Source: an uncultured Candidatus Binatia bacterium (GTDB lineage: Bacteria; Desulfobacterota; Binatia; UBA9968; JAJDTQ01). From it: DNA of 64,000 nucleotides. Under the pieces are notes generated by a model. That model did no database searches, had not been told where the DNA came from, and was given only the letters and a program-made list of their open reading frames with translations. This document shows, in pieces, positions 1 through 64,000 of the stretch (its first letter is position 1; the number at the start of each line of letters is the position of its first letter). The DNA is taken from NCBI GenBank assembly GCA_964291295.2, contig OZ219754.1, positions 1,760,001-1,824,000 on the forward strand, read 5' to 3'. Both the position numbers and the translations under genes were made by a program.

Positions 1-125
1 GCGATTATCTGTTGGTCGTGAAGGAAGATCGACTGGTGGGGATCGTCACCGAAAACGACATCCTCCAGCTCACGGCGCGGCTGCTGGAGCAGCTGGCCGG
101 GGAGGGGGTCCCCCATGGCGCTTGA
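1..125 (+). CDS. C-terminal end of a CBS-domain protein (partial, runs in from the left edge)
   Basis: Frame from nt 3 reads DYLLVVKEDRLVGIVTENDILQLTARLLEQLAGEGVPHGA*, matching the CBS motif 'LxVV...LVGIVTxxDI'; it overlaps the start of the next gene. Confidence 0.7.
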   Translation, partial: DYLLVVKEDRLVGIVTENDILQLTARLLEQLAGEGVPHGA

Positions 126-1296
126 ATCCTCGGCCCCTCCGGAGCACCGGTTCCCGCGCTTTCTGGGCAGCTACGGCGGCGATACCGCCGGACCGCTGGT
201 GGTGGGCGTGGGCGGCATGCACGGCAACGAACCCGCGGGCGTGCGGGCACTCCAGCAGGTGCTGCAGGCTCTGCACTCGGCCCACGTACCCTTCCGGGGC
301 ACGCTGGCCGGGTTCGCCGGCAACCGGGCGGCCCTCGCCCGCGGCCGCCGTTACGTGGACGAGGACTTCAATCGCGTCTGGTCGCAGGAACGCGTCGCGC
401 GCGCACGACACGGCGGTTTCTCCCCGAACGGGACCTCCGAGGAGCGGGAACAGCGCGAGCTGCTGGCGTCCCTGGACGCGCAACTGGCCCGGCGCCGCGG
501 GCCGGTGGTCTGTCTGGATCTGCATACCACTTCCGCCGCGGGCACCCCCTTCGTGGTCATCGGCGACACCCTGCTGAACCGCCGGTTCGCCTTGCGCCTG
601 CGCGCGCCGGTGGTGCTCGGGCTGGAGGAGCGGCTGGAGAGCACCATCCTCAACCATCTGGGGGAAGAGGGGCACGTGGCCGTGGGCTTCGAAGGGGGAC
701 AGCACGATTCGCCCTCGGCGGTGGCCATCCACATGGCGGCCATCCGCACGGTCCTGGCAACCGCGGGATGCATCCGGGCCGGCGACCTGCCGTTGCCCGG
801 CGACGCCTCCGACCCGGCGCCGGAAGATGCGCCGCCGGTGGTGGAGATCCGTCACCATCACGTGATCCGTGAGGGCGACGGTTTCGTCATGGAGCCCGGG
901 TTCCGCAACTTCCAGCCGGTGGAACGCGGACAGGTTCTGGCCCGCGACCGCCGCGGGCCGGTCCGCGCCCGCGAGTCCGGTCAGATCCTCATGCCGCTCT
1001 ACCAGGGACAGGGAACCGACGGCTTCTTCCTGGTCCGGCCGGTGCGGCCGTTCTGGCTGCGGGCGGCCAAGTGGCTGCGCCGCCTGCGCATCGAGCGGCT
1101 TCTGCCGGCGCTGCCGGGTATACGAAGGTACCCGAACCGACCCGGGACCCTGGTGGTGGATCCGCGCATCGCCCGCTGGTTCGTGACCGAGTTGTTCCAT
1201 CTGCTGGGCTTTCGCAAGCGGCAATCGCGGGAAGGCAAGCTGATCGTCAGCCGCCGCTGGCACGAGCCCCGTGCGCTTGACGAGTTGCAGGGTTAG
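115..1296 (+). CDS. Succinylglutamate desuccinylase/aspartoacylase family (M14-like) hydrolase
   Basis: GGMHGNEPAG, DFNR, LDLHTTS and FEGGQH motifs. Confidence 0.85.
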   Translation: MALESSAPPEHRFPRFLGSYGGDTAGPLVVGVGGMHGNEPAGVRALQQVLQALHSAHVPFRGTLAGFAGNRAALARGRRYVDEDFNRVWSQERVARARHGGFSPNGTSEEREQRELLASLDAQLARRRGPVVCLDLHTTSAAGTPFVVIGDTLLNRRFALRLRAPVVLGLEERLESTILNHLGEEGHVAVGFEGGQHDSPSAVAIHMAAIRTVLATAGCIRAGDLPLPGDASDPAPEDAPPVVEIRHHHVIREGDGFVMEPGFRNFQPVERGQVLARDRRGPVRARESGQILMPLYQGQGTDGFFLVRPVRPFWLRAAKWLRRLRIERLLPALPGIRRYPNRPGTLVVDPRIARWFVTELFHLLGFRKRQSREGKLIVSRRWHEPRALDELQG

Positions 1297-1762
1297 GGAA
1301 CATCGGATCAACCCCGATTTCGCCGGGGCTGCATGGATACCATCAACAGGTTGCGAGCAGCTCAATGTCGCGCCATCGCCTTGTTCAGCCCCTCCCCGGT
1401 CCCGGCATGCCATGGCCCTTCCGGATGGCTTCTTCCTCCGGGCGGCCGCCGCCGGGAGCCGGGCGGCAACCTGCCGGGATCGAAGAGGCCGTTGCCCGCG
1501 GCGCCCTTGCCTTGGCGGGCGGAAAGCCGCGCGCCGCTGTCTCGACGACCAAGCCGCCCGCACGGTCCCGCCATCCGGCGTGGAACGTTGGTCGCGCCTT
1601 GCCGCCCCGCCCGGCCGGTTCTCGAATCGCCGGCGATACCTGGAAGGAACCATCCGGGAGTGTTGCCGGGAAAATTGAAACCTGGACTGAAACCGGGGTT
1701 CGGATGGAGCCGGGGCGGGCGCCTTTCATGCGCGCGCCAGTGAAAGCGGGCGGTTCGATACC

Positions 1763-3595
1763 ATGACGTACAGGGGAGCCATGGCGGCGTTGGTGCTCGG
1801 CGTGACCGGCTGGCTCATGGCCGGGACCGGAGTCGCGCAGATGGCGCCGGAGTTCAGGACGGCGTCGTTGTGCGTGCCCGGTGCCGTGGACCGCCGCAAG
1901 GGCGAACTGCCGAGGCTGCTTTCCCGGCAGGACGCGGCGCTGTACCGAAGGGTCTTCACGCTGCAGGAGGAAGGGCAGTGGAAAGAGGCCGATGCGCTGA
2001 TCGGGCGCATCCGGGATCCAGTGCTGATGGGGCACGTCCGGTTTCAGCGCTTGATGCATCCCACCCGCTACCGTTCGTCCTACGGCGAACTCTGGACCTG
2101 GATGAACGCCTACGCGGACCATCCCGGCGCCCGGCGCGTGTACCGGCTCGCCAGGAAGCGGCAACCCCGGGGCTGGAAGTCGCCGAGGGCTCCCGCCCGT
2201 GCGGTGCTGGTATCCGAACTCAAGGCCGATCCGGTGTCCCCAAGGTCGAATGACCACCTCCGGACCGCCGAGGAGGCCGCCGACCGTTCGAGGGCGCGCC
2301 GGCCCGAGGTCCGCCAGGTTCATCGGAAGATTCGGGCGTTGGTGTCCGACGGCCAGGTGACCAAGGCCCTCCGTTTCCTGGAGCGGCCGCACCATGTCCG
2401 GGTTCTGGATGCGGTCAGCTTCGACCGGAACCTGGTCCAGATTGCCAAGGGGTACTATTTGTGGAACCGCGACCGCAAGGCGCTCGACGTGGCAAGACGC
2501 GCCATTGCGAGGTCGGGGGGCCGGGTTCCGCTGGCCTTCTGGTGGGGCGGCCTGGCGGCGTGGCGGCTGGACCAACACCGCGATGCCGCGCAGCTCTTCC
2601 GGACGCTGGCGGAGTCGAAATCGGTGACCACCTGGCTGGCGTCGGCCGGCGGCTACTGGGCCGGCCGCGCCTACCAGACGGTGGGCGCGCCAGGGCAGCG
2701 CACCGCCATGCTGCGCGCCGCCGCCCTGCATCAGCGTACTTTCTACGGCCTGCTGGCCCTCACCGCCTTGGGGGAATGCCCGCCGCTGGACTTCGACATG
2801 CTCCCGCTCAGCGCCGCCGACATCGACCACCTGCTGGGCATGCAACCCGTGCGCCGCGCCCTGGCCCTCGTTCAGGTCGGGCAGCATATGCGGGCGGGCA
2901 GCGAGTTGCGCCGATTCGCTCACCGCATGTCGCCGCAGCTGGCGCGCGTGATCCTTGCCCTGGCATCCGAGTCGGGCCTGGCCGATCTTTCCTACCGGGT
3001 CGCCGAGAGCCTGTTGAAGCGAACCGGCAGTCGGGTAGACGGGGTGGACGCGGCGCTCTACCCGTTGCCGGTGCGGGAGTGGGAGCCGGCCGGCGGGTAT
3101 ACGCTCGATCGCGCCTTTCTGTTCGCCGTGATGCGGCGGGAATCCAGGTTTCGCGCGGCCGCGCGCAGCCACCGGGGGGCCAAGGGGCTGATGCAGCTCA
3201 TGCCGCGGACAGCCGCCGTGATGGCCGGCAGGAACCACCTCGGGTCCGAACGCCGGGACCTGCTGGATCCGGTGGTGAACGTGACCCTGGGCCAGAAGTA
3301 CCTTCGCTACCTGCTGTCGCGGGACGAGATCGACGGCAACCTGTTCTACGCGCTTGCGGCCTATAACAGCGGTCCGTCACGGCTTCGGCAATGGCTGCGC
3401 AAGGTCGATGACCGAAACGACCCGCTGTTGTTCATCGAGAGCATCCCGGTCAGGGAAACGCGCATCTTCATCGAACGGGTGCTGACCAACATGTGGATCT
3501 ATCGGATCCGATTCGGGCAGGCCACCCGTTCCCTTGAGACCCTTGTCGCCGGCGGCTGGCCGATTTATGTCCCGCTGGACCCGGTCCGTTTCTGA
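1763..3595 (+). CDS. Soluble lytic transglycosylase (SLT domain) with signal peptide
   Basis: N-terminal hydrophobic signal; C-terminal RES..AxS.GAKGLMQLMPxTA, and AAYNSGP motifs. Confidence 0.9.
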   Translation: MTYRGAMAALVLGVTGWLMAGTGVAQMAPEFRTASLCVPGAVDRRKGELPRLLSRQDAALYRRVFTLQEEGQWKEADALIGRIRDPVLMGHVRFQRLMHPTRYRSSYGELWTWMNAYADHPGARRVYRLARKRQPRGWKSPRAPARAVLVSELKADPVSPRSNDHLRTAEEAADRSRARRPEVRQVHRKIRALVSDGQVTKALRFLERPHHVRVLDAVSFDRNLVQIAKGYYLWNRDRKALDVARRAIARSGGRVPLAFWWGGLAAWRLDQHRDAAQLFRTLAESKSVTTWLASAGGYWAGRAYQTVGAPGQRTAMLRAAALHQRTFYGLLALTALGECPPLDFDMLPLSAADIDHLLGMQPVRRALALVQVGQHMRAGSELRRFAHRMSPQLARVILALASESGLADLSYRVAESLLKRTGSRVDGVDAALYPLPVREWEPAGGYTLDRAFLFAVMRRESRFRAAARSHRGAKGLMQLMPRTAAVMAGRNHLGSERRDLLDPVVNVTLGQKYLRYLLSRDEIDGNLFYALAAYNSGPSRLRQWLRKVDDRNDPLLFIESIPVRETRIFIERVLTNMWIYRIRFGQATRSLETLVAGGWPIYVPLDPVRF

Positions 3596-3657
3596 CCAGG
3601 GACGGAGACCGATCCCGGTTCCGGGGATGCCGTCCGGGCCGGGCGTCGGGCGTTTCC

Positions 3658-4740
3658 CTACGGATGTACGTCCTGGGTGAACCATTCCGTGGGCAAGTTG
3701 CGGCCAACGCCCCTGGCGAGGGCCTCGCGGTAGACCTGTTGCGCCACCGCGGCGAACTGAAGGCCCTGGCCGACATTGTTGACGAAGGCCGTGGTCTCGT
3801 CCGGTGACTCTCTTCCCTTGACGGCGCCGATGATGGCTTGGGGCAGTTCCTGAAACCGGTCCCAGAGCGGGGTGGTGCGTTCGGACCACCAGCCTCCGTT
3901 ACCCTCCGGCGTCTCCACCGAAGGCGTGCGATAGACCTGCGGCCGGATGTTGGCCGGATTCCTGGAGAACAGGAACACCCGGTCGACGGCGTCGAGAAAG
4001 TCGCCGTCCATTTCCTGCACCTTGACGGCGCTGTAATGAACGCCGGGCCGCAGCCACCGGCGCTGGTGTACGGGTGCCATGGAGTTGGTGCCGCTCACCA
4101 CCAGATCGGCTCCCTCCACGGCCTCCTCCGCTGAAGCCACCGGCGTGAGCCGTGCCCCGACGCGCGGCGCCAGCTCCCGGCAGAACCGCTTCCGGTTCGC
4201 GGGATTCGGGCTGAACACCTTGACTTCGGTGATGGGCCGCACCGCGCAGTGGGCCATCAACTGTCCCCCTGCCTGCCATCCGGTCCCCAGGAGCGCCATG
4301 ATCGAACTGTCCCGCCGTGCCAGACAGCGCGCGGCGAGACCGTTGGCCGCGCCCACCCGCATGCGCGAGATATGACCATCGGGACAGATCATCACCGGCG
4401 CACCGGTCTCCATGCTGAACAGCAGCATGAGCCCGTTCCAGCGGCCGTCGGCCGAGGGCAGCCGGTCGCGCCGAATGTTGCCCCGGACCTCGGGCCACAC
4501 CAGCACGTCGCTGTTGATGCGCAGCGCGGCCATTCCCTCGTCCGGCCAGAGCCCGCTCATGGCCTTGAGGCTGTAGACTCCGCTGGCCTCGCCCGCGGTG
4601 GTGGGGGCCAGCGTGTCCACCCGCGGGCTGTTGACCGCCTCCCTGGCCTCCAGCGACCGTTGGGAGCGTTCGACGCAGTCCAGCGCCATCTCCATGGTCA
4701 GTATCCGGTCGATCTCTTCGTTGCTGAGCAGCAGTGTCAT
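3658..4740 (-). CDS. Ornithine cyclodeaminase/mu-crystallin family protein
   Basis: MRVGAANGLA, LLGTGWQAGGQL, VFSPNPANR and C-terminal GQGLQFAAVA motifs. Confidence 0.85.
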   Translation of the reverse strand: MTLLLSNEEIDRILTMEMALDCVERSQRSLEAREAVNSPRVDTLAPTTAGEASGVYSLKAMSGLWPDEGMAALRINSDVLVWPEVRGNIRRDRLPSADGRWNGLMLLFSMETGAPVMICPDGHISRMRVGAANGLAARCLARRDSSIMALLGTGWQAGGQLMAHCAVRPITEVKVFSPNPANRKRFCRELAPRVGARLTPVASAEEAVEGADLVVSGTNSMAPVHQRRWLRPGVHYSAVKVQEMDGDFLDAVDRVFLFSRNPANIRPQVYRTPSVETPEGNGGWWSERTTPLWDRFQELPQAIIGAVKGRESPDETTAFVNNVGQGLQFAAVAQQVYREALARGVGRNLPTEWFTQDVHP

Positions 4741-4779
4741 GGGTCACCCTCCGAAAGACGCCGATGCCGCGGGCTTCGG

Positions 4780-4810
4780 TTGACGCGCCCGGTATTTTTG
4801 GTCATATATT
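4780..4810 (+). promoter_or_regulatory. Possible sigma70-type promoter for tRNA-Phe
   Basis: TTGACG at 4780-4785 followed by an AT-rich CATATATT at 4803-4810, just upstream of the tRNA; spacing 17-19 nt. Confidence 0.45.
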
Positions 4811-4818
4811 TTCCACTT

Positions 4819-4891
<73 letters not shown>

Positions 4892-5577
4892 CCTTCTCCA
4901 CCCGCCAGAGCCTTGTCACGAGTCGCCTCGACTCCATGTTCATGTCAGCGATCTGTTCAACAGCGGCCTGTTCATGACAGCAGCCTCATCCTCGGCCTGG
5001 TTCCCGTACCTGGCCACGCCGACGGGCCACCCCGACCGGCCATCGCGGCGGTCCGGATGCGGCAGTCCGACCTCGGCGCCGGCCTCGCGCGGGGTGTGGT
5101 GAATGCGCATGGAGTTACCGCGTCAGGCGTGGCACAATCCGGGGCGTGGCACAACTTCAGGGTGCAGAGGCAGCGTGAACCGGTCATGATGGCCGTTCCT
5201 GCCCCGGAACCGAGTCGGTCCCGACTGATGCCGGGTTGAACCCGAAGCGCGCACCGGCGGGAAGACCGGCGCGAACGTCGAACGAAGCCCCTCCGGCCTC
5301 GAATACGGGCGGACCGCGGCGTCACGGGAATCGACGAGAACGCACACGGATGGCAATCAAGGGGAGACGGGAGCAGATACAAGGGAGCAGACCGAAGGGG
5401 TCGGTTCATGCCCTCAGGGGCAGCTTCCTGGCGGTGGAGCCCGCCGGATGAGCGCGGGCCCATCAACGCGCAGGTGCGTATCCGCGCCGTGAATGCGGGC
5501 GGAGGTGCGCGGCAGGGTTCGCGGCCCGGGCCTGCCACTGCGGAGAGAACAATGGACCACGAGGCGCTCCACGGAAT

Positions 5578-6723
5578 TTGATGCCGGCCATGAATCATCC
5601 CATGCTGGAAGCCGCCAGGGCGCTGTCTCCGGCCATCCGGTCGGCCGCGGACCAGATCGAGGCGGAGCGCGCGTTGCCGCGCCCGCTGTTCGACGCGCTG
5701 GCGGATGCCGGCCTGTTCAAGCTCGGACTGCCGCGCTCCCTGGATGGGGTCGAGATCGACCTGCCGGGATACATCGACGTGCTGGAGGAGCTGGGCAGGG
5801 CGGACGCCAGCACCGCGTGGGTCGTCAACCAGTGCTCGATCTTCGCCGCGTACGCGGCGCGCATGGCCCCGGAGGTGGCCCGGGCCATCTGGACCGACAC
5901 GCCGCGCTGTGTCGTGGCCAATACCTCCATGCCCACCGCCGAGGCGGTGGCGGTGCCGGGCGGCTACCGGGTCACCGGCCGCCACCGGTTCAGTTCGGGA
6001 TCCCGGCACGCCTCCTGGTTCGCCGCCCGGGCGTGGATTCCGGAGGCCGGTGAGCGGATTCAGAAGTTCCTGTTCGTGCCGGCGGACGAGGTGGAGGTGC
6101 TGGATACCTGGAAGGTGCGCGGCATGAGAGGCACCGGAACCCACGACTTCGTGGTGGACGGCGCATTCGTCCCGGTGGAGCGGACGGTGCGGCACCTGGG
6201 CGCCCCGGTGGTGGAATCCGGACCGTTGTACCGCCTGTCTCTCGTCCTGTTGTTCGCTTCGGGTGACGGCGCGTTGGCGCTGGGGGCGGCCCAGGCGTGT
6301 CTGGATGCGTTCATGGAACTGGCCGGGGCCAGGACGCCCCACGCCATTCAGACCACGCTGCGGGATCAGCCGGCGGTGCAGGAGACCGTGGGGCGGAGCC
6401 TGGCCGCGCTGGCGTCCGGCCGGGCCTATCTGCGGGAGGCGGTCCGCAGCCTGTGGGCCGAAGCCGCTTCCGAGGGTCCGGTCACACTGGACCGCCGCGT
6501 GGCCATGCGCCTGGCTGCGACCCACTGCATCCGGGTGGCGGTGCAGGTGGTGGAGAGACTCTACAACGCCTCCGGGACAACGGCGATATACGAAGGCAAC
6601 CTCATCCAGCGACAGTTCCAGGACCTGCACGTCATCAGCCAGCACCAGCAGGCCCGCCAACTCGCCTACGAATTCGCCGGCAGGCACGGTCTCGGGCTGG
6701 AGATCGAAACGACGCGCCTCTGA
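5578..6723 (+). CDS. Acyl-CoA dehydrogenase-fold flavin-dependent hydroxylase (HsaA/C2-like)
   Basis: GGYRVTGRHRFSSG, DTWKVRGMRGTGTHDF and QRQFQDLH motifs. Confidence 0.85.
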   Translation: MMPAMNHPMLEAARALSPAIRSAADQIEAERALPRPLFDALADAGLFKLGLPRSLDGVEIDLPGYIDVLEELGRADASTAWVVNQCSIFAAYAARMAPEVARAIWTDTPRCVVANTSMPTAEAVAVPGGYRVTGRHRFSSGSRHASWFAARAWIPEAGERIQKFLFVPADEVEVLDTWKVRGMRGTGTHDFVVDGAFVPVERTVRHLGAPVVESGPLYRLSLVLLFASGDGALALGAAQACLDAFMELAGARTPHAIQTTLRDQPAVQETVGRSLAALASGRAYLREAVRSLWAEAASEGPVTLDRRVAMRLAATHCIRVAVQVVERLYNASGTTAIYEGNLIQRQFQDLHVISQHQQARQLAYEFAGRHGLGLEIETTRL

Positions 6724-6734
6724 CCCGGCGCGAT

Positions 6735-6762
6735 CCTGGAGCCGGCGGCCGCCGGCTCCAGG
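6735..6762. terminator. Perfect 28-bp palindrome between convergent genes; probable bidirectional terminator hairpin
   Basis: CCTGGAGCCGGCGG-CCGCCGGCTCCAGG. Confidence 0.6.
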
Positions 6763-6775
6763 GCGGGTACGGCGG

Positions 6776-7636
6776 TTACAGCGCCACCGCCGATTCGTAG
6801 GGCTCGTCCAGGGGGGTGTCCTCGCCGAAGAGTTTCCGCGTCGCGATCCAGCGGTGTGTCTTCTCGTAGACCTCCCGGGTGTAGGGCTCGAAGACCATGC
6901 GCTCGCCGACGCCCATGGCGTTGACCTCCACCAGTTCGTGGTACTTCTCGGGCAGTTCCTTCAGGAGGTAGTGCCGGTAGCGCTCCGGTTCCATGTCGAT
7001 GTCGCGTTGCGCGCGTTGCAGGGCGTTGAAGTATTTCCTCGCGTCCTCTTCATCCGCGTCCGGCTCCAGCAGGAAACCGATCATGAAGGTGGTATCGACG
7101 ATCTTCCGGAAACCCTGCTGCTCCAGCACATACATGGGCGCGCCGAAAACGTTGCCCGCCGGCACCTCGCGGTCGAGCAGCCGCGCCATGCGGTCCAGCG
7201 GCCGGCCGGCGAACTGAAGCTTGATCTCCGAGGAATCAAGGATCGGCTCCAATGCCTGCAGCGCCGAAAAATGGCTCCCGGAGTGATACCCCACCGCGAT
7301 CTCGACATTGGCCAAGTCCCGGGGTTTGCGGCATTCGGACTCGGGCGGCACGTAGATGCCCGAGGGGGTGACCGAATAGGCATGCCCCCACATGCGGCCA
7401 TGTTGCCCGGTGGCGGCCACGTTGACCATCCAGTGACAGGCCGAACTGACCTCGCAGGCGCGCCCGTCCTTCATGTCCTCGAGGGCGCCGTGGCGAATCT
7501 CCCTGGATTCCTCCGACTGCTGCGAGACCAGGCCGTGGATGAACTCGTAGTCCAGTCCTTCGTCTCTGAAATACCCCAGATCCTCCGCCACCCACTCCTG
7601 CAGTCTGCCGTGCGGTTGTATGCGAAATATTGCCAT
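6776..7636 (-). CDS. ABC-type substrate-binding-fold protein (NMT1/SsuA-like), no clear signal peptide
   Basis: WVAEDLGYFRDEGLD, and DLANVEIAVGYHSGSHF motifs; start taken at MAIFRIQ. Confidence 0.7.
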   Translation of the reverse strand: MAIFRIQPHGRLQEWVAEDLGYFRDEGLDYEFIHGLVSQQSEESREIRHGALEDMKDGRACEVSSACHWMVNVAATGQHGRMWGHAYSVTPSGIYVPPESECRKPRDLANVEIAVGYHSGSHFSALQALEPILDSSEIKLQFAGRPLDRMARLLDREVPAGNVFGAPMYVLEQQGFRKIVDTTFMIGFLLEPDADEEDARKYFNALQRAQRDIDMEPERYRHYLLKELPEKYHELVEVNAMGVGERMVFEPYTREVYEKTHRWIATRKLFGEDTPLDEPYESAVAL

Positions 7637-7904
7637 GTTCCGTTCCCTCCCAAGCACTGGTTTTCGACTCGCACCTGGATGATTCACGTTAGTCCAGGGA
7701 GAGTTGCGCGTCAAGATGGAAAGGAGCCTGCGCGGGAACGATTTCGTGGCGCCATCGGCGGCTGGCGACCGTGCCGTCCGGCGGCGCCCCTCGCGGGACG
7801 CGGGCCCGGTTGGAATGGAACCCAGGGGGCGTATCCACGATGACGGGGCTTCCCGCCCGCGGGCGGGAAGCCCCGTACCCCGCGAGGTGGGGCGAGGCCG
7901 TGGA

Positions 7905-8552
7905 TCAGCGGCCCTCCTTTACCACCTCGACGGGGTCGGAAACACTCTGCCCGCCGCCGGTGGTTTCCCCGGGCGAGGTCACGAAGATCTGGTCCGCGTT
8001 GACCTGTCCGGGGGTGGCGCGGCTGGGTCCGTGCCAGGCGAAGTCGGCCGGAGAGTTGCCCGACCCCCTGAGCTGAAGCGAATGGCCGGCTTGCGTATTG
8101 TTGGTTTCACGGACACCGATGTCCGTGGCCGCAAGCCCTTCGGCCGGTCCCGAGGTTGCGGTAAAGCCGCCCTCGTAGCTCACGAACTCGACCACGTCGT
8201 TTGCCGGGTTGACCAGCGCGATGCCGTCCGGGGCGCCGTTCTCGATGCGGCTGACGGGAAACGACATCGTGCCATAGCCGGTCTGCTGGTCGGGAATGGA
8301 GCCCTCCAGGGGTATGGTCCGGTACGGCGCGCCGTTCTTGCCGTTGTAGAGCACGAGGCTCCACCCCTTCAGGTCGGTGCCGGCCGGACCGGCCACCTCC
8401 AGGGCCTCGTCGGCGTCGGTGCCGCGGTTGTCGTAGTGGATCTCGTTGATGAACACGTTCTGCCCCCACGCGGGCCACCCGGCCCCCAGCCACACTCCCA
8501 GGATCGTTGCGGCCCACAGCCAGGGCCCCAACCTTGTCGGAACTTTGCGCAT
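7905..8552 (-). CDS. Secreted lamin-tail-domain protein (domain usually N-terminal to ExeM/endonuclease proteins)
   Basis: RBS GAAGGAGGT, signal peptide, VFINEIHYDNxGxD..E..EVAGPAGTDLxGWSLVLYNG, NGAPDGIALV and FVSYEG motifs. Confidence 0.8.
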   Translation of the reverse strand: MRKVPTRLGPWLWAATILGVWLGAGWPAWGQNVFINEIHYDNRGTDADEALEVAGPAGTDLKGWSLVLYNGKNGAPYRTIPLEGSIPDQQTGYGTMSFPVSRIENGAPDGIALVNPANDVVEFVSYEGGFTATSGPAEGLAATDIGVRETNNTQAGHSLQLRGSGNSPADFAWHGPSRATPGQVNADQIFVTSPGETTGGGQSVSDPVEVVKEGR

Positions 8553-8871
8553 GGTTGCACCTCCTTCGCGCAAGACGTCTGATAATGCCGGGTTCATGCG
8601 CCCCGGCCCCTGCAGAACAAGATCGCCGGAAAGGCCGGAAACTTTAGCGCAGGGTGTGCGATTCCGGATCGGGCCGGGGAACGGAAGCCGTCCGGCGGCC
8701 GTGCCGAAGGACGGGCAGGGGGATCGGTTCACCAGACCCGACCGCCACGGCTCGGCGCCGACCCGCTTCAGGGCGTCCGGCGGTTCGCCGGCCCGGCCGG
8801 CGCACGGTCGCTGCGCGGCGCCGGTGTCTCCGGGAAGCGTATGGTCGGCCACGCCCGGGACCGGGTGGGAT

Positions 8872-8970
8872 CATGTCCGGGAAAGCTGCATGTCCGGGAA
8901 AGCTGCATGTCCGGGAAAGCTGCGCATCGACAGATGTGGATCACGATGCAGCTGTGGATCACGATGCAGA
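8872..8970. repeat. Tandem repeats: 3 x 17 bp (CATGTCCGGGAAAGCTG) then 2 x 18 bp (TGTGGATCACGATGCAGC/A)
   Basis: Units at 8872, 8889 and 8906; then 8935 and 8953. Confidence 0.95.
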
Positions 8971-9003
8971 ACTGTTATGAACCGGGATGGGGTTCCGGAC
9001 CGG

Positions 9004-9900
9004 ATGCGGATCTTTGCCATATCCGACGTGCACGTGGACTACGCCGAGAACATGGACCTGCTGCAGGCGTTGTGCGGGTCCGGCCACCTGCGCGACACCT
9101 TGCTGCTGGCGGGGGACGCCACCGACGATCTCGCCCGGTTGGCGCGGCTTCTCCGGGTGGTCCGGGACCGGTTCGCGCACGTGTTCTTCGTGACCGGAAA
9201 CCACGAACTTTGGGTCCGGCGCGGGCAGCCGGGCGATTCCGTGGCAAAGTTCGAGAAGATCCTGCGCCTGTGCGCGGACCTCGGGGTGGGCACGAGTCCG
9301 GCCAAGGTCCGTTCCGGTCCGGCGGACCCCGGAGCCTGGGTCGTGCCGCTGTTCTCGTGGTACGTCAAGCCCGAGCAGGGCGCGGACACCCTGTTCGTTC
9401 CCGGTCGGGGCGACGAACCCAGCCTCCCCATGTGGGCGGACGAGGTCCTGACCCGGTGGCCGGAAGGCCTCCGGGTGGCGGACCATTTGCTCGACAGGAA
9501 CGAGCGCCATCTCCGCGGCGACTACGACGCGCCGGTGGTGTCGTTCAGCCACTTCCTGCCCAGGAGGGAGTTGATGTTCCGCTCGGCGGCGGCGCTGCCC
9601 CCGCGGGCGGGCCGGGCGAGGCGGTTCAACTTCAGCCGGGTCGCGGGCAGCGCCCGGCTCGACGCCCAAGTCCGCGCGCTGGGCTCGGCACTCCACGTCC
9701 ACGGCCACCAGCACCGCAACCGCGACCGGGTCATTGACGGCGTGCGCTATGTCTCCAACTGTCTGGGCTACCCGCTGGAGCGGGCCCGCGGCGAGATCGG
9801 TGAACCGTGCGGGACCCTGAAGCTGGTGTGGGACACCGGCGGCGGTCCGCGTGCGGCGGCTCCCGCCGGGGCGGCCGCCCGCGAGTTGCTCAGTGAATGA
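9004..9900 (+). CDS. Calcineurin-like metallophosphoesterase
   Basis: SDVHVD, LAGD, GNHE, SHF and HGHQH motifs; alternative start at 8977. Confidence 0.85.
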   Translation: MRIFAISDVHVDYAENMDLLQALCGSGHLRDTLLLAGDATDDLARLARLLRVVRDRFAHVFFVTGNHELWVRRGQPGDSVAKFEKILRLCADLGVGTSPAKVRSGPADPGAWVVPLFSWYVKPEQGADTLFVPGRGDEPSLPMWADEVLTRWPEGLRVADHLLDRNERHLRGDYDAPVVSFSHFLPRRELMFRSAAALPPRAGRARRFNFSRVAGSARLDAQVRALGSALHVHGHQHRNRDRVIDGVRYVSNCLGYPLERARGEIGEPCGTLKLVWDTGGGPRAAAPAGAAARELLSE

Positions 9901-10651
9901 TCCCGCCGCCTTCCACCACCAGCAACTGCCCGGTCATGAAGTCGCTGTCGGCGCTGGCCAGGAAGAGCGCGGTGCCGGTGACGTCCTCGGGCAACTGGAT
10001 GCGCTTGAAGGCCCGGCGGCCGGCGCTGCCGGAACGCCGCTTGCGGATCTCGTCGGTGACCACCTCCTCACTCATGGTCGAGCCGGGTGTCATGCAGTTC
10101 ACGTTGATGTTCCAGTCGCCGAGCTGCCGGGCCATCACCCGGGTCAGGCCCACCACCCCGCCCTTGGAACTGGTGTAGGGAGGCATGTTGCTGGTGCCGT
10201 TCAGGAAGGTGCCGGACGCGATGTTGATGATCTTCCCCGACTTCTGCGCCTTCATCACCGGAATGACCGCGCGGCAGCACATGAAGACGCCCTTGAGGTT
10301 CACCTCCATGACCCGGTCCCACTCGTCGAGCGGGCAGTCCTCCACCCGGCCCATCCACATGTGCCGGGTCACGTAGATGGCCGCGTTGTTCAGCAGAACG
10401 TCGATGCGCCCGAACCGTTCGAGGGTTTCCGCCACCAGTCCCTCGATGCTGCCGTACTTCGTCACATCCGTGGTTCTGGCCCAGCCCGTCCCGCCAGTCC
10501 GGTTCAACTCCCCGGCAACGGACTCGCCCGCCGCGCCGTCGATGTCGGCGATGACGACCCGCGCGCCTTCGCCGGCGAACCGCTTGGCGTAGGCCTTTCC
10601 GAGCCCGTGTCCGCCGCCCGTGATGAGGGTGACCTTGTCCTTGAGTCGCAT
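9890..10651 (-). CDS. Short-chain dehydrogenase/reductase (FabG-like)
   Basis: TGGGHGLG, NNAA, YTSSK and TGQLLVVEGG motifs. Confidence 0.9.
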   Translation of the reverse strand: MRLKDKVTLITGGGHGLGKAYAKRFAGEGARVVIADIDGAAGESVAGELNRTGGTGWARTTDVTKYGSIEGLVAETLERFGRIDVLLNNAAIYVTRHMWMGRVEDCPLDEWDRVMEVNLKGVFMCCRAVIPVMKAQKSGKIINIASGTFLNGTSNMPPYTSSKGGVVGLTRVMARQLGDWNINVNCMTPGSTMSEEVVTDEIRKRRSGSAGRRAFKRIQLPEDVTGTALFLASADSDFMTGQLLVVEGGGIIH

Positions 10652-10792
10652 GGCAGCCTCCCGTTTCGGATGGCCGCGAGTATAGCACGCCGGACCACGC
10701 CGCCCCCCGTGCGCCGATTGATCTGTCCGCCCCCGCGGGCGTAAATGGAAGGATGCGGCGACGCCGCGCATCCGGACGCGAGGAGGTTCACC

Positions 10793-11224
10793 GTGCAGTT
10801 CGTTCGATTGTTCACCGGCGACGACGGCCAGTCCCATTTCGAGGATCTCGATACCAGCGCCGCGGGCGGCTACTTCTTCGAGACGCTGCCGGTCACCGCC
10901 CTGGTACTGAAGAACGATCCGGCAACGCACTTGGGAGACTTTCACAACGCGCCGCGGCGTCAGTACTGCATCACCCTCTCGGGCTCGGCGGAGATTCGGG
11001 TCGGCGACGGCACCTCGCGAACCTTCGTGGCGGGCGACGTCTTTCTCGCCGAAGACGTTTCCGGGCAGGGGCACAGGCTGGTGCCGCGGGACTGGGCGAG
11101 GGCGTTCGTGCACATCGATTGGAAGAGAGAAGCGCGCCTGGCGGAAGACGGACCGTCAGGCGAAACGGCGTTGGGGGCAACCTGTTCCGCGCCGGCATGG
11201 AAAGGAGAGATGGATGAGCAGTGA
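10793..11224 (+). CDS. Small cupin-domain protein
   Basis: RBS AGGAGG; RLFTGDDGQSHFED, FHNAPRRQY and LAEDVSGQGH motifs. Confidence 0.75.
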   Translation: MQFVRLFTGDDGQSHFEDLDTSAAGGYFFETLPVTALVLKNDPATHLGDFHNAPRRQYCITLSGSAEIRVGDGTSRTFVAGDVFLAEDVSGQGHRLVPRDWARAFVHIDWKREARLAEDGPSGETALGATCSAPAWKGEMDEQ

Positions 11225-11726
11225 GGAAACGACCCCGGTCAAGGTCAGGAAACTCGGCCATGTGGTGTTCAACGTGAGCGATGTCGAGCGCAGCACCCGG
11301 TTCTGGACCGAGATCATGGGTTTCAAGGTGTCCGACGTGAACGAGCGCGGCATGGTCTTCCTGAGGAACGGGGCCGACCACCATGCGGTCGCGCTCTTCC
11401 CGTCCGACTTCAACAAGGGGCAGCCCGAGCCGGGCCAGGTCGCTTTCAACCATTGCGCCCTGGAGGTGGGCAGCGTCACCGATCTGTTCCGGATTCGCGA
11501 CTTTCTCAAGGCCAAGGGTGTCCCCATCGTTTACGAAGGCCGCCGGGGGCCCGGCTGCAACCCCGGAGTGGAGTTCACCGATCCTGACGGCTTCCAGATC
11601 GAACTCTATGCGACCATGGACCAGATCGGCTGGGAAGGCGAAAGCCGGCCGGCGGAGCAATGGTCCCGGGCCACCTCCCTTGAGGAGGTGCTGGAGAAGC
11701 CGATCCCGGGCGTGAGCTACGAGTGA
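11214..11726 (+). CDS. VOC/glyoxalase (extradiol dioxygenase-like) protein
   Basis: KLGHVVFNVSD, DHHAVAL, NHCALEV and FTDPDGFQIEL motifs. Confidence 0.85.
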   Translation: MSSEETTPVKVRKLGHVVFNVSDVERSTRFWTEIMGFKVSDVNERGMVFLRNGADHHAVALFPSDFNKGQPEPGQVAFNHCALEVGSVTDLFRIRDFLKAKGVPIVYEGRRGPGCNPGVEFTDPDGFQIELYATMDQIGWEGESRPAEQWSRATSLEEVLEKPIPGVSYE

Positions 11727-11808
11727 TCAGCCGGGTCGGACGGCCCGGCGGTCCGGGGACTCGCGGCTGCGGCACCGCCGCGCCCGGCGGCACCGCTGAC
11801 GGGCAACG

Positions 11809-12264
11809 GTGGAGGTGATCATGCCGGCCGTGGGGGCGCCCCGGGAAACCGGGCGCCTGGTGCGCTGGCTCAAGCGGGAAGGGGACACCGTCACCAGGGG
11901 CGCGAGGCTGATGGAGGTGGAGACCGACAAGCCGGCGGTGGAGACCGAAGCGCCGGTCTCCGGAGTCCTGTCCCGTGTCACCGCGTCTCCGGACGACGAT
12001 ATCCCGGTGGGGCAGGCCACGGCGCTCATCGTCGAGCTGTCGGGGCGGCACCTTCACGGCATCCAGTCGCGGCATGTTCGGCGTCGACCGCTCCACCGCC
12101 ATCATCAATCCGCCGCAATGCGGCATGTGGTCCGGGTGGCACCCCGCGTGGTGCCCCACGGTGATGGCATCGCGGTCCGGTTCATGATGACCACGACGCT
12201 GTCCGCCGACCATCGCGTCGTGGACGACGCCATCGGCGTCCGCTTCCCGCAGCGGGTCCGGTAA
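11809..12264 (+). pseudogene. Internally deleted, frameshifted dihydrolipoamide acyltransferase (E2) remnant
   Basis: Lipoyl domain (WLKREGD..EVETDK) joined to catalytic-domain scraps: GTFT..GMFGVDR.TAIINPPQ in another frame, then LSADHRVVD. Confidence 0.75.
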
Positions 12265-12303
12265 CGCCTGGATGCGATATAGGGATATGGGCGCCCCGCC
12301 CGG

Positions 12304-13398
12304 TTACATCCCCGGCCAGCTCTCCATGGGGTCGGTGGAGCGCACCAGGTGCATGCCGGCGGAGGCTGCCTGGTCCAGGGTCTGCTCGGCGGCGCCGGTG
12401 AAGTCGGCGGCGGTCTCGCCGGTCTCCGTCCGCACCACCACAGACGACATGCAATCGGTCATGATGTAGACCTTTCGCGCCAGCGACGGATTCTCCCGCC
12501 GGATCTCTTCCATCATGTCCTGGACGGTGCTCCTCACGCAGTGGCTTGCCGCCTGTCCGGCGACGATCAGGGCGTCCGCCTCCAGCAGGGTCTTGCGGAA
12601 TCGGACGTTGCGCTCCGCCAGGACGCCGCCGTCCCAGGTGGTCAGGACTTCGGGGCGCAGCACCGAGTAGTTCTCCGTGAGGTCGTGGGATCCCTTGATC
12701 TCGGTCCAGGACTGCGACACCCGGACCAGGGAGTGCAGGGTCCTGGCTTCGTCCACCACGCCGGTGACCGCATGGCCGGGGCTTCCCACCAGGCAATGCG
12801 GCGGCCACAGGTAGAGGGTGTAGCGTCCGCCCGCGGCCAGTTCGCGGTTGTAGAAACGGCACTGCTCCGCCAGCCAGTCGTAGCCCTTGTCGGTGATCCA
12901 GGAGGTCATGGCGCGGTTGGGTGCGACGTCTTCCCTGAGCACCTTCCCCAGGGGGTCGATATTGACCAGCCGTCTGGCGTCGCCGCCGTCCACCGTGATG
13001 AGGGTGTGGGGCGACAGCGGCTCACCGTGAGAGTCCACCCAGAACCAGGGAAAGAAGATCTGGAAGTTGTGGTGGCTGTCGAGGGTGCAGCGGATGTGGC
13101 TGATCCGCGCAAGGTTCCGGTAGATGAACTCGGCGATGCGCCGGTTGTCCTCCACCGCGCCCCGGCCGCTGCGACCGCCGACGTAGAGCGTCCCCTCCGG
13201 ATGGCAGAAATCGCGCTGGACGTCGATCAGGAGCAGGTCGATGCGCCGGGCGTCCGCCGCCGCCGCCGCGATCCCGTATTCCCGCCGGAAACGGTTGGCC
13301 TCCTCGAAGACCGCCATGCGGTCCGGACAATAGGAAAAGTCGCCGGCGTGGTCGGCACGATACCACCGGGGCGTCTCGCGAATCTCGGCCGGTATCAT
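12304..13398 (-). CDS. Isochorismatase/nicotinamidase-like cysteine hydrolase
   Basis: IDVQRDFC, TLDSH, WPPHC, KGS and AGQAASHCV motifs. Confidence 0.85.
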   Translation of the reverse strand: MIPAEIRETPRWYRADHAGDFSYCPDRMAVFEEANRFRREYGIAAAAADARRIDLLLIDVQRDFCHPEGTLYVGGRSGRGAVEDNRRIAEFIYRNLARISHIRCTLDSHHNFQIFFPWFWVDSHGEPLSPHTLITVDGGDARRLVNIDPLGKVLREDVAPNRAMTSWITDKGYDWLAEQCRFYNRELAAGGRYTLYLWPPHCLVGSPGHAVTGVVDEARTLHSLVRVSQSWTEIKGSHDLTENYSVLRPEVLTTWDGGVLAERNVRFRKTLLEADALIVAGQAASHCVRSTVQDMMEEIRRENPSLARKVYIMTDCMSSVVVRTETGETAADFTGAAEQTLDQAASAGMHLVRSTDPMESWPGM

Positions 13399-13487
13399 GA
13401 TTCCATTCTAACAGCCGCCCGAATGCCGGCAACCGTGGCCCGGGTTCCGCCTTCACCGGCCACCGGCCTTGTGACATAAAGGACGTC

Positions 13488-14345
13488 ATGGCGGCCCGCT
13501 GGATCGAATTGTCCATCCAGGCCCACGGCCCGGTACAGGACACGGTGTCCAACTTCCTGGTGGAGCGGGGCTCCACCGGCATCGTCTGCGCCCACCGCTC
13601 CATGCGCGCGTTCTTCCCGGACACGGTGGACCTGACCCTCCTCAAGACCATGGTCCGCCGCTACCTGCACGGGCTCCGGGACATCTTCCCGGAATCGCCC
13701 CCGGGCCGGGCGCGCTGGCGGGTGATGGACGGCAAGGACTGGAACCAGGCCTGGCGCCGGCGTTTCAGGCCCCGGAGGATCGGCCGGCGGTTTCTGGTGA
13801 CGCCGCCGTGGATCCGCCCGAAGGGCGGCCATCGGCGGGTGATCTTCATCGAACCCGCCATGGCCTTCGGCACGGGGACTCATGAAACCACGCGCTGCTG
13901 TCTCGAGTTCATCGACGAGCTCTGCGCCGGCGTCGTGCCCGCCAGCGCACTGGATGTCGGCACGGGCTCCGGCATCCTGGCCATCGGCATGGCCCGCCTC
14001 GGGGTGCGCGAGGTGCTGGCCCTGGACAACGACCCCGTGGCCCTGGAGGCGGCCCGGGAAAACCTCCGGCTCAACGGCATGGACGGCGCGGTGTCGCTGA
14101 GTGATGCGGGCGTCGGGCGCCTGCGCCGCCGGTTCCCGCTGGTGGTGGCCAACATCATGCTGGAAACCCTGGTGGCGCTGGCCGGCGCTCTGGAGCAGCG
14201 CGTGGCCGCCGGCGGCGCGCTGATTCTCTCGGGCCTGCTGCACGATCATGTGCCGTTGGTGGTGCCGCACTTCCGGGGGTTCCGGCCAGTGCAACACCGG
14301 CAGCGCAGGGAGTGGAGCACGCTGCTGCTCCGGAAGGCGCCATGA
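13488..14345 (+). CDS. prmA: Ribosomal protein L11 methyltransferase
   Basis: PAMAFGTGTHETTR, DVGTGSGILAI and VVANI motifs. Confidence 0.92.
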   Translation: MAARWIELSIQAHGPVQDTVSNFLVERGSTGIVCAHRSMRAFFPDTVDLTLLKTMVRRYLHGLRDIFPESPPGRARWRVMDGKDWNQAWRRRFRPRRIGRRFLVTPPWIRPKGGHRRVIFIEPAMAFGTGTHETTRCCLEFIDELCAGVVPASALDVGTGSGILAIGMARLGVREVLALDNDPVALEAARENLRLNGMDGAVSLSDAGVGRLRRRFPLVVANIMLETLVALAGALEQRVAAGGALILSGLLHDHVPLVVPHFRGFRPVQHRQRREWSTLLLRKAP

Positions 14346-15124
14346 GCCTGCCGCGTTTCCTCGTGCGGCCCGACGCGGTGCGCGGCGGCGCCGCCACGGT
14401 CGGCGGCCAGGAGCTTGAACACATGCGCCGGGTGTTGCGGCTTCGGCCCGGCGCCCGGGTGTTGCTGTGGGACGCGGCCGGGACCGAACACGAGGCCGTC
14501 ATCCGCGCCTATGACGGTGGTGCCGCGGCCTTGACCGTGTTACGGTCCTGCCACCCCGAGCGGGAGTCGCCCTTGGCCGTCACCCTGGCCCAGGCCGTGG
14601 GCAAGGGCGACAAGATGGACCGGGTGGTGGAGAAGGCCACGGAACTGGGGGTGAACCGTGTGGTGCCGCTGGTCTCGTCGCGTACCATCCCGCGCGTCGG
14701 CGGCGAGAGGAGGCACCGGGGCGAGGAGGGGGACCGTGGCGACAGGGGCGAGCGGCGGCGTGAGCGCTGGCAGAAGATTGCGGCGGCGGCCGCCCGGCAA
14801 TCCGGGCGTACCCGGATCCCCGAGGTGCTGGCCCCGGAGGGGTTCGAGGCGCTGCTCGCCCGGGACTGGCGGTGCGACGCCCGGCTGCTGTTCCGGCAAG
14901 GCCCGTCGGCACGGCGGCTGGCCTCGTTGAAGGATGAGTTCGGAAGCCTTCGGTCCGTGCTCGTGGTGGTGGGTCCGGAAGGCGGCTTCAGCGAGAGCGA
15001 GGCGGCAAGGGCTGCGGCCCATGGATTTCACACGGTCGGATTGGGACCGCGCATCCTGCGCACGGAGACCGCGGGCGCGGCGGCGGTCTGCGCGGTGCAG
15101 TTGCTGTGGGGAGACCTGGGGTGA
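14342..15124 (+). CDS. rsmE: 16S rRNA m3U1498 methyltransferase
   Basis: HMRRVLRL, EKATELGV, VGPEGGFS and LGPRILRTETA motifs; follows prmA. Confidence 0.93.
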   Translation: MSLPRFLVRPDAVRGGAATVGGQELEHMRRVLRLRPGARVLLWDAAGTEHEAVIRAYDGGAAALTVLRSCHPERESPLAVTLAQAVGKGDKMDRVVEKATELGVNRVVPLVSSRTIPRVGGERRHRGEEGDRGDRGERRRERWQKIAAAAARQSGRTRIPEVLAPEGFEALLARDWRCDARLLFRQGPSARRLASLKDEFGSLRSVLVVVGPEGGFSESEAARAAAHGFHTVGLGPRILRTETAGAAAVCAVQLLWGDLG

Positions 15125-15166
15125 GACGGGAGCGGGCGAGAACTCTGGCGAAACAGGAGGCGGGTC

Positions 15167-15361
15167 ATGGACAAGGACACCGAGGAGACCGTAAGACGGA
15201 TGCTGGCCCGTGCCGGCCTTGAAATGGCCGGCAGCGACCGGAAGCGCTTGATGCCGATGCTGGAAACCTTCATGGAGAGCCTGGAGAAACTGCACTCCAT
15301 AAACCTGGCCGGCGAGCAGGTGGGCGGAGTCTTTCGGCCCGAGACGGACGAGGACCGGTAG
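15167..15361 (+). CDS. Small GatC/AtzG-like partner protein upstream of an amidase
   Basis: 64 aa, RBS AGGAG, helical pattern ARAGL...LEKL...F; sits directly upstream of the amidase. Confidence 0.55.
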   Translation: MDKDTEETVRRMLARAGLEMAGSDRKRLMPMLETFMESLEKLHSINLAGEQVGGVFRPETDEDR

Positions 15362-15391
15362 CGGCGGTTCGACCGCCAGCGAGGAACGGAC

Positions 15392-16765
15392 ATGTCGGAT
15401 ATGTGTTTCTCCAGCATCGACAGCATGGCCCCGCGCCTGCGCACCGGCCAAGTCTCTCCGGTGGAACTGACCCGGGCCTGCCTCGACCGGATCCATGCCC
15501 TGGACGGCGATCTGCATGCCTATGTGAACCTCATGGAGAAAAGCGCCCTGGAGGAAGCCGGCAGGGCGGAACAGGAGATCCGGAACGGCCGCTACCGTGG
15601 TCCGCTGCACGGCATCCCGGTGGCCGTCAAGGACCAGTACGACGTCGAGGGCGCGCTCTCGATGGTGCGCATCCCCCAGCCCCCGCCGCCGGGCGAGGAC
15701 TGCACCGCGGTCCGCCGCCTGCGCGAGGCCGGGGCGGTGATGCTCGGCAAGCTCAACATGAGCGGTCTTCCCGCCGGCATCAAGGGCGCCCGGAATCCCT
15801 GGAATCGCGACCACGTGCCCGGAGGGTCCAGTACCGGCTCCGGTGCCGGCATCGCGGCCGGGCTGTGCATGGGTTCGTTGGGCGAGGACACCGCGGGATC
15901 CATCCGCAACCCTGCCTCCTTCTGCGGCATTGCCGGCCTGAAGCCCACCTATGGACGGGTCAGCCGGTTCGGTCTGGCGCCGCTGGGCTGGTCGCTGGAC
16001 ACGGCGGGGCCCATGACCCGGGTGGTGGAAGACCTCGCGCACATGCTTCAGGTGCTGGCCGGGTTCGATCCCGGGGATCCCACCTCGAGTCCGGTGGAGG
16101 TGTCCGACTACACCGCGGACCTCCGGGCCGGGGTTTCGGGCATGGTCATCGGCGTGCCGCGGGACTACTTCGGCCTCATCGACACCGACCCCGAAATCCT
16201 GGACCTCCTGGACCGGGCGCTGGCGGCGTTGGAGTCCCTTGGCGCCAGGGTCCGGGACGTGACGGTGCCGAGCATGGAGTACGCCACCATCGCCAACGGC
16301 CTCATCTACTCCTGCGAGTTCTACAACATCTGTCGGGCCGACCTGGGTGCGGCCATGGCCGGGGAGGCCTCGGAGTCCCGCCGGGCGCGTCTGTTCATGG
16401 GCGCGGCGGCCACCGCCGGTGACTACATCCAGGCCCAGCGGATGCGGAGCCGGCTCAGGCGGGAGCTGAACGAGGTGTTCCGCGAGGTCCACGTCATGGC
16501 CCTGCCCACGAATCCGACCACCGCACCGCTGGCCAGCGAGGTGGACGGGCTGGACGCCGTGAACAAGATGCTGCGCCCGGACTATCCCTCGCCGGCCAAT
16601 CTGGCGGGCATACCGGCGCTGGCCGTTCCGTCCGGCTTCAGCGCCAGCGGCCTGCCGGCGGGGATGCAGTTCTGGGGCCGGGCCTTTGCCGAGTCCACGC
16701 TGCTGCGCGTGGGCTACGCCTGGCAGCAGCACGCCCGCTGGTACGAGCACCGGCCGCCGGAGTAG
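15392..16765 (+). CDS. Amidase-signature (GatA-like) hydrolase
   Basis: GPLHGIPVAVKD, PGGSSTGSG and DTAGSIRNPAS (Lys-Ser-Ser triad). Confidence 0.92.
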   Translation: MSDMCFSSIDSMAPRLRTGQVSPVELTRACLDRIHALDGDLHAYVNLMEKSALEEAGRAEQEIRNGRYRGPLHGIPVAVKDQYDVEGALSMVRIPQPPPPGEDCTAVRRLREAGAVMLGKLNMSGLPAGIKGARNPWNRDHVPGGSSTGSGAGIAAGLCMGSLGEDTAGSIRNPASFCGIAGLKPTYGRVSRFGLAPLGWSLDTAGPMTRVVEDLAHMLQVLAGFDPGDPTSSPVEVSDYTADLRAGVSGMVIGVPRDYFGLIDTDPEILDLLDRALAALESLGARVRDVTVPSMEYATIANGLIYSCEFYNICRADLGAAMAGEASESRRARLFMGAAATAGDYIQAQRMRSRLRRELNEVFREVHVMALPTNPTTAPLASEVDGLDAVNKMLRPDYPSPANLAGIPALAVPSGFSASGLPAGMQFWGRAFAESTLLRVGYAWQQHARWYEHRPPE

Positions 16766-16872
16766 GGGCGAATGTCGAACCGCCCGCGGCCCCGGACGGG
16801 CCACGGGGGGCAGGGAAACCGCCAGCCCCACCATCGACGTCGATAATGGGCGGGCAAGCTTGGCTGATCGGC

Positions 16873-17281
16873 TCAGCTGTCGATGTCGCGGCCACGCCAA
16901 CTGGCTTCATCCGCCAGTTCCTGCGCATGGCGCTTCTGTTCGTCGCGGTCCTCGACGGCAAGGCCGGGTAGAACGATATCGGCGTGGCAGGGGTTGCGGT
17001 GATGCGGTGACCTGACGGCCGTTCGAGGCGGCCCTGTCCACCTTGACCACGGCCCAGCCATAGAACGTTCCGTTTCGTTTGATTGCCACCCTGCCCGCTA
17101 TCTCGACGGCCTCTCTCGGCGAGACGCAATCGAGGCGATCCACCGAAAGCCGGGGCTCACCCTGCTTCTCCAGAAAGATGTGGAGCAGGATTCTGCCGCG
17201 GCCAGCTCGCCGGGCCTGGCTTTGGGAAAATACGTCCCTGCCGAGGTTTTCATCCGGCCCGATATCGCCCGTGGTCGTCAC
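16873..17281 (-). pseudogene. Putative ADP-ribosyltransferase-like toxin, frameshifted near 16995
   Basis: The 5' frame gives R..F..LSVDR..GWAVV..VTASPQP. The conserved-looking tail NPCHADIVLP...HAQELA lies in a different frame ending at 16873. Confidence 0.55.
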
Positions 17282-17946
17282 GCAGCCAGTTCGTCCCGCC
17301 GCGCCAGCTCATCCAGTGCCTCTCGAACGAAGCCGTCGGGCAGCGCCCCCGTATCCGAATAGCGCGCGCGTCTGTGCCTGCCGTCCATGTTGACCAGGCA
17401 CAGTGCGCCGCCATCGGAGTCGCAAAGCAGCAGGACGGAGCGTCCGCACCGGCCCGGAGCGTCGATGGCGACCTCGCCGTCCGGCGTCGGGTAGATCTCG
17501 AAACGCCGGGGCGAAAGCTTGTACATGGCCAGCAACAACCGCCGGGCGTTGGTCAGCGCGAGATCCGAGGGGTCCGGGAATGCCTCGTCCCGCGCCTCGG
17601 CCACCGCCTCGTCCAGATCGCTCAGCGCGTCCCTCAAATCGGCATTCCGACCAACGGCGGTCTCCATGAATTCGATGATCCTGGGGGAAAATGTGCCCGA
17701 ACTTGACGTGCCCGCGGGTTCGAATGCGCTATTGGCTGTGGGATCGATGAGCATTGCCCCCCACAGCTTTTCACTCATTTCGGGTCGCCGAAGCATTTCG
17801 GCGAGGAGGTCAAGATACTCGTCAGCGCGCTCCGGAACGTTTTCGGGCCGGACGGGGAGAGCAAGGGAATCCAGGGTGAAGGAACTGGTTTCGGCCTCCG
17901 CTGTTCCGGCCACCGACGTCGTCGCTGACGGGTTCGCTGCATTCAT
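17278..17946 (-). CDS. Hypothetical protein, putative antitoxin of the three-gene module
   Basis: 4-bp overlaps with both neighbours; PSDLALTNARRLL..IYPTPDGEVAID segment. Confidence 0.65.
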   Translation of the reverse strand: MNAANPSATTSVAGTAEAETSSFTLDSLALPVRPENVPERADEYLDLLAEMLRRPEMSEKLWGAMLIDPTANSAFEPAGTSSSGTFSPRIIEFMETAVGRNADLRDALSDLDEAVAEARDEAFPDPSDLALTNARRLLLAMYKLSPRRFEIYPTPDGEVAIDAPGRCGRSVLLLCDSDGGALCLVNMDGRHRRARYSDTGALPDGFVREALDELARRDELAA

Positions 17947-18653
17947 CGGGACATCCCCTTTGTGTGGAATTTTGCCACGAGATCATTGAAATCGGAAAGG
18001 TCGTTCTTCCAGCCGCCAAGAATGGCCGATGCCCTCTCCAAACGTTGTTGCTGACTCTCCTCCGTGATGTCTCGATGAATATTGGCCTGAAACAACATTC
18101 CCTGGCCTGCAACACGGCCATCTCTCGTGGCGCTGACGCCGCCAACATCCAAGGTGATTCTTCTGGTTTCATAACCGTATACGGCTTTCAGATGAACATT
18201 CGGTTGCACATCCCTGAACGACATCCATTCGCCGCCTCCCAGCAAGGTATGCGCCACGCCGTATCCCGACTTGTCTTTTTGTGTCCTGAAGCTCTTGGCA
18301 TTGATTCCGATGGCGATGTAAGGAATATGTGAGACCGCCTGCGCGAACCGTCCCGCAATTTCCGGCACCACGCACTCGCCTTCATTGAGCGGCTGACCCT
18401 TCTGTTCAAACACGAACCGGTTATGCTCGGCTCTGACCTCGATACCGCCTTCGAACACCACTTGGGAGAACACGGGCGTCGTCACGGGTGACTGGCCTGG
18501 TTTCAGAGTCTTGTCCACTATGCCGTTGTAACGCAGGAAATCCGGGTTGAGGATCGAAGGGTCGTTCTGCGTGGTGACGAGCACGACGGACAACTCCACG
18601 AGTCCGATCCCGGTGTCGATCCCGCTTTCTGCCGCTCGTGAGCCTTGCGCCAT
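17943..18653 (-). CDS. Hypothetical protein, TIGR04255-like (possible chaperone/sensor)
   Basis: SVVLV..NDPSILNPDFL, HIPYIAIGIN and FQANIHRD motifs; visibly more AT-rich than the flanks. Confidence 0.65.
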   Translation of the reverse strand: MAQGSRAAESGIDTGIGLVELSVVLVTTQNDPSILNPDFLRYNGIVDKTLKPGQSPVTTPVFSQVVFEGGIEVRAEHNRFVFEQKGQPLNEGECVVPEIAGRFAQAVSHIPYIAIGINAKSFRTQKDKSGYGVAHTLLGGGEWMSFRDVQPNVHLKAVYGYETRRITLDVGGVSATRDGRVAGQGMLFQANIHRDITEESQQQRLERASAILGGWKNDLSDFNDLVAKFHTKGMSR

Positions 18654-18870
18654 CGCCGCACCCCTTCAATGCCAGTTGCTGCGGTCCGCCGGGATTTCCA
18701 GTCTCGACGGTGCCGTATCCCGCCAGGAAACATAGAGGAGTTTCGACAACGCGGCAATCCCCTGCAGGACTGTCCCGCGCTGCGAGATTGCGGAAGCTCG
18801 AGGCCGGGTGTGCGGAGCAGACAGGAGACGGTGGCGGTGTCGGTGTCGGCGTGGACCGAGCGCAGCCGGT

Positions 18871-18974
18871 GCGTGGGGTGTGACGGTAAAACTCCGAACG
18901 GAGTCGAGATCGGGCAAGGCTGCTCTGCACACCACCATCGCCTGAAACGCCGGCATCACAAGGGAATGGAGCGG
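18871..18974 (+). repeat. ~100-bp dispersed repeat, copy 1
   Basis: GCGTGGGGTGTGACGGTAAAACTCCGAACGGAGTCGAGATCGGGC...TGAAACGCCGGCATCACAAGGGAATGGAGC aligns with 21087-21190. Confidence 0.85.
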
Positions 18975-19554
18975 TCGCGGCGATTGAGCGAGACGACCGG
19001 TCCGCAATCTTCGAGCGCGTTCCGCCTTGTCGTCCGATCACAGAGGTAACAGAACGCGGCGCGGAGTGCAAACGGCCGGCGGCAGTCTTCACACATGGCG
19101 CATCGGAGCCGGTGGACACCGCGCGCATGTTACCGCGGCGCAAGCGTGTGACAACCGACGCGCCGAAGGGCGTTCCAATCGCGCTTCCTGACCGCTCTAC
19201 CCGTCGGGCGCTGCAAGCCGTTGTGTCATCGGCATTCAGCGCGAGCGGCTCTTGAGCGACAGCGCCCGCCGCGCACTTGCGGAAACAGTCCTGCGAACCG
19301 CCGCGCGGCTTCCGAGCGGCACTATAGGAAGCATGAGGGAACGATGCAATGCGCGAAGTCCCGTTCAGCGGCGGCGTCATTCGCCCGGCCCGTACCGTTG
19401 GCGATTGTGCGGGCCGAGACGCTTCCGCCGATGAACATGGGTTCCCGCGGATCATCGTCGGGAGGTGCTCCCGTTACCGCTCCGCAGCATTGCCGCTGAA
19501 CGCGGCGACACGGCGGACGCTTGCGGCGCGTAGCGTGGCGCGCCATAGTCAATC

Positions 19555-19827
19555 ATGAAGATCAGGCACAAGGGACTGCGGGCGCTGCACGAGCGGGACA
19601 ATCCGGCACGGGTGCCTGCTACTCTCGCGCCACGGCTGAAGCGCATCCTGTTTCGGCTGCAAGAGGCAACGCATCCGGGCAGCGCCGATGCGCCGGGCTT
19701 CCGGTTGCATCCCCTGAAGGGCGCCCGCGCGGGCCAGTGGAGCGTCCGCGTCTCGGGCAACTGGCGCGTGGTGTTCCGCTTCGAGGACGGCGAGGCCGTG
19801 GATGTGGACCTGATCGACTATCACTGA
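19555..19827 (+). CDS. higB: HigB/RelE-family toxin (plasmid maintenance killer type)
   Basis: IRHKGLRAL, PGFRLHPLKG, WSVRVSGNWRVVFRF and DLIDYH motifs. Confidence 0.9.
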   Translation: MKIRHKGLRALHERDNPARVPATLAPRLKRILFRLQEATHPGSADAPGFRLHPLKGARAGQWSVRVSGNWRVVFRFEDGEAVDVDLIDYH

Positions 19828-19844
19828 CCGGAGGGAGTGTGACC

Positions 19845-20159
19845 ATGAACGATATTGCAGGAGATCGCGTCGGCCCGATGCTGAACCCGCCGCACCTGGG
19901 CGAACTCATCCGCGAGAGTATGGACGATGTGGGCTGGAACGTGACCGGTACCGCGGCTCGGCTCGGCTGCGAGCGGGGAACGCTGTCGCGCTTGCTGAAC
20001 GGCAAGGCGGGGGTGTCGGCCAACATGGCGCTGGCGCTGGAGGATATCGGCTGGGGAACCGCCGAACACTGGATGCGGATGCAGGCGAGCTACGAGCTTG
20101 CACAGGCGCGCCGGGACCGGGTTGCCGCCGGACGGCGTGCGGGTGCGCTGCGCGCATGA
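19845..20159 (+). CDS. higA: HigA-family HTH antitoxin
   Basis: NPPHLGELIRE, LSRLLNGKAGVS and WMRMQASYEL motifs. Confidence 0.9.
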   Translation: MNDIAGDRVGPMLNPPHLGELIRESMDDVGWNVTGTAARLGCERGTLSRLLNGKAGVSANMALALEDIGWGTAEHWMRMQASYELAQARRDRVAAGRRAGALRA

Positions 20160-20206
20160 CCGGGGCGCCCGCCGTCGGCACGGTCGGGTCTGATCGGGTC
20201 TGACTG

Positions 20207-20947
20207 ATGCGGCTGTCGTGGAACGAGGTTCGCACCCGCGCCGCCTCCTTCGCCGAGGACTGGAAGGATGCCGCCTACGAGAAGGGGGAGACGCAGAGCT
20301 TCTACAACGAGTTCTTCGAGTTCTTCGAGTTCTTCGGGAAGCGCCGTCGTGAGGTTGCCCGCTACGAGCAACACGTCTCCAAGCTCGACAATCGCTCCGG
20401 GTTCATCGACCTGTTCTGGCCGGGCGTGCTGATCGTCGAGCAGAAGAGCGCCGGGCGCGATCTGACGGCAGCACTCGAACAGGCCGGGGAGTATTTCGAC
20501 GCGCTGCCGGAACGCGAACGCCCGCGCTTCATCCTCGTGAGCGACTTCCAGACCTTCGAGCTTCACGATCTCGACGAGGGGGAGACCGTTGCTTTCCCGC
20601 TCGCCGACCTGCCCGCGCATGTCGAGTCGTTCGGCTTCATCCTCGGGGTGCAGCGCCGGACTTTCCGCGACCAGGACCCGGCGAACATCAAGGCGGCCGA
20701 GCTGGTCGGGCGGCTGCACGACGCGCTCGCCGATGCCGGACACCGGGGCCACGATCTTGAACGCTTTCTTGTGCGTGTCGTCTTCTGCATGTTCGCCGAC
20801 GACACCGGGGTGTTCGAGCCGCGCGACATCTTCCTCGACTTCATCGACACGCGCACCGGCGAGGACGGGGCCGATCTCGGACCGTGGCTCGCGCAACTGT
20901 TCGAGGTGCTCGATACGCCGGAGGACGAGCGCGCGGCTGAGCGGTAA
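20207..20947 (+). pseudogene. N-terminal fragment of an MmeI-like type IIL restriction-modification enzyme
   Basis: EKGETQSFYNEFF, FIDLFWPGVLIVEQKS, RFILVSDF and FCMFADDTGVF motifs; ends at 246 aa before the methyltransferase motifs. Confidence 0.8.
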
Positions 20948-21086
20948 TGCAGGAAGCAGCCGCGGCGGCGTTTCGTCGGGGAGCCGCGCGGCGGTGCGGG
21001 AGAAGCCGACCCGCAACCCCATGGAGTTGCGGGTGTTTCCTCCGGTTCACACACGGGCGGGCGCTTGCGGGATTTGCGCCCTTGGC

Positions 21087-21190
21087 GCGTGGGGTGTGAC
21101 GATAAAACTCCGAATGGAGTCGAAATCGGGCGAAGTTGCCGTGCATTTCACCACCGGCTGAAACGCCGGCTTCACAAGGGAGTGGAGCCG
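21087..21190 (+). repeat. ~100-bp dispersed repeat, copy 2
   Basis: GCGTGGGGTGTGACGATAAAACTCCGAATGGAGTCGAAATCGGGC...TGAAACGCCGGCTTCACAAGGGAGTGGAGC. Confidence 0.85.
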
Positions 21191-21499
21191 CGCGGGTGTG
21201 GTGGCGATTGCACAGGCCTTGCGGTCGGAGGCGGCGACGGCAGCACCTGTACGGCTGCGGACGGCAGTGCGGATGCCGGTGAACGGCGAAGCGGTCCCTG
21301 GCGGCGGCCTGCTCACGGTCCGGCCCTGTCTCTCCGCGGCGCGAGACGGTTCCGGGGCGGTGATTGGCGGAGACCGCCTTGACGGCTATACGGATACCGG
21401 CGGGTGCAGTGTCGGTGCGGCCTCCCCGGTCAGGGTGTCACGCGCCGGTCTCTTGATTGCATCGCAGTCACTGATAGAATGCAGCCGGAGGACGGGGGC

Positions 21500-21745
21500 A
21501 TGGCGAGCATCACGATCTGCAATCTCGATGACGACGTGAAGACGCGGCTGCGTGTGCGGGCAGCGGAACACCATCGCTCGATGGAGGAAGAGGCGCGCAT
21601 CATCCTGCGCGATGCGGTGAACGACGGGCGGGCCGCGCCCCGGAACCTCGCGAAGTTTACCCGCGAGTGCTTCGCGCCGTTGGGCGGCGTCGAGCTGGAG
21701 CTTCCCACGCGGGTCGCAATGCGCGAGCCGCCCGACTTCTCCTGA
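21500..21745 (+). CDS. FitA-like ribbon-helix-helix antitoxin
   Basis: MASITICNLDDDVKTRLRVRAAEHHRSMEEEARIILR. Confidence 0.88.
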   Translation: MASITICNLDDDVKTRLRVRAAEHHRSMEEEARIILRDAVNDGRAAPRNLAKFTRECFAPLGGVELELPTRVAMREPPDFS

Positions 21746-21755
21746 GCCGCCCGGG

Positions 21756-22178
21756 ATGTATGTCATGGACACCAATGTGGCGTCCGAACTGATGCGGCCT
21801 TCACCGGTTCCCGCTGTCTCGGCGTGGATTGCCAGTCGAGACGCGGAAGAGATGTACTTGTCAGCCGTGAGCGAGGCCGAGCTTCTGTACGGCGTCGCAG
21901 TCGTGCCGGCGGGCAGACGGCGGAATGAACTTTAGGCCGCCATGCTCCGATGGCTCGCCACCGGCTTCGCGGAGCGGATTCTGCCGTTCGACAGCGTCGC
22001 GGCGCAGGATTATGCGGACATCGCGGCGGGCCGGCGTTCCGCCGGACGTCCGATCTCGCCGGCGGACTGCCCGATCGCCGCCATCGCCCGCTCGCGCGGC
22101 ATGGCGGTGGTTACCCGCAACATCCGGGACTTCGAGGATACCGGCATCAAGGTCGTCGATCCCTGGACGGCGGCATGA
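21756..22178 (+). pseudogene. vapC: FitB/VapC PIN-domain toxin interrupted by an in-frame TAG (21933-21935)
   Basis: MYVMDTNVASELMRPSP...ELLYGV...RRNEL*AA..ILPFDS..ADCPIAAIAR..TRNIRDF..DPW. Confidence 0.85.
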
Positions 22179-22940
22179 GCGGCACGACGGAAGCCTTCGC
22201 CCGCGTGAAGACCGATGCGCTGCTCGCGGGTGCGGTTTGGAACCTGACGGACGGCGTGAGCGTCCTGTATGGGTATGCGCTGCCGGACGGCACACCGGCT
22301 GATTAAGTGCAAGCGGTTATTCGAGGCGCGCATCGTCACCCGCGTCCTGTTCCTGGTGGACCGGATCGCCTTGGCGCGGCAGGCCGAAGACGCATTCACC
22401 GACCATCTGCGGGACTACCCCTGCCATGTGCTGCAGCACTTCGATTCCCTCCAGTTCGGCCTCACGGCGACGCCGTGGACGGCGGCGGCCGACGCCCTTC
22501 TCGATACGGAGGACGGGCGGTTCGTGCGTGATACGCTGCGCTTCATCGAATTCGCCGAACCCACCTTCCGCCACGACCTGCGCCGGGCGATCAAGGAAGG
22601 CCATCGCGTGCCCTGCCACATTCGACCGGGCGAGCCGCGAGTGGCTGACGCTCGACGAGGACGGCCGCATCGTGCGCATGCCGGCCTCAAGGCGGAACAG
22701 GCGCGCTGGGCCGGTCTGATCGGCAGCCGGGTGCGGGCCGACGCGCCGAATATGGAGAATCTCGGCGAATGGGACTTCGACGCGCATCCCTTCGCCGCCC
22801 TCGGGGGCTACGACCAAGCGCGCGGCGAAGGCGCACTGGGCCAGCTGTTCGCGGGTATCAATGCTGCGGTGTACGGACCCCGGCAGGCTCGCGGCGAGGC
22901 CGAAATCCCCCGCGCCGGGGAGGGGGTAGCGCCGTGCCCA
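22175..22940 (+). pseudogene. hsdR: Heavily deleted type I restriction subunit R (EcoAI/EcoEI-like) remnant
   Basis: TEAFARVK.DALL...LPDGTPAD*, then RVLFLVDRIALARQA and GLTATP helicase fragments with large gaps. Confidence 0.7.
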
Positions 22941-23029
22941 CGATTTCTTGGACAAGACCTTGACTTGACTGGGTGGGGGCACATTCGTGCCAGGGTGGTC
23001 TTGATAGGACGGCTTGCGGAAAGGAGTGA

Positions 23030-23409
23030 ACCGGCGGCGATGGCCTTGATGAACTGAAGGGCGGTACAGGCGACGACATTCTGGACGGCGGCAAGGGCGG
23101 CGACACGCTCCAGGGCGGCGACGGCAACGACGTCATCCAGGGCCAGGAAGGCGACGACACGATGACGGGCGGCCAGGGTGACGACACGTTCTTCTTCGAT
23201 TCGGGAGACGGGAACGACATCATCACCGACTTCGGGAAGGTGATACGATTGATATAGCGGCCAGATCGCTGCGTGCCGAGCAGGTCGGCGGCGATGTCAT
23301 CATCCATTTCAGGGACGGCGACACCATCACCCTGTCGGGTGCGTCGGCAGACTTTCTGGTCCCCGGTGAGAACGTCATCAACGAGGCCGATTTCGACTTC
23401 ACGGGCTGA
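23030..23409 (+). pseudogene. C-terminal remnant of an RTX Ca-binding (type I-secreted) protein
   Basis: Not in the ORF track. Reads [67 protein letters not shown], then after a break QVGGDVIIHFRDGDTITLSG..NEADFDFTG*. Confidence 0.8.
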
Positions 23410-24323
23410 CGCGACCGGACGCGGGCAACTCACGGTTCCCGGGCGCCCGAACTGTCTGCCAGCCAAGGGGTGCCGGGGTGGATGGCTCGGTCCCGGCGGT
23501 TGCCGGGTTGACGCCGGTGCGTCATTCGACGGCCCGTGTGAGCGGGAGTATCTGGTGGCGGCTATGGGCCAATGGTCGTTCGGGGACGCTGCAAGGACCC
23601 GGCGAATCCGGGCACGACGGGAACGGTTGCATGGCCAAGGGCGATGGCCGCGAAGGATACCTGGTTCCGGGACACGATCATCGGAGCCTCCGCCATGCGG
23701 ACCGACCTTGCGCACACGGACGCCGATGTCTGGATGACCAGCGTGGCCGATCGCAACGCTTGCCCACGGCTCCCTTGTTTCGGCGGGACACGTCGTACAT
23801 CATGGCATCCGGATCGGACACCGAAGGACAGGGTCACAACCCGTCGTCCGGGAAACGCTTCCGCATGGCTTTGCTTCCGCATGGCTTCCCGGCCCCGGGC
23901 CATCCGATGGCCCGGGGCCTTGGCTCTGGCCAAGGAGGGGGAACCGCTTTCTCTCCGGCGAGGCCGACGCACCAAGCCGTGACGACACAGGCATGTCGCC
24001 CCATGCATCGGAGTGCTCCCCGTTGCCCGGCAATGGAGGCGGTTTCTCCCTTTACTCCTGGCGCGGGCGATGACGGCGGCGGCACGTCCTCGCCGCCCCA
24101 CAAGCGGGCGAGTGTGGCCGCGTCTTCCCGGCGGGCCGCGTCGAGGGACAAATCGGGAAAACGCCTCAAGGTGTTCTTGCGCCCGCGTCCCCGGATGCGA
24201 GGGCGACCCGCGTTGCATCGGCGACCCGCGCCGCATCTGCCTTCGGGACCCGGACGATCATCGGCTTCAGGTTCTCTCGCCGCGTTCATGACAGGCAGGA
24301 TCGGGCCGGGGGGAGCGTGAGTC

Positions 24324-25334
24324 ATGCGATACAGGATGCTGGGGGGGACGGGGCTTCGGGTTTCCGAGATCGGTTTCGGCTGCGGCAATGTCGGCGGCCT
24401 GATGACCCGGGACGGCCATGAGGCGCAACTGGCCGCGGTGCGTCGTGCGCTGGAGTTGGGAATCAACTATTTCGACACCGCCAGAGCCTACGGGGAGGGC
24501 AGGTCCGAGACCCACTTGGGACGGGTTCTCGCGGAGACCGGAGCCGAGGTGGTCCTTTCCACCAAGATTCGTCTCGACGCCGGCGCGTTGGACGATATCG
24601 CCGCCGCGGCGGCGGTCCAGACGGAACAGGGGCTGGCGCGTCTGGGGCGGCCTTCGGTGGACCTGATACAGCTCCATACCCGGCTCGTCAACCGCCGCGG
24701 CACCGGCCGTTTCGCCATGACCCCGGCCGATGTGCTGGGGCCGGGCGGGGTGGTGGATGGGTTCAAGCGTCTGCGTGACCGGGGTCGGGCAAGCTTCTTC
24801 GGCTTCACCGGACTGGGCGACGTGGAGGCCATTGAGGCGCTGGTGGACAGCGGCGAGTTCCATTCCTTCCAGGCCTACTACAACCTGCTCAATCCCAGCG
24901 CGGGGCAGGCCGTCCCGGAGGGGTTCAGCGCCCTGGACTACCGCGGCGTCATCGACCGGGCCGCGGCCCGGGGCATGGGCGTGGTGGTGATCCGGGTGCT
25001 CGCCGCCGGGGTGCTCAGCCCCACGCCGGAGTCGGGCGGCGGCACCAGCCGCGAGCCGCTGTCGGCGGGTTCCGACTACGAACGCGACGTGGCCCGGACC
25101 CGCCAACTGGGCTTTTTCATGCACCAGGGGCTCGAATCCCTGTCCCGTGCGGCCATCCGCTTCGCCCTCATGAAGCCCGAGGTCCATACGGTGCTGGTGG
25201 GGTTTTCCGACAACGCGCAGATCGACGAAGCCGCCGGGTGCTCCGGTGCGGGCGCGTTGCCGGAGGCGGCCATGGCCGGGCTGCGGGCGGTCTGGGACAG
25301 CGATTTCGGCTCCCGTCGGCCGCGGCGGGCGTGA
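24324..25334 (+). CDS. Aldo/keto reductase
   Basis: VSEIGFGC, GINYFDTARAYGEGRSE and DLIQLH motifs. Confidence 0.9.
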   Translation: MRYRMLGGTGLRVSEIGFGCGNVGGLMTRDGHEAQLAAVRRALELGINYFDTARAYGEGRSETHLGRVLAETGAEVVLSTKIRLDAGALDDIAAAAAVQTEQGLARLGRPSVDLIQLHTRLVNRRGTGRFAMTPADVLGPGGVVDGFKRLRDRGRASFFGFTGLGDVEAIEALVDSGEFHSFQAYYNLLNPSAGQAVPEGFSALDYRGVIDRAAARGMGVVVIRVLAAGVLSPTPESGGGTSREPLSAGSDYERDVARTRQLGFFMHQGLESLSRAAIRFALMKPEVHTVLVGFSDNAQIDEAAGCSGAGALPEAAMAGLRAVWDSDFGSRRPRRA

Positions 25335-25359
25335 GGCCCGGCCGCGGACGACGGCCCGG

Positions 25360-25680
25360 TCAGCCCCCTTGGGCGATGCGCTGCACGTGCTCCCGCACGA
25401 CATCCCGCGGGCATAACGCGATGAATCCCCTGGCTCCGAGGAAGAGCAGCAGGATGTCGTCGACGTGCCCCAGGGCGGGCAGCAGGTCGGGCAGCAGGTC
25501 GGCGGGCAGGATCAGATAGGCGAACACGCCCAGTGCCAGCGCCTTGGCCTTCATCCCCACCCGCGGGTCCTTGAACAGGCGCCAGAACAGCCGGATGAAG
25601 CTGGGCAGATGCCGCACCAGCCCCAGCAGCCGCCGGGGGCCCAGGCGCAGCAGGTAGGCGAGGGAACTGAGCCGGATCAT
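25360..25680 (-). CDS. DUF1232/YkvA family membrane protein
   Basis: KDPRV..KA...AYLILPADLLPDLLPALGHVDD motif. Confidence 0.85.
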   Translation of the reverse strand: MIRLSSLAYLLRLGPRRLLGLVRHLPSFIRLFWRLFKDPRVGMKAKALALGVFAYLILPADLLPDLLPALGHVDDILLLFLGARGFIALCPRDVVREHVQRIAQGG

Positions 25681-26666
25681 GGCGTTTCCGCGGGCCGGCC
25701 CGCGGCCGGAGCCGGTGCCACACGCCGGAACAGGGTGCCGCGGCGGCCCGCCAGCAAACCTGTCCCGCCGGTCCCTCTTTCCAGGGACACCGTCGTGAGC
25801 CGGTTCGGGGTGCCCAGCCGTTTCCTCTGCCACCGGGTGCCGTTCCAGCGAAGCGCGGCGCCCGCCTCTCCCACGGCCCAGCATTCGAGGCGGGAGGCGC
25901 AGTCGATGGCGCGCAGCCGGAAGATGGATGCGGGCACCTCCACTCTTGCCCAGGCGGCGCCGTCATAGGCGAACAGGGCGCCGTGGTCGCCCACGGCCCA
26001 GCCCCGGTCGCTCCCCGGCAGGACCAGGTCGTACATGCGCGGCACGTCCTCCATGTCGGCCTTGGTCCAGGCCGTGCCGTCCCAGCGCGCAAAAAAGCCA
26101 TCCCCCACCATCCACCCGGCCTGTCTCGACGAGAAGCGCATTGCCTGGATGGGACGCCTGTCCACAGGGCTCCTGGCCTCCCGCCACTCGCGGCCGTCCC
26201 ACTCGATGAGGCGGCCGTCCCGGGTGCCGGCGAAGCAATGGTCCGGTGCGGCGCAGCCGGCACCCCGCAACCGTGCCTGCAACGGATTGCGCCGGGACAG
26301 GGGATTGTCCACCCGGATCCAGACGTTGCCGTCGTAGTGGAGCGACAGGGCGTCGTCGCCGAAGACCCATACATCGTCGGCGGCGTTAACCACGAAGGTC
26401 CTGGGGCTTATCGGGTTCGGGTGGTCCACGGCCTTCAGGAGGGGTGTTCCGCGCCATTGCAGCAGCCGCCCGTCGGCGGTGCCGAGGTAGGCCCGGTTCC
26501 GGCCGAGGAGCGTGACGGCGTTGACGTGCGGCGGCGGTCTCTTCCCGGCGACGTCGCCGGCAACGCTCCAGGGAACCGTCTCCCAGGCGGCGCCGAATGC
26601 GGTGGCGGCGGCGAGACCGGTGGCGGTCAACAGGAAGGCGCCGCAGGCCCGCAGGCGTATCCGCAT
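25677..26666 (-). CDS. Secreted beta-propeller repeat protein (YCF48/WD40-like)
   Basis: Signal peptide; repeated W(A/M)VGxxG...(W/Y)DGxxW units. Confidence 0.75.
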   Translation of the reverse strand: MRIRLRACGAFLLTATGLAAATAFGAAWETVPWSVAGDVAGKRPPPHVNAVTLLGRNRAYLGTADGRLLQWRGTPLLKAVDHPNPISPRTFVVNAADDVWVFGDDALSLHYDGNVWIRVDNPLSRRNPLQARLRGAGCAAPDHCFAGTRDGRLIEWDGREWREARSPVDRRPIQAMRFSSRQAGWMVGDGFFARWDGTAWTKADMEDVPRMYDLVLPGSDRGWAVGDHGALFAYDGAAWARVEVPASIFRLRAIDCASRLECWAVGEAGAALRWNGTRWQRKRLGTPNRLTTVSLERGTGGTGLLAGRRGTLFRRVAPAPAAGRPAETP

Positions 26667-26872
26667 GCGTTTCGGTCGAGATCGCTCGCCGCCGCGTTTG
26701 CACCTGGCGGCAGCGAACCGGGCCGTGGCGCGCAGGCGCGCAGCCTTGTTGTACGAACTGCCGGCCGGACCGTTCCGCATTTCCCGCATCCGCGGCATGG
26801 CCCGTCGGGGACCGGCGACTTCATCCAGGGTGATGGGGGTGGTTCCGCCTTCGAATTCGATCATGTTCCCGG

Positions 26873-26974
26873 GAATGACACACCAGAATGAGCAGCAGAA
26901 TGACACACCAGAATGAGCAGCAGAATGACACACCAGAATGAGCAGCAGAATGACGTACCCGATGACGCACCAGA
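26873..26974. repeat. Tandem repeat: 3 perfect x 25 bp (GAATGACACACCAGAATGAGCAGCA) plus a degenerate fourth unit
   Basis: Units at 26873, 26898 and 26923; degenerate unit from 26948. Confidence 0.95.
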
Positions 26975-27172
26975 GGGGCGTGTCGGGACCGTATCGGAGG
27001 ATAACCGGAGGATAACTTCGCCCCGGAACCGTGTCAACGCCGGCGTGCCCCCGGGGGCTTCCCGGAGACCCCGCGGAAAGGGTGCGGAGCGGCGCCGGCG
27101 CCGTTTTGACAACACTCGGGGTTCGCGCTACTTCTACGTTTCGGCCGCTTCGTCTCTCGGAGGAAAACGCGG

Positions 27173-28771
27173 ATGGATTCTCGCGACCACATACAGGCCT
27201 CGGTGCGCATCAGCGGCAACGGGGATTCGGGCAGGGGGGACGGTGCGTTCCGCGCCCGGGACCCCGTGACCGTGGTGATCTTCGGGGCCTCCGGCGACCT
27301 CAGCAAGCGCAAGCTGATCCCGGCGCTGTACCATCTCGGGCAGGAGGGCTACCTGCCGGACCGCTACGCGGTGGTGGGCTTCTCCCGCACGGCAATGACC
27401 GACGAGTCCTATCGCGAACGCATGGTCGGCGAGATGCGCCGGGACTTCGGGGAGGTGGACGCCGGCAGCCCGTTGTTCGCGGCACTCCACTACCAGCCCG
27501 GCGACAACACCGACATCGAGTCGTTCCGGAAGCTCAAGGCCAGGCTCGACGCGCTGGACGCCCAACGGGAGCTGCCGGGAAACCGGCTTTTCTATCTCTC
27601 GGTGGCCCCGGAGTTCTTCACGCCCATCATCCGGAATCTCGACGCCGCCGGACTGATCCGGCGCCTCGACGAGGCGCAGTGGTCGCATGTGATCATCGAG
27701 AAGCCCTTCGGACACGACCTGCGGAGCGCCCGGGTGATGAACGACGAGGTCACCGGCATCCTTGACGAGAGCCAGATATATCGAATCGATCACTATCTCG
27801 GCAAGGAGACCGTCCAGAACATTCTGAGCTTCCGTTTCGGCAACGCCATCTTCGAGCCGCTGTTCAACCAGAAGTATGTGGAGAACGTCCAGATCACGGT
27901 GGCCGAGACCCTGGGCATGGAGGGGCGTCGCGGCGTTTTCTACGACAGGGCCGGGGCGCTGCGGGACATCGTGCAGAACCACATGCTGCAACTGCTCTGC
28001 CTCATTGCCATGGAGCCGCCGGCGGCGGTGGAGCCCGTGTCCATCCGTGACGAGAAGGTCAAGCTGCTGCGGGCGCTGGTGCCCTACGCCACGCCCGAAG
28101 AGGTGGCGGCCAACACGGTGCGGGGTCAGTACGGCTTCGGCGAGCTGAACGGGGATGTGGTGAAGGGCTTTCGGCAGGAGGAGGGGGTGGACAGCCTGTC
28201 GGTCACCGAGAGCTACGTGGCGTTGCGGGCCAAGATCGACAACTGGCGCTGGGCCGGAATCCCCTTCCTGCTGCGTACCGGCAAGCGCCTGCGCAACCGC
28301 GTGTCGGAGATCGCGGTACAGTTCCGGCACCCGCCGCTGCGCCTGTTTCGCCACCGGGCCGCCGCCATGGAGGCGGCCAGCGCCAATGTGCTGATCCTGA
28401 GGATCCAGCCCAAGGAGGGCATCAGCCTCTCCTTCGCGTGCAAGCGTCCCGGGATGCAGATCGACCTGGCAAGGGTCAACATGGATTTCGTCTATGACGC
28501 CTTCGCGCAGCGCTCTCCCGAAGCCTACGAGAGGCTGCTGCTGGACGCCATGCGCGGGGACGCGTCGCTGTTCACCCGTTCCGACGAGGTGGACTACGCG
28601 TGGCGCTTCACCGATTCGATCCTCTCGGGTTGGGACCAGCTCCCGGCGCCCCGTTTCCCCAACTACTATCCGTTCACCGACGGCCCCGACGAAGCCGACC
28701 GGCTGCTGCAGGACAGCAGCACCGGTTGGCGCCCGCTCGGTCAGATGGGCATCGCCGAGGTCGGCAGGTGA
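27173..28771 (+). CDS. zwf: Glucose-6-phosphate 1-dehydrogenase
   Basis: [17 protein letters not shown] and RIDHYLGKE motifs. Confidence 0.97.
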
Positions 28772-28793
28772 GGGGCGTTCCCGGCCATCGGCG

Positions 28794-29765
28794 ATGTCGA
28801 CGCAAAGCCTGACGGACCTGCTGTCGCGGTTTCGCCACGGCACCTTCGAGGTCGAGGGCTCCCGGGTCCACTACATGGAGTGCGGCGACCCGAGCCAGGA
28901 GACCTGCGTCTTCATCCACGGCAACCGGGACCACTGCCACAGTTGGGATTTCCTGCTGGAGTCCTTCGACAAGGCGGGTTTCACCCTGCCCCACGTGGTC
29001 TCCCTCGACCTCCGCGGTCACGGCGACAGCGGCTGGGTGGGCCGGGAGCGGGGTTACCGGCACGAGGACTTCGTCCTGGACGTGGTGGGTCTGCTCCGGC
29101 ATCTGAAGAAGGACGCCGTGACGCTGGTGGCCCATTCCCTGGGCGGCAGCATGGCGGTGGTGTTCGCCGGGGCGCTGCCGGAGAAGGTCCGGCGCCTGGC
29201 GATCATCGAAGCCGCCGGCCCCTACGGTCGGACTGATCAGGAGGCTCCGGAACTTTTCGGGCGGTGGACCCGGGACGATGGCTCGGACACGATTCTCACC
29301 CACTATGCCACCGTGGGACAGGCGGCGGACGCCATTTGCCGGCGCTTCCCGCGGGTTCCCAACCGGGCGGCCATGCACATGGCGCGCCATGGGACCCGCC
29401 GGACCCCCCACGGATGGGTGTGGAAATACGATCCGCGGGCCCGCAACCCGTCGTACTCGTCCTTCTCCGAAAGCCAGGTCCGGGCCTTTATCGAACGCAT
29501 CGACTGCCCGACGCTGCTGGTGTTCGGAGCCGATTCGGGCTACCGGGAGTCGCCCCGCTACAGCCGGATCGACCATTTCAGGAACAGGACGCTGGTGGAG
29601 ATTCCCGGCACCGGGCATCACGTGCAGCAGGAAAAGCCGGACGAACTCGCCGCCGTGCTGATGCCGTTCCTGGACCCGGCGGCGGCGCCGGGGCGCACCG
29701 CCGCCGTGGTCCCGGCGAAAGCGGCACCCGCGGCGGGGTGCGCCGCCGACAGTCGAGGAGGATGA
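28794..29765 (+). CDS. Alpha/beta hydrolase
   Basis: IHG, DLRGHGDS, AHSLGG nucleophile elbow and GHH motif. Confidence 0.88.
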   Translation: MSTQSLTDLLSRFRHGTFEVEGSRVHYMECGDPSQETCVFIHGNRDHCHSWDFLLESFDKAGFTLPHVVSLDLRGHGDSGWVGRERGYRHEDFVLDVVGLLRHLKKDAVTLVAHSLGGSMAVVFAGALPEKVRRLAIIEAAGPYGRTDQEAPELFGRWTRDDGSDTILTHYATVGQAADAICRRFPRVPNRAAMHMARHGTRRTPHGWVWKYDPRARNPSYSSFSESQVRAFIERIDCPTLLVFGADSGYRESPRYSRIDHFRNRTLVEIPGTGHHVQQEKPDELAAVLMPFLDPAAAPGRTAAVVPAKAAPAAGCAADSRGG

Positions 29766-29769
29766 ATTC

Positions 29770-30927
29770 ATGGATTTCTCGCTGCCCGAAGAGTTGCAGG
29801 TGCTTCAGGAGACCGTCCGGAAGTTCGTCGATCAGGAACTCATTCCGGTGGAGATGGAGTGCCGGGACGGCGTGACGCTCAAGCCCGAGTACCGGGAGCG
29901 CTTCGAGGCCCGGACCCGGGAGATGGGCCTCTGGATGCTCGATGTGCCGGAGGACTTCGGCGGTGCCGGCCTGAGCCTGCTGGCGCAGGTTCTCATCTGG
30001 GCGGAAGTGGCCCGTTCGGTGGCCATCCCGTCCCGGGGCCGCAGCATCTTCGGTCCGGAGGTGCGGCCGGTGCTCTACGCCATGAACGAGGAGCAGAAGG
30101 AACGCTATCTCTATCCGTTGCTGAAGGACGAGAAGCGCGCCTGTTTTGCCCAGACCGAGCCCGACGCCGGCTCGGACCCGGGCTCCATGCGCACCCGGGC
30201 CGTGCGCGACGGCGACTCCTATGTGATCAACGGCGTCAAGCGCTTCATCACCGAGGCGGATGAGGCCGATTTCGCGCAGGTGATGGTGGCCACGGACCCC
30301 GCCAAGGGCTCCCACGGCGGCATCTCATGCATCCTGGTGGACATGGACAACCCGGGCGTGAAGATCACCGCCAAATACAAGACCATGATGGGCTATGAGC
30401 CGTGCGAGATCGTGTTCGACAATTGCCGGGTGCCGGTGGCGAACCGGATCGGCGCGGAGGGCGAGGGGTTCAAGCTGGGGCAGCAGTGGCTCGGCATCGG
30501 CCGGCTGAAGCACGGCGGGCGCGCTATCGGCGTGGCCCGGCGCGCCATCGAGATGGGCGCCGCTTACGCGAAGCAGCGGGTGACCTTCGGCAAGCCCCTG
30601 GCCGAGCGGCAGGCCATCCAGTTCAAGCTGGCGGACTCCTACACGGAGCTGCACGCTGCCACCCTGATGGTCCACCATGCGGCCTGGAAATACGATCAGG
30701 GCCAGGACATGCGCAACGAAGGCTACATGGTGAAGGTGTACGCCGACGAGATGTCCTTCCGGGTGGTGGACCGGGTGCTGCAGATCCACGGCGGCGTCGG
30801 CCTCACCACCGATCTCCCCATCGAGCTGTGGTTCCGCGACCAGCGCAGCCGCCTCATCACCGAGGGTGCGTCCGAGGTCATGCGCATGGTCATCGCCCGG
30901 CATGTGCTGCGGCAGTACGGCGGTTGA
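29770..30927 (+). CDS. Acyl-CoA dehydrogenase
   Basis: FAQTEPDAGSD, NGVKRFIT, QIHGGVG and ITEGASEV motifs. Confidence 0.93.
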   Translation: MDFSLPEELQVLQETVRKFVDQELIPVEMECRDGVTLKPEYRERFEARTREMGLWMLDVPEDFGGAGLSLLAQVLIWAEVARSVAIPSRGRSIFGPEVRPVLYAMNEEQKERYLYPLLKDEKRACFAQTEPDAGSDPGSMRTRAVRDGDSYVINGVKRFITEADEADFAQVMVATDPAKGSHGGISCILVDMDNPGVKITAKYKTMMGYEPCEIVFDNCRVPVANRIGAEGEGFKLGQQWLGIGRLKHGGRAIGVARRAIEMGAAYAKQRVTFGKPLAERQAIQFKLADSYTELHAATLMVHHAAWKYDQGQDMRNEGYMVKVYADEMSFRVVDRVLQIHGGVGLTTDLPIELWFRDQRSRLITEGASEVMRMVIARHVLRQYGG

Positions 30928-31053
30928 GCCCCCCCTCCCCCCCGGTGCCGGTTCGGGGTGATGTCCGGGGGGTCGAACGAATGTCCGTGATGTCCGGAGG
31001 TTTGGAGATGTCCGGGCTTCGTGGTATACGATGCGATTGAGTCGAGGTTCGCG

Positions 31054-31257
31054 ATGAAAGCCGAAATTCACCCGGAGTACCAGCTTGTCAACGTGGTGTG
31101 CGCCTGCGGCCATTCCTTCGAGGTGCGCTCCACTGCCAAGAGCATCCATACCGAGATCTGTTCCAACTGCCATCCCTTCTACACCGGCAAGCAGAAGCTT
31201 CTCGACACCGCCGGCCGGGTCGAGAAGTTCAAGAGGCGATACGGTATCAAGGACTGA
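31054..31257 (+). CDS. rpmE: 50S ribosomal protein L31 (Zn-binding form)
   Basis: [26 protein letters not shown]. Confidence 0.97.
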
Positions 31258-31285
31258 GGGACGATCCCGACCGGTTCTTGTCGGC

Positions 31286-31324
31286 AAGGGGGCAAAGGGT
31301 GGCGCAAATTCCCTTTGCCCCCTT
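31286..31324 (+). terminator. 14-bp-stem hairpin between rpmE and prfA
   Basis: AAGGGGGCAAAGGG / CCCTTTGCCCCCTT perfect arms with an 11-nt loop. Confidence 0.6.
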
Positions 31325-31352
31325 TGCGTTGTGCGCGGAGCGGAATGTGAGC

Positions 31353-32417
31353 ATGCTCGAGAAGATGGCCGAGGTGGAGGGCCGCTACGACGAACTGGAG
31401 GGCCTGCTGGCGGATCCCGGCCTGCTGGAGGATCGCAAGGAGTATTCCAGGGTGGCCAAGGAGCGGGCGGACCTGGCCGAGGTGGTGGGGTGCTACCGGG
31501 AGTGGCGCAAGGTCGAGCAGGCGGTTCGGGACAACCGGGAGCTGCTGGACGATGGCGACCCCGAGCTCCGGGAACTGGCCGCCGAGGAGCTGGAGACGCT
31601 CGCCGGGAGACGGGAGACGCTGGAGCGGCAGCTCAGGATCCTGCTCTTGCCCAAGGATCCCAACGACGGCCGCAACGTCCTGCTGGAGATCCGGGCCGGC
31701 ACGGGAGGCGAGGAGGCCTCGCTCTTCAGCGCCGACCTGTTCCGGATGTATAGCCGCTACGCGGAAACCCGGGGCTGGAAGGTGGAGGTGCTGAGTTCCA
31801 ATCCCACCGGCTTGGGCGGATTCAAGGAGATCATCGCGCTCGTCGAGGGGCAGGGGGCCTACAGCCAGCTCAAGTTCGAAGGGGGTGTGCATCGGGTCCA
31901 GCGGGTTCCGGTGACCGAAACCTCGGGCCGGATCCACACCTCGGCGGTGACCGTGGCGGTGCTTCCGGAGGCCGACGAAGTGGATGTGGAGATCGATCCC
32001 AGGGACTTGCGCATCGACGTCTTCCGTTCCTCGGGGCCCGGGGGGCAGAGCGTCAACACCACCGACTCGGCGGTGCGGATCACCCACGTGCCCACGGGGA
32101 TCGTGGTGTCGTGCCAGGACGAGAAGTCGCAGCACAAGAACCGGGCCCGGGGTCTCAAGATCCTGCGCGCCCGCCTGCTGGAGCAGACCCGGGAGGCCCG
32201 GCGCTCGGAGGTCGCGGCTTCGCGCAAGCTGATGGTGGGGAGCGGGGACCGCAGCGAGCGGATCCGCACCTACAACTTTCCGCAGGGGCGGGTGACCGAC
32301 CACCGGATCAACCTGACCCTGTACAAGCTGGACCAGGTCATGGACGGCGGCGTCAAGGATCTGATCGACGGCCTGATCACGTACCATCAGGCGGAAGCGC
32401 TCCAGGCTACCGCCTGA
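31353..32417 (+). CDS. prfA: Peptide chain release factor 1
   Basis: PVT tripeptide and GGQ motif. Confidence 0.97.
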
Positions 32418-32421
32418 CCTC

Positions 32422-33312
32422 GTGGAACCGCAGATGACAGGGAAAGTGGCGGATGTGCTGCGGCGCGCCGCCGCCCGCTTGGGGGATGCCGGCATCGACA
32501 CCGCCCGGCTTGATGCCGAGCTGCTCCTGATGGAGGCGCTCGGGTGGTCGAGGGAGCATCTCTACCGCAACCCCCGGGGCGAATTGCGGGACTTCCAGAC
32601 GGCGCGGTTCGAGAGCCTGATCGGCCGGCGGCTCGGCGCCGAGCCCGTGGCCTACGTCACCGGCTTGCGGGAGTTCCGGTCCCTGGACTTCCGGGTCACG
32701 CCGGACGTGCTCATCCCGCGTCCGGAGACTGAGCACCTGGTGGAGACGGTGGTGGAGTTCCTGGCGCCGGGTTCCGGCCCGGGCCGGATCCTGGAGATCG
32801 GTACGGGCAGCGGCGCGGTGGCGGTCTGTCTGGCCCTGGAATTCCCGCGGGCGGAGATCTGGGCCACCGACGTTTCGGTCGCGGCCCTGGAGGTGGCCCG
32901 GGACAACGCGGTTCGTCATGGCGCCGCCGGCCGGATCCGCTGGTGCCCGGGAGATCTGCTGGCGCCGCTGCGGGGTCTGTGCGCATGGTTCGACGTCCTG
33001 GTGTCGAATCCGCCCTACATCCCCAGCGGCGCCATCGCCTCGCTGCCGCCAGGCGTGCGGGAGTGGGAGCCGGCGCTGGCCCTGGACGGCGGCGCCGACG
33101 GCATGGACTTCCACCGCCGGCTCGGGCGCGGCGGCGCCCGGCACCTCCGGGAGGGTGGAATGCTGGCGCTGGAGGTGGGAGCGGCGCAAGGTGACACGGT
33201 CTCCGGATTGTTCCGGGACAACCGGGAGCTTCGACGGGTGCGGGTGCGGCGGGACTACGGCGGCCGCCCCCGGGTGGTGACCGCGGAACGGGCGCCGATG
33301 TCAAGAAATTGA
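32422..33312 (+). CDS. prmC: Release factor glutamine methyltransferase
   Basis: LIPRPETE and SNPPY motifs; follows prfA. Confidence 0.95.
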
Positions 33313-34604
33313 CAAGGGAAACGGGGTCGGCGGTCTTGGACAGCATCGTTGTCAGGGGCGGGACGGTTCTGGAGGGCGAGGTGGCCCTCGGCGGGTCGAA
33401 GAACGCCGCGCTTCCGGTGATCATCTCGTCGCTTCTGACCGCCGATGCGTGCTGTTACGACAGGGTGCCGGCGCTTCGTGACGTGAGCACGACCCTGCGC
33501 CTGCTCTCCCGCCTGGGAGTCACCATCGAGAAGGATGTCTCGCCCGGCGCCCGGCTGAAGCTCACCGCCGACAGGATCAGCGAGTTCGAGGCGCCCTATG
33601 ATCTGGTCAAGACCATGCGCGCCTCGTTCCTGGTCCTGGGGCCGCTGGTGGCGCGCTTCGGCGAGGCCCGGGTGTCGACGCCCGGCGGCTGCGCCATCGG
33701 CTCCCGGCCGGTGGATCTGCACCTCCGCGGGTTGGAGCGCATGGGCGCCTCCATCCGCCAGGACCACGGCTATGTCGAAGCACGGGCGCGCCGGCTCGGG
33801 GGTGCCGTCATCCCGCTCGATTTCCCTTCCGTGGGGGCCACCGAGAATCTCATGATGGCCGCCACCCTCGCCCGGGGGGAGACCGTGATCGAAAACGCCG
33901 CCCGCGAGCCGGAGGTGGCCGAGCTGGCCGCCGTGCTGCGGAAGATGGGCGCCCGGGTGAGCGGGGCCGGCGGCGCGGTCATCCGCATCGAGGGCGTGGA
34001 GGAGCTTCACGGCGCCTCTCACGAGATGGGTCCGGACCGCATCGAGACCGGCACCTTCATGGTGGCCGCCGCCCTCACCGGCGGCAACGTCCTGATCGAG
34101 GGCGCCCGGGCCGAAAACCTCGAAGCTGTCATCGCCAAGCTGCGGGAGACCGGCGCCGGGGTGGCGGAAGAGCCGGGCGGGATTCGCGTAACCGGCAACG
34201 GTCGGGTGCGCGGCACCGATGTGGCCACGCGGCCCTACCCGGGTTTTCCGACGGACCTGCAGGCGCAGATGATGGTACTGATGGCGGTGGCCGACGGCGC
34301 CAGCGTCATTACGGAGAACATCTTCGAGAACCGCTTCATGCACGTCCAGGAGTTCAACCGGATGGGCGCGCGGATCACCCTCGACGGCAACAGGGCGGCG
34401 GTCCGGGGTGTGGCGGCGTTGTCGGGCGCGCCGGTGATGGCCACGGACCTGCGCGCGAGCGTGTCGCTGGTGCTGGCGGGCCTGGTGGCCAAGGGCGTCA
34501 CCGAGGTGTCGCGGATATATCACCTGGAGCGGGGGTACGAGGAGATCGAAGGCAAGCTTGCCCGCCTGGGCGCGGACATACGAAGGGTGGACCGTGACGG
34601 TTGA
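33309..34604 (+). CDS. murA: UDP-N-acetylglucosamine 1-carboxyvinyltransferase
   Basis: [22 protein letters not shown] and PYPGFPTD motifs; start may be TTG at 33336. Confidence 0.97.
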
Positions 34605-35904
34605 CATCGTGAAGACCACGGATCCCGGTTTCGACAGGACCCTGGACCGGATCCTCCAGCGGCGCGGCGAGATCGAGCGGGACGTGGAGACGAGGGTGGC
34701 GGAGATCATCGAGAACGTGCGGCGTCACGGCGACAAGGCCCTGGTGCGCTATGCCAGAGCGTTCGATGGCATTGCCCTGAAACGTTCCGGCATCGAGGTG
34801 CCGGCGGAAGAAATCGACCGCGCCCGCGAGAACGTTTCCAGGGAGGATCTGCGCTGGCTGCGGCTGGCGGCGGCGCGCATCCGGCGGTTTCATCGTCGCC
34901 AGATCGAGAAGAGCTGGCGCTACCGGGACCCCCTGGGGCTGGAACTGGGCCAGCGTATCAGCCCGGTGGACCGCGCCGGTGCCTACGTGCCCGGCGGCAA
35001 GGCCGCCTATCCCTCCACCGTGCTCATGACCGTGATCCCGGCGGTGGCCGCCGGTGTCCGGGAGGTGGTGGTGGCCACTCCGGTTCGGGAGCAGGCCGCG
35101 CTGGTGCTGGCGGCGGCGCGCATCGCCGGCGCGCATCGGGTCTTTCGCATGGGCGGGGCCCAGGCCGTGGCCGCCCTGGCCTACGGTACCGAAACCGTCC
35201 CCCGGGTGGACAAGGTGGTGGGGCCGGGCAACGTGTACGTGGCGGCGGCGAAGCGGCTCGTGTTCGGCCAGGTGGATATCGACTCCATTGCCGGCCCCAG
35301 TGAGTTGCTGCTGCTGGTGGACGGCTCCGCGGACCCGCGTTACGTGGCCGCGGACATGCTGTCCCAGGCCGAGCATGACGAGTTGGCCGCCGCGGTGTGC
35401 GTCACCCCGTCCATGACCATGGCCCGCAAGGTCCAGGCGGCCATCGACCAACAGCTCGGGAGTACCCGGCGGCAGGCCATCGTCCTGGGGGCGCTGCGGC
35501 GCTTCGGCACCCTCATGGTTTCGCGCTCCCTGAAGGAGGCGGTGGACATCGCCAACGCCATCGCGCCGGAGCACGTGCAGATCATGGTGCGGCGCCCCGA
35601 GCCATGCGTCGAGGCGGTGCGCAACGCCGGCGCGATCTTTGTCGGAGCCCATGCCACGCCGCCGCTGAGCGACTACGTGGCCGGCCCCAGCCACGTGCTC
35701 CCCACCGGCGGCAGCGCGCGCTTCTTTTCGCCCTTGGGCGCCTACCACTTCGTCAAGCGGACGAGCATCGTGCGCGCCGAGCCCGGCGGACTGGCCGCCC
35801 TTGCACCGGCCGTGGTCCATCTGGCGCGCCGGGAGGGGCTGGACGCCCACGCCCGGGCCGTGGAGGCGCGGATGCCGGCGGGGAAGGAGAAAGCGCATGA
35901 ATAG
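34594..35904 (+). CDS. hisD: Histidinol dehydrogenase
   Basis: YVPGG, GPGN, AGPSE, SQAEH and APEH motifs. Confidence 0.96.
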
Positions 35905-36484
35905 AACGGCTACGGTACACCGCAGGACCACGGAGACGGACATCACCGCGGTGGTCGCCATCGACGGCAAGGGCCAGGCCCGGGTGAGCACCGGCATCCC
36001 GTTCTTCGACCACATGCTGGAGATCTTCACCCGTCACGGCCTGTTCGACATCGCCGTGGACGCCAAGGGCGACCTTGAGGTGGACTATCACCATACGGTG
36101 GAGGACGTGGGGTTGACCTTGGGGCAGGCGTTCAAGGAGGCGCTGGGAGACAAGCACGGCATCCGAAGGTTTGGCGAGGCCGCGGTGCCGCTGGACGAGG
36201 CGCTGGCGCGGGTGGTGGTGGACCTTGGCGGACGGCCCTATCTGGCCTATCGGGTGCGGGTCCGCGAGGGCCGGGTGGGAACCTTCGACACGGATCTTCC
36301 TCATGAGTTCTACCAGGCCTTCGTCAACCAGGTGGGAATGAACCTGCACATGGACGTCCGCCACGGCGAGAATCCGCATCACGTCATCGAGGCCTGTTTC
36401 AAGGGGTTCGCCCGGGCCATGGACCGGGCCACGGGGCGCGACGAAAGAATCGAAGGGGTGCTTTCCACCAAGGGGAGCCTGTGA
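35897..36484 (+). CDS. hisB: Imidazoleglycerol-phosphate dehydratase
   Basis: FFDHML, DYHHTVED, NPHHVIEA and STKG motifs. Confidence 0.96.
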   Translation: MNRTATVHRRTTETDITAVVAIDGKGQARVSTGIPFFDHMLEIFTRHGLFDIAVDAKGDLEVDYHHTVEDVGLTLGQAFKEALGDKHGIRRFGEAAVPLDEALARVVVDLGGRPYLAYRVRVREGRVGTFDTDLPHEFYQAFVNQVGMNLHMDVRHGENPHHVIEACFKGFARAMDRATGRDERIEGVLSTKGSL

Positions 36485-36653
36485 AGGGGCGCTTCGGGAG
36501 CGCGGGCGAGCCGACGGCAGTCCGGAAACCGCGGCACGTGCGCCGTTGGACGCGGCGCGAGACGGGTGCTCGGGGACGGTCACGTCATCCTGCCGTCCAC
36601 GGGACGCCGGGCGCTTTGGCGGTGCCGCGTCCGGCGTCAACGGAGGATTCGCG

Positions 36654-37280
36654 GTGATCGCGGTTGTCGACTACGGCATGGGTAATCTGAGAAGCGTCCA
36701 GAAGGGACTGGAGCGGGTGGGCTGCCAGGCCGAGGTCACCCGCGACCCGGGGCGCATTGCCGGTGCACGGGGCGTGGTGCTTCCCGGCGTGGGCGCGTTC
36801 CATGCCTGCATGGAGAACCTCCGGCGTTTCGGCCTGGTGGAGGTGGTGCGGGACGTGGTGCGCCACAAACGGCCGTTTCTCGGCATCTGCCTGGGGCTGC
36901 AACTCCTTTTCGAGAAAAGCGAGGAGTTCGGCGGGCCGGAAGGTCTCGGGCTGGTGCCCGGGAGGGTCCTGGGATTCTCCGCCGCGGACGGTCTCAAGGT
37001 GCCGCACATGGGCTGGAACGCCATTGAGATCCGCAAGCCCACGCGCTTCCTGGAAGGCATCGACAACGCCGCGCAGGTCTACTTCGTGCACTCGTTCCAC
37101 GCCGCGCCCGCGGACGCCGCGGTGGTGGCCACCGTCACCTCGCACGGGACACCCTTCGTGTCGAGCATCGCCACCGACCATCTCTTCGCGTGCCAGTTCC
37201 ATCCCGAGAAGAGCCAGGCCATCGGCCTGCGCATCCTCGAGAACTTTGGACGCTTTGCCGAAACGGGAGCCGCGGCCTGA
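36654..37280 (+). CDS. hisH: Imidazole glycerol phosphate synthase, glutaminase subunit
   Basis: DYGMGNLRSV, GICLGLQ and QFHPEKS motifs. Confidence 0.96.
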   Translation: MIAVVDYGMGNLRSVQKGLERVGCQAEVTRDPGRIAGARGVVLPGVGAFHACMENLRRFGLVEVVRDVVRHKRPFLGICLGLQLLFEKSEEFGGPEGLGLVPGRVLGFSAADGLKVPHMGWNAIEIRKPTRFLEGIDNAAQVYFVHSFHAAPADAAVVATVTSHGTPFVSSIATDHLFACQFHPEKSQAIGLRILENFGRFAETGAAA

Positions 37281-37298
37281 GCCGCCGGTGCCGCCGAC

Positions 37299-38027
37299 AT
37301 GCTGATCATCCCCGCCATCGACATCAAGGACGGCCGCTGCGTGCGGCTGTACCAGGGCGACATGGAGCGCGAGACCGTCTACTATCCGCAGCCGCTGGAC
37401 GCGGCCCGGTATCTGGTGGAGGAGGGCGCCCGCATGCTCCATGTGGTGGACCTCAACGGCGCGGTGGCGGGACGTCCGGTCCATCTGCCGGAGCTGGCCG
37501 CCATCTGCGCCGAATCGGCGGTGGCGGTGGAGATGGGCGGCGGGCTGCGGACCCTGGAAGCCGTGGAGCAGGCCGTGGCGGCGGGGGTGGCGCGGGTGGT
37601 GATCGGCACCCGGGCGTACGAGAGCCCGGACTTCCTGCGCCGGACCTGCGCGCGCTTTCCCGGCCGGGTGGTGGCGGGCATCGACGCGCGCGCCGGCCGG
37701 GTGGCGGTCCGGGGCTGGCGTGACGACACGGCGCTGGATGCGGTGGAACTGGCGCGCCGGTGCCAAGGCGCCGGCGCCGCGCGGATCATCTACACCGACA
37801 TCGGCCGCGACGGCACGGGCCTGGGCGTGAATGTGGAGCAGACGGCGCAGGTGGCCCGGGCGGTGGCGATCCCGGTCATCGCCTCCGGCGGGGTCGGTTC
37901 GCTGGATGACATCCGCGCACTGGCGGCGCTGGCGGGCGAGGGTGTCGAGGGGGTCATCGTGGGCCGGGCGCTCTACAACGGCGCCTTTTCCCTGCTCGAA
38001 GCCATGGCGGCGGCGGATGCTCACTAG
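37299..38027 (+). CDS. hisA: ProFAR isomerase
   Basis: [18 protein letters not shown] and YTDIGRDG motifs. Confidence 0.96.
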
Positions 38028-38787
38028 ACGACTCATTCCCTGCCTCGACGTCGACGCCGGCCGGGTGGTGAAGGGGATCCGGTTCGTGGAGATCCGCGAC
38101 GCCGGGGATCCGGTGGAGGCGGCCCGGGCCTACGACGCGGCCGGCGCGGACGAACTCTGCTTCCTCGACATCACCGCCTCCCACGAGCAGCGCGGGATCA
38201 TCCTGGACGTGGTGGCGCGCACGGCCGACGCGGTTTTCATGCCCCTGACCGTGGGCGGCGGGATCCGGGAGAACGCGGACATCCGCAGGCTGCTGAAGGC
38301 CGGCGCCGACAAGGTCTCCATCAACACCGCGGCGGTGGCGCGTCCGGAGTTCGTGCGCGAAGCGGCGGAGATCTTCGGCAGCCAGTGCATCGTGGTGGCC
38401 ATCGATGCCAAGCGGGTGGAGGACCACTGGGAGGTGTTCACCCACGGTGGCCGCAAGCCCACCGGCATCGACGCGTGCGCGTGGGCCGAGCGCATGGCGG
38501 CCAGCGGCGCCGGCGAGATCCTGCTGACCAGCATGGACCGCGACGGTACCCGGGACGGCTACGATCTGCCGCTGACCCGGGCGATTGCCGACCGGGTCAC
38601 GGTTCCGGTCATCGCCTCGGGCGGCGTCGGCAATCCGGAACACCTCCACGACGGTTTCGTGGAGGGGCATGCCAGCGCCGCGCTGGCGGCGTCCATCTTC
38701 CACTACGGCGAGTACACCATCGGCGAGTGCAAGCGCTATCTGGAAGAGTGCGGGGTTCCGGTGCGGCCCACCCATGCCCAAGGCTGA
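38017..38787 (+). CDS. hisF: Imidazole glycerol phosphate synthase, cyclase subunit
   Basis: [15 protein letters not shown] and [10 protein letters not shown] motifs. Confidence 0.96.
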
Positions 38788-39283
38788 CTTGGTCGAAGCA
38801 TCTGCGCAGCGAACTCGCGACCCACGGCATCCCGGGGAGAAACGGGGCCAGAGAGGCCGCCAGAGCTCACGGTCGCATTGAGCATCGCGGTCCCGGCTTG
38901 GTTTCCCGGCCTTGTCAACCATCCCCATGTCGCGCAGCTCCTTCGCATCGCTCGCGAGCGCGGCACCGACGTGACCACCCTTGAACACGCCGGTGGCATC
39001 ACCTCGGTGCCGCCTCCCCGGAGCCGCTCCTCGCCGGGAACCGTGGCCATGGATCGGTGGCCGTACACCCTCACATCAGGGGCACGACCTTCCAGGAAGA
39101 CGCCTGCCTTGCGTGCCAGCGCTTCGCCTCCGAGAACAACGGCCGTGCAGCCGCATCGCCGTCGTGCTCGTCATCCACGGGACTCCGTTCGACAGCGTCG
39201 CCTCCGCAACCCGCCACCTTGCGCTCAAGCGCGAGGACGCTTTCGCCGTTATTCTCTCACCCTGAACATCACAACGCCGGACC

Positions 39284-39468
39284 ATGGGACGTCCGGCGCT
39301 TTGCCAGCACCCGCACGTCCGCGCTGACCGAAACCCTGTCACCGCAGGCTCCCGCCCGCCCATTCATCGGTCCGCGCCCGGCTGCCTTGTCGCTGGGTGC
39401 ATGCCATCAACCATCGAAGCCTCTGGACAAACACACCCGGGTTCTTCCGCTGTTCCCCAACGTGGGAT
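39284..39468 (+). repeat. Conserved upstream element of adhesin locus 1 (homologous to 56398-56570)
   Basis: Shared blocks GCACG(T/C)CCGCGCTGA(C/T)CGA, GTCACCGC, TCAACCATCGAAG, CTGGACA and CGTGGGA in the same order. Confidence 0.8.
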
Positions 39469-39668
39469 GATCCTGGCCGGCAAAGCCGCGGGTATTGCAA
39501 CCGCTCGCTGTTTCGGCTATCAGGTATGGGCTGTCCGCTTCGGCCGTGCGCCGGCACGGACATTCTCTCGACCATACCATTCGAGACGGAAGGGTGAGGC
39601 CATGACGAAAATACCGCGCGGTTGTTCGGACGGGAAACACGGTTGCCTCATGCACGCGGGGCCTTCGT

Positions 39669-39691
39669 CCCCCCCCCCCCCCCCCCCCCCC
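39669..39691 (+). repeat. Poly-C tract (C23) between the upstream ATG (39602) and the adhesin ORF; putative phase-variation switch
   Basis: 23 consecutive C. ATG 39602 is out of frame with ORF 39732, and C22 or C25 would fuse them without a stop. Confidence 0.9.
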
Positions 39692-39731
39692 TTCCAACAT
39701 CCACTCTCTCTCTGGGCGCGAGGCTGATCCG

Positions 39732-42700
39732 GTGCGCGCCTCCGCCAGAAGCCCACGACACCTGAGGGCGGGACTGCTCGCCGGCCTCTTCCTGCTCACG
39801 TTCGCCGCCGCCCTCGCGCCGCAGACGGCACAAGCACAGATCATTGATCTCACCGTAACGCCGGGCAACGGCAAGGTCGACCTGTCCTGGAGCTGGAGTG
39901 GCATTACCGGACAAATCAGGTGGCGGTACCACACATTCGGAGCTGCAACCAACAGCGCAACGGTTACGCCTTCCCCAGGGAAGCGAACTGGTACAGCGAC
40001 GATAACTGGTCTGACCAACGGCCAGATATATGATATCGAGATGCGCGCGAGTCGTCCTAGCGGGATTCATATTGGAACTTCCAACCGTGTCAGGGTGGTG
40101 CCGAACGACCTCGTCATCGTGTCCGCCACCGGGCTGGACAGCACAATACGGCTCAAATGGGACTATCAAGGTAGCCAAACCGGCAGTGGCTGGCAACATC
40201 AGACTTTTGAGGGAACAGGCGGCGGCCCATGGAAACAGCTGGCAGACTATTCTGCCGCCCGCGGGGCTGATATTCGAAATCTTGTTAACGGCAGAACCTA
40301 CAATATCGCTATTCGGTATCTGAGCGGCGGGGGCGGCTCCCACGCTGATTCCGTGCTCCACAACATTGGCTGGGTCAGCGCCACGCCGCGGGGGTCGACC
40401 CCGACGCTGGTTTCCGGCTCGAACGCCAGCGCCGCGGTCGAGTCGACCGGGGCGACGACGCTGGTGTGCTACAACCTTCTGGCGGCCTCGCAAGAAACCC
40501 CGCAAGGCTTGGTCAAGTATCTGGAGGCGCGCGCGGGCATGAGCGCCGTGCCTGCGCACAGCGTACTTGCCGATTCGAGTCTCGGCGTCGAGATCACCCA
40601 GGCCCCCGCCGGCATCACCAAGGGGCGCGGCGTCAACCTCAGTCCCTGCGTCAATCTCGGAGTGGGCGCGCATACCGTCACCTGGAGCTGGAAGGGCCGC
40701 GACGGCACTGCCGTGGCCGCCACGACCTCCACCACGATCACCGTGGCGGAGAGGGTCTCCAGTCCCAAGACGATCACGCTGTCGGCGTCCCCGTCGGCCA
40801 CGATCACCGAGGGCAACTCCGGTTCGACGGATGTCACCATCACCTTCACCCTCAGTGAGTCTGCGCCCGCGGGCTTCTCGGTTAGCTTGGGTTATCCCGC
40901 GGACATTGGCACAGCCACTGCCTCCGGCAAGGGATCTAACCCCTGCGATCCGCCTCTGCTTCCGAAGGGCACGGACGTGTGCCTCCCGGACGGCGTTATT
41001 GTCTCCATCGCCGAAGGCGAGACCCAGGGCACGAAGATCGTCCGCATACTCGGTGACACCCGGGAAGAACCGGACGAGACGATAAACCTCATCGGCTACC
41101 AGGACGACTGGGCCACCGGCAGGCTCACCCTGACCATCAGGGACGACGACGAGGGCGCCACCAAACCGGCCAGGCCGAGGGGCCTGTCGGCGGAAGCGGG
41201 CAATGCGCAGGTGGTGCTGACCTGGACCGATCCGGAGGACGATTCGATCACGGGGTATCAGGTGCAGAAGAAGAAGGGGAGCGCGGCCTGGGGCAGCTGG
41301 ACCGACCTCTCCGGTTCGGACGCGGACACCGTGATCCACACGGTGACGAGTCTGGACAACGACAGCGAATACCGCTTCCGCATCCGGGCGAAGAACGGTT
41401 CCGGCAACAGCGCCGCGTCGGCGGCGGTGAGCGCGACGCCGGCTGCCAATCCCAAGCCGTCCAAGCCGGTGCTGACGGCGGTGGCGGGTAACCGTTCGGT
41501 CACCCTGAGCTGGCCCGCCCAGACGAATATCGGGAATTGGGGTTACGAGTACAAGAGCGGGGCCGGCAGTTGGATCGCCAGGACGGTTTCGGACGGCAGC
41601 GCGACAAGCACGGTGGTGACGGGACTGACGGCCGGGACGGAATACACGTTCCGGCTGTTCGCCCGCCGCAGCAGCGGCGGGTCGTACCTTTCGTCGGTGT
41701 GGTCGGACCAGGTGACGGCGACGCCGTATGCCCTGTCGGCGCCGGTGCTGACAGGGGCCACATCGAATGTGGCCAGCTATAGTCTGGGGGTCCAACTGAC
41801 GTGGACCCATAGTGGTGACCTTCTCCCCAGTGGAGCCAGCTGGTTTCATTGGCAGATGGGTTATCGTCTCAAGGGGAGCACCACTTGGCAGGAAACCGCT
41901 CGCACGATCAGTTCGTCGGTACGTTCGGCGCGGACGGTTTCCTGGGAGGGAGGCGGCTACCCCGAGGGTGCGGTGGTGGAGGTGCGGGTCCGGGGACGGG
42001 GGTTGAATGATCAGACTGGCGTCTGGTCCAATATCCGCACGGTGACCCTCAGTGACGATGATGATGACAGGCCAGCCCTGACGTTCACCAGAGCGCCGGT
42101 GACGGTGGAGCCCGGGGCCGCCGCGACCTACACGGTGGCGTTGACGCAGGCGCATGCGGGCACACTGTCGATCGCGAGCGACGACACGGCCACGGCGACG
42201 GTGGACCCGGCGAGCCTGACCTTTACGGCGGTCAACTACAACACGGGTCAGACGGTGACGGTGACCGGGGTCGGCAACGGCACGGCGACGATCAACCACG
42301 CCTTCCGGCTGACGGGAGCTTCCGCGGATGCGATACCGGACGCGGGGACGGTGGACGTGACGGTGGCCGATACGCCGGGGGTGACGGTCTCGACGGCGGT
42401 GCTGACGGTGGTGGAGGGTGACTCCGGCACCTACACGTTGCGGCTGAACAAGGCGCCGTCGAGCGATGTGACGATAAGGGTGGACGGCGCTTCGGGGGAC
42501 GTGACGGTGGCGGGCGCGCCGCTGACCTTCACCACGTCCAACTGGAACAAGCCGCAGACGGTGACGGTGAACGCGGGGACGGACACGGACAATATCAGGG
42601 ATCCCGATGTGACGCTGACCCACAGCGCGGCGGGCGGCGGCTACGGTTCGGTGGGCATCGCCTCGGTGGTGGTGAGCGTGACGGAGAAGGATGTGGCGCC

Positions 42701-45065
42701 GGCGAAGCCGACGGGCCTGGCTGCGGCGGCGGGCGACGGTTCGGTGACGCTGAGCTGGACGGACGCGGGCAATCCGACCATCACGAAGTGGCAATACCGG
42801 CGGAAGGCCGGCGGCGGGGCTTGGGGCGATTGGAAGGACATTGGGGGCTCCGGAGCGATCACCACCAGCCACAAGTTGACCGGGCTGACCAACGGCACCG
42901 CGTATCAGTTCGAGGTGCGCGCGGTGAACGGTGCCGGCAACGGCGCCGGCCCGGATGCGCCGGTGAGCGCGACGCCGGCGGACGCCACGCTCCCGCCCGC
43001 GCCGCCCGCGGCGGGCGTGAGCGTGAGGGTGACGCCGACGGCGCTGACGGTGGAGGAGGGTGGCTCCGGGAGCTACACGGTGGTGCTGGGTGCGGAGCCC
43101 ACGGACACGGTGACGGTGACGGTGGGCGGGGCATCGGGGGAGGTGACGGCGTCGCCGCAGCGCCTGACCTTCACGGTTTCGAACTGGAGCGAGGCGCAGG
43201 GGGTGACGGTGAGCGCGGCTCGTGACGCGGACATGGCGGACGACAGGGCGACGCTGACGCACGGAGCGAGGGGCGGGGGCTATGAATCGGTGAGCATCGC
43301 CTCGGTGGCGGTGCGGGTGAGGGACACGACGCCGGTGCTGAGTCTGGAGACGGACCCGGCGGCGGTGGCCGAGGGGGAGAACATCCGCCTCACGGTGACC
43401 TCGGACCGTGCGCTGACGGGCAGTCTGACGGTGAGTCTGACGCTGGCGGCGCGCGACGGCGGCGGCTTCGATGGGGAGGACCTTCCGGGTGGGCTGGGGC
43501 CGCGTTCGTTGGATGTGGTGTTCGGCGCCACGGCGAGCCGGAGGGGTTTGGTGATGATACCCACCAGGGTGGATGGGGAGGCGGAAGGGAGGGAGTCGTA
43601 CCGCATCACGCTGAACGCGGCGCCGGGCTATGCGGTGGGGGTGGATGCGGTGGCGGAAGGAGTGCTGGAAGAGGGTTCGTCGTCGTCGGCGAACCGGGTG
43701 AACCGTGCGATCCTGCCGCATGTGGCGGCGCTGGCGCTGTCGCAGACGCTTGAGGCGGTGACGGGGCGGATCGAAGCGGTGTCGGATGGCGGTGCGGGTG
43801 GTACGGTGCGTTTTGGAGCGGCGCCGGGGATGGTGGTGGATGATGAGTGGGTTGGTCCGGGAGGTCGGGGGCAAGGGGGGCCGGGCTTGCGAGAGTTGCT
43901 GGACGGGGCCTCCTTCGCGCTGCCGCTGGGAGCTTCGGGGGCGGGAGGGGCGGCGGCGCCGGCGTTGTGGGGAGTGGGGGAGTGGCGGTCGCTGTCGGGT
44001 TCGGAGCGGGATCTTTCCTGGGACGGCGGGCTGTGGTCGGGGTATCTGGGGGCGGACGTGCGGGTTCGCCCGGACCTGTTGGCGGGGGCGGCGGTGTCGT
44101 ATGCGAAGGGCAAGGTGGATGCGGTGTCCCGGGGTGGTGATGGGACGAAAAGCAGGCACGAGAGCCGGGTGGTGTCGGTGAATCCGTATCTGGCGTGGCT
44201 GCGTGCGGACGGCACGACGCTGTGGGCGAGTGCGGGCTATGGGAGGGGCGAGGTGCGGATCACCGAGGCGGGAGCGGCGGCGCGCACGGCGGACCTGTCC
44301 CAGTGGAGTGGGGCGGCGGGCGGGCGCGGGGTGCTGTTGGAGGATCCGGAGCTCATCGCCGGGGGCACCACGCGAGTGGCGGTGAAGGGGGAGGGCTCCC
44401 TGGTCCAACTGGACACGGAGGCCGGCGACGGTCTGACCGAGTTGACGGTGAAGGCGAGCCGACTGCGGCTGATGCTGGAGGGGTCCTGGGAGCACCGGGT
44501 CGGGGGCGATGCGACGCTGACGCCGGCACTGGAAGTGGGCGTGCGTCATGACGACGGCGACGTTGGGCAGGGCGGCGGCGTGGAGGTGGGGGCCGGCGTG
44601 ACCTGGCGCGACCCGGGTGCCCGTCTGACCGCGGAGTTGCGGGCCCGGATGCTGGCGGTGCACGAGCGGGACCGGGAGGAATGGGGCGTGAGCGCCTTGG
44701 TGCGCCTTGACCCCGGGGCCGACGGGCGGGGGAGCTACCTGAGCTTCGGCCCGACCCACGGTCGCACGGCAAGCGGTCTGGGGCGGTTGTTCGACTACGG
44801 CTCGGCCATGGACAGCGGGGCGGGGGCGGGAGAGAGCCGCCTGGAGGCGGAGATGGGGCACGGCATCGGCATCGCCGGCCCGGCGCCGCTGGCGCTGCTG
44901 ACGCCTTATGCCGGGCTCAGCCTGGCGGAGTCGGGCGAGCGCACGCTGCGCCTGGGCGCACGCTACAGCCTGGGCCCGGGGGTCGCCCTGGGAATCGAGG
45001 GCACAAGCCGGCCCTGGACCAACGGCGAGCAGGGCCTCATGCTGCGCGGTGCGCTGCGCTGGTGA
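39732..45065 (+). CDS. Large FN3/Calx-beta-like repeat surface protein with C-terminal autotransporter-type beta-barrel (adhesin 1); true start probably 39602 across the poly-C tract
   Basis: Signal peptide ending AQA-Q; multiple FN3 repeats (LxW...GLTNGxxYxFxxRA); TITEG..PDET modules; amphipathic barrel strands; terminal ..LRW. Confidence 0.85.
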   Translation: MRASARSPRHLRAGLLAGLFLLTFAAALAPQTAQAQIIDLTVTPGNGKVDLSWSWSGITGQIRWRYHTFGAATNSATVTPSPGKRTGTATITGLTNGQIYDIEMRASRPSGIHIGTSNRVRVVPNDLVIVSATGLDSTIRLKWDYQGSQTGSGWQHQTFEGTGGGPWKQLADYSAARGADIRNLVNGRTYNIAIRYLSGGGGSHADSVLHNIGWVSATPRGSTPTLVSGSNASAAVESTGATTLVCYNLLAASQETPQGLVKYLEARAGMSAVPAHSVLADSSLGVEITQAPAGITKGRGVNLSPCVNLGVGAHTVTWSWKGRDGTAVAATTSTTITVAERVSSPKTITLSASPSATITEGNSGSTDVTITFTLSESAPAGFSVSLGYPADIGTATASGKGSNPCDPPLLPKGTDVCLPDGVIVSIAEGETQGTKIVRILGDTREEPDETINLIGYQDDWATGRLTLTIRDDDEGATKPARPRGLSAEAGNAQVVLTWTDPEDDSITGYQVQKKKGSAAWGSWTDLSGSDADTVIHTVTSLDNDSEYRFRIRAKNGSGNSAASAAVSATPAANPKPSKPVLTAVAGNRSVTLSWPAQTNIGNWGYEYKSGAGSWIARTVSDGSATSTVVTGLTAGTEYTFRLFARRSSGGSYLSSVWSDQVTATPYALSAPVLTGATSNVASYSLGVQLTWTHSGDLLPSGASWFHWQMGYRLKGSTTWQETARTISSSVRSARTVSWEGGGYPEGAVVEVRVRGRGLNDQTGVWSNIRTVTLSDDDDDRPALTFTRAPVTVEPGAAATYTVALTQAHAGTLSIASDDTATATVDPASLTFTAVNYNTGQTVTVTGVGNGTATINHAFRLTGASADAIPDAGTVDVTVADTPGVTVSTAVLTVVEGDSGTYTLRLNKAPSSDVTIRVDGASGDVTVAGAPLTFTTSNWNKPQTVTVNAGTDTDNIRDPDVTLTHSAAGGGYGSVGIASVVVSVTEKDVAPAKPTGLAAAAGDGSVTLSWTDAGNPTITKWQYRRKAGGGAWGDWKDIGGSGAITTSHKLTGLTNGTAYQFEVRAVNGAGNGAGPDAPVSATPADATLPPAPPAAGVSVRVTPTALTVEEGGSGSYTVVLGAEPTDTVTVTVGGASGEVTASPQRLTFTVSNWSEAQGVTVSAARDADMADDRATLTHGARGGGYESVSIASVAVRVRDTTPVLSLETDPAAVAEGENIRLTVTSDRALTGSLTVSLTLAARDGGGFDGEDLPGGLGPRSLDVVFGATASRRGLVMIPTRVDGEAEGRESYRITLNAAPGYAVGVDAVAEGVLEEGSSSSANRVNRAILPHVAALALSQTLEAVTGRIEAVSDGGAGGTVRFGAAPGMVVDDEWVGPGGRGQGGPGLRELLDGASFALPLGASGAGGAAAPALWGVGEWRSLSGSERDLSWDGGLWSGYLGADVRVRPDLLAGAAVSYAKGKVDAVSRGGDGTKSRHESRVVSVNPYLAWLRADGTTLWASAGYGRGEVRITEAGAAARTADLSQWSGAAGGRGVLLEDPELIAGGTTRVAVKGEGSLVQLDTEAGDGLTELTVKASRLRLMLEGSWEHRVGGDATLTPALEVGVRHDDGDVGQGGGVEVGAGVTWRDPGARLTAELRARMLAVHERDREEWGVSALVRLDPGADGRGSYLSFGPTHGRTASGLGRLFDYGSAMDSGAGAGESRLEAEMGHGIGIAGPAPLALLTPYAGLSLAESGERTLRLGARYSLGPGVALGIEGTSRPWTNGEQGLMLRGALRW

Positions 45066-45387
45066 GGAGAACGCCGGGGCAGGAAATGAACGGAGGCCGC
45101 CGCTCGGCTGGCCGATGCCCTCCACCTGTAGTCGTGAGGGAACGGGCTTTGTTCACTATCGGGTGCGGACGCTGAAACCGTGACTCCGCCCACCACCCGA
45201 GCCAGCGGTCCGGGTGCCGGCTCTTGAAAGCGCCCGCCGATGCACCCCGAAAGCTTGGTGGCATCGGCGGTGGCGCGATGCGCAGAGAAATGTGGAACGC
45301 CGCGCCAAGGAAAGCCATAACGGCGCGGCAGGGAACCCCTCGCAACCCGCTGATTCCATTGATTCACCCCGGCGAATCCGGGATGGT

Positions 45388-45584
45388 TCAGACTCTCCCT
45401 TCCAGGTCATTGATCCGATCGAAAACTTCGTCAAGATCCGCCGCGAGGCTGTCTATCCGACTGGAAAACCGCCGGGAAACGTAAATTCCGACCAGGGTTA
45501 TAGCCACTGGAATGGCGACGGCGACGATCCCGATCAGCAGCGACAGGCCTTGCAGTACAACGCAACAGGAACGCCTTCACACAT
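45388..45584 (-). pseudogene. Possible small membrane/coiled-coil protein (frameshifted or with a non-canonical start)
   Basis: Minus-strand frame LQGLSLLIGIVAVAIPVAITLVGIYVSRRFSSRIDSLAADLDEVFDRINDLEGRV*; the nearest ATG (45584) is out of frame. Confidence 0.35.
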
Positions 45585-45591
45585 GGTCCGG

Positions 45592-45807
45592 TCACCGGCG
45601 CCGGGTAGGACGGCCCTTCGCAGCCTGTTCGCGTTCCCATTCGAGGGCGGCCGCCTTGGTCGTCGCGTACCCGACCTTCACGATATGACCGTCATCGCCA
45701 AAGTCCTTCTTGTGCTCGGTTTCCCGACGCTCAAGATCATTGGTGATGCCGGTGTGAACGATTCTGTGGCCCTGTTTGAAGTGATACTTGTAGGTGTCGC
45801 GCGCCAT
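45592..45807 (-). CDS. Minimal GIY-YIG-like nuclease
   Basis: RBS AGGAGG; YKY...VHTGITNDLERRETEH...ALEWE pattern. Confidence 0.7.
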   Translation of the reverse strand: MARDTYKYHFKQGHRIVHTGITNDLERRETEHKKDFGDDGHIVKVGYATTKAAALEWEREQAAKGRPTRRR

Positions 45808-46087
45808 GATCCGTGCCTCCTTGCGATTATTCCGGTTTCCAGAAGATCATCCCCGTGGTGGCCGGCAGAACGCTGATCCACAATCCGGACCCTTCGTAAA
45901 GCCTGCCTTTGCTTGGGGAGTCATCTTGACAGACGAGTCGAACCAGCTTTTCTCCTTCTGAAAAAGCCTGACCGCTCCGGAGACGGAGGCAGGCGGCTGC
46001 AATCAGGTTCAAAAGTTTCTTTGAGGCCTTCGAGGTCGATGGATCAATCAAGGATCCGGGCGGCGTCAATGCCCGGCGAGGGTCACG

Positions 46088-47035
46088 TCAGCCGCCGCTC
46101 TCCAGTTCCGCCAGGTAACGCTCGGCGTCGATGGCGGCCATGCAGCCGGTTCCGGCGGCGGTGACGGCCTGGCGGTAGACGCGGTCCTGGACGTCGCCGC
46201 AGGCGAATACGCCCTCCAGCGTGGTCCGGGTGCCGTCGTGGGTCTTGATGTAGCCCAGTTCGTCCATTTCCAGAACGCCCTCGAAGAGTTGCGAGTTGGG
46301 CTGGTGCCCGATGGCGATGAAGACGCCGTCGCAGGCGAAGGTACGGTCCGCGCCGGTTCGGACGTCCCGCAGCGTGACGCCGGTGACGCCGCCGTCCTGC
46401 GGATCGCCGTGGATGTCCGCCACCGTGGTGTTCCAGATGAAGTCGATCCCGGGGTTGGCCCGGGCGCGATCCTGCATGATTCCGGAGGCCCGGAGCTGGT
46501 CGCGGCGGTGCACGACGAAAACCTTGCTGGCGAAGCGGGTGAGGAACGTGGCCTCTTCCATGGCGGTGTCTCCGCCGCCCACCACGATGACCTTCTTGTC
46601 CTTGAAGAAAAAGCCGTCGCAGGTGGCGCAGGCGGAGACCCCGTGTCCCATCAGCCTGTTTTCGGCGTCCAGCCCCAGCAGCTTGGCGGTGGCGCCGGTG
46701 GCGATGATCAGGGCGTCGCAGGTGTAGCGGTCGCTGCCCGCCCGCAGCGCCATGGGCCGGCTTCCGAGTTCCACGGCGGCAACATCCCCGAAGACGATCC
46801 GGGTGCCGAAGCGTTCCGCCTGCCTGCGGAACTGCACCATCATGTCCGGCCCGAGAATGCCGTCCGGGAAGCCGGGGTAGTTCTCGACGTCGGTGGTAAT
46901 GGTGAGCTGGCCCCCGGGCTGGGAACCCTCCACCACCAGCGGTCCGAGGTTGGCGCGGGCCGTGTAGAGGGCGGCGGTGAGGCCCGCCGCTCCCGAACCG
47001 AGGATGACGACGCGGTAATGAGTCTGCTCTGCCAT
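46088..47035 (-). CDS. trxB: Thioredoxin reductase
   Basis: [22 protein letters not shown] and YRQAVTAAG motifs. Confidence 0.96.
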
Positions 47036-47149
47036 GGTTTCATTCATACCATACGGGCCGCTTCGCTTGTAGGTCGGCCAGGCTGCGGCGGCTTGCATTC
47101 GCGGTGCCGGAAGATACACTGAGCGCCGGACGCTCGGGGAGGATACAGG

Positions 47150-47635
47150 ATGGCGACATTGTCCCATGTCGATGAACAGGGGCGGGTGAGGATGGTGGAT
47201 GTCACCGGCAAGGAGGTGACCCGGCGGGTTGCGGTGGCCGGAGGCGTGGTGACCATGCGCCCGGAGACCTTGGCCGCCATTGCCGGGGGGCGGATTCCCA
47301 AGGGCGATGTGCTGGCGGTGGCGCGCATCGCCGGGATCATGGCCGCCAAGAAGACGTCCGAGCTCATACCGCTGTGTCACCCGCTGCCCATCAGCAGCGT
47401 GGAGGTCACGCTCACCCCGCGGCAGGAGCCGCCGTCGGTGGAGATCGAGGCCGCCGTGCGCATCCAGGGCCGCACCGGCGTGGAGATGGAGGCGCTTACC
47501 GCGGTGGCGGTGGCGGGTCTCACCCTCTACGACATGTGCAAGGCCGTGGACCGGGAGATTGCCGTCGGCGAGATTCGCCTTCTGCGCAAGAGCGGAGGCA
47601 AAAGCGGTCCATTCGAGAGAAGGCCGGCCGACTGA
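47150..47635 (+). CDS. moaC: Cyclic pyranopterin monophosphate synthase
   Basis: [20 protein letters not shown] and YDMCKA motifs. Confidence 0.96.
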
Positions 47636-47707
47636 CCGGCGGGTCTCCCGGCGGCGCGGGCTAAAGTCTCTCCAGGCCGTGCCGACTGTATACCCGGGAA
47701 CCTGTCC

Positions 47708-48412
47708 ATGTCATCGTCCGCGCTCATGACGACACCCATCAACCAGTGGCCGATGGAAGACCGCCCGCGGGAGAAGCTTCTCGATCGGGGGGCGGAACAG
47801 CTGACGGAAACCGAGTTGCTGGCGATCCTGCTGGGCACGGGAAGCGCCGGCGCGCATCAGAGCGCGCTGGATCATGCGCGCGCGCTGATGGTGCGGTTCG
47901 GCGGGCTGAGGGGCATCGACGACGCCTCCGTCGCCGAGTTGACCGGGCTCAAGGGGCTGGGTGAGGCCAAGGCCGCCCGCCTCAAGGCCTGTCTGGAGCT
48001 CGGCCGCCGCCGCGAGGACCTCCGGTGCGAGGCGGGTCAGTTGATGAGTTCGCCGGAGGAGGTGTTCCGGCATTTCCGGCCCCGCTGCATCAACGCCAAG
48101 CGCGAGGCGTTCTACGTTGTCTTGCTGACCAATCGGAATCGGAAGATCCGGGACGTCAAGATCTCCGAGGGGTCTCTCACGGCCTCTGTCGTCCACCCGC
48201 GGGAGGTGTTCAACCCGGTCATCCGGGAGTCCGCGGCCGGGGTCATCTTCGTCCACAACCATCCCAGCGGCGACCCTTCCCCCAGCCGCGAGGACGTGGA
48301 GATTACCCGCCGTCTGAGACAGGTGGGCGAGGTACTGGGGGTGCGGGTCCACGACCATGTGGTGGTGGGGCACGACCGGTTCTTCAGCTTCAACCGGGAG
48401 GGAATGCTGTGA
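47708..48412 (+). CDS. radC: RadC/JAB-domain protein
   Basis: [24 protein letters not shown] and DH motifs. Confidence 0.93.
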
Positions 48413-48518
48413 GGGCCCCGGGCACGTGTTGCGGAACGCCGCGGGCGGCTTGACCCCCGGGCGCGGGACGGAGTACGTTGACCGGCAACGCAATCGTGCC
48501 GTCAGGGGGTCCAGCCGC

Positions 48519-49994
48519 ATGTCTCAGGTCAAGCATCTCGACACGGATGTCGCCATCGTCGGGGCCGGCGGGGCCGGCATCGCCGCGGGCATCGAAGCTC
48601 TCGACGCCGGCGCCAGCGCCATCGCCTTGGAAAAGGCGCCGGAGCCGGGGGGCGCCGCCATCATCTCCGGCGGCGGCTGCCTCATCGTGGGTACGCCGAT
48701 CCAGAAAGCCAACGGCATCGTCGACTCGCCCGATCTGGCCTTCAACGACTGGATCCGCTGGGGCGGGCCTTCGGTGGACGAGGTCTGGGCGCGCTACTAC
48801 ATCGAGCACTCGCTTCATGATCTCTACTTCTGGGCCCAACGCCTGGGCGTCGAGTGGGTGGACATGAAGCAGCAGGAAGGCAACACCGTCGTGCGCTGGA
48901 CCCGTTCCCGGAGCAACGGGCTCGGGCTCATGACCCACCTCATCGACGCGTTCCGCCAGCGCGGCGGCGTGATCGTGGCCGACACCGAGGTCACCGGGCT
49001 CACGCGCGAGAACGGGCGGGTCGCCGGCCTGTCGGGACGGGACGCCGCCACCAGCGAGACCGTGGAGGTGGCCAGCAAGGTGGTGGTGGTGGCCACCGGC
49101 GGTTTCAACTCCAACCTCGACATGGTGCTCGAGGCCGCCCCCGGACTCCAGGGCGACCGCGTCATGGAAGGCTCCGGCCGCGGCTCCACCGGCACCGGCC
49201 ATCGTCTGGTGCGGCAGGCCGGCGGCTATCTGACCCACATGGACCACATCTGGTTCTACGTCTACGCCACCCCGGACTATCGCGACCCGGACCAGCGGCG
49301 CGGCCTCGTCTTCCGCCAGGCGCCGGGCTACATCTGGATAAACCAGCAGGGCCGGCGTTTCCACAACGAGGCGCTGTCCGGCGGCAACTCGGCCACGCCG
49401 GCGTTGATGGCCCAGAGCCCGCGCCACGCATGGGCGGTGGTGGACACGCCGATGGTTGCCAAGGTCGAGATCGCCGACCCCTACTACCGCGCGGGCGACA
49501 GGGTGGACCGGGCCAAGGTCCAGGAACTCCTGGACCATTCCCCGTTCATCAGGAAGGCGGACTCCCTGGAGGCCCTCGGCCAACGCATGGAGGTGGACGT
49601 CCCGGCCTTTCTGGACACCGTGGCACGCTACAACCAGGCGTGCGCGCGGGGGCTGGACCGGGAACCCGACTTCGGCAAGCCGCTGAAGCTCTCCAAGCCG
49701 TTCGACACGCCCCCGTACTATGCCATCCAGATGTTCCCGCTGGCGCGCAAGAACTTCGGCGGGGTCAAGACCGACATCCGCTGCCGGGTCCTGAACAAGC
49801 ACTTCGAACCGATTCCCGGCCTTTACGCCGCCGGCGAGGTGGCGGGCATGGCCGGGGGCCATATCAACGGCCGCGCGGGTCTGGAAGGGACGATGCTCGG
49901 TCCGTCCATCTTCAGCGGCCGCGTGGCCGGCGGCTGGGCGGCCCGGGAAGCGGGGTGCGGCGACGGCTTCACGGGCGTGCCGAACCGCGACTGA
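48519..49994 (+). CDS. FAD-dependent oxidoreductase (fumarate reductase/3-ketosteroid dehydrogenase flavoprotein family)
   Basis: VGAGGAG, SGGG, ATGGF, GRRFHNE and PGLYAAGE motifs. Confidence 0.85.
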   Translation: MSQVKHLDTDVAIVGAGGAGIAAGIEALDAGASAIALEKAPEPGGAAIISGGGCLIVGTPIQKANGIVDSPDLAFNDWIRWGGPSVDEVWARYYIEHSLHDLYFWAQRLGVEWVDMKQQEGNTVVRWTRSRSNGLGLMTHLIDAFRQRGGVIVADTEVTGLTRENGRVAGLSGRDAATSETVEVASKVVVVATGGFNSNLDMVLEAAPGLQGDRVMEGSGRGSTGTGHRLVRQAGGYLTHMDHIWFYVYATPDYRDPDQRRGLVFRQAPGYIWINQQGRRFHNEALSGGNSATPALMAQSPRHAWAVVDTPMVAKVEIADPYYRAGDRVDRAKVQELLDHSPFIRKADSLEALGQRMEVDVPAFLDTVARYNQACARGLDREPDFGKPLKLSKPFDTPPYYAIQMFPLARKNFGGVKTDIRCRVLNKHFEPIPGLYAAGEVAGMAGGHINGRAGLEGTMLGPSIFSGRVAGGWAAREAGCGDGFTGVPNRD

Positions 49995-50069
49995 ACAGCA
50001 GCCGGCCCTTGGCGGGGGCGGGTTGCAGGCCCGCCCGCGTCCGCCGCAAGGCGGCACGGACAAGTCAAC

Positions 50070-52466
50070 ATGACGGAACCACAGGTCGAGAAAGTACCGG
50101 GATATTGCGCGCTGTGCACCGCCCACTGCGCCACCGTGGCCACGGTGGAGAACGGGCGCGTGACGCGGCTCGATCCGGACCATGAGCATCCCAACGGCGG
50201 AGCCATCTGCGTCAAGGGCAAGGCGGCGCCGGAACTGGTCTACAACCGCGAGCGGCTGAACCGCCCGTTGCGCCGCACCAACCCCAAGGGCGCCGCCGAC
50301 CCGGGCTGGCGGCGCGTGGGGTGGGACGAGGCGCTGGACGACATCGCCGCCCGCCTGCTCGACATCCGCGAGCGCCACGGCGCCGAGGCCATCGCCATGG
50401 CCCGGGGCACCGCCAGCGGCACTTCGACGGACGACGTCAACGGGTGGTCGTCGCGTCTTCTCAACCTCATGGGCAGCCCCAACTCGCTGTCCACCACCCA
50501 CGTCTGCAACTGGCACCGGGATACGGCGTTCAGCTACACGTTCGGCGTGCCGCAGCCCTCCCCGGACGTGCTCCACAGCGGCGCCTTCCTGCTGTGGGGC
50601 CACAACCCGAGTTCCACGCAGTTGATGCTGGCCCAGGATGTCGCCACCGCGCGCAAGCGCGGCATGAAGGTGGTCGTGGTGGATCCGCGCAGGGTGGGCT
50701 TCGGCAGTCAGGCGGACGTCTTGCTCCAGGTGCGCCCGGGCGCCGACGGCGCGCTGGCCCTGGCGCTCGTCCATGTCCTGATCGAGGAGGGACGGTACGA
50801 CGAGGACTTCGTCCGCGACTGGACCAACGGCCCGTTTCTCCTGCGCACGGACACCGGAGCGCCGCTGACCGAGTCGGACATGGCGGCGGGAGGGAGTCCG
50901 GACCGCTGTCTGGTCCGGGACGAGTCCTCCGGCCGGGTCGTTGTCCATGATCCGGAGACCCGCGCCTGCGTGGAAGAGGGCGTCCGCCCGGCTCTTCAGG
51001 GGACGGTCCGCGTGTCCATGAAGGACGGCGCCGCGGTGATGTGCGAACCGGTCTTTGCCGCACTGGCGCGGCTGGCCGCGGCGCATGCCCCGGAACGGTC
51101 GGAGGACGTCACGCGTGTGCCGGCGGACAAGGTTCGCGAGGCCGCCCGCGTGCTCGGCGGCCACCGCCCCGTGAGCATGTTCATGTGGAACGGCGTCGGC
51201 CAGCACACCAATGCGACGCAGACGAGCCGGGCCATCTCCATCCTGTACGCGTTGCTGGGCGACATAGACGCGCCCGGCGGCAATCTGATGCTGCCCATGG
51301 CGCCGTTGCGCGGTGTGGACGGCAAGGAGTTCCTTTCCCCCGAGGCGGTTTCGAAGCGTATCGGACTTGCCGGAAAACCGTTGGGCCCGCCGGCCACCGC
51401 GGGTGCGTGCGCGGCCCACGACGTCTACACCGCCATCCTGGAGGAGCGCCCGTATCCGGTCCGCGCCCTCATCAATCTGGGCTCCAACACGGTGATCTCC
51501 AACGGCGACTCCGAACGCGGCCGCAAGGCCCTTTGCAGCCTGGAGTTGGGTGTGGCCACCGAACTCTTCATGACCCCCACCGCCGAGCTCTGCGACTACG
51601 TTCTGCCCGCCACCAGCTTCCTCGAAATGGACCACCTCGCCGGCGGCTTCCGGCACCGGGTGGATGCCCGCTCCCACGTCCAGTACCGGCGGCGGGCGGT
51701 GGAGCCGCTGGCCGAGCGGCGTTCCGACACGTGGGTGGTGTTCGAGCTGGCCCGGCGCATGGGCTTCGGCGGCGACTTCTGGGGCGGCGACGTGGAGGCG
51801 GCCCGTTCCTGGCAGTTGGAACCTGCCGGCCTCACGCTGGACGAGCTCAGGGCGCGGCCGGGCGGTGTGACCCTGGCGGCGCCGCGGCGTTACCGGAAGT
51901 ACGCGGAGACCGACGGCGAGGGCCGCCGGAAGGGCTTCTACAATCCATCGGGCCGGGTGGAACTCTACTCGCACCGGTTGGCGCGGCACGGGTTCCCGCC
52001 GTTGCCGGAGTACCGGGAGCCGGCCCTGAGCCCGGTGAGCACGCCGGAGCTGGCCGCGGAGTACCCTCTGGTCCTGACCAACGCCAAGTTCACGACGTTC
52101 ATCCACAGCCAGCAGCGGGCCCTGCCCGGTCTTCGCAAGGCCGCGCCCGAGCCCATTGCCGAACTCCATCCGGATACCGCGGTCGAGCACGGCATCGGAC
52201 ACCGGCAGTGGATGGTCGTCGAGAGCCCCAAGGGCGCGGTGCGGGTGCGGGCCAATCTCACCGCCCGGATCATTCCCGGTGTGGTCTGTGTGCAGCACGG
52301 CTGGTGGCAGGCGTGCCGGGACCTTGCACTCCCGGGGCATGATCCCTTCTCCCGGCTCGGGGCCAACGCCAACCGCCTGGTGGACGCCGAGTACCAGGAT
52401 CCGGTCAGCGGCTCCCTGCCGCACCGGTCGTTCCTGTGCCGCGTGCGGCCGGTGGACGGCCCGTGA
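50070..52466 (+). CDS. Mo/W-bisPGD oxidoreductase catalytic subunit (cytoplasmic; acetylene-hydratase-like group)
   Basis: CALCTAHC..C [4Fe-4S] motif, THVCNW, WGHNP, DYVLPA, C-terminal HGWW; no Tat leader. Confidence 0.88.
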   Translation: MTEPQVEKVPGYCALCTAHCATVATVENGRVTRLDPDHEHPNGGAICVKGKAAPELVYNRERLNRPLRRTNPKGAADPGWRRVGWDEALDDIAARLLDIRERHGAEAIAMARGTASGTSTDDVNGWSSRLLNLMGSPNSLSTTHVCNWHRDTAFSYTFGVPQPSPDVLHSGAFLLWGHNPSSTQLMLAQDVATARKRGMKVVVVDPRRVGFGSQADVLLQVRPGADGALALALVHVLIEEGRYDEDFVRDWTNGPFLLRTDTGAPLTESDMAAGGSPDRCLVRDESSGRVVVHDPETRACVEEGVRPALQGTVRVSMKDGAAVMCEPVFAALARLAAAHAPERSEDVTRVPADKVREAARVLGGHRPVSMFMWNGVGQHTNATQTSRAISILYALLGDIDAPGGNLMLPMAPLRGVDGKEFLSPEAVSKRIGLAGKPLGPPATAGACAAHDVYTAILEERPYPVRALINLGSNTVISNGDSERGRKALCSLELGVATELFMTPTAELCDYVLPATSFLEMDHLAGGFRHRVDARSHVQYRRRAVEPLAERRSDTWVVFELARRMGFGGDFWGGDVEAARSWQLEPAGLTLDELRARPGGVTLAAPRRYRKYAETDGEGRRKGFYNPSGRVELYSHRLARHGFPPLPEYREPALSPVSTPELAAEYPLVLTNAKFTTFIHSQQRALPGLRKAAPEPIAELHPDTAVEHGIGHRQWMVVESPKGAVRVRANLTARIIPGVVCVQHGWWQACRDLALPGHDPFSRLGANANRLVDAEYQDPVSGSLPHRSFLCRVRPVDGP

Positions 52467-52475
52467 GGATACACG

Positions 52476-53549
52476 ATGGTTCTCGTACTCAAGAATGAAC
52501 AGCTGGAGGATCTGGTTCCCATGGCGGAGGAGATCGACGCCATCGAGCAGGCCTATCGGGAGATGGGCGAGGGCGGCGCGGTGAATGCGCCCCGCGCTCG
52601 CCTCCGGGTCCAGGCGCCGGGGAAGAAGCCGGGCTTCCAGTACTACTTCAACAACATCATGGGCCTCGTTCCCGGCATGAAGTCCATGGGACTCAGGATC
52701 GACTCGACCTTCTCCGACGAAGAGGAGGTGGCGGGCACGAAGAGACGGATCTACCCCGGCAACTACGTCGGGCTCGTGTTCCTGTTCGACATGGAGGACT
52801 GCTCGCTGCTGTCCATCATGGACGACCATTTCATCTCCATCTTCCGCGTCGGCGCCACCAGCGGGGTGGCGGCGAAACATCTGGCGCGGACGGACGCCCG
52901 GGTGATGGGGCTGGTGGGGTCCGGGGAGCAGGCCCGGACGCAGCTGCTGGCGGCCTGCGCCGTGCGGCCCCTGGACCGGGTCAAGGTGTTCAGTCCCACC
53001 CGCGCCAACCGGGAGCGGTTCGCCGAGGAAATGACCGGGACGGCGGGCGTGGAGATCGTGCCGGTGCACTCCGCGGAAGAGGCCGTGCGCGGCAGCGACA
53101 TCGTCACCGCCGCCACCAACACGGTGGACCCGGTCATTCACGGCGAATGGCTCGAGAAAGGAGCGTTCGTCAACAGCATCGTGGGCGGCGACAGCTATCT
53201 GTCGCGCCATGAACTGGACGACGCCGTGATCGAGCGCGCCGGGCTGATCGTGGTGGGCTTCCGCCAGCAGATCTTTCTGGACAAACAGGCGGAGATCTAC
53301 CCGCGCATCCAGCGCGGCCTCGTCCGGGAGGAAGACCTGCACGAGTTGAGCGAGTTGCTGGCGGGGCAATGCCGCGGCCGCGAGAGCGACGACGAGATCG
53401 TCGTCTTCAAGAACAACACCGGCATGGGCATCCAGTTCGCCGCCACCGCCCGGCTCCTTTACGAGGCCGCGCGCCGGAAGGGCATCGGCACCGAGCTTCC
53501 CTCGGAACTGTTCATCACCGACCGCAAGGGCAAGACCTACTCGCCGTAG
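52476..53549 (+). CDS. Ornithine cyclodeaminase/mu-crystallin family protein
   Basis: RVGATSGVA, GSGEQA and GMGIQFAA motifs. Confidence 0.85.
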   Translation: MVLVLKNEQLEDLVPMAEEIDAIEQAYREMGEGGAVNAPRARLRVQAPGKKPGFQYYFNNIMGLVPGMKSMGLRIDSTFSDEEEVAGTKRRIYPGNYVGLVFLFDMEDCSLLSIMDDHFISIFRVGATSGVAAKHLARTDARVMGLVGSGEQARTQLLAACAVRPLDRVKVFSPTRANRERFAEEMTGTAGVEIVPVHSAEEAVRGSDIVTAATNTVDPVIHGEWLEKGAFVNSIVGGDSYLSRHELDDAVIERAGLIVVGFRQQIFLDKQAEIYPRIQRGLVREEDLHELSELLAGQCRGRESDDEIVVFKNNTGMGIQFAATARLLYEAARRKGIGTELPSELFITDRKGKTYSP

Positions 53550-53558
53550 CGCGCCGCT

Positions 53559-54842
53559 TCACGAACCGGCGCCCGGGGTCGGGGTGTCGCGCTTGACCGG
53601 CCGTCTGATGAGCAGGGTCAGTCCCGCGCACAGGATCTGCACGGCGACGAAGAGGGTCAGCGGCAGATCGTAGCTGCCGGTGTAGTCGTGGAGGTAGCCG
53701 AAGAACGGCGCCCCGGCGGCGGCGCAGAGCAGCAGGATGGGGACGCTGAGACCGCGGACCGTGCCGAGGGACAGCCGCCCGAAACAGTTGGCCCAGACGA
53801 CTTCCTGAAGCACCTGCGCGCCCCCGAGGCCGGCGCCGTAGAGGAAGAAGGCCGCGTACAGCCACGGCAAGGCATGGGTTCTCAGGGCGATGACGAGTCC
53901 CGCGGCCTGTATCACGAACATCAGCGCGGTGGTTCTGCGGACGCTCACCCGTTCGCTGACAAAGCCCCACAGGAGGCCGGAGCCCAGTTGGGTGGCGGCG
54001 GTGACCGTGACCACGGACCCGGCCCGGAAGTCGGCATGGCCCATGTCGGACACGAAGGGGAACAGGTGCAGGTTGAATCCGGCGACGCCGATGTCCACCA
54101 CGCTGAAGATGAAGGTGATGAGCCAGAAGGTGGAGGTGCGCACGGCTTCCCGCCGGGTCCAGACCACGTCCGTGCGCGGCGTCCGGTCCCCGCGGCCGCT
54201 CTCCGGACGCATGCCGGGTTCCGGGTCGCCGTCCGGATGGAGTCCGATGTCTTCGGGGCTGCGCCGCATCCACACCGCCGCCGGTATCAGGATCAGGAAG
54301 ATCACCAGGGCTCCGAACAGGATCCACAGGTGACGCCAGCCGATGGTGGTCAGGAGGTAGGCGGCCACCAGGGCGATGGTGGTCTTGGAGAGGCCCTGTC
54401 CCAGATGGGCGATGGCCACGGCCCGGCCGCGCTGCCTGACGAACCAGCGGGACACCGTGACGTTGACCACGAAGTAGCACACCAGGGCGTGCCCGATGGA
54501 AACCAGGGCCACCCGGATGACGGTGAACTGCAGGAAGCTCCGGGCGTAGCCCAGCGACACGAAGCCCGCCACCGAGATGACCGCGCCAGTGACCATCAGC
54601 CACCGGGCGCCATACCGATCCAGCAGGGAGCCGATCCACGGCGCCGCGCCGGCGTAGGCCACCAGTTCGAGGGAACGCATGATCGAGAAGGTGCCGCGGG
54701 TGACGCCCAGATCGGCGGTAATGGACTTCATCAGCACGCCGAGGGTGCTGGACAGGTAGAAGGCGCAGGCGATGTTGACCAGAAAGCCGGTGGCGACGAT
54801 GTACCAGCCGTAGAACAGACCGGGTCTTGCGGATTCCTGCAT
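53559..54842 (-). CDS. MFS transporter
   Basis: FYGWYIV, DRYGAR and RWFVRQRGRA motifs; about 12 hydrophobic segments. Confidence 0.9.
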   Translation of the reverse strand: MQESARPGLFYGWYIVATGFLVNIACAFYLSSTLGVLMKSITADLGVTRGTFSIMRSLELVAYAGAAPWIGSLLDRYGARWLMVTGAVISVAGFVSLGYARSFLQFTVIRVALVSIGHALVCYFVVNVTVSRWFVRQRGRAVAIAHLGQGLSKTTIALVAAYLLTTIGWRHLWILFGALVIFLILIPAAVWMRRSPEDIGLHPDGDPEPGMRPESGRGDRTPRTDVVWTRREAVRTSTFWLITFIFSVVDIGVAGFNLHLFPFVSDMGHADFRAGSVVTVTAATQLGSGLLWGFVSERVSVRRTTALMFVIQAAGLVIALRTHALPWLYAAFFLYGAGLGGAQVLQEVVWANCFGRLSLGTVRGLSVPILLLCAAAGAPFFGYLHDYTGSYDLPLTLFVAVQILCAGLTLLIRRPVKRDTPTPGAGS

Positions 54843-54863
54843 TCCTTCGATTCGCCCGGGCGG

Positions 54864-56159
54864 CTAACCGGCCCGTTCCAGGCTCGCCGGGTGCCGGGGC
54901 CGCCGTATCGTGAGCGTCAACGCGGATGAAGCCAGCAGCATGGCGATGAACAGGTAGAACGAGATCCTGTACGATCCGGTGTAGTCATTCACGAAGCCGA
55001 AGAACGGTGGACCGCAGACGCCGCACAACAGCACGATCTGCAGGGCGGCGCCGCGAACCGTACCCAGCGACACCCGGCCGAAGTAGTTCGCCCACATGAC
55101 CTCCTCCAGCACCTGGGCGCCGCCAAGCCCCAGGCCGTAGAAGAAAAACCCGAGGTAGATGGTCGAGAGGTCCTGTGCGGTCGCCGCCACGTACAGCCCG
55201 GCGGCCTCCATCAGAAACAGGAACGCGATGATCCTGCGGACGCGGAAGCGCTCGCCGACGAAGCCCCACAGCAGGCCCGAGGCGGTTTGCGTGCCGGCGA
55301 TCACGGTCATGGTCAGGGCCGCCGGGAACCCGCCGTATCCCAGGTCCGAGACGTAGGAGACGACGTGGAGGTTGAGGCCGGTGATGCCCACGTCCACCAT
55401 GCCGAACACCAGGATGATGAGCCAGAAGGTGGGGGTGCGCCGCACATCCCGCCGCGTCCAGTGAACGTCCGGCTCCGGCGCCCGCGCCCGGGCATGGACG
55501 GTGCCCTTCATGGGTTCGCGTTGGGCGGCGCCGTCGGGATGAAGCCCCATGTCCTCCGGGCTCCGGCGCATGAAGAGGGCCACCGGGATGACGGCGAGCA
55601 CCACCACCAGCACGCCGAACAGGGTCCACACCTGGCGCCAGGCGATGAATGTCAGCAGCCAGCCCACCACCGCGGAGATGGCCACCTTGGCGACGCCATG
55701 TCCCAGGTGGGAAAGGGCCAGCGCCCTCCCCCGCATCCGGACGAACCACCGGGCCACCGTGACGTTCACCACGAAGTAGCAGACCAGGGCGTGGCCGGCC
55801 GCCATCACGGTCATGCGCACGGAGGCGAACTGCCAGAAGTGGGACACCTGACCCAGCACCAGGAACCCGACGGCCGAGAGGGCTGCTCCGGTGACCATCA
55901 TGCGGCGCGGACCGTATTGGTCCAACTTCGATCCCACCCAGGGTGCCATCAGGGCGTAAAGGAGGTGCTCGCCCGACCGCAGCAGCGAGAAAAGCCCCCG
56001 GGACACGCCAAGATCGGCGGTGACGGGCTTCAGAAAGACGCTGAGTGTACTGGACAGGAAGAAGGCGCACGAGATGTTGGCCAGGAAGGCGGCGCCCACG
56101 ATGTACCAACCGTAGAACACGCGCGACCGTCCGGAGCGGTGGAGGGGATCAGAAATCAC
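54864..56159 (-). CDS. MFS transporter (tandem paralog)
   Basis: FYGWYIV, DQYGPR and RWFVRMRGRA motifs. Confidence 0.9.
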   Translation of the reverse strand: MISDPLHRSGRSRVFYGWYIVGAAFLANISCAFFLSSTLSVFLKPVTADLGVSRGLFSLLRSGEHLLYALMAPWVGSKLDQYGPRRMMVTGAALSAVGFLVLGQVSHFWQFASVRMTVMAAGHALVCYFVVNVTVARWFVRMRGRALALSHLGHGVAKVAISAVVGWLLTFIAWRQVWTLFGVLVVVLAVIPVALFMRRSPEDMGLHPDGAAQREPMKGTVHARARAPEPDVHWTRRDVRRTPTFWLIILVFGMVDVGITGLNLHVVSYVSDLGYGGFPAALTMTVIAGTQTASGLLWGFVGERFRVRRIIAFLFLMEAAGLYVAATAQDLSTIYLGFFFYGLGLGGAQVLEEVMWANYFGRVSLGTVRGAALQIVLLCGVCGPPFFGFVNDYTGSYRISFYLFIAMLLASSALTLTIRRPRHPASLERAG

Positions 56160-56397
56160 GGCGGTGCGGGAATCCGGGGCAATTCTGGCTCAGGTTGCAC
56201 TCTTGCGCGAACGGGCTGTGGCAAGCAGGAACCCGGGACCCGGTTCATTCGGGGAAACGTAGGCAATCGCGTCGTCGGAGTCAAACTTTGTCCGGCGTTT
56301 GTTCGGCGGCCGCCGCGGTGATGGCGGTTCGGTCGGCATGACGCCGAGCGGGTTGCCAGAACCATCCCGCGCCGGGGAATGGCGGAAGAACCAGGGT

Positions 56398-56570
56398 ATG
56401 GACGTTTCTCGCTTCGTCAGCCGGCACGCCCGCGCTGATCGAGACCCCCGTCACCGCCCGCACATGACCCCGCCGCCACCCGCCGCCCTTGCGCTCGGTC
56501 TGCGCCGTCAACCATCGAAGTCTCCTGGACAGACGCCCGCTGTTTCTGCCGCCAATCCCCCGCGTGGGAC
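56398..56570 (+). repeat. Conserved upstream element of adhesin locus 2 (homologous to 39284-39468)
   Basis: Colinear shared blocks with locus 1. Confidence 0.8.
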
Positions 56571-56603
56571 AGCCCCGGGATAGCCGCCCGGGCTGTCCCA
56601 CGC
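56562..56603. other. Strong hairpin at the 3' end of the upstream element
   Basis: GCGTGGGACAGCCC(C)GGG ... CCCGGGCTGTCCCACGC. Confidence 0.7.
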
Positions 56604-56619
56604 TGCGTGTCGGGTGCGT

Positions 56620-58210
56620 GGGGGAGAGATTGGGGTGTCAGGCAGTGGCGTTCTTGCGCTATGGCAGATAGCGCGGTGGCAGATAGACATGGGGGGATGT
56701 GGGAACGCATCCGCAAGGGGTCGGGCGCGGTCCACGGTGAGGCACCGGAAGGGTATGCGCTGTGGGAGGTGGGGGAGGGTCGGGTGAAGCCGGAGGAGCG
56801 TTCCCGGAGGAGCGTCCGGACCGGGACGTGCTGATGGACAGGCATCCTTGTCCGGGCTTTCGCGGTCTGGCAGGCCGCGGCCTTCGTCATGCGGCGACCT
56901 TCAGAGGTCGATGGCCGGGCTTGGCGGCGTGGCAGAACGGCGCCTTCAAGTGCCGACCGCGGGACCGTTGGACCGGCGGACGGTCGAAGCAGCCGTTCGA
57001 GCGTCCGGGTCGGATCGCCGACCACACGCGCCTTCTGCTGCTCTCCGAGCCCGGAGTGTTTCCCAACCTTGCCTCCCGTTTCGTGGCGCGCATGACCCGC
57101 TGGCGGGCGGTGCACGGCCATCCGGTGCTTGTGGCCGAGACATTCCACGATTCGGGGTTTTCCGGGGTTGTTTGCGGGCACGCTTTACAAGGCGGCGGGC
57201 CGGGCAGGACCCGTGGGTTAGCGCGCGCCAACGGGCGTTGCACCGACCCCCACGGTTGGCGGAAGGAGACAGGGGTCAAGCCGCTGCGGCCCGACGCCCG
57301 GGCGCGGCTGTCGAACCCGCGTCCGCTGCCGCCCCACGTGGCGCCTCCGGTCGATCCCGGCCTGGCTTCCCGCCACCCGGTGGCGATGCGTTCCCAGTAT
57401 GCCGAACGGGCGGTCGTGCCGGACTTCCGCCGGAACCAGGGCCGGAAGCCCGGGGTGGCCTGCGTGCTCGCCGTGCATGTGCGGTGCCGACGACCTCTTC
57501 CGGGTCAAGGCCAACGCGCCGGACACCTTCCATCTTCTCGCCCGCATTGACTGGGAGAAAGACGCCACCGGCCACTTCGAGGAGGAACTCGACAAGCTCC
57601 CCGGTGGTCCGGAGCCGCGCTCCATCCGCGTCCCGCCCCCGCGCCGGGTCCACTACCCCGGCGTCCGCCAGATCACCCGCCACCGTGAGCCCCTGCGCGA
57701 GGACGGGGACAGGGCCGGGGAAGAACACATGGAAACCGCCCATGTCCTCACCTCCCTTGATGCCGCAGCGGCATCTCCGAGAGACCGGCTCCGGCTCAAT
57801 CGCGGACACGGGGTCGTGGAGAACCGCAACCAGCGCCGGAGGGACTGCGTCTTCGGCGAGGACGCATGCCTGACCGGCATCGGACACGGACCGGCCAACC
57901 GCGCCCGCCTTGACCGCATCGCACTCGCGGTGATCTTCACCAACCGGCGCGACACCGAGAGCTTCACCGAAACCCGCCGACGGCTGCAACTCGACCGGGG
58001 CCAAGCCTTCGCCGCCCTGACCCGGCCACCGACGTCCCGGAACCCCAGCCCCAACCACCCCCGCAGGCCACCCCACCGCCAGGCCCATCCCCGGCTCACC
58101 CGGCCCGGCGCTTATCCCCGGACAGTACCCCTGCACCGACAACCGCATGAAAGGCACCCTACCCCCCTCTGCCCCACTCTCATCCCAACCCCCAGCTTCG
58201 GAAAGTCCTG
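56620..58210 (+). mobile_element. Degenerate ISAs1-family element with an N-terminal DUF4338 (DruA-like) domain; transposase is a pseudogene
   Basis: AFKCRPRDRW, PNLASR, HGHPVLVAETF (DUF4338); PDFRRNQGRK, ADDLFRVKAN, NRGHGVVENRNQRRRDCVFGEDAC (ISAs1 DDE) in shifting frames; right end GGAAAGTCCTG; left boundary uncertain. Confidence 0.8.
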
Positions 58211-58432
58211 GTGTCGGGCGCGGCGCACGTTGAAATCGGCCTGCGGATGGGTTACAGGTTGCACCGATGGGTTTGCTGCGGTCGTGCGGGTTCGGCGCCC
58301 CGATATTCGACAGGAATTCAGGACGGGAGGATGAGATCATGACGGGGACGCCGGGCGATGTCGGGATGCATGACCTGCGGCTGTCCGGGCGGGGCATGAG
58401 CGCCTCACGCGCGCGCGAACCCGAACTCGTTG

Positions 58433-58449
58433 CCCCCCCCCCCCCCCCC
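58433..58449 (+). repeat. Poly-C tract (C17) between the upstream ATG (58339) and the adhesin ORF; putative phase-variation switch
   Basis: 17 consecutive C. ATG 58339 is out of frame with ORF 58461, and C18 or C15 would fuse them without a stop. Confidence 0.9.
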
Positions 58450-58460
58450 GAAAACCGGCT

Positions 58461-61400
58461 GTGGGGCTTAGTCCGGTGGGCGCCCTCGGGAGAACCGCCA
58501 GCCGCCTGAAGGCGGCATTCGCCCTCGTCTTCTTCGCGCTGGTGACGCTCGCCGTGCTCGCGCCGCAGGACGCGCGGGCGCAGCAAAAGCCGGCGCTCAC
58601 GGCAACCCCGGGTGTCGGCAGTGTCACGCTCAACTGGACCCGTACCGGCAACACTGGATTTGGATATTGGGTTTACCGACAGGGGGTCACCGGAGGAGGT
58701 TACGGCGACTGGATCGATATACCGGGCGGCGCCACCATCAGAACCCACACGGTCACAGGGTTGACCCCCGGCACCTCCTATACCTTCCAGGTGGCAAGGG
58801 CGGAAGGTACCGGTCTCAACTTTTCCGTCTTCGCTAGTGGGGGAGGGTACTCGAACGGGGCCACGGCGACGCCAACGGCGGCCACTTCCACCAAGACGAT
58901 CACCCTGTCGGCGACATCGACCTCGATCACCGAGGGCAACTCCGGCTTTACGGACGTGACGGTCACCGTGACGCTCGGCGAGGCGGCGCCGGCGGCGGAT
59001 CCGGATTTGGGGATTTTTTCGCTCTCCCTTATTTCTGCCAGTCCCCCCGGCACGGCCACAGGCTCCAGCAAGGGAGCAAACCCCTGCACGGCGCCGCTGA
59101 ATCCGGCGGACACCGACTGGTGCCATCCGGACGGGGCCAACATCTCCATCGCCGAAGGTGAGACCATGGGCACGAAGAAAGTGCGTATTCTCGCCGACAC
59201 CCGGGACGAGCCGAACGAGACCATCAAGCTCGTTTCTTCGGCTGCGCATCCTGGCTGGACCGACGGCAGCCTCACCCTGACCATTACCGACGACGATCCC
59301 CCCACCACGGCCGTTCCTGCCGCGACAGCGGGACTGGGTTCGGATGCAGGGGATCGGAAGGTGACGCTCATATGGGAGGCTGTCAGGGATTCCAATCCGG
59401 CCATTACCAAGTGGCAGTATCAGCAGAAGACCGGGTTGGCGGCCTACGGCGCATGGACCGATATTTCCAACTCGGCGGAAGGTGAACCCAATAACGGCAG
59501 ATATGTGGTGACGGGTTTGAGCAACGGGACGGAATACAAGTTCAAGGTGCGTGCGGTGAACAGTTCCGGCAACGGTGTGGTATCCAATGAGACAACGGCA
59601 ACCCCCACTGGCAGCAAGACCATCACCCTCACAACCGATCAGCCCAATAACCGTATCACGGAGGGTGATACGGAAAGGAAGAACATAGTCCTCACCGTTA
59701 CCCTCAGCGAGGATGCACCGGACGAGTTTCTTGTCAGCATCAGCTATGGTGGGGGTATCGGCACCCTGGTGGGCAATGATAACGGAGGTTCCGACAACTG
59801 CAGCAATCCGACCCCCGCGACAGCAGATATCTGCTTCCCCGGCGGCCCTTCCGCGAGTAGCCTCCCCATAGAGTCTGGGCAAAGAACAGCCACAAGGACG
59901 GTTGGCATTCTTCCGGACACCTTGGAGGAGGGGGATGAGTACTTCTCCATGCGGGCCAGCACCAGCACAGGGGGCTGGTCGGGCGACTCCATCCTCATCA
60001 CCATTGTTGACAATGATGGCACCACCGCCAAACCCGCCAAGCCCACGGGGTTGTCGGCGGAGGCGGGCAACGGTCAGGTGGAGCTGACGTGGACGGACCC
60101 GGAGGACGATTCGATCACGGGGTATCAGGTGCAGCAGAGGAAGGGGAGCGCCGCCTGGGGCAGCTGGACCGACATTTCCGGTTCGGACGCGGACACCACG
60201 AACCACACGGTGACGGGTCTGGACAACGACAGCGCGTACCGTTTTCGCATCCGGGCGCAGAACGGCGGCGGCAACAGCGCCGCGTCGGCGGTGGTGCGGG
60301 CGACGCCGGCGGAGCCCGCTACGGCCCCCGCCAAGCCGACGGGCTTGGGCGCGACGAAGGGCGACACGTGGGTCTACCTGACGTGGACCGATCCGGGCGA
60401 CGCCAGCATCACCCGTTGGGAGTACCGGCAGAAGGCCGGTACCGGAAACTACGGTTCGTGGATGCGGATGACGGGTTCCGGCGCGGCGACGGTGAAGCAC
60501 CAGATCCCGGGCCTGAAGAACGGCACGGTCTACGCGTTCAGGATTCGCGCGGTGAACGGCAACGGCAACGGCGCGGCGTCGGAGGAGGTGACGGCGACGC
60601 CGAATCCGCCGGTGGCGCCGGTGTTGACGGCAGCCACTTCAACGACCAATCGGAATCTCACGCTGACCTGGACCCATGCCGGCTCGACCGCGGTCGATTA
60701 CATCGACGGCGGGGGTGCCAGCGCCGTCTGGTGGCAAACGGGGCATCGGCTGAAGGGGTCCACCACCTGGACGGCGTACGGCGGGAACGTATCCGCCGCG
60801 AGGGGCAACTCCCGGCGCACCTCGTCGGCGCTCCTCGGCTCCGCTGCTGCCTACCCGAACGGAGCATCGGTGGAGGTGGCGATTCGGGCATCGGGCGATT
60901 CCTTATTGCTGGGCAGGTCGGATGTCAAGGGCCCCTGGTCGAACGAGCGCACGGTCACGTTCATGAACACCGATACGAACGCGCTGACGATCACCGGAGC
61001 GCCGGTGACGGTGGCGCCCGGTTCCACGGCGGTCTACAGGGTGGCGCTGACGAAGGCGTATGCGGGGACGCTGTCGGTCAAGAGCGACGACACGGACACG
61101 GCGACGGTGAGTCCGCCGAATCTGACGTTTACCGCGGACAACTACAGCACGGCGCAGGATGTGACGGTGACCGGGGTCAAGAACGGCACGGCGACCATCA
61201 ACCACGCCTTTCGGCTGACGGGGGCCACGGTGGATGCGATACCGGATGCGGGCACGGTGGACGTGACGGTGGCGGATGCGCCGGGGGTGACGGTGTCGAC
61301 GGCGGCGCTGACGGTGGCGGAGGGCGGCAGCGGCGCCTACACGATGCGGCTGAACACGGCGCCGTCGAGCGATGTGACGATAATGGTGGACGGCGCTTCG

Positions 61401-63989
61401 GGCGACGTGACGGTGGCGAATGCGACGCTGACCTTCACCACGGTCAACTGGAACATGCCGCAGACGGTGACGGTGAACGCGGGGACGGACACGGACACGA
61501 CGCCGGACGCCGCCGTGACGCTGACCCACAGCGCCTCGGGGGGCGGCTACGCTTCGGTGAGCATCGCCTCGGTGGTGGTGAGCGTGACGGAGAGCGGCGT
61601 GGTGCCGGCGAAGCCGACGGGCCTGGCGGCGGCGGCGGGGGACGGTTCGGTGACGCTGAGCTGGACGGACGCGGGCAATCCGACCATCACGAAGTGGCAA
61701 TACCGGCGGAAGGCCGGTGGCGGGGCCTGGGGCGATTGGACGGACATCGGGGGCTCCGGAGCGAGCACCACAAGCTACGAGGTGAGCGGGCTGACCAACG
61801 GCACCGCGTATCAGTTCGAGGTGCGCGCGGTGAACGGTGCCGGCAACGGCGCTGGCCCGGATGCGCCGGTGAGCGCGACGCCGACGGGCGCCACGCCGCC
61901 ATCCACGCCTCCCGGGACAACGCCGACGCCGCCTGCGGCGGTCGGGAGCGGGAGCGTGCGGGTGACGCCGGCGGCGCTGACGGTGGAGGAGGGCGGCACC
62001 GGGAGTTACACGGTGGTGCTGGGTGCGGAGCCCGCGGGGACGGTGACGGTGACGGTGGGCGGGGCATCGGGGGAGGTGACGGCGGTGCCGCGGCGCCTGA
62101 GCTTCACGGTGTCGAACTGGAGCGAGCCGCAGCGGGTGACGGTGAGCGCGGCTCGTGACGCGGACACGGCGGACGACAGGGCGACGCTGACGCACGGAGC
62201 GAGGGGCGGGGGCTATGATTCGGTGAGCATCGCCTCGGTGGTGGTGCGGGTGAGGGACACGACGCCGGTGCTGAGTCTGGAGACGGACCCGGCGGCGGTG
62301 AGCGAGGGGGAGGACATCCGCCTTGTGGTGACCTCGGACCGTGCGCTGACGGGCAATCTGACGGTGAGCCTGACGCTGGCGGCGCGCGACGGCAGCGGCT
62401 TCGATGCGGAGGACCTTCCGGGGGGACTGGGGCCGCGTTCGTTGGATGCGGTGTTCGGCGCCACGGCGAGCCGGAGGGGAGTGGTGATGATCCCCACCCG
62501 CACGGATGGAGAGGTGGAAGGCCGGGAGTCGTACGGCATCAGGCTGAACGCGGCGGAGGGCTATGCGGTGGGGGTGGATGCGGAGGCGGAGGGAGTTCTG
62601 GAAGAGGGTTCGTCGGAGGGGGCGGATCGGGTGAACCGTGCGATCCTGCCGCAGGTGGCGGCGATGGCGCTGTCGCAGACGCTGGAGGCGGTGACGAGGC
62701 GGATCGAAGCGGTGTCGGATGGCGGTGTGGGCGGTGCGGTGCGTTTTGGAGCGGCGCCGGGGAAGGCGGTGGAGGAGGAGTGGGTTGGCTTGGGAGACCC
62801 GGGGCAACAGGGACCGGGCTTGCGGGAGATGCTGGACGGGGCCTCCTTCGCGCTGCCGCTGGGTGCTTCGGGGGCGGGAGGGGCGGCGGTGCCGGCGTTG
62901 TGGGGAGTGGGCGAGTGGCGGTCGCTGTCGGGTTCGGAGCGGGATCTTTCCTGGGAGGGCGGGCTGTGGTCGGGGTATCTGGGGGCGGACGTTCGGGTTC
63001 GCCCGGACCTGCTGGCGGGGGCGGCGGTGTCGTATGCGAAGGGCAAGGTGGATGCGGTGTCGAAGAGGGGCGACCGGACGAAAAGCAGGCACGAGAGCCG
63101 GGTGGTGTCGGTGAATCCGTATCTGGCGTGGCTGCGTGCGGACGGCACGACGCTGTGGGCCAGCGCGGGTTACGGGAGGGGCGAGGTGCGGATCGCCGAG
63201 GCGGGAGCGGCGGCGCGCACGGCGGACCTGTCGCAATGGAGTGGGGCCGCGGGCGGGCGCGGGGTTCTGATGGAGGATACGGAGATCATTGCCGGGGGCA
63301 CCACGCGAGTGGCGGTGAAGGGGGAGGGCTCCCTGGTCCAACTGGGCACGGAGGCCGGCGACGGTCTGACGGAGTTGACGGTGAAGGCGAGCCGACTGCG
63401 GCTGATGCTGGAGGGGTCGTGGGAGCACCGGGTCGGGGGCGATGCGACGCTGACGCCGGCACTGGAAGTGGGCGTGCGTCATGACGACGGCGACGTTGGG
63501 CAGGGCGGCGGGGTGGAGGTGGGGGCCGGCGTGATCTGGCGCGACCCGGGTGCCCGTCTGACCGCGGAGTTGCGGGCCCGGATGCTGGCGGTGCACGAGC
63601 GGGACCGGAAGGAATGGGGCGTGAGCGCCCTGGTGATCCTGGACCCCGGGGCGGACGGTCGGGGGAGCTATCTGAGCTTCGGCCCGGCCCACGGTCGCAC
63701 GGAAAGCGGTGTGGGGGGGTTGTTCGACTACGGTCCGGCCACGGACAGCGGGGCGGGGGCGGAGGAGAGCCGTCTGGAGGCGGAGCTGGGGCACGGCATC
63801 GGCATCGCCGGCCCGGCGCTGCTGACGCCTTATGCCGGGCTCAGCCTGGCGGAGTCGGGCGAGCGCACGCTGCGCCTGGGTGCGCGCTACCGCTTGGGGT
63901 CGGGGGTCGCCCTGGGAATCGAGGGCACAAGCCGGCCCTGGACCAACGGCGAGCAGAGCCTCATGCTGCGCGGTGCGCTGCGCTGGTGA
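58461..63989 (+). CDS. Large FN3/Calx-beta-like repeat surface protein with C-terminal autotransporter-type beta-barrel (adhesin 2); true start probably 58339 across the poly-C tract
   Basis: Signal peptide ending ARA-Q; FN3 repeats; two TITEG modules; C-terminal ~1000 aa nearly identical to adhesin 1; terminal ..LRW. Confidence 0.85.
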   Translation: MGLSPVGALGRTASRLKAAFALVFFALVTLAVLAPQDARAQQKPALTATPGVGSVTLNWTRTGNTGFGYWVYRQGVTGGGYGDWIDIPGGATIRTHTVTGLTPGTSYTFQVARAEGTGLNFSVFASGGGYSNGATATPTAATSTKTITLSATSTSITEGNSGFTDVTVTVTLGEAAPAADPDLGIFSLSLISASPPGTATGSSKGANPCTAPLNPADTDWCHPDGANISIAEGETMGTKKVRILADTRDEPNETIKLVSSAAHPGWTDGSLTLTITDDDPPTTAVPAATAGLGSDAGDRKVTLIWEAVRDSNPAITKWQYQQKTGLAAYGAWTDISNSAEGEPNNGRYVVTGLSNGTEYKFKVRAVNSSGNGVVSNETTATPTGSKTITLTTDQPNNRITEGDTERKNIVLTVTLSEDAPDEFLVSISYGGGIGTLVGNDNGGSDNCSNPTPATADICFPGGPSASSLPIESGQRTATRTVGILPDTLEEGDEYFSMRASTSTGGWSGDSILITIVDNDGTTAKPAKPTGLSAEAGNGQVELTWTDPEDDSITGYQVQQRKGSAAWGSWTDISGSDADTTNHTVTGLDNDSAYRFRIRAQNGGGNSAASAVVRATPAEPATAPAKPTGLGATKGDTWVYLTWTDPGDASITRWEYRQKAGTGNYGSWMRMTGSGAATVKHQIPGLKNGTVYAFRIRAVNGNGNGAASEEVTATPNPPVAPVLTAATSTTNRNLTLTWTHAGSTAVDYIDGGGASAVWWQTGHRLKGSTTWTAYGGNVSAARGNSRRTSSALLGSAAAYPNGASVEVAIRASGDSLLLGRSDVKGPWSNERTVTFMNTDTNALTITGAPVTVAPGSTAVYRVALTKAYAGTLSVKSDDTDTATVSPPNLTFTADNYSTAQDVTVTGVKNGTATINHAFRLTGATVDAIPDAGTVDVTVADAPGVTVSTAALTVAEGGSGAYTMRLNTAPSSDVTIMVDGASGDVTVANATLTFTTVNWNMPQTVTVNAGTDTDTTPDAAVTLTHSASGGGYASVSIASVVVSVTESGVVPAKPTGLAAAAGDGSVTLSWTDAGNPTITKWQYRRKAGGGAWGDWTDIGGSGASTTSYEVSGLTNGTAYQFEVRAVNGAGNGAGPDAPVSATPTGATPPSTPPGTTPTPPAAVGSGSVRVTPAALTVEEGGTGSYTVVLGAEPAGTVTVTVGGASGEVTAVPRRLSFTVSNWSEPQRVTVSAARDADTADDRATLTHGARGGGYDSVSIASVVVRVRDTTPVLSLETDPAAVSEGEDIRLVVTSDRALTGNLTVSLTLAARDGSGFDAEDLPGGLGPRSLDAVFGATASRRGVVMIPTRTDGEVEGRESYGIRLNAAEGYAVGVDAEAEGVLEEGSSEGADRVNRAILPQVAAMALSQTLEAVTRRIEAVSDGGVGGAVRFGAAPGKAVEEEWVGLGDPGQQGPGLREMLDGASFALPLGASGAGGAAVPALWGVGEWRSLSGSERDLSWEGGLWSGYLGADVRVRPDLLAGAAVSYAKGKVDAVSKRGDRTKSRHESRVVSVNPYLAWLRADGTTLWASAGYGRGEVRIAEAGAAARTADLSQWSGAAGGRGVLMEDTEIIAGGTTRVAVKGEGSLVQLGTEAGDGLTELTVKASRLRLMLEGSWEHRVGGDATLTPALEVGVRHDDGDVGQGGGVEVGAGVIWRDPGARLTAELRARMLAVHERDRKEWGVSALVILDPGADGRGSYLSFGPAHGRTESGVGGLFDYGPATDSGAGAEESRLEAELGHGIGIAGPALLTPYAGLSLAESGERTLRLGARYRLGSGVALGIEGTSRPWTNGEQSLMLRGALRW

Positions 63990-63991
63990 GG
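60984..63991 (+). repeat. ~3-kb direct repeat of 42078-45067 (shared 3' half of the two adhesins)
   Basis: Long runs of identical DNA by eye, e.g. the barrel-coding region; identity not computed. Confidence 0.9.
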
Positions 63992-64000
63992 ATCGCGACC

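Follow-up and report, generated by a model that had tools for sequence, protein, structure and literature searches.

Pathogens adapted to a host, among them Neisseria, Haemophilus, Campylobacter, and Bartonella, are regarded as the typical bearers of contingency loci. In the C-stretch of Bordetella fim and in Neisseria opc and porA, a poly-C or poly-G run of about 10 to 15 nt lies between promoter elements, and its slippage controls a surface protein gene. In lic1 and lic2 of Haemophilus influenzae, tetranucleotide repeats are combined with alternative in-frame starts, giving three expression levels.

Several described systems couple a repeat to an autotransporter gene. Neisseria has a classical autotransporter gene with a poly-C tract, in which slipped-strand mispairing is reported to shift the frame and to give stochastic ON/OFF expression of a surface or secreted protein. 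In badE-type systems, an autotransporter adhesin gene carries the repeat within its earliest codons, after the start codon and ahead of the part encoding the functional protein; badE itself encodes a trimeric (type Vc) adhesin, and changes in its repeat length were selected in hosts. For uspA1 of Moraxella catarrhalis, a G(n) tract 29 bp 5' of the ORF is reported to act on the mRNA level and to give graded expression (PMC7302503).

Here, we describe a C23 homopolymer ahead of an autotransporter gene of an uncultured bacterium, found in the window (the whole 64,000-nt stretch of DNA that was analyzed). Like the Neisseria system, the locus combines a classical autotransporter with poly-C and with a proposed slipped-strand frame shift that would turn the protein ON or OFF at random. 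It differs in that its tract lies 5' of the signal peptide, in a leader with its own start, and is followed by a conserved second Shine-Dalgarno (SD) sequence and start; in that tracts of this kind span C12 to C29, probably much longer than those of Neisseria; and in its uncultured, high-GC, nonpathogen lineage and Fn3-rich passenger, the Neisseria passenger being a protease. The position of the repeat between a start codon and the functional protein is shared with the badE-type systems, which differ in repeat units, lengths, and lineages and which are not known to have the conserved internal SD-stop-start module of the present gene. As in the uspA1 account, a homopolymer stands a few tens of nucleotides before the annotated start of an autotransporter-superfamily adhesin gene, and the geometry would match (40 nt here) if GTG 39732 were the sole start; as described there (PMC7302503), however, the uspA1 tract is not in a translated leader, whereas the present one is read through from a conserved start 5' of it and has relatives in fused form. 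Both this start and the fused relatives suggest that the leader is probably translated, unlike a uspA1-type tract. We propose that C23 is a slipped-strand contingency tract within the 5' coding sequence of this type Va autotransporter gene and acts as a translational switch, a reading to which we give a little better than an even chance.

Reading frames around the C23 tract

The homopolymer (genome C1:1799669-1799691) was read directly from the letters, and a genome-wide run listing agrees (Table 1). The leader ATG (39602-39604) is an internal Met of a 147-aa stop-to-stop ORF (39284-39727), and the GAGG of SD1 (39596-39599) stands 2 nt ahead of it; homologues of SD1 at paralogues and relatives read GGTGAGG(C/T)C|ATGAC or GGGAGAGCGAGACC|ATGAC. 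The main frame is shut by TGA 39603-39605 and open from 39606 onward, and its earliest ATG, GTG, or TTG is GTG 39732, the start of the 1,777-aa ORF. The linker between tract and GTG includes SD2 (GAGG 39720-39723), 8 nt 5' of the GTG, and the leader stop, 4 nt 5' of it. Removing one C (C22) or adding two (C25) puts ATG 39602 in frame with GTG 39732, and the third frame ends at a TGA that is also the stop used by state C loci of the family (see below). The three possible frames through the tract thus have three different fates. The sequence-only reading had placed C23 between an upstream ATG and the ORF, with these frames and with fusion at C22 or C25; its frames (leader stop TGA 39725-39727, main-frame TGA 39603-39605) hold up, and so, by coordinate arithmetic, do the fusing lengths.

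Table 1. Features at the 5' end of the autotransporter gene (window coordinates)
Feature	Coordinates	Strand	Basis
Weak promoter-like pair, TTGCAA 39495-39500, 17 nt, TATCAG 39518-39523; 78 nt before leader ATG	39495..39523	+	By eye
SD1, Shine-Dalgarno-like AAGGGTGAGG before leader start	39590..39599	+	Homologous sequences in paralogues and relatives
Leader ORF with C23, MTKIPRGCSDGKHGCLMHAGPSS-P7-FQHPLSLWARG; stop TGA 39725-39727	39602..39727	+	Sequence; frame tally, state B
C23 homopolymer, proposed slipped-strand tract	39669..39691	+	Sequence and genome run list
40-nt linker from tract to GTG, main frame open (SNIHSLSGREADP)	39692..39731	+	Sequence and paralogue comparison
GTG start (gene finders) and 35-residue signal-peptide-like N-terminus (VRASARSPRHLRAGLLAGLFLLTFAAALAPQTAQA)	39732..39836	+	ORF list and database protein P0004 (start); by eye (signal-peptide regions)
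Third-frame TGA (+31..+33 from GTG); leader end with C24, C21, or C18	39763..39765	+	Sequence
1,777-aa ORF, Fn3-rich passenger and C-terminal autotransporter beta-domain (type Va)	39732..45065	+	Pfam matches

At 23 nt, the tract is above the roughly 8 or more letters at which a G/C run counts as a hypermutable repeat, and it stands between a conserved SD and ATG and the signal peptide, where its length would affect expression. Because homopolymer length in an assembly is error-prone, the phase state at 39669-39691 is less certain than the existence of the tract; the assembled length of a 23-nt homopolymer may be wrong by one or two bases. In public data, parts of the 64-kb stretch are present in three runs of one study, only as Logan contigs, and no RNA data set holding it was listed. 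The contig of run X1 (1,174 nt) ends inside the tract, at 39690. That of X2 (1,182 nt) covers 39200-39703, where it has 5 gap letters and 0 other letters, consistent with about C18, and was left uncounted, having only 12 letters past the tract against the 31-letter rule for bridging. Searches of JGI metagenome contigs gave 0 matches with the tract flanks and 0 with the family motif.

The 1,777-aa ORF is intact (GC3 0.83). A Pfam scan placed Fn3 (PF00041) in three stretches of it (E = 5.6e-32). The Autotransporter family (PF03797) was missed when the whole protein was scanned at E <= 0.01 and was found with the last 421 residues alone as the query (E = 2.2e-10, 41.2 bits, cutoff 26); compared with PDB sequences, the same 421 residues had no match. 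The protein thus has the makeup of a type Va autotransporter, with a C-terminal barrel domain and a passenger of about 1,400 residues, Fn3 included, between putative signal peptide and barrel. The usual type Va passenger is a beta-helix, and one rich in Fn3 is atypical. Fn3 repeats and an autotransporter barrel together suggest a putative adhesin. The leader-containing protein P0002 matched no Pfam family at E <= 0.01, ESPR (PF13018) included.

A TATAAT-like hexamer (at least 5 of 6 positions, by regular-expression search) stands at the homologous place in 17 of 26 family loci, 48 to 89 nt before the leader start, with TTGCAA upstream of it in several; we treat these putative promoter boxes 5' of the leader as a lead only. 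A sigma-70 scan gave 0 sites in 38700-39800, none around the tract, and 0 in two relatives either. Whereas the fim, opc, and porA tracts lie between promoter elements, this one is about 145 nt 3' of the sole promoter-like boxes and 3' of the conserved SD1 and ATG, so that the layout is not that of promoter-spacer phase variation.

A tract well 3' of the promoter-like boxes would be transcribed, which also fits an account in which the gene starts at GTG 39732, the upstream ATG is incidental, and the tract is a 5' UTR element 40 nt upstream whose length tunes mRNA level or stability regardless of frame. The signal peptide starts right at this GTG, with SD2 8 nt ahead, and the N-terminus read from it has a basic n-region, a hydrophobic core, and an AQA|Q cleavage site (regions judged by eye). 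The database protein of the window, P0004, begins there, and gene finders picked the internal GTG for this gene and for two close relatives (P0004, P0005, P0006). For the surface adhesin gene uspA1, a G(n) tract 5' of the gene is documented to act on the transcript in a graded way (PMC7302503). Evidence from relatives, given below, bears on the same question.

Long C/G tracts and recurrence of the layout

The 3.7-Mb genome has 35 C/G runs of 12 to 27 nt, the present tract among them, and shorter runs are few (8 at length 9, 2 at length 10, and 0 at length 11), a bimodal distribution. About 8.4 runs of 12 or longer are expected under a model based on composition alone, and below length 12 the observed counts drop far faster than the model does. 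The tract is more than chance. In five TbpB-like lipoprotein paralogues of the same genome, a tract lies just past the lipobox, four being in frame and one truncated at 67 aa; there the genome appears to use tracts as plain in-ORF switches. The other tract-linked genes of this genome, which encode RTX-repeat proteins, TbpB-like lipoproteins, and restriction-modification enzymes, belong to classic contingency-locus classes.

A common layout, comprising an SD and ATG leader, poly-C (C9-C29), a linker of 24 to 66 nt, a conserved SD-TGA-N4-GTG, and a signal peptide, recurred at nine loci of the genome and at dozens in MAGs titled as other classes and phyla. The own-genome loci, eight paralogous ones and the giant ORF C1:2349243, have an SD and start, a variable leader, C14-C23, a linker of 25 to 78 nt, and a stop 4 nt before the GTG or ATG of the ORF. 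Every close barrel paralogue that was traced to a 5' end carries the tract, which is absent in distant ones (<=53% identity, one at 68%). In MAGs G121-G123, C12-C29 stands at the same place in 17 of 20 N-terminal loci examined. The closest relative of the gene, L205/P0006, is 78% identical and has C27. A DNA search for an orthologue in 30 relatives returned only a his-operon flank (G008) and an unrelated tract (G009). The second autotransporter of the window (GTG 58476) was also used: its N-terminus, searched as protein in 27 genomes of the genus, gave only generic Fn3 matches. The switch module is nearly base-for-base common to MAGs titled Alpha- and Gammaproteobacteria, Acidobacteriota classes, and Ca. 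Poriferihabitaceae. In three such MAGs, MurA shares only 53 to 54% identity with that of the present organism, whose MurA-nearest named relatives are MAGs titled Candidatus Binatia or Thermodesulfobacteriota.

A leader start reading "MT(K/R)..", with a Shine-Dalgarno sequence and ATG or GTG 5' of the tract, was present at 25 of 28 family loci and at 19 of 22 further loci. Only ATG and GTG were seen at this codon, as expected of an initiation codon, and the earlier claim that the upstream ATG is a real start gains support from this recurrence. The same conservation weighs against a 5' UTR element, since SD1 and its ATG or GTG persist over distant genomes while the sequence after the leader start does not. 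Also against it, no stop interrupts the main frame between tract and start in 8 of 8 own-genome loci, natural fused proteins exist, some loci are without the second start (start2), and at L322 the tract begins one base after an ATG with a strong SD. We consider it improbable that the tract acts as a 5' UTR element.

The tract might also be no working switch at all: neutral slippery DNA inherited with a cassette, part of a decaying locus, or an assembly error (C23) in a fused gene. Long homopolymers are error-prone on all platforms, and degenerate family loci do exist, with broken leaders (L214, C1:586116) or short ORFs (L298, L301). However, long pure tracts decay fast unless they are maintained, and C9-C29 persists at this position in no fewer than 32 family loci from 13 records; the intact ORF and the bimodal run lengths likewise speak against such a reading, which we regard as very improbable.

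Frame states and the SD-stop-start module

The frame states of 50 loci were tallied with the aim of separating a model with only the fused form productive from one in which leader and ORF are coupled by re-initiation. The tally came out even and did not separate them: 14 loci were fused (state A), 14 stopped at -7 (state B), and 14 ended in the third frame (state C), the rest having a broken leader (2) or no leader found or no long tract (6). An even 14/14/14 split is what free switching would give. In the genome itself, C1:896843 (C17) and C1:3071512 (C15) are continuous from the leader ATG to the signal peptide, and a near-identical twin, C1:3343886, is out of frame with its C14. In-frame proteins running from leader through polyproline and linker to signal peptide also occur among database relatives (P0008, P0028, P0007). 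Tract length differed in 4 of 4 duplicate pairs whose flanks (100 nt each side) are 99 to 100% identical, a polymorphism to be set beside the C9-C29 span across the family, and tract length is the fastest-changing character. Two further claims of the sequence-only reading find support here: that other tract lengths give one continuous protein, in the fused loci and proteins just named together with the 14 state A loci, and that the tract is hypermutable, in the duplicate pairs and the family span.

The best conserved part of the region is the module GCG(A/G)GGCTGANCC(G/A)GTG, kept in 22 of 22 unique sequences, and the caution that GTG 39732 has its own GAGG ribosome-binding site was well placed. 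In the alignment of these sequences, neither the T nor the A of the stop changes, the stop is at exactly -7..-5 in all 22, and the start is GTG in 20 and ATG in 2. The stop T is a synonymous third position (GCT or GTT) in a genome with GC3 of about 0.83 to 0.9; it never varies, while the next third position varies freely. Two own-genome loci keep the stop as TAG at the same distance despite an indel that alters the surrounding codons. The conserved SD2-TGA-N4-GTG counts against a reading in which only the fused form matters, because a mere linker peptide would not need it. Two other observations point the same way: a Sec signal peptide is not usually preceded by an extension of about 44 residues with 7 to 8 prolines, and the product of GTG 39732 begins with what looks like a textbook signal peptide.

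Re-initiation at the conserved GTG is the main rival to a translational switch. In that account, the leader is a separate small ORF that delivers ribosomes, and coupling makes the locus a three-state dial: C23, C20, and C26 would stop at TGA 39725 and re-initiate at GTG 39732 (ON), C22 and C25 would give the fused protein, and with C24 or C21 ribosomes would pass the start and run to TGA 39763 (off or low). Such a locus would resemble lic1/lic2, a precedent for a repeat choosing among initiation codons with more than two states, although the alternative lic1 starts lie 5' of the repeat whereas the second start here lies 3' of the tract. Coupling would explain the fixed distance of the stop, its TAG variant in the two own-genome loci, and its invariant T. 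It also agrees with a TGA-N4-ATG after the leader of the giant ORF C1:2349243, with a normal SD2 spacing, with a start2 that is only GTG or ATG in the 22 aligned sequences and in 26 of 30 loci of G124-G128, and with a leader peptide that seems unconstrained. On this last point, a codon-position test on six class-2 leaders gave pairwise differences of 0.257, 0.343, and 0.318, with no third-position excess, which shows a leader apparently free of protein-like (amino-acid-level) constraint; paralogues use different frames of the same leader or linker DNA, and two leaders have a frameshift before the tract. These leader findings also count against the translational switch that we favor.

The loci that lack start2 speak against coupling. 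In 4 of the 30 loci of G124-G128, start2 is a non-start codon (GCG, GCG, GTC, GCA) and both leader and ORF are kept; in three of the four, the leader start is in frame with an ORF open to the locus end (at least 534 codons). The TGA is kept in three of the four as well, that is, even where re-initiation is impossible. L300, one of the three in-frame loci, has also lost the tract and the -7 stop, and L216 and L264 (C6), with decayed or shrunken tracts, are likewise fixed in the fused frame rather than in the stop-at-(-7) frame. State B is not enriched among the 42 classified loci. The internal start thus appears to be dispensable, and because four relatives replaced the GTG by a non-start codon yet kept the leader, these loci argue that the leader start is probably the start that matters.

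RNA structure bears on coupling in both directions. ViennaRNA gave a mean probability of 0.43 for pairing between SD2 and the C tract over 25 loci, which could in principle tie initiation to leader translation; at the present locus, however, it is 0.0, and RNAalifold on 22 sequences found no conserved structure masking SD2 (-9.7 kcal/mol, covariation term -0.24, one compensatory pair). The fold of 39585-39770 was no stabler than shuffles (z +1.67). An apparent GAGGC/GCCUC versus GGGGC/GCCCU covariation, seen by eye, was dropped for too few independent events. Taken with the evidence on both sides, coupling seems to us unlikely.

Proposed switch and its meaning

Under the translational slipped-strand switch that we favor, transcription would probably begin about 130 nt 5' of the tract, and translation would begin at ATG 39602 behind its own Shine-Dalgarno sequence, with the tract read as polyproline. 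Only at 3n+1 lengths (C22, C25, C19, and so on) would the ribosome cross the 40-nt linker and go on to translate the signal peptide and the 1,777-aa protein, and the resulting preprotein would have about 44 extra residues N-terminal to its signal peptide. The leader would end at TGA 39725, 4 nt before GTG 39732, with C23 and at TGA 39763 with C24. Replication slippage would alter tract length at high frequency, turning the surface protein on or off at random in each cell lineage, and the eight tract-bearing paralogues would switch independently in the same way. We infer a useful slippage rate in this organism, a fused form that is exported and functional, and little or no protein from C23. Residual initiation at the conserved SD and GTG may occur, and of the earlier description of the gene as currently out of frame and OFF, the first part stands (TGA 39725 with C23) and the second is uncertain, given the conserved SD2-GTG.

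More ambitiously, the tract may belong to a switch cassette, complete in itself and horizontally mobile, that comprises promoter, leader start, poly-C, SD-stop-start, and signal peptide. Such a cassette would move with Fn3 autotransporter genes among uncultured bacteria, probably living with hosts, in five or more lineages of class or phylum rank, and would work as a three-state dial (fused, re-initiated native, or off) instead of a two-state frameshift. We hold this to be doubtful; if it were true, C23 would be the ON state, reached through termination and re-initiation.

Poly-C slippage switches are already known from pathogens, and the present locus suggests a further case in an uncultured bacterium. 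In all, 35 long C/G tracts occur in this organism, and the genes that bear them are those of autotransporters, TbpB-like lipoproteins, RTX-repeat proteins, and restriction-modification systems. Standard MAG annotation shows neither the switch nor the heterogeneity that it would create in a population, because gene callers start at the internal GTG and consensus assemblies freeze one length. The tracts point to a strong and fluctuating selection acting on the surface of such cells, through host recognition, phage, or grazers, and to a probable horizontal spread of ready-made switches.

A poly-C tract ahead of an autotransporter gene

The sequence-only reading had proposed a phase-variation switch at an out-of-frame C23 homopolymer, and we found the tract, the frame from ATG 39602 with its stop, and the 1,777-aa open reading frame (ORF) behind it all as it had described them. 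The ATG is preceded by AAGGGTGAGG, and its frame, the leader, encodes MTKIPRGCSDGKHGCLMHAGPSS, seven prolines and FQHPLSLWARG. The main frame, that of the 1,777-aa ORF, is closed on its 5' side by a TGA, is open from 39606 and has GTG 39732 as its earliest start codon; joining the two frames requires the loss of one C or the gain of two. The gene-free stretch between hisF and the leader is unusually long, and the 147-aa ORF ending at the leader stop is merely an upstream extension of the leader frame, without a family match.

The 1,777-aa ORF contains three Fn3 stretches (PF00041, E 5.6e-32) and, in its C-terminal 421 residues, the autotransporter beta-domain PF03797 (E 2.2e-10; 41.2 bits, cut-off 26). 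Read by eye from GTG 39732, its N terminus passes from basic residues through a hydrophobic core to AQA/Q. These features together predict an autotransporter of type Va whose passenger is rich in Fn3; we infer the label "adhesin" for this product.

Features of the window and of tract-bearing paralogues (window positions unless marked C1, contig OZ219754.1; tract lengths and frame states as assembled)
Feature	Position	Tract	Frame state or remark
hisD-B-H-A-F	end at 38787		upstream of tract locus
Gene-free stretch	38788-39601		about 810 nt
147-aa ORF	39284-39727
Leader start ATG	39602
TGA closing main frame	39603-39605
Tract	39669-39691 (C1:1799669-1799691)	C23	stop at -7
GAGG	39720-39723		8 nt 5' of GTG 39732
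Leader stop TGA	39725-39727		4 nt 5' of GTG 39732
1,777-aa ORF from GTG	39732-45065
trxB			downstream of autotransporter gene, opposite strand
Second leader start ATG	58339
Second tract	58433-58449 (C1:1818433)	C17	stop at +31
Second ORF from GTG	58476-63989		about 1,840 aa; 26-nt linker; TAG 4 nt before GTG
Paralogue	C1:896843	C17	fused
Paralogue	C1:3071512	C15	fused
Paralogue	C1:2911885		stop at -7
Paralogue	C1:5012		stop at -7
Paralogue	C1:2349145 (in the leader of the 10,711-aa giant ORF)		stop at -7
Paralogue	C1:3343886		stop at +31
Paralogue	C1:586116		frameshifted leader
Giant ORF	C1:2349243-2381378	C21	10,711 aa; leader ATG 2349086, TGA 2349236-38
Giant ORF	C1:4967 across origin to about 3617677		roughly 11,700 aa
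Distant barrel paralogues	C1:2780220, 251453, 186276, 234778		no tract
Extra ccgggcgcggggctgatccgGTG copy	C1:2912003-2912027		minus strand

Paralogous loci and C/G tracts across the genome

The motif G[CG][CT]T[GA][AG]NCC[AG]GTG with the family signal peptide occurs at eight loci in the genome, all with a C14-C23 tract 25-66 nt 5' of the motif and, 5' of the tract, a Shine-Dalgarno sequence and an ATG (GTG at one) that opens a leader beginning MT(K/R/G). The 10,711-aa ORF follows the same plan, its leader TGA lying 4 nt before an ATG; both giant ORFs with tract-bearing leaders carry Fn3-like repeats and barrel-like C termini. Close C-terminal barrel paralogues followed to their 5' ends had tracts, and the distant ones had different N termini. 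At these loci the leader is fused to the main frame, stops at -7, or runs in the third frame to a stop at +31.

The second locus of the window is a candidate switch of the same build whose leader, with C17, ends at the +31 stop. Contigs from related populations join 39694 to 58473 and 40742 to 58891, matching places in the two autotransporter genes that lie just behind the C23 tract (39694) or at the first Fn3 domain (40742), a hint that paralogues in other samples are mosaic or recombined. Many leaders contain a G+C-rich inverted repeat, GGGGCGCGAG CGC CTCGCGCGCGAACCCC, that ends 3-5 nt before the tract (for example, positions 2086-2115, minus strand, of locus L103, and upstream of the tracts at C1:896843, 1818433, 3071512 and 3343886) and is kept as DNA despite being read in different frames; it is absent from the leader of the C23 locus. 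At C1:2911885, the extra ccgggcgcggggctgatccgGTG copy has no signal peptide behind it and is placed some 175 nt upstream of the genuine motif.

The genome (3.70 Mb, 66% G+C, three contigs) contains eight C/G runs of length 9, two of length 10, none of length 11 and 35 of lengths 12-27, whereas composition alone would give about 8.4 runs of at least 12. Since counts below 12 also fall much more steeply than in the composition-only model, the run-length distribution is bimodal. Grouped by flanks and neighbouring ORFs, the tracts lie directly behind the lipobox in five TbpB-like lipoprotein paralogues (four in frame, one truncated at 67 aa), upstream of other TbpB-like lipoprotein genes and of RTX-repeat protein genes, within the ORFs of a 1,492-aa Mrr-ResIII-helicase-N6_Mtase protein and a DUF1156 protein, and in the 5' leaders of the autotransporter family, including the C23 locus. 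These are classic contingency-locus classes. The RTX-gene tracts adjoin tcaagtcaagg boxes that resemble promoter elements, and the tract gene at C1:2287382 has a DPACGSGHFL methyltransferase motif.

Four tract pairs whose 100-nt flanks on either side are 99-100% identical all differ in length (16/17, 16/20, 15/17 and 15/14), and a fifth, with flanks 92-95% identical, has equal lengths (19/19). A C14 pattern was found in 23 of 27 other genomes of the genus versus 12 of 88 in the sister family, some contig-end matches possibly being sequencing artefacts. Public runs containing the region yielded contigs from one study only, with no RNA run among them; one contig ends inside the C23 tract, and a second runs across it, shorter by five letters and extending only 12 letters beyond, and hence was not counted as bridging. 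We regard the C23 tract as real and non-random, and as probably belonging to a set of contingency tracts that extends across the genome.

Distribution of the module among relatives

In the protein database, the 1,777-aa protein (P0004) is called from GTG 39732, and relatives on other chromosome-size contigs share 73-79% identity with it over the first 220 residues. Calls for P0005 and P0006 begin at the equivalent GTG; P0008, P0028 and P0007 open with a leader, followed by a run of prolines and a linker that ends in (A/V)EPV, all in the signal peptide's frame. In relatives' DNA, C14, C27 and C12 occupy the homologous place. Three relatives' genomes (G121-G123) hold 20 N-terminal loci, 17 with C12-C29, one with a decayed tract (L216) and two with no leader (L208, L225). 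These three are not kin of the window's genome, their MurA being only 53-54% identical to its own; the window's MurA and molybdopterin oxidoreductase are 80-87% identical to those of metagenome-assembled genomes (MAGs) titled Candidatus Binatia or Thermodesulfobacteriota.

A scan for the 23-nt SD-stop-start motif, with each species represented by a single genome, yielded 40 matches (32 with C9-C29 within 120 nt upstream), comprising 33 family loci in 13 MAG records and seven chance-like matches. By the submitters' record titles, these MAGs are Alphaproteobacteria (four), Gammaproteobacteria/Pseudomonadales/Pseudohongiella (four), Ca. Poriferihabitaceae (two), Vicinamibacteria, Thermoanaerobaculia and Ca. 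Multivorans (one each). The leader-tract-SD-stop-start-signal-peptide module (relatives' loci L118-L120 and L204-L324) and the N terminus at 73-79% identity are common to the window's genome and to MAGs with 53-54% MurA identity and titles of several classes or phyla, which implies that the cassette has probably been transferred horizontally.

Start codon choice and the proposed switch

The Shine-Dalgarno sequence and start codon of the leader (solely ATG or GTG) are kept across distant genomes, and the sequence downstream diverges. A TATAAT-like hexamer (at least 5 of 6 positions) lies 48-89 nt before the leader start in 17 of 26 loci; a promoter scan of the C23 locus and two relatives called no sigma-70 site. 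Among 22 unique sequences, the internal block of GAGG, TGA, four nucleotides and GTG is almost invariant, the stop is kept at -7 to -5, including as TAG following an indel, and either GTG (20 sequences) or ATG (two) serves as the internal start codon. These two sets of conserved signals pull towards different starts. The leader peptide itself is not under constraint: in six leaders, pairwise differences at the first, second and third codon positions are 0.257, 0.343 and 0.318, and shared leader DNA is read in differing frames among paralogues. A tally of frame states over 50 rows (fused, 14; stop at -7, 14; third frame, 14; broken leader, 2; unclassified, 6) does not help to discriminate between the start models.

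Most telling are loci poor in one of the elements. In five further genomes, stop and internal start are kept in 26 of 30 loci, and GCG, GCG, GTC and GCA replace the start in the other four. L296 (C19), L322 (ATG-A-C13) and L300 each read in a single frame from the leader start into an ORF open to the locus end (534-539 codons), and L300 additionally lacks both tract and -7 stop; at L313, likewise with a non-start codon, the leader is out of frame. Where the tract has decayed or shrunk (L216; L264, C6), the frame is fused. These loci bear out the earlier proposal that the protein starts at the leader, and say that this start would be genuine and the fused pre-protein viable. The conserved internal start remains unaccounted for by this model, and would find an explanation if the C23 state re-initiated at GTG 39732. 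However, TGA is retained in three of the four loci without an internal start, so that the stop is conserved even where re-initiation is impossible, and we consider such coupling unlikely.

Folding of the locus and the family alignment revealed no conserved RNA structure masking the internal GAGG; predicted pairing of the GAGG with the tract is common across the family and nil at the C23 locus. A frame-independent effect of the tract within the 5' UTR strikes us as distinctly improbable. We lean towards a translational switch of the slipped-strand type, located in the 5' leader of the autotransporter gene, in which slippage in tract length would make the leader frame join or miss the autotransporter frame and so switch translation.

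Among published systems, the closest known cases are NalP and AusI, which carry poly-C inside their coding sequence, and AutA/AutB, in which AAGC repeats directly follow the start codon (PMC5472700); Bartonella badE, with A9/G9 at its 5' end (PMC11466379), and uspA1, whose G(n) tract 29 bp upstream acts on mRNA (PMC7302503), are likewise near. Full-text literature searches found nothing joining Binatota with phase variation or Binatia with autotransporters, and nothing bringing together phase variation, homopolymeric tracts, symbionts and metagenome-assembled genomes. Slipped-strand tract switches are already known; the interest of this case lies in its lineage, in how many and how long the tracts are, and in the sharing of the whole module across lineages.

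Follow-up and report, generated by a model that had tools for sequence, protein, structure and literature searches.

A dispersed, mosaic family of predicted type V adhesins with candidate poly-C switches in an uncultured bacterium

Genes A and B, the two long autotransporter genes in the 64,000-nucleotide stretch of DNA analysed here (the window), belong, as we consider fairly probable, to a dispersed family of type V adhesins whose modules are exchanged as blocks and whose copies each carry a poly-C slippage switch. In this model, a Sec signal peptide would lead into a rod of FN3, Ig-like and Calx-beta-like modules, and a linker helix with an outer-membrane barrel would export and anchor that rod. 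Gene conversion would keep the 3' stalk and barrel alike within the genome, and the 5' modules would be exchanged as blocks, with a conserved FN3 serving as a homology patch, among paralogs and, over longer times, among phyla that apparently share a habitat. The domain types suggest an adhesin function for these proteins, which may bind host or matrix.

Anatomy of genes A and B

A sequence-only reading of this DNA had described a pair of modular FN3 autotransporter adhesins, and our analysis recovered the open reading frames, the FN3 modules and the PF03797 barrel. The features of the pair are as follows.

39732-45065, forward strand: gene A, 1777 aa; signal peptide, six variable modules, constant stalk, linker helix and barrel
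58461-63989, forward strand: gene B, 1842 aa counted from the first GTG
41158-41443, forward strand: conserved FN3 "hinge", A copy; 87.8% identical to the B copy and about 88-89% to four paralogs
42075-45065, forward strand: constant 3' block of A, FN3x-Big-LapA-like-FN3-LapA-like-Calx-like-linker-barrel
43629-45062, forward strand: linker helix and beta-barrel translocator of A (PF03797, AF2 model)

Genes A and B are paralogous type V autotransporters, with 1082 identities over 1470 positions (74%) in a BLASTP comparison of their proteins; by homology, the start of B that matches the other copies is the GTG at 58476. The 3' block common to both (42075-45065 in A, 60981-63989 in B) was 90.8% identical at the nucleotide level over 3018 nt, with 241 mismatches. 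The block of about 3 kb noticed in the sequence-only reading is therefore real, though at about 91% it is not near-identical as had been claimed, and its divergence of about 9% excludes an assembly collapse, the artefact that reading had allowed for. The same correction applies to the internal FN3: the common module is present (41158-41443 against 60025-60310), with an identity of only 87.8% over 286 nt.

Upstream of the constant part, module order was FN3-FN3-unique-CalxT-FN3-FN3 in A and FN3-CalxT-FN3-CalxT-FN3-FN3 in B, after which both proteins follow one common order, FN3x-Big-LapA-like-FN3-LapA-like-Calx-barrel. These maps bear out the difference in number and order of distal modules that had been read from the sequence, and the homologous "TITEG" modules noted at that time occur in both genes, with one copy in A and two in B. 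Pfam matches to FN3 in the A and B proteins reached E values of 5.6e-32 and 6.5e-45; Pfam support for Calx-beta in A was weak (E 0.18), and PF03160 is recorded for one paralog and for relatives. As had also been observed, the unique modules are richer in AT: their GC fraction is 0.56-0.60 (39800-40400) and 0.58-0.59 (59300-59900), while that of the 3' block is 0.70-0.75. The repeat copies of A and B lie 18.87-18.92 kb apart, in agreement with the expected 18.9 kb or so, and the trxB-like gene (46088-47380, reverse strand) and moaC (47150-47635, forward strand) were both found between them.

The C-terminal 478 aa of A matched PF03797 (Autotransporter) at residues 115-322 with an E value of 4.5e-10 and 40.1 bits (cut-off 26); a scan of the whole protein at E 0.01 did not list this family. 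An AF2 model of the A C-terminus (pLDDT 74, pTM 0.71) placed a helix at residues 17-52, followed by strands. With this model as query, the best five VIA-align matches were EstA, AIDA-I, NalP, Hbp and AaaA (Z 15.6-16.8), NalP (1uyo) scoring Z 16.1 over 244 residues, and VDAC came next at Z 15.2. All five are Va translocators whose alignment takes in the helix, starting for EstA, AIDA-I, NalP and Hbp at model residues 10-19. DSSP counted about 18 long strands on the model between residues 112 and 477, where a classical type Va barrel has 12, with lower pLDDT past residue 340, and the Va barrels align with it only to about residue 386. A Foldseek search of the PDB put TonB-dependent receptors at the top with uninformative TM-scores of 0.25-0.43, and no PDB sequence was matched in a profile search. 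The protein ends in LRGALRW, its last residue being W. As read from the translations, A and B both begin with Sec signal peptides comprising a basic n-region, a hydrophobic core and AQA or ARA followed by Q. The predicted helix-then-barrel architecture would place A among the type Va autotransporters.

Mosaic paralogs and flanking DNA

The genome contains 14 barrel matches and nine genes with the complete cassette of leader, poly-C tract and signal peptide. The notion of a dispersed repertoire in which each gene has its own leader and tract was upheld for these nine and failed for four barrel paralogs, which carry no tract. The smallest family proteins have 1,100 aa and the largest exceed 10,000 aa; for the giant gene behind the tract at C1:5012, joining the contig ends puts a stop at the junction. 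The blocks and segments relevant to the history of A and B are listed below, with paralogs designated by P numbers.

58450-60312, forward strand: 5' block of B, P580 type; 99.5% identical to P580 (6 mismatches in 1866)
60033-60312, forward strand: FN3 hinge in B, overlap of the two parental blocks
60033-63989, forward strand: 3' block of B, P3349/P3066 type; 98.7% identical to P3349 (42 mismatches in 3966) and 98.3% to P3066
38769-46087, no strand assigned: segment carrying A, 7.3 kb, between hisF and the trxB-like gene
56590-58340, forward strand: repeated unit upstream of B, 1.75 kb, including the decayed remnant of an ISAs1-type transposase at about 57582-57935

Gene B is a chimera of a P580-type 5' part (1.86 kb) and a P3349/P3066-type 3' part (3.96 kb). 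Its 5' block matches P580 at C1:586115-584250, and identity to P580 falls further 3' to 95.7% (129 mismatches in 3009; Fisher p 1e-20 against the 5' part). Since the FN3 hinge is the overlap of both parental blocks, the recombination junction lies there. Phylogenetic analysis gave the same picture: the tree of the 5' 480 nt grouped B with P580 (support 100/99) and rejected B with P3349/P3066 (AU p 0.005), and the tree of the 3' 3 kb grouped B with P3349/P3066 and rejected B with P580 (AU p 0.028). The sequence-only reading had set congruent module trees against its proposal of diversification by module swapping or gene conversion; the trees conflict between the halves of B, and together with the mosaic structure of that gene they support the proposal.

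Gene A shows a comparable step relative to P2906, with 157 mismatches in 1470 nt followed by 13 in 1540 (Fisher p 7e-36) and 99-100% nucleotide identity from 43600 on. The AU test returned the same unrooted split for A and P2906 in both halves, so there is no topological conflict for this pair, and divergence drops 17-fold. A patch of 99.6% identity was also found between P580 and P3066.

Sequence comparison puts gene A on a lineage-specific insertion: the 7.3-kb segment is missing at this site in all five same-genus loci examined (L067-L071), each of which matches the window up to 38768 and then, 75-155 nt later, from 46088 onward. A check of both insertion ends for a target-site duplication was negative. 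The 1.75-kb unit upstream of B shares 92-93% identity with the DNA that precedes P3066 and P3349. Its transposase piece matched the NCBIfam ISAs1 model NF033564 at E 1.3e-5 and 24.6 bits, under the cut-off of 70, and gave no match in a Pfam scan.

Leader, poly-C tract and reading frames

Both tracts lie downstream of a leader composed of a Shine-Dalgarno (SD) sequence and ATGACG (ATG at 39602 and 58339) and upstream of the GTG and signal peptide. The sequence-only reading had noted the tracts and a shared leader.

39602-39668, forward strand: leader of A; ATG after GGAAGGGTGAGG, 22 codons into the tract
39669-39691, forward strand: poly-C tract of A (C23)
58339-58432, forward strand: leader of B; ATG after GGGAGGATGAG, 31 codons into the tract
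58433-58449, forward strand: poly-C tract of B (C17)

We read these elements as a portable 5' cassette that consists, in order, of an SD and start codon, a short leader ORF, a poly-C tract (C9-C27), a short spacer, a conserved SD-like stretch with GTG, and the signal peptide. Slipped-strand mispairing would alter the number of C residues; in one length class out of three, translation from the leader ATG would run in frame into the signal peptide (ON), and in the other two a conserved early stop would leave the gene OFF, or low via re-initiation at the GTG. We infer that the leader is translated and that tract length controls expression. Copies would flip independently and different subsets would be displayed per cell, a combinatorial expression that may serve attachment or antigenic variation.

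At C23, the leader ORF of A is out of frame and ends at the TGA at 39725-39727, 4 nt 5' of the GTG at 39732; it is in frame with the main ORF at C22 or C25. At C17, the leader ORF of B is out of frame and stops at the TGA at 58507-58509 within the main ORF, with in-frame states at C15 or C18. The stop directly 5' of the GTG is TGA in most copies, whereas B has a TAG one codon further on. A conserved Leu is followed by K, S, R or T, encoded by a codon that always starts with A, by which a TGA is maintained in the other frame. Across 42 distinct cassettes, the longer off-frame run past the tract was at most 19 codons in 81%, compared with 7.6% at random positions in the same genes, although the cassettes are homologous and this statistic does not come from independent cases. 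The leader was in frame in 6 of 33 scorable related loci, with 12 and 15 in the two other frames and no departure from chance, frame calls that rest on the assembled lengths of long homopolymers and are possibly off by one.

Some of these observations suit a different role for the leader. A start codon and an SD-like GGGG or GAGG are kept just 5' of the signal peptide (mostly GTG; ATG in L016, L043 and L044, three of 40 loci), and the gene might consequently be translated at any tract length. The main ORF would then always start at its own GTG, and the tract would set where an upstream ORF ends, acting as a volume control with three expression levels and no clean on/off: 4 nt before the GTG (coupled re-initiation), about 30-45 nt past it (start occluded), or in frame. 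The two conserved stops fit this arrangement, the one 4 nt 5' of the GTG being the present state of A and the one inside the start of the ORF that of B, and the leader is poorly constrained in sequence and length, with changes at all three codon positions by eye and some indels that are not multiples of three. Against it, the GGAGGA of the leader is a stronger SD than the internal GGGG, and hidden stops are likewise expected if the leader is fused to the signal peptide. We hold such a volume control to be somewhat unlikely.

Action of the tract on DNA or mRNA, through promoter spacing, 5'-UTR structure or termination and with the leader ORF untranslated, seems to us more doubtful still. Bordetella fim promoters provide a precedent for a tract acting at the promoter level. 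The low-GC copies L023 and L046 carry an AT-rich, promoter-like TTGACA...CATAAT directly 5' of the tract and a 5-codon leader whose ATG lacks an SD, and the upstream flanks of related cassettes are of several unrelated types. A sigma-70-like promoter scan around both window tracts, however, returned no sites, tracts of up to 27 nt are longer than any promoter spacer, and most copies have a strong SD and ATG 67-96 nt upstream; stops conserved in both off-frames would also go unexplained if ribosomes never crossed the tract. A candidate RNA hairpin around the SD and GTG was rejected: RNAalifold on 27 cassettes gave -8.75 kcal/mol with compensatory changes in only 2 of 13 pairs, and the GGGCGC/GCGCCC stem proposed by eye is broken without compensation in several copies.

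Tract length itself varies between paralogous or duplicated copies in assembled contigs: it differed in three of four copy pairs whose 150-nt flanks match at 99% or more on both sides (15/14, 21/24 and 16/17; the fourth pair was 13/13) and in all four pairs that match at 97% or more in the downstream flank only (19/17, 22/12, 19/11 and 13/27). Contigs from sequencing runs end at the tract; one contig from run X2 spans it with 5 letters fewer, which is too weak to count. Genome-wide, G/C runs of at least 13 numbered 34 against 1.4 in Markov simulations (24-fold enriched), and runs of 7-12 were 10- to 15-fold depleted relative to simulation. This bimodal homopolymer spectrum reflects selection on tracts, with short runs purged and the 34 long ones kept. 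The other tract-bearing genes of the genome encode surface lipoproteins, RTX proteins and restriction-modification systems, the usual content of phase-variable gene sets.

Relatives in other phyla and known systems

The passenger part of A is closest to a gene from a metagenome-assembled genome (MAG) of another phylum.

39719-43276, forward strand: passenger part of A, 83.7% nucleotide identity over 3581 nt to L001

L001 is labelled Pseudohongiella, its MAG Gammaproteobacteria. Positions 40000-40299 of the window have no match in their own genome and match L001 at 87%. Related loci come from MAGs of at least four phyla, and a C9-C27 tract was present in 40 of 55 of them, at most 300 nt upstream of the match and on the gene strand. 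The exact 23-nt cassette motif was absent from viral_contigs and occurred once in metagenome_contigs, where it lacks a tract and stands in another context, so we regard that match as due to chance.

All of these data come from assemblies of uncultured organisms, every platform is prone to errors in long homopolymers, and the frame states look random. Each of these points would suit ordinary duplicated adhesins whose tracts are neutral poly-proline codons or homopolymer errors, with the likeness across phyla arising from misbinned or chimeric MAG contigs. We judge this very improbable: the 40 tracts occupy a homologous site on independent multi-megabase contigs, cross-genome identities are 84-96% and not 100%, length differences of 3-14 nt go beyond usual consensus error, run lengths are bimodal genome-wide, and module trees are in conflict.

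We tentatively propose, as an idea that may well prove wrong, a cross-phylum pool of adhesin parts in which the portable switch cassette and FN3/Calx-like modules move among co-resident symbionts of at least four phyla and recombine onto the homogenised barrel of each genome. If so, unrelated bacteria in one host would share a stochastically expressed attachment repertoire, and the cassette would be a regulatory device that spreads horizontally, not a lineage trait. The bacteria carrying the family are probably host-associated. The label of one relative carries a genus name that also appears in a sponge genome note.

Repeat switching and recombining surface families are textbook material for a few cultured mucosal pathogens, and here they are met in uncultured high-GC bacteria. 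What stands out, besides the homopolymer spectrum of the genome, is the conservation of the switch cassette across phyla down to its nucleotides, and a closer likeness of passenger modules between phyla than among the paralogs within a genome. Should our reading of the switch be correct, it would give a concrete way into the question of how symbionts change the surface they present to host or phages, and it would exemplify the horizontal spread of a regulatory element along with its cargo. Annotators should expect such genes to be assigned wrong start codons or to be labelled frameshifted pseudogenes.

The designation of an undescribed system in the sequence-only reading was too strong, as contingency families of the Opa or Bab type are a known kind. 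Dispersed, recombining surface-protein families with a leader repeat switch include Neisseria Opa, Helicobacter pylori Bab/Hop and the phase-variable meningococcal autotransporters. Neisseria Opa proteins are small 8-stranded barrels with variable loops, encoded by about a dozen dispersed paralogs that shift frame independently through CTCTT pentamers in the leader-peptide coding region and form mosaics between loci. The present family resembles Opa in having dispersed paralogs, a repeat for each and mosaics; it differs in its C9-C27 homopolymer before the signal peptide and in encoding modular autotransporters of the sizes given above, and the likeness is one of logic alone, with no sequence relation claimed. 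In H. pylori, babA/babB and other Hop genes have conserved 3' barrel halves, variable 5' halves, gene-conversion chimeras and CT dinucleotide repeats. The conserved 3' barrel, variable 5' part, chimeras and 5' repeat switch are common to both cases, but the Hop barrel is another family confined to one species, whereas here modules and cassette are common to several phyla.

NalP, MspA, AutA and AutB are phase-variable through poly-C in the 5' coding region. They share the type Va translocator and the 5' poly-C with our genes, but each is a single-copy gene whose passenger is a protease or beta-helix and whose tract has about 8-14 nt, in contrast to a gene family with FN3/Calx-like rods and a longer barrel (about 18 strands in the model). 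Passages of PMC5084427 treat these four as meningococcal type Va autotransporters. In Bordetella pertussis, whose genome is likewise high in GC, poly-C/G tracts occur at genes for surface proteins, autotransporters included, according to parts of PMC1891110; there the fim tracts lie in promoters, and those parts do not describe a portable leader cassette or spread across phyla. Our search for literature on phase variation or homopolymers in sponge symbionts found no relevant paper. Secreted FN3-rich, cadherin and other eukaryotic-like proteins are enriched in sponge symbionts and believed to act in host interaction, as stated in portions of PMC11706023, PMC9531527 and PMC13747020. Those portions concern domain enrichment and escape from phagocytosis, whereas the family described here joins FN3 rods to a candidate poly-C switch cassette.

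The gene pair, its modules and its neighbourhood

Genes A and B are paralogous FN3-rich autotransporter genes, each preceded by a leader and a poly-C tract:

39602: leader ATG of gene A
39669-39691: poly-C tract of gene A, C23
39732-45065, + strand: gene A ORF, 1777 aa
58339: leader ATG of gene B
58433-58449: poly-C tract of gene B, C17
58461-63989, + strand: gene B ORF, 1842 aa

The two proteins share 74% identity across 1470 residues, and DNA comparison of A and B confirmed the repeat coordinates proposed by the sequence-only reading. Its description of these repeats as near-identical was overstated: DNA identity was 90.8% over the last 3 kb (42075-45065 versus 60981-63989) and 87.8% over the internal FN3 (41158-41443 versus 60025-60310). 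Because the shared block has diverged by 9%, assembly collapse, which had been named as a possible source of that block, is excluded.

Pfam searches gave strong FN3 hits in the two proteins (E 5.6e-32 and 6.5e-45), and the last 478 residues, scanned alone, passed the Pfam Autotransporter beta-domain model with 40.1 bits against a cut-off of 26. An AlphaFold model of these residues, based on a 15-row alignment (pLDDT 74, pTM 0.71), predicts a helix of 36 residues and, after it, a barrel of about 18 strands. The best five matches in a Foldseek-independent structure search were the Va translocators EstA, AIDA-I, NalP, Hbp and AaaA (Z 15.6-16.8), whose alignments begin at the helix; other barrels score close behind, and the Va barrels cover the model only to residue 386.

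Module profiles made from gene A's own segments were run across the paralogs. Six close paralogs, namely A, B and four others in the same genome (P580, P2906, P3066 and P3349), share a constant 3' half of FN3x-Big-LapA-like-FN3-LapA-like-Calx-like-linker-barrel, while three types of 5' half occur among them:

A, P2906: FN3-FN3-unique-CalxT-FN3-FN3
B, P580: FN3-CalxT-FN3-CalxT-FN3-FN3(-FN3)
P3066, P3349: FN3-LapA-like-Calx-FN3-FN3-FN3

AT content is higher in the unique 5' parts, as had been claimed (GC 0.56-0.60 versus 0.70-0.75).

In all five same-genus genomes examined at the locus, hisF is joined directly to the trxB-like gene, indicating that 38769-46087, with gene A, is an insertion in this lineage. 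The right part of the insertion (45066-46087) is AT-richer (GC 0.60), and its 220-aa ORF at 45214-45876 had no Pfam or NCBIfam match. A 1.75-kb unit upstream of B (56590-58340) is found again 5' of two paralogs, at 92-93% identity, and next to other tract genes; it carries a decayed ISAs1-type transposase piece with a score under the family cut-off. Two adjoining MFS transporter genes at 53559-56159 on the minus strand (72-73% DNA identity) form a tandem duplication.

Recombination among the paralogs

Judged by window-by-window BLAST against the genome and whole-gene comparisons, gene B is a chimera. From its tract to 60312 it is 99.5% identical to P580 (6 mismatches in 1866), and 3' of 60312 only 95.7% identical (129 in 3009; Fisher p 1e-20); from 60033 to its stop it is 98.7% identical to P3349 (42 in 3966). 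The P580-type and P3349-type blocks overlap within the conserved FN3, which marks this module as the junction. The trees agree with the chimera reading: that of the first 480 nt places B with P580 (support 100/99) and rejects B with P3349 and P3066 (AU p 0.005), and that of the 3' 3 kb rejects B with P580 (AU p 0.028). With the 5' and 3' trees of B in conflict, the congruent module trees that would have spoken against module swapping were not found.

Between A and P2906, the first half of the constant block has 157 differing sites in 1470 and the second half only 13 in 1540 (p 7e-36); the same halves differ at 144 and 104 sites between A and B. Both halves give the same unrooted split, with no topology change between them, and the evidence for the A/P2906 pair is a local collapse of divergence. 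P580 and P3066 also share a 99.6% identical patch, which points to another recombination event.

The poly-C cassette and its proposed action

C23 and C17 are the sole long C runs near genes A and B, and both lie 3' of a Shine-Dalgarno sequence with ATGACG and 5' of the GTG with which the signal peptide begins. At the assembled tract lengths neither leader is in frame with the main ORF: the leader ORF of A stops at a TGA 4 nt 5' of GTG 39732, and that of B at a TGA within the beginning of the main ORF. The in-frame lengths are C22 or C25 for A and C15 or C18 for B.

Among four copy pairs whose 150-nt flanks both reach 99% identity or more, three differ in tract length; so, by up to 14 nt, do all four pairs matched at 97% or more in the downstream flank. 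This indicates a higher mutation rate in the tracts than in the adjoining DNA. Stops come early in both off-frames: among 42 distinct cassettes, 81% have no off-frame run longer than 19 codons, against 7.6% for random positions in the same genes. Because the cassettes are related, that figure measures conservation and should not be read as a tally of independent cases. These stops are retained variously, as TGA or TAG in one frame and with an invariant A after a conserved Leu, the residue varying, in the other. Indirectly, these sequence patterns suggest that ribosomes cross the tract.

Our preferred reading is a translational frame switch, which would be set by tract length. Just 5' of the signal peptide lies a conserved start codon with an SD-like stretch, GTG and ATG interchanging between copies, and the leader is in frame at 6 of 33 related loci, not above chance; together these argue against a simple fusion switch. 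The conserved start favours a three-level uORF variant of the frame switch, which we rank second, and an effect of the tract on DNA or the 5'-UTR would come third.

The genome assembly comprises 3.70 Mb in three contigs. Contig C1 (66% GC) contains 35 G/C runs of at least 12, and its run-length spectrum is bimodal when compared with first-order Markov simulations: runs of 7-9 (136 observed, 1444 expected) and 10-12 (3 observed, 45 expected) are 10- to 15-fold rarer than expected, and runs of at least 13 (34 observed, 1.4 expected) 24-fold commoner. The leader and signal-peptide cassette is present at nine tracts (C1:5012, 586116, 697078, 896843, A, B, 2911885, 3071512 and 3343886). At 697078 a full leader and C16 cassette (C1:696744-697220) is followed by just 111 codons and represents the remnant of one family member. 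The barrel has 14 genome matches at E <=1e-20, fragments counted, and four full paralogs (2780220, 251453, 186276 and 234778) lack a tract.

Other tracts lie at five TbpB-like lipoprotein genes, six RTX-repeat genes, and DNA methylase and restriction genes, a mix that is the usual content of phase-variable gene sets in host-adapted bacteria. The five paralogous lipoprotein genes (C1:351886, 874052, 1555359, 2270508 and 2799053) carry C16-C22 directly after the lipobox cysteine, and the one scanned has a TbpB-type beta-barrel domain (PF01298, E 4e-18). Six intergenic tracts lie upstream of large RTX-repeat proteins (C1:502203, 667172, 699787, 1209581, 1268213 and 2138419), one of which was scanned and has 22 PF00353 stretches; a gene with similarity to the unit 5' of B flanks them on the opposite side. 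Long G/C tracts within or at the start of DNA methylase, Mrr/ResIII restriction and DUF1156 genes (C1:43450, 605882, 737307, 829088 and 485035) mark candidates for phase-variable restriction-modification. Two giant ORFs, each exceeding 10,000 codons (C1:2348994-2381378, and C1:3617677 to the contig end joined with C1:1-5030), end in distant barrels with 32% identity to A's. A C21 tract leads one; the second probably has as its lead the G19 tract at C1:5012, across the contig ends, but the joined sequence contains a stop where the ends meet.

Relatives in other genomes and known systems

A database search with the barrel returned 363 proteins (E <=0.001) out of 8000 candidates that were scored, and numerous contigs encode several of them. 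Scanning one genome per species, we reduced 223 related stretches to 55 loci, all from MAG records, labelled Alphaproteobacteria (24), Gammaproteobacteria (15), Thermodesulfobacteriota (6), Vicinamibacteria (4), Thermoanaerobaculia (2), 'Porisulfidus' (2), Longimicrobiia (1) and Acidimicrobiia (1). A C9-C27 run on the gene strand lies at most 300 nt upstream of the match at 40 of the 55; five have a long G/C run farther upstream or on the opposite strand, one an internal run alone, and nine none. The tract-to-signal-peptide stretch is conserved at the nucleotide level across labels, 51%-GC genomes included, and the leaders upstream of the tract are of several types. Additional long C runs beside the matched gene (L036:1468, C33; L045:1373, C29) and by the 3' flanks of L004, L008, L012, L014 and L015 suggest neighbouring tract-led genes in those related genomes too. 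The poly-C bin in 39652-39695 has a summed contig depth thousands-fold that of its flanks in sequencing runs X2 and X3, indicating that long C runs occur in many other contigs from these two data sets.

The passenger of A is 83.7% identical over 3581 nt to L001, a locus from a record labelled Pseudohongiella, which exceeds any paralog in its own genome, and BLAST of 40000-40299 found no match elsewhere in that genome. Within the 5' half of B, some stretches reach 90-96% identity to loci with the labels Alphaproteobacteria, Pseudohongiella and Vicinamibacteria. The barrel is 88-100% identical inside the genome and at most 80% to any other genome compared; at the protein level, its best match in each of the 12 same-genus genomes searched reaches only 37-44%, and matches in Alphaproteobacteria-labelled records 61-66%. 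These identities are consistent with a homogenised resident barrel, in contrast to circulating 5' modules. Long C runs are patchy in the genus: about half of the 12 genomes have many and the others nearly none, among assemblies of varying quality.

Among the papers retrieved on sponges or symbionts together with phase variation, homopolymers or autotransporters, none described such a system. The A/B family follows the same logic as Opa, Bab/Hop and the phase-variable meningococcal autotransporters. Homopolymer switching as reported in Bordetella (PMC1891110) resembles it too.

Follow-up and report, generated by a model that had tools for sequence, protein, structure and literature searches.

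The 64,000-nt stretch of DNA analysed here (the window) contains the gene for adhesin 2. The product is an autotransporter of type Va, and its passenger is FN3-rich. The gene occupies positions 58476-63989 of the plus strand, on which all features described below are also located, and it was listed as an ORF of 1842 aa at 58461-63989. The passenger matches the Pfam fn3 family in five stretches (E=6.5e-45), and a search with the last 429 residues identified an Autotransporter beta-domain (PF03797, E=1.3e-11; score of 45.2 bits, cut-off 26) that corresponds to positions 62904-63506. The barrel probably extends to the C-terminal ...LRGALRW. A PDB sequence search with the same C-terminal 429 residues gave no match. 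As judged by eye from the translation, the protein starts with a predicted Sec signal peptide (58476-58580; MGALGRTASRLKAAFALVFFALVTLAVLAPQDARA) that has a basic n-region, a hydrophobic core and an AxA motif. Cleavage is predicted after ARA, which is followed by Q, and these features are kept across homologues.

The region encoding the signal peptide is preceded by a run of 17 cytosines (C17, 58433-58449), which was read directly from the sequence and which we propose to be a hypermutable element. C17 and a C23 run at 39669-39691 are the only two C runs of at least 10 nt in the window, and the number of overlapping C10 matches (22, versus 2.23 expected) was reached in 0 of 100 shuffles. C17 is also above the length of about 8-9 nt or more from which G/C homopolymers are regarded as hypermutable. 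The tract is embedded in a leader ORF, the ATG of which (58339) is located 94 nt upstream of the tract and is preceded, at a distance of 8 nt, by the strong Shine-Dalgarno (SD) sequence GGGAGG (58325-58330). The duplex of GGGAGG with the tail of the genome's own 16S rRNA amounts to -14.7 kcal/mol, the 1st percentile of 1500 random 17-mers being -13.3 kcal/mol. In the present register, the leader ORF spans 58339-58509 (56 codons plus TGA) and encodes MTGTPGDVGMHDLRLSGRGMSASRAREPELVAPPPPPENRLWGLVRWAPSGEPPAA. It passes through the tract as five prolines, proline being the reading of a C run in all three frames, and it ends at TGA 58507-58509, which is 31 nt inside the adhesin ORF. The leader peptide portion MTGTPGDVGMHDLR... 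is a candidate source of tryptic pieces. An earlier note on this DNA had described the start at ATG 58339 after GGGAGG, the readthrough of C17 and the stop at 58509, and all of these coordinates proved to be correct. As had also been noted, the adhesin frame is open from the tract into the signal peptide and closed upstream by a TGA; this stop is located at 58371-58373, and the frame is open from 58374.

It should be noted that the recorded tract length is that of an assembly consensus, and that homopolymers of at least 15 nt are error-prone. Public contigs (three runs from one study) end or start at the tract, and 0 of them bridge it with 31 nt on both sides, because the paralogs have one flank in common. 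The register of the assembly consensus says little about that of actual cells.

The adhesin preprotein has a conserved internal start, GTG 58476 (58476-58478), at a distance of 26 nt from the tract in the window copy. Of 25 distinct sequences, 22 have GTG at this start and 3 have ATG, and 28 of 48 homologous database proteins have been called from the equivalent position. GTG 58461 is in the same frame, and it is GTG 58476 rather than GTG 58461 that is conserved in the family. An SD-like G-rich run is present at positions -12 to -9 of the internal start, and all 25 distinct sequences have a G at both -12 and -10. In the window copy this run is GGGG (58463-58466, 9 nt 5' of GTG 58476) and it is weak, with a duplex energy of -5.3 kcal/mol compared to a family mean of -8.0 kcal/mol. 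The leader SD is the stronger of the two in 22 of 25 loci (means of -11.9 versus -8.0 kcal/mol). The preference of the earlier note for the upstream ATG as the start is therefore in line with the SD strengths in the window copy (-14.7 versus -5.3 kcal/mol), but the note had missed GTG 58476. One homologue, P0005, has neither a tract nor a leader ATG and yet keeps an ORF of 1980 aa, which suggests that the internal start may be able to function alone.

A stop codon is found at positions -7 to -5 of the internal start in all 25 distinct sequences, a conservation that is not independent of its surroundings because hardly any position between -20 and +45 varies. This stop is TGA in 24 sequences and TAG in the window copy alone (58469-58471, 4 nt 5' of GTG 58476); the TAG is two changes away from TGA and is still a stop. 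A TGA in the -1 frame is located at +31 of the adhesin ORF (58507-58509 in the window), and the consensus bases T at +31, G at +32 and A at +33 are found in 24, 25 and 24 sequences, respectively, with a complete TGA in 23 of the 25.

The distance between ATG 58339 and GTG 58476 is 137 nt, which equals 2 modulo 3. Therefore, one additional nucleotide (C18) or two fewer (C15) join the leader and adhesin frames, and the previous claim that these lengths give a continuous ORF is borne out by the frame arithmetic. Given the layout of leader, tract, linker, SD, stop and start, the tract length selects among three registers. Depending on its value modulo 3, the leader is fused to the adhesin, stops 4 nt before the adhesin start, or stops 31 nt inside the gene. 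The -7 stop thus terminates the leader in just one of the three registers, and the window copy, with C17, is in the third. As expected for a contingency locus, a length change at the tract alters the outcome of leader translation by virtue of its position inside the leader ORF; the adhesin ORF downstream of the tract is intact in every register. Tract length may in turn influence adhesin output. The earlier note had regarded adhesin 2 as currently out of frame in an on/off switch. C17 is indeed out of frame, but a reading in which only C18 or C15 would be 'on' is not supported. 'Out of frame' need not mean 'off', because the layout permits either a restart after leader translation or independent initiation.

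The same layout was found at 32 loci, 8 in this genome and 24 in other chromosome-scale MAGs, a number that, like the other locus counts given here, overstates the independent support because the loci are related by descent and gene exchange. The cassette consists, in this order, of a leader start, a poly-C tract of 9-33 nt, a linker of 25-66 nt (the linker lengths not being multiples of three), an SD, a stop at -7, a GTG or ATG, and the signal peptide. The presence of the tract at the same position in 8 paralogs and 24 loci elsewhere, with lengths of 9-33 nt, marks it as a real hypervariable element and agrees with the previous suggestion that the tract itself is under selection. Among paralogs that share flanks, the tract lengths are 15 and 14; 19, 16, 20 and 19; 16 and 17; and 15, 17 and 17. 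In paralog 1 of the window (39602-39734), the cassette comprises ATG 39602, the C23 run, GAGG 39720-39723, TGA 39725-39727 at -7 and GTG 39732. This copy is also out of frame with its own leader, the ORF of which stops at TGA 39725-39727.

An SD-preceded leader ORF that is open to the tract is present at 27 of the 32 loci, and these ORFs fall into at least 4 unrelated leader sequence classes. Two hallmarks of leader coupling are thereby seen in the family, namely an upstream ORF with an SD and a start (27/32 loci) and a stop a few nucleotides before the next start (25/25 distinct sequences). Within one leader class, four of the length differences represent 6-nt indels that preserve the frame (84, 90 and 96 nt). 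The leaders of T586116, T5012, L021 and L024 are frameshifted or lack an ATG. The pooled GC contents of the leaders at codon positions 1, 2 and 3 are 0.65, 0.62 and 0.73 (0.63, 0.59 and 0.84 for the adhesin ORF) and leader substitutions are mostly non-synonymous, patterns that are not decisive because the coding signal of the leaders is just weak. A survey of homologues for poly-Pro leaders, as had been proposed, returned in-frame fused leaders in 20 of 48 family proteins, 18 of which have a proline run. Classification of the 32 loci by register gave 9 fused leaders, 8 with a stop at -7, 9 with a stop at +31, 1 other and 5 without an open leader ORF, but this 9:8:9 distribution does not point to a favoured register, and noise in the tract lengths would look identical.

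The DNA of the module is up to 96% identical between genomes with 16S rRNA that is about 83% identical. In 27 other genomes of the genus, leader DNA produced short, weak matches in 3, and three of these five matches consisted of just the C run. A protein query made of leader plus signal peptide produced none at E≤1e-8. With these two queries, the adhesin family was not found in the 27 genomes.

It is very probable that the tract is an expression switch prone to slippage. Our preferred explanation, which we hold with moderate confidence, is that it serves as a slipped-strand contingency switch on translation, situated in a leader that is common to this FN3 autotransporter adhesin family. Transcription would begin upstream of the leader, and most ribosomes would be loaded by the strong SD to start at ATG 58339, decode the C run as prolines in any frame, and end at a point set by the tract length modulo 3. 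With C15, C18 or C21, the leader would be fused to the adhesin frame and the preprotein would receive an N-terminal extension of about 46 residues (the 137 nt that separate ATG 58339 and GTG 58476, with one base added at C18). If this fused form is exported, the signal peptidase would cut off the extension along with the signal peptide. With C16 or C19, leader translation would stop at TAG 58469-58471, 4 nt before GTG 58476, and this geometry, which is that of termination-reinitiation coupling, would lead to the normal preprotein. With C14, C17 or C20, which includes the recorded state, translation would stop at TGA 58507-58509, 31 nt past the start, and the ribosomes would overrun the weak start. 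The first two registers would then be productive and deliver the same mature adhesin, and the third would be low or off. Replication slippage on a 17-nt run should cause cells of all three registers to coexist.

Transcription could start near 58265 from a promoter-like block composed of TTGAAA (58230-58235), a spacer of 17 nt and TACAGG (58253-58258), which is kept in the paralogs of this genome and in loci L021, L029, L031, L042, L046 and L048. Because a strict scan of 58000-58600 for sigma-70 promoters and terminators identified no site, this block is put forward from its conservation. A distant homologue, L038, has a canonical TTGACA-17-TATTAA upstream of its leader ORF, so that the tract of L038 is within the transcript and does not represent a promoter spacer. 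A promoter-spacer switch was also considered for C17 and rejected, as the tract follows the start codon of the leader and has no sigma-70-like pair on its flanks. The leader further contains an optional, imperfect hairpin, GCATGAG-CGC-CTCACGC (58394-58410), with 6/7 pairs in the window copy. The hairpin core occurs in 14 of 34 loci, with one position that varies as T-A, C-G or T-G (compensatory). It is absent elsewhere, the stem being broken in other loci, and the hairpin was therefore not retained as a general part of the cassette.

The strong leader SD and the weak internal SD, especially in the window copy, would also be compatible with a strict two-state frameshift switch, in which the adhesin would be made from ATG 58339 only, C15, C18 and C21 would be 'on', C17 would be 'off', and GTG 58476 would be a mere valine codon. 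Fused forms are common among the homologues, and this is the mode of NalP, AusI and NanH3. However, this explanation does not account for an internal position that is always GTG or ATG and that, in each of the 25 distinct sequences, follows a stop at a distance of exactly 4 nt. Moreover, about 46 residues including a proline run would precede an otherwise canonical signal peptide of 35 residues, and this extension matches neither the extended signal peptide region (ESPR) family nor another Pfam family. When the 31-residue window leader and the N-terminal 100 residues of a fused paralog were compared with Pfam at E-values up to 10, ESPR was not found, and the sole match (OppC_N, E=0.092) was at chance level. 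The ORF that is kept by P0005 is also difficult to reconcile with an obligatory upstream start. We therefore consider the strict switch rather unlikely.

Alternatively, GTG 58476 might always be used, with the tract setting the level of expression through the RNA or the nascent chain, irrespective of the frame. This could occur through anti-SD pairing of the tract with the G-rich SD, through loading of Rho on C-rich RNA, or through a polyproline stall that unmasks the SD. The tract length would then tune the strength as a volume control, and transcriptional slippage on the long run would blur the frame. In thermodynamic models, the poly-C tract is the main pairing partner of the GGGG SD at 15 of 24 loci, and the SD is less accessible than with the tract replaced by random sequence in 21 of 24. 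For the window, 97-100% of the SD is modelled as tract-paired at C17 and longer, although its unpaired fraction is 0.02 or 0.28 depending on the segment folded. The reading of the C run as proline in all three frames would fit with such control, as would the description of rut sites as richer in C than in G with little structure and shielded by uORF ribosomes, for instance those of tnaC, speFL, cruR and mgtL (PMC12360218). On the other hand, G runs in GC-rich RNA find partners in controls too, and the overall leader fold is not more stable than that of shuffled sequences (z=+2.45; 200/200 shuffles at least as stable). An Rfam search with E-values up to 1 returned only a chance rydB fragment that is outside the element. 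Control irrespective of frame would also fail to explain why leader starts and the stops at -7 and +31 are conserved, and why leader indels preserve the frame. Even when these routes are taken jointly, they appear quite unlikely to us.

The genome contains 35 G/C runs of at least 12 nt in 3.65 Mb, and the length distribution is bimodal: 114 runs of 7 nt, 15 of 8 nt, 7 of 9 nt, 2 of 10 nt, 0 of 11 nt, and 35 of 12-27 nt. The long runs adjoin genes for autotransporters, TbpB-like proteins, RTX-repeat proteins and a restriction-modification methylase, which is a classical set of contingency loci. Other loci of the same genome have runs in a spacer geometry, TTGAC-G18-TATGGT, beside genes for surface proteins. 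These observations bear on the view that the tract has no function, being either a mis-called homopolymer or a neutral hot spot in a mobile, recombining family, with a gene that is simply expressed or dead. This view could appeal to the fact that the sequence represents an assembly consensus only, and to the artefact-like presence of G/C runs at contig ends in some fragmented relatives. Also, homology blocks between loci often start exactly at the tract, which may therefore mark recombination joints. Nevertheless, C17 is interior to a contig of 3.65 Mb, and the tract is found at the same place in the 32 loci of several genomes, with flanks that are conserved and look functional. The bimodal run lengths, with nothing at 11 nt, and the runs with the TTGAC/TATGGT spacer geometry beside surface-protein genes also speak against this view, and neutral long runs should decay. 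An absence of function is therefore highly improbable.

An extended form of the translational switch is conceivable, although we regard it as quite doubtful. The C run could be doubly active, masking the weak SD as RNA and stalling the leader ribosome via polyproline, and thus form a heritable gearbox with three states. Adhesin synthesis would then be dependent on leader translation and possibly on EF-P, and slippage would alter the length of the stall as well as the fate of the leader ribosome, namely fusion, a restart from 4 nt upstream, or overrun. The whole module, from the leader to the signal peptide, might pass between bacteria of different classes or phyla living in the same habitat and act as a portable 'plug' by which any passenger becomes phase-variable.

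Textbooks describe homopolymer phase variation for a handful of cultured pathogens. Here, dense homopolymer tracts are present in uncultivated high-GC bacteria that are known solely from metagenome assemblies. If the proposed switch is real, these organisms would vary their surface stochastically, which would point to selection, for example by a host, by phages or by grazers. In addition, gene calls at the cassette loci, such as a long or short N-terminus or a 'pseudogene', would be artefacts of one consensus length. The identity of up to 96% between modules at about 83% 16S rRNA identity offers a tractable case of the exchange of an expression-control cassette across deep lineages. On the practical side, we caution that tract lengths from assemblies of this kind ought to be given as distributions.

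A search of the open-access literature returned no paper that joins a homopolymer switch with leader-ORF coupling, and none on homopolymer phase variation in such metagenome-assembled lineages. Homopolymer switches in promoter spacers are known for Bordetella fim and for Neisseria opc and porA. These resemble the present system in that poly-C or poly-G runs tune the expression of surface proteins, and the other loci mentioned above share their spacer geometry. However, C17 is located downstream of the leader start codon and not between a -35 and a -10 element. The architecture described here departs from the classical cases, as the tract lies in a leader ORF before the signal peptide and is followed by a second start, which a stop codon precedes by 4 nt.

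Autotransporter genes with a poly-C switch have been described for NalP and AusI (PMC5472700). These are also type Va autotransporter genes subject to poly-C slippage, of which about one third are expected to be in frame if the state is random. In NalP and AusI the tract is inside the protein-coding part, so that out-of-frame states truncate the protein, whereas the tract studied here is not intragenic in this sense, being located 26 nt upstream of the conserved start. It precedes the signal peptide and belongs to a separate leader that has an SD and an ATG of its own. Between the tract and the signal peptide there is also a conserved second start, with a stop codon 4 nt ahead of it, and the tracts are much longer (9-33 nt). 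Bartonella badE has an A9 run right after the start codon and a G9 run (PMC11466379), and it resembles the present locus in that an autotransporter adhesin gene carries, at its very 5' end, a repeat that acts as a contingency locus, in this case in a host-associated alphaproteobacterium. The types and lengths of the repeats differ, and an internal restart architecture is not described in the available portion of that study. In the Gardnerella NanH3 sialidase, a poly-C of 8-14 is located beside the region encoding the signal peptide (bioRxiv 10.1101/2020.09.16.300947). As in our case, the tract is situated between an upstream start and the body of a secreted protein, with an annotated N-terminus that is long or short depending on the tract length, and homopolymer sequencing error is given as a caveat. 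The signal peptide of NanH3 is, however, upstream of the tract, so that out-of-frame forms lose the enzyme, whereas here it is downstream with its own start.

Translational coupling takes place at overlapping or adjacent stop and start codons. Control by leader ORFs (uORFs) has been documented for tnaC, speFL, cruR and mgtL (PMC12360218). The likeness to these systems is that of a short translated leader in which the position of the ribosome governs the next gene, with a stop a few nucleotides from the next start and a downstream SD that is weak and possibly masked. The leader-ORF cases covered there sense a metabolite or an ion, whereas the system proposed here would take its input from tract-length changes that are stochastic and heritable.

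All coordinates in the earlier note proved correct when the window sequence was rechecked. The leader SD GGGAGG (58325-58330) is followed 8 nt downstream by ATG 58339, from which a leader ORF with the translation MTGTPGDVGMHDLRLSGRGMSASRAREPELVAPPPPPENRLWGLVRWAPSGEPPAA runs to the TGA at 58507-58509, while the adhesin frame is open from 58374 to 63989 and is closed upstream by the TGA at 58371-58373. The adhesin frame is offset from ATG 58339 by 2 mod 3, so a tract of C18 or C15 would fuse leader and adhesin, in agreement with the view that these lengths restore a continuous ORF. The description of adhesin 2 as 'currently out of frame' holds for the assembly consensus, which is the source of the recorded C17, but not as a statement about cells. 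An artefact is a rival explanation, though an improbable one: sequencing and assembly are known to be error-prone at homopolymers, as stated in the preprint on NanH3 (bioRxiv 10.1101/2020.09.16.300947), and contigs from public runs break at the tract. The window contains only two long C runs, C17 at 58433-58449 and C23 at 39669-39691, and its 22 overlapping C10 matches (2.23 expected) were reached by 0 of 100 shuffles. The C23 run lies in the cassette of paralog 1 (39602-39734), which consists of leader ATG 39602, the tract, SD GAGG, TGA 39725-39727 and GTG 39732.

The internal start of adhesin 2 is marked by a conserved block. Eight of nine aligned leader regions from the same genome carry G[GA]GGCT[GT]A..CC[GA]-GTG directly 5' of the signal peptide; the ninth, T697078, is without this block and looks like a remnant. 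This block places the start at GTG 58476 and not at GTG 58461, the internal candidate considered in the earlier note. Upstream of GTG 58476 are an SD-like GGGG (58463-58466) and a TAG stop codon at positions -7 to -5 (58469-58471). An alignment anchored on the internal start comprised 34 loci (8 from this genome and 26 from others), which yielded 25 distinct 72-mers. Of these, 22 have GTG as the start codon and 3 have ATG, and the G residues at -12 and -10 are invariant. All 25 have a stop codon at -7 to -5, which is TGA in 24 and TAG in the window copy only, two substitutions away from TGA with the stop retained. A TGA at +31 is present in 23. Among 48 family proteins, the database gene call starts at the conserved internal start (MGALGRTARRLKAG...) in 28, and the other 20 were called with an N-terminal extension, 18 of them with a run of 3-11 prolines. 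In the homologous protein P0005, the leader ATG has been replaced and only some four C are left of the tract (…EVITGTPGDVGMHDL…ELVAPQESGRGAEPVGALGRT…), with an ORF of 1980 aa kept; this may be a 'locked' copy that depends on the internal start.

A query with the aligned N-terminal 75 aa against a collection limited to one genome per species gave 35 loci, of which 24 have a C run of at least 9 together with the start block, 6 lack a tract and 5 were not recognised by the first pattern. These 24 and the 8 own-genome loci bearing the start block make up a set of 32, in which tracts measure 9-33 nt and tract-to-start linkers 25-66 nt, the latter not in multiples of three; within one leader class, four of the differences in length are indels of 6 nt, which preserve the reading frame. 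An SD-preceded ATG or GTG with an ORF open to the tract was found at 27 of the 32 loci. Of these leader ORFs, 9 are fused to the adhesin frame, while 8 end at -7, 9 at +31 and 1 elsewhere. The window copy with C17 is in the +31 register. Paralog 1 with C23 is unfused and in the -7 register, its TGA lying 4 nt before GTG 39732, and the own-genome paralogs T896843 (C17) and T3071512 (C15) are fused. Over 8 kb, T3071512 shares 97.4% identity with T3343886, a C14 copy in the +31 register. A variant architecture is seen at G000:C1:2349145-2349572 of this genome, where C21 precedes another signal peptide of the family type by about 260 nt; the linker is different and longer, and the adhesin frame is open throughout it.

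The two potential ribosome entry sites differ in strength. With the 16S 3' end CACCUCCUU, common to all five 16S genes examined, the leader SD forms a duplex of -11.9 kcal/mol on average and the internal SD one of -8.0 kcal/mol, and the leader SD is the stronger in 22 of 25 loci. The window values are -14.7 and -5.3 kcal/mol, respectively, compared with a median of -4.2 and a first percentile of -13.3 for random genome 17-mers. These energies suggest that ribosomes enter mainly at the upstream ATG and that the internal start is weak alone, which is in line with the earlier preference for the upstream start. We infer, as the most likely mechanism, that slippage in the C run shifts the register of the adhesin frame relative to the strong upstream start. 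Fusion would yield an adhesin with a long pre-sequence, whereas in the -7 register the leader ribosome would stop 4 nt before GTG 58476 and could restart. In the +31 register, that of the recorded C17, it would overrun the weak internal start. Once the signal peptide is cleaved off, the mature protein would be identical for both productive routes, the presumed 'on' states. A strict two-state switch is a rival that we regard as unlikely.

Control that is independent of frame, exerted through RNA pairing, Rho or polyproline stalling, seems slightly less probable still. Thermodynamic models predict the C run as the main pairing partner of the internal GGGG in 15 of 24 loci; masking of the internal SD by the tract is no more than a possibility; the modelled unpaired probability of the window SD is 0.02 or 0.28, depending on the segment folded, and the fold of the whole leader is no better than that of shuffles. 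No Rfam family matches, and for the leader neither the ESPR model nor any other Pfam family gives a match.

A TTGAAA-17 nt-TACAGG block at 58230-58258, conserved among paralogs and homologues, is a putative promoter that a strict promoter scan did not call. In the distant homologue L038, the AT-rich upstream DNA contains TTGACA-17-TATTAA, followed in order by a short leader ORF, C13, GAGG, TGA at -7 and ATG. This promoter-like motif 5' of the leader ORF would place the tract in a transcribed leader. The tract was also considered as a promoter spacer, and this was rejected because the start codon of the leader is already upstream of it. The roughly 2 kb 5' of adhesin 2 (56200-58300) hold long ORFs on both strands without a Pfam match, flanked by two MFS transporter genes (53562-56159, minus strand) on one side and the adhesin cassette on the other.

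Leader DNA and leader-plus-signal-peptide protein queries did not find the cassette family in 27 other genomes of the genus. Chromosome-scale metagenome assemblies labelled as different classes and phyla carry multiple copies of it, and the 16S rRNAs of four such genomes are 82.3-83.5% identical to that of our genome and 77.9-84.8% to each other. Window DNA 58452-58891 is nevertheless 95-95.9% identical to L018/L019, 91% to L024/L025 and 88% to L020 (87-96% overall when L026 is included). This discrepancy suggests that the 5' module was recently exchanged between distant lineages, across classes or phyla, in which case the 32 loci are not independent observations. Homology between loci frequently starts exactly at the tract, and the tract and position 58891 mark the limits of mosaic blocks. 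The own-genome locus T586116 (G000:C1:585915-586132; C19) equals window 58433-58650 at 100% over 218 nt from the tract onward, while its frameshifted upstream leader is unrelated to that of the window; here the tract appears to coincide with a recombination or gene-conversion boundary.

Across the genome, there are 114 G/C runs of 7 nt, 15 of 8, 7 of 9, 2 of 10, none of 11 and 35 of 12-27. Eight to nine of the long runs precede FN3 autotransporters. Five paralogs of about 600 aa (G000:C1 351886, 874052, 1555359, 2270508 and 2799053) have C16-22 within the 5' portion of the coding sequence, 90-226 nt from the listed start; in the one copy scanned (2270508), a TbpB_B_D beta-barrel domain is found at the C-terminus. 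At least ten poly-G runs are located between a TTGAC-type -35 and a TATGGT, TAAAGT or AGTATA-type -10, with spacers of about 17-18 nt (for example at C1 positions 1209581, 1268213, 1431620, 1847782, 2164767, 2553056, 667172 and 699787). Upstream they have a TTGGACAAG..CTTGAC motif in common, and they adjoin genes for RTX-repeat and TbpB_B_D-domain proteins. Four long runs have the geometry cttgacagt-G15-17-taaagt, with the TbpB_B_D domain in both adjacent ORFs scanned, and several with TTGAC-G18-TATGGT or related geometry adjoin RTX-repeat protein genes. The poly-G runs placed between such -35 and -10 elements represent classical promoter-spacer switches. A G13 at 2287382, 18 nt after the listed start of an Eco57I/MmeI-like restriction-modification methylase gene (G000:C1:2285151-2287412, minus strand), makes this gene a candidate phase-variable methyltransferase ('phasevarion'). 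Run length differs between paralogs with the same flanks, including the five genes of about 600 aa, and the long runs would together form a full set of contingency loci. Of 18 other genomes sampled from the genus, 15 have runs of at least 14; some of these runs are at contig ends and may be artefacts.

The adhesin 2 ORF, 1842 aa as listed, contains five FN3 stretches (Pfam fn3, E=6.5e-45), and the C-terminal 429 residues, for which sequence search found no PDB relative, hit the Autotransporter beta-domain (PF03797; 45.2 bits, cut-off 26; E=1.3e-11). The product is thus predicted to be a classical type Va autotransporter with an FN3-rich passenger, and its role as an 'adhesin' is presumed from this architecture. 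Using the C-terminal 330 aa, tblastn found 13 places in the genome at E ≤1e-50.

Our search of open-access literature found no paper joining a homopolymer switch with leader-ORF control, and none on such tracts in these lineages. Poly-C switches are established in the autotransporter genes of NalP and AusI, and repeats directly after the start codon in AutA and AutB (PMC5472700) and in Bartonella badE (PMC11466379); Gardnerella NanH3 has a poly-C beside the signal-peptide region (bioRxiv 10.1101/2020.09.16.300947), and leader-ORF control is known for metabolite-sensing systems (PMC12360218). Compared with NalP, AusI, AutA, AutB, badE and NanH3 as described there, the present cassette differs in that its tract precedes the signal peptide and belongs to a separate leader ORF, and in combining a conserved restart with very long tracts.
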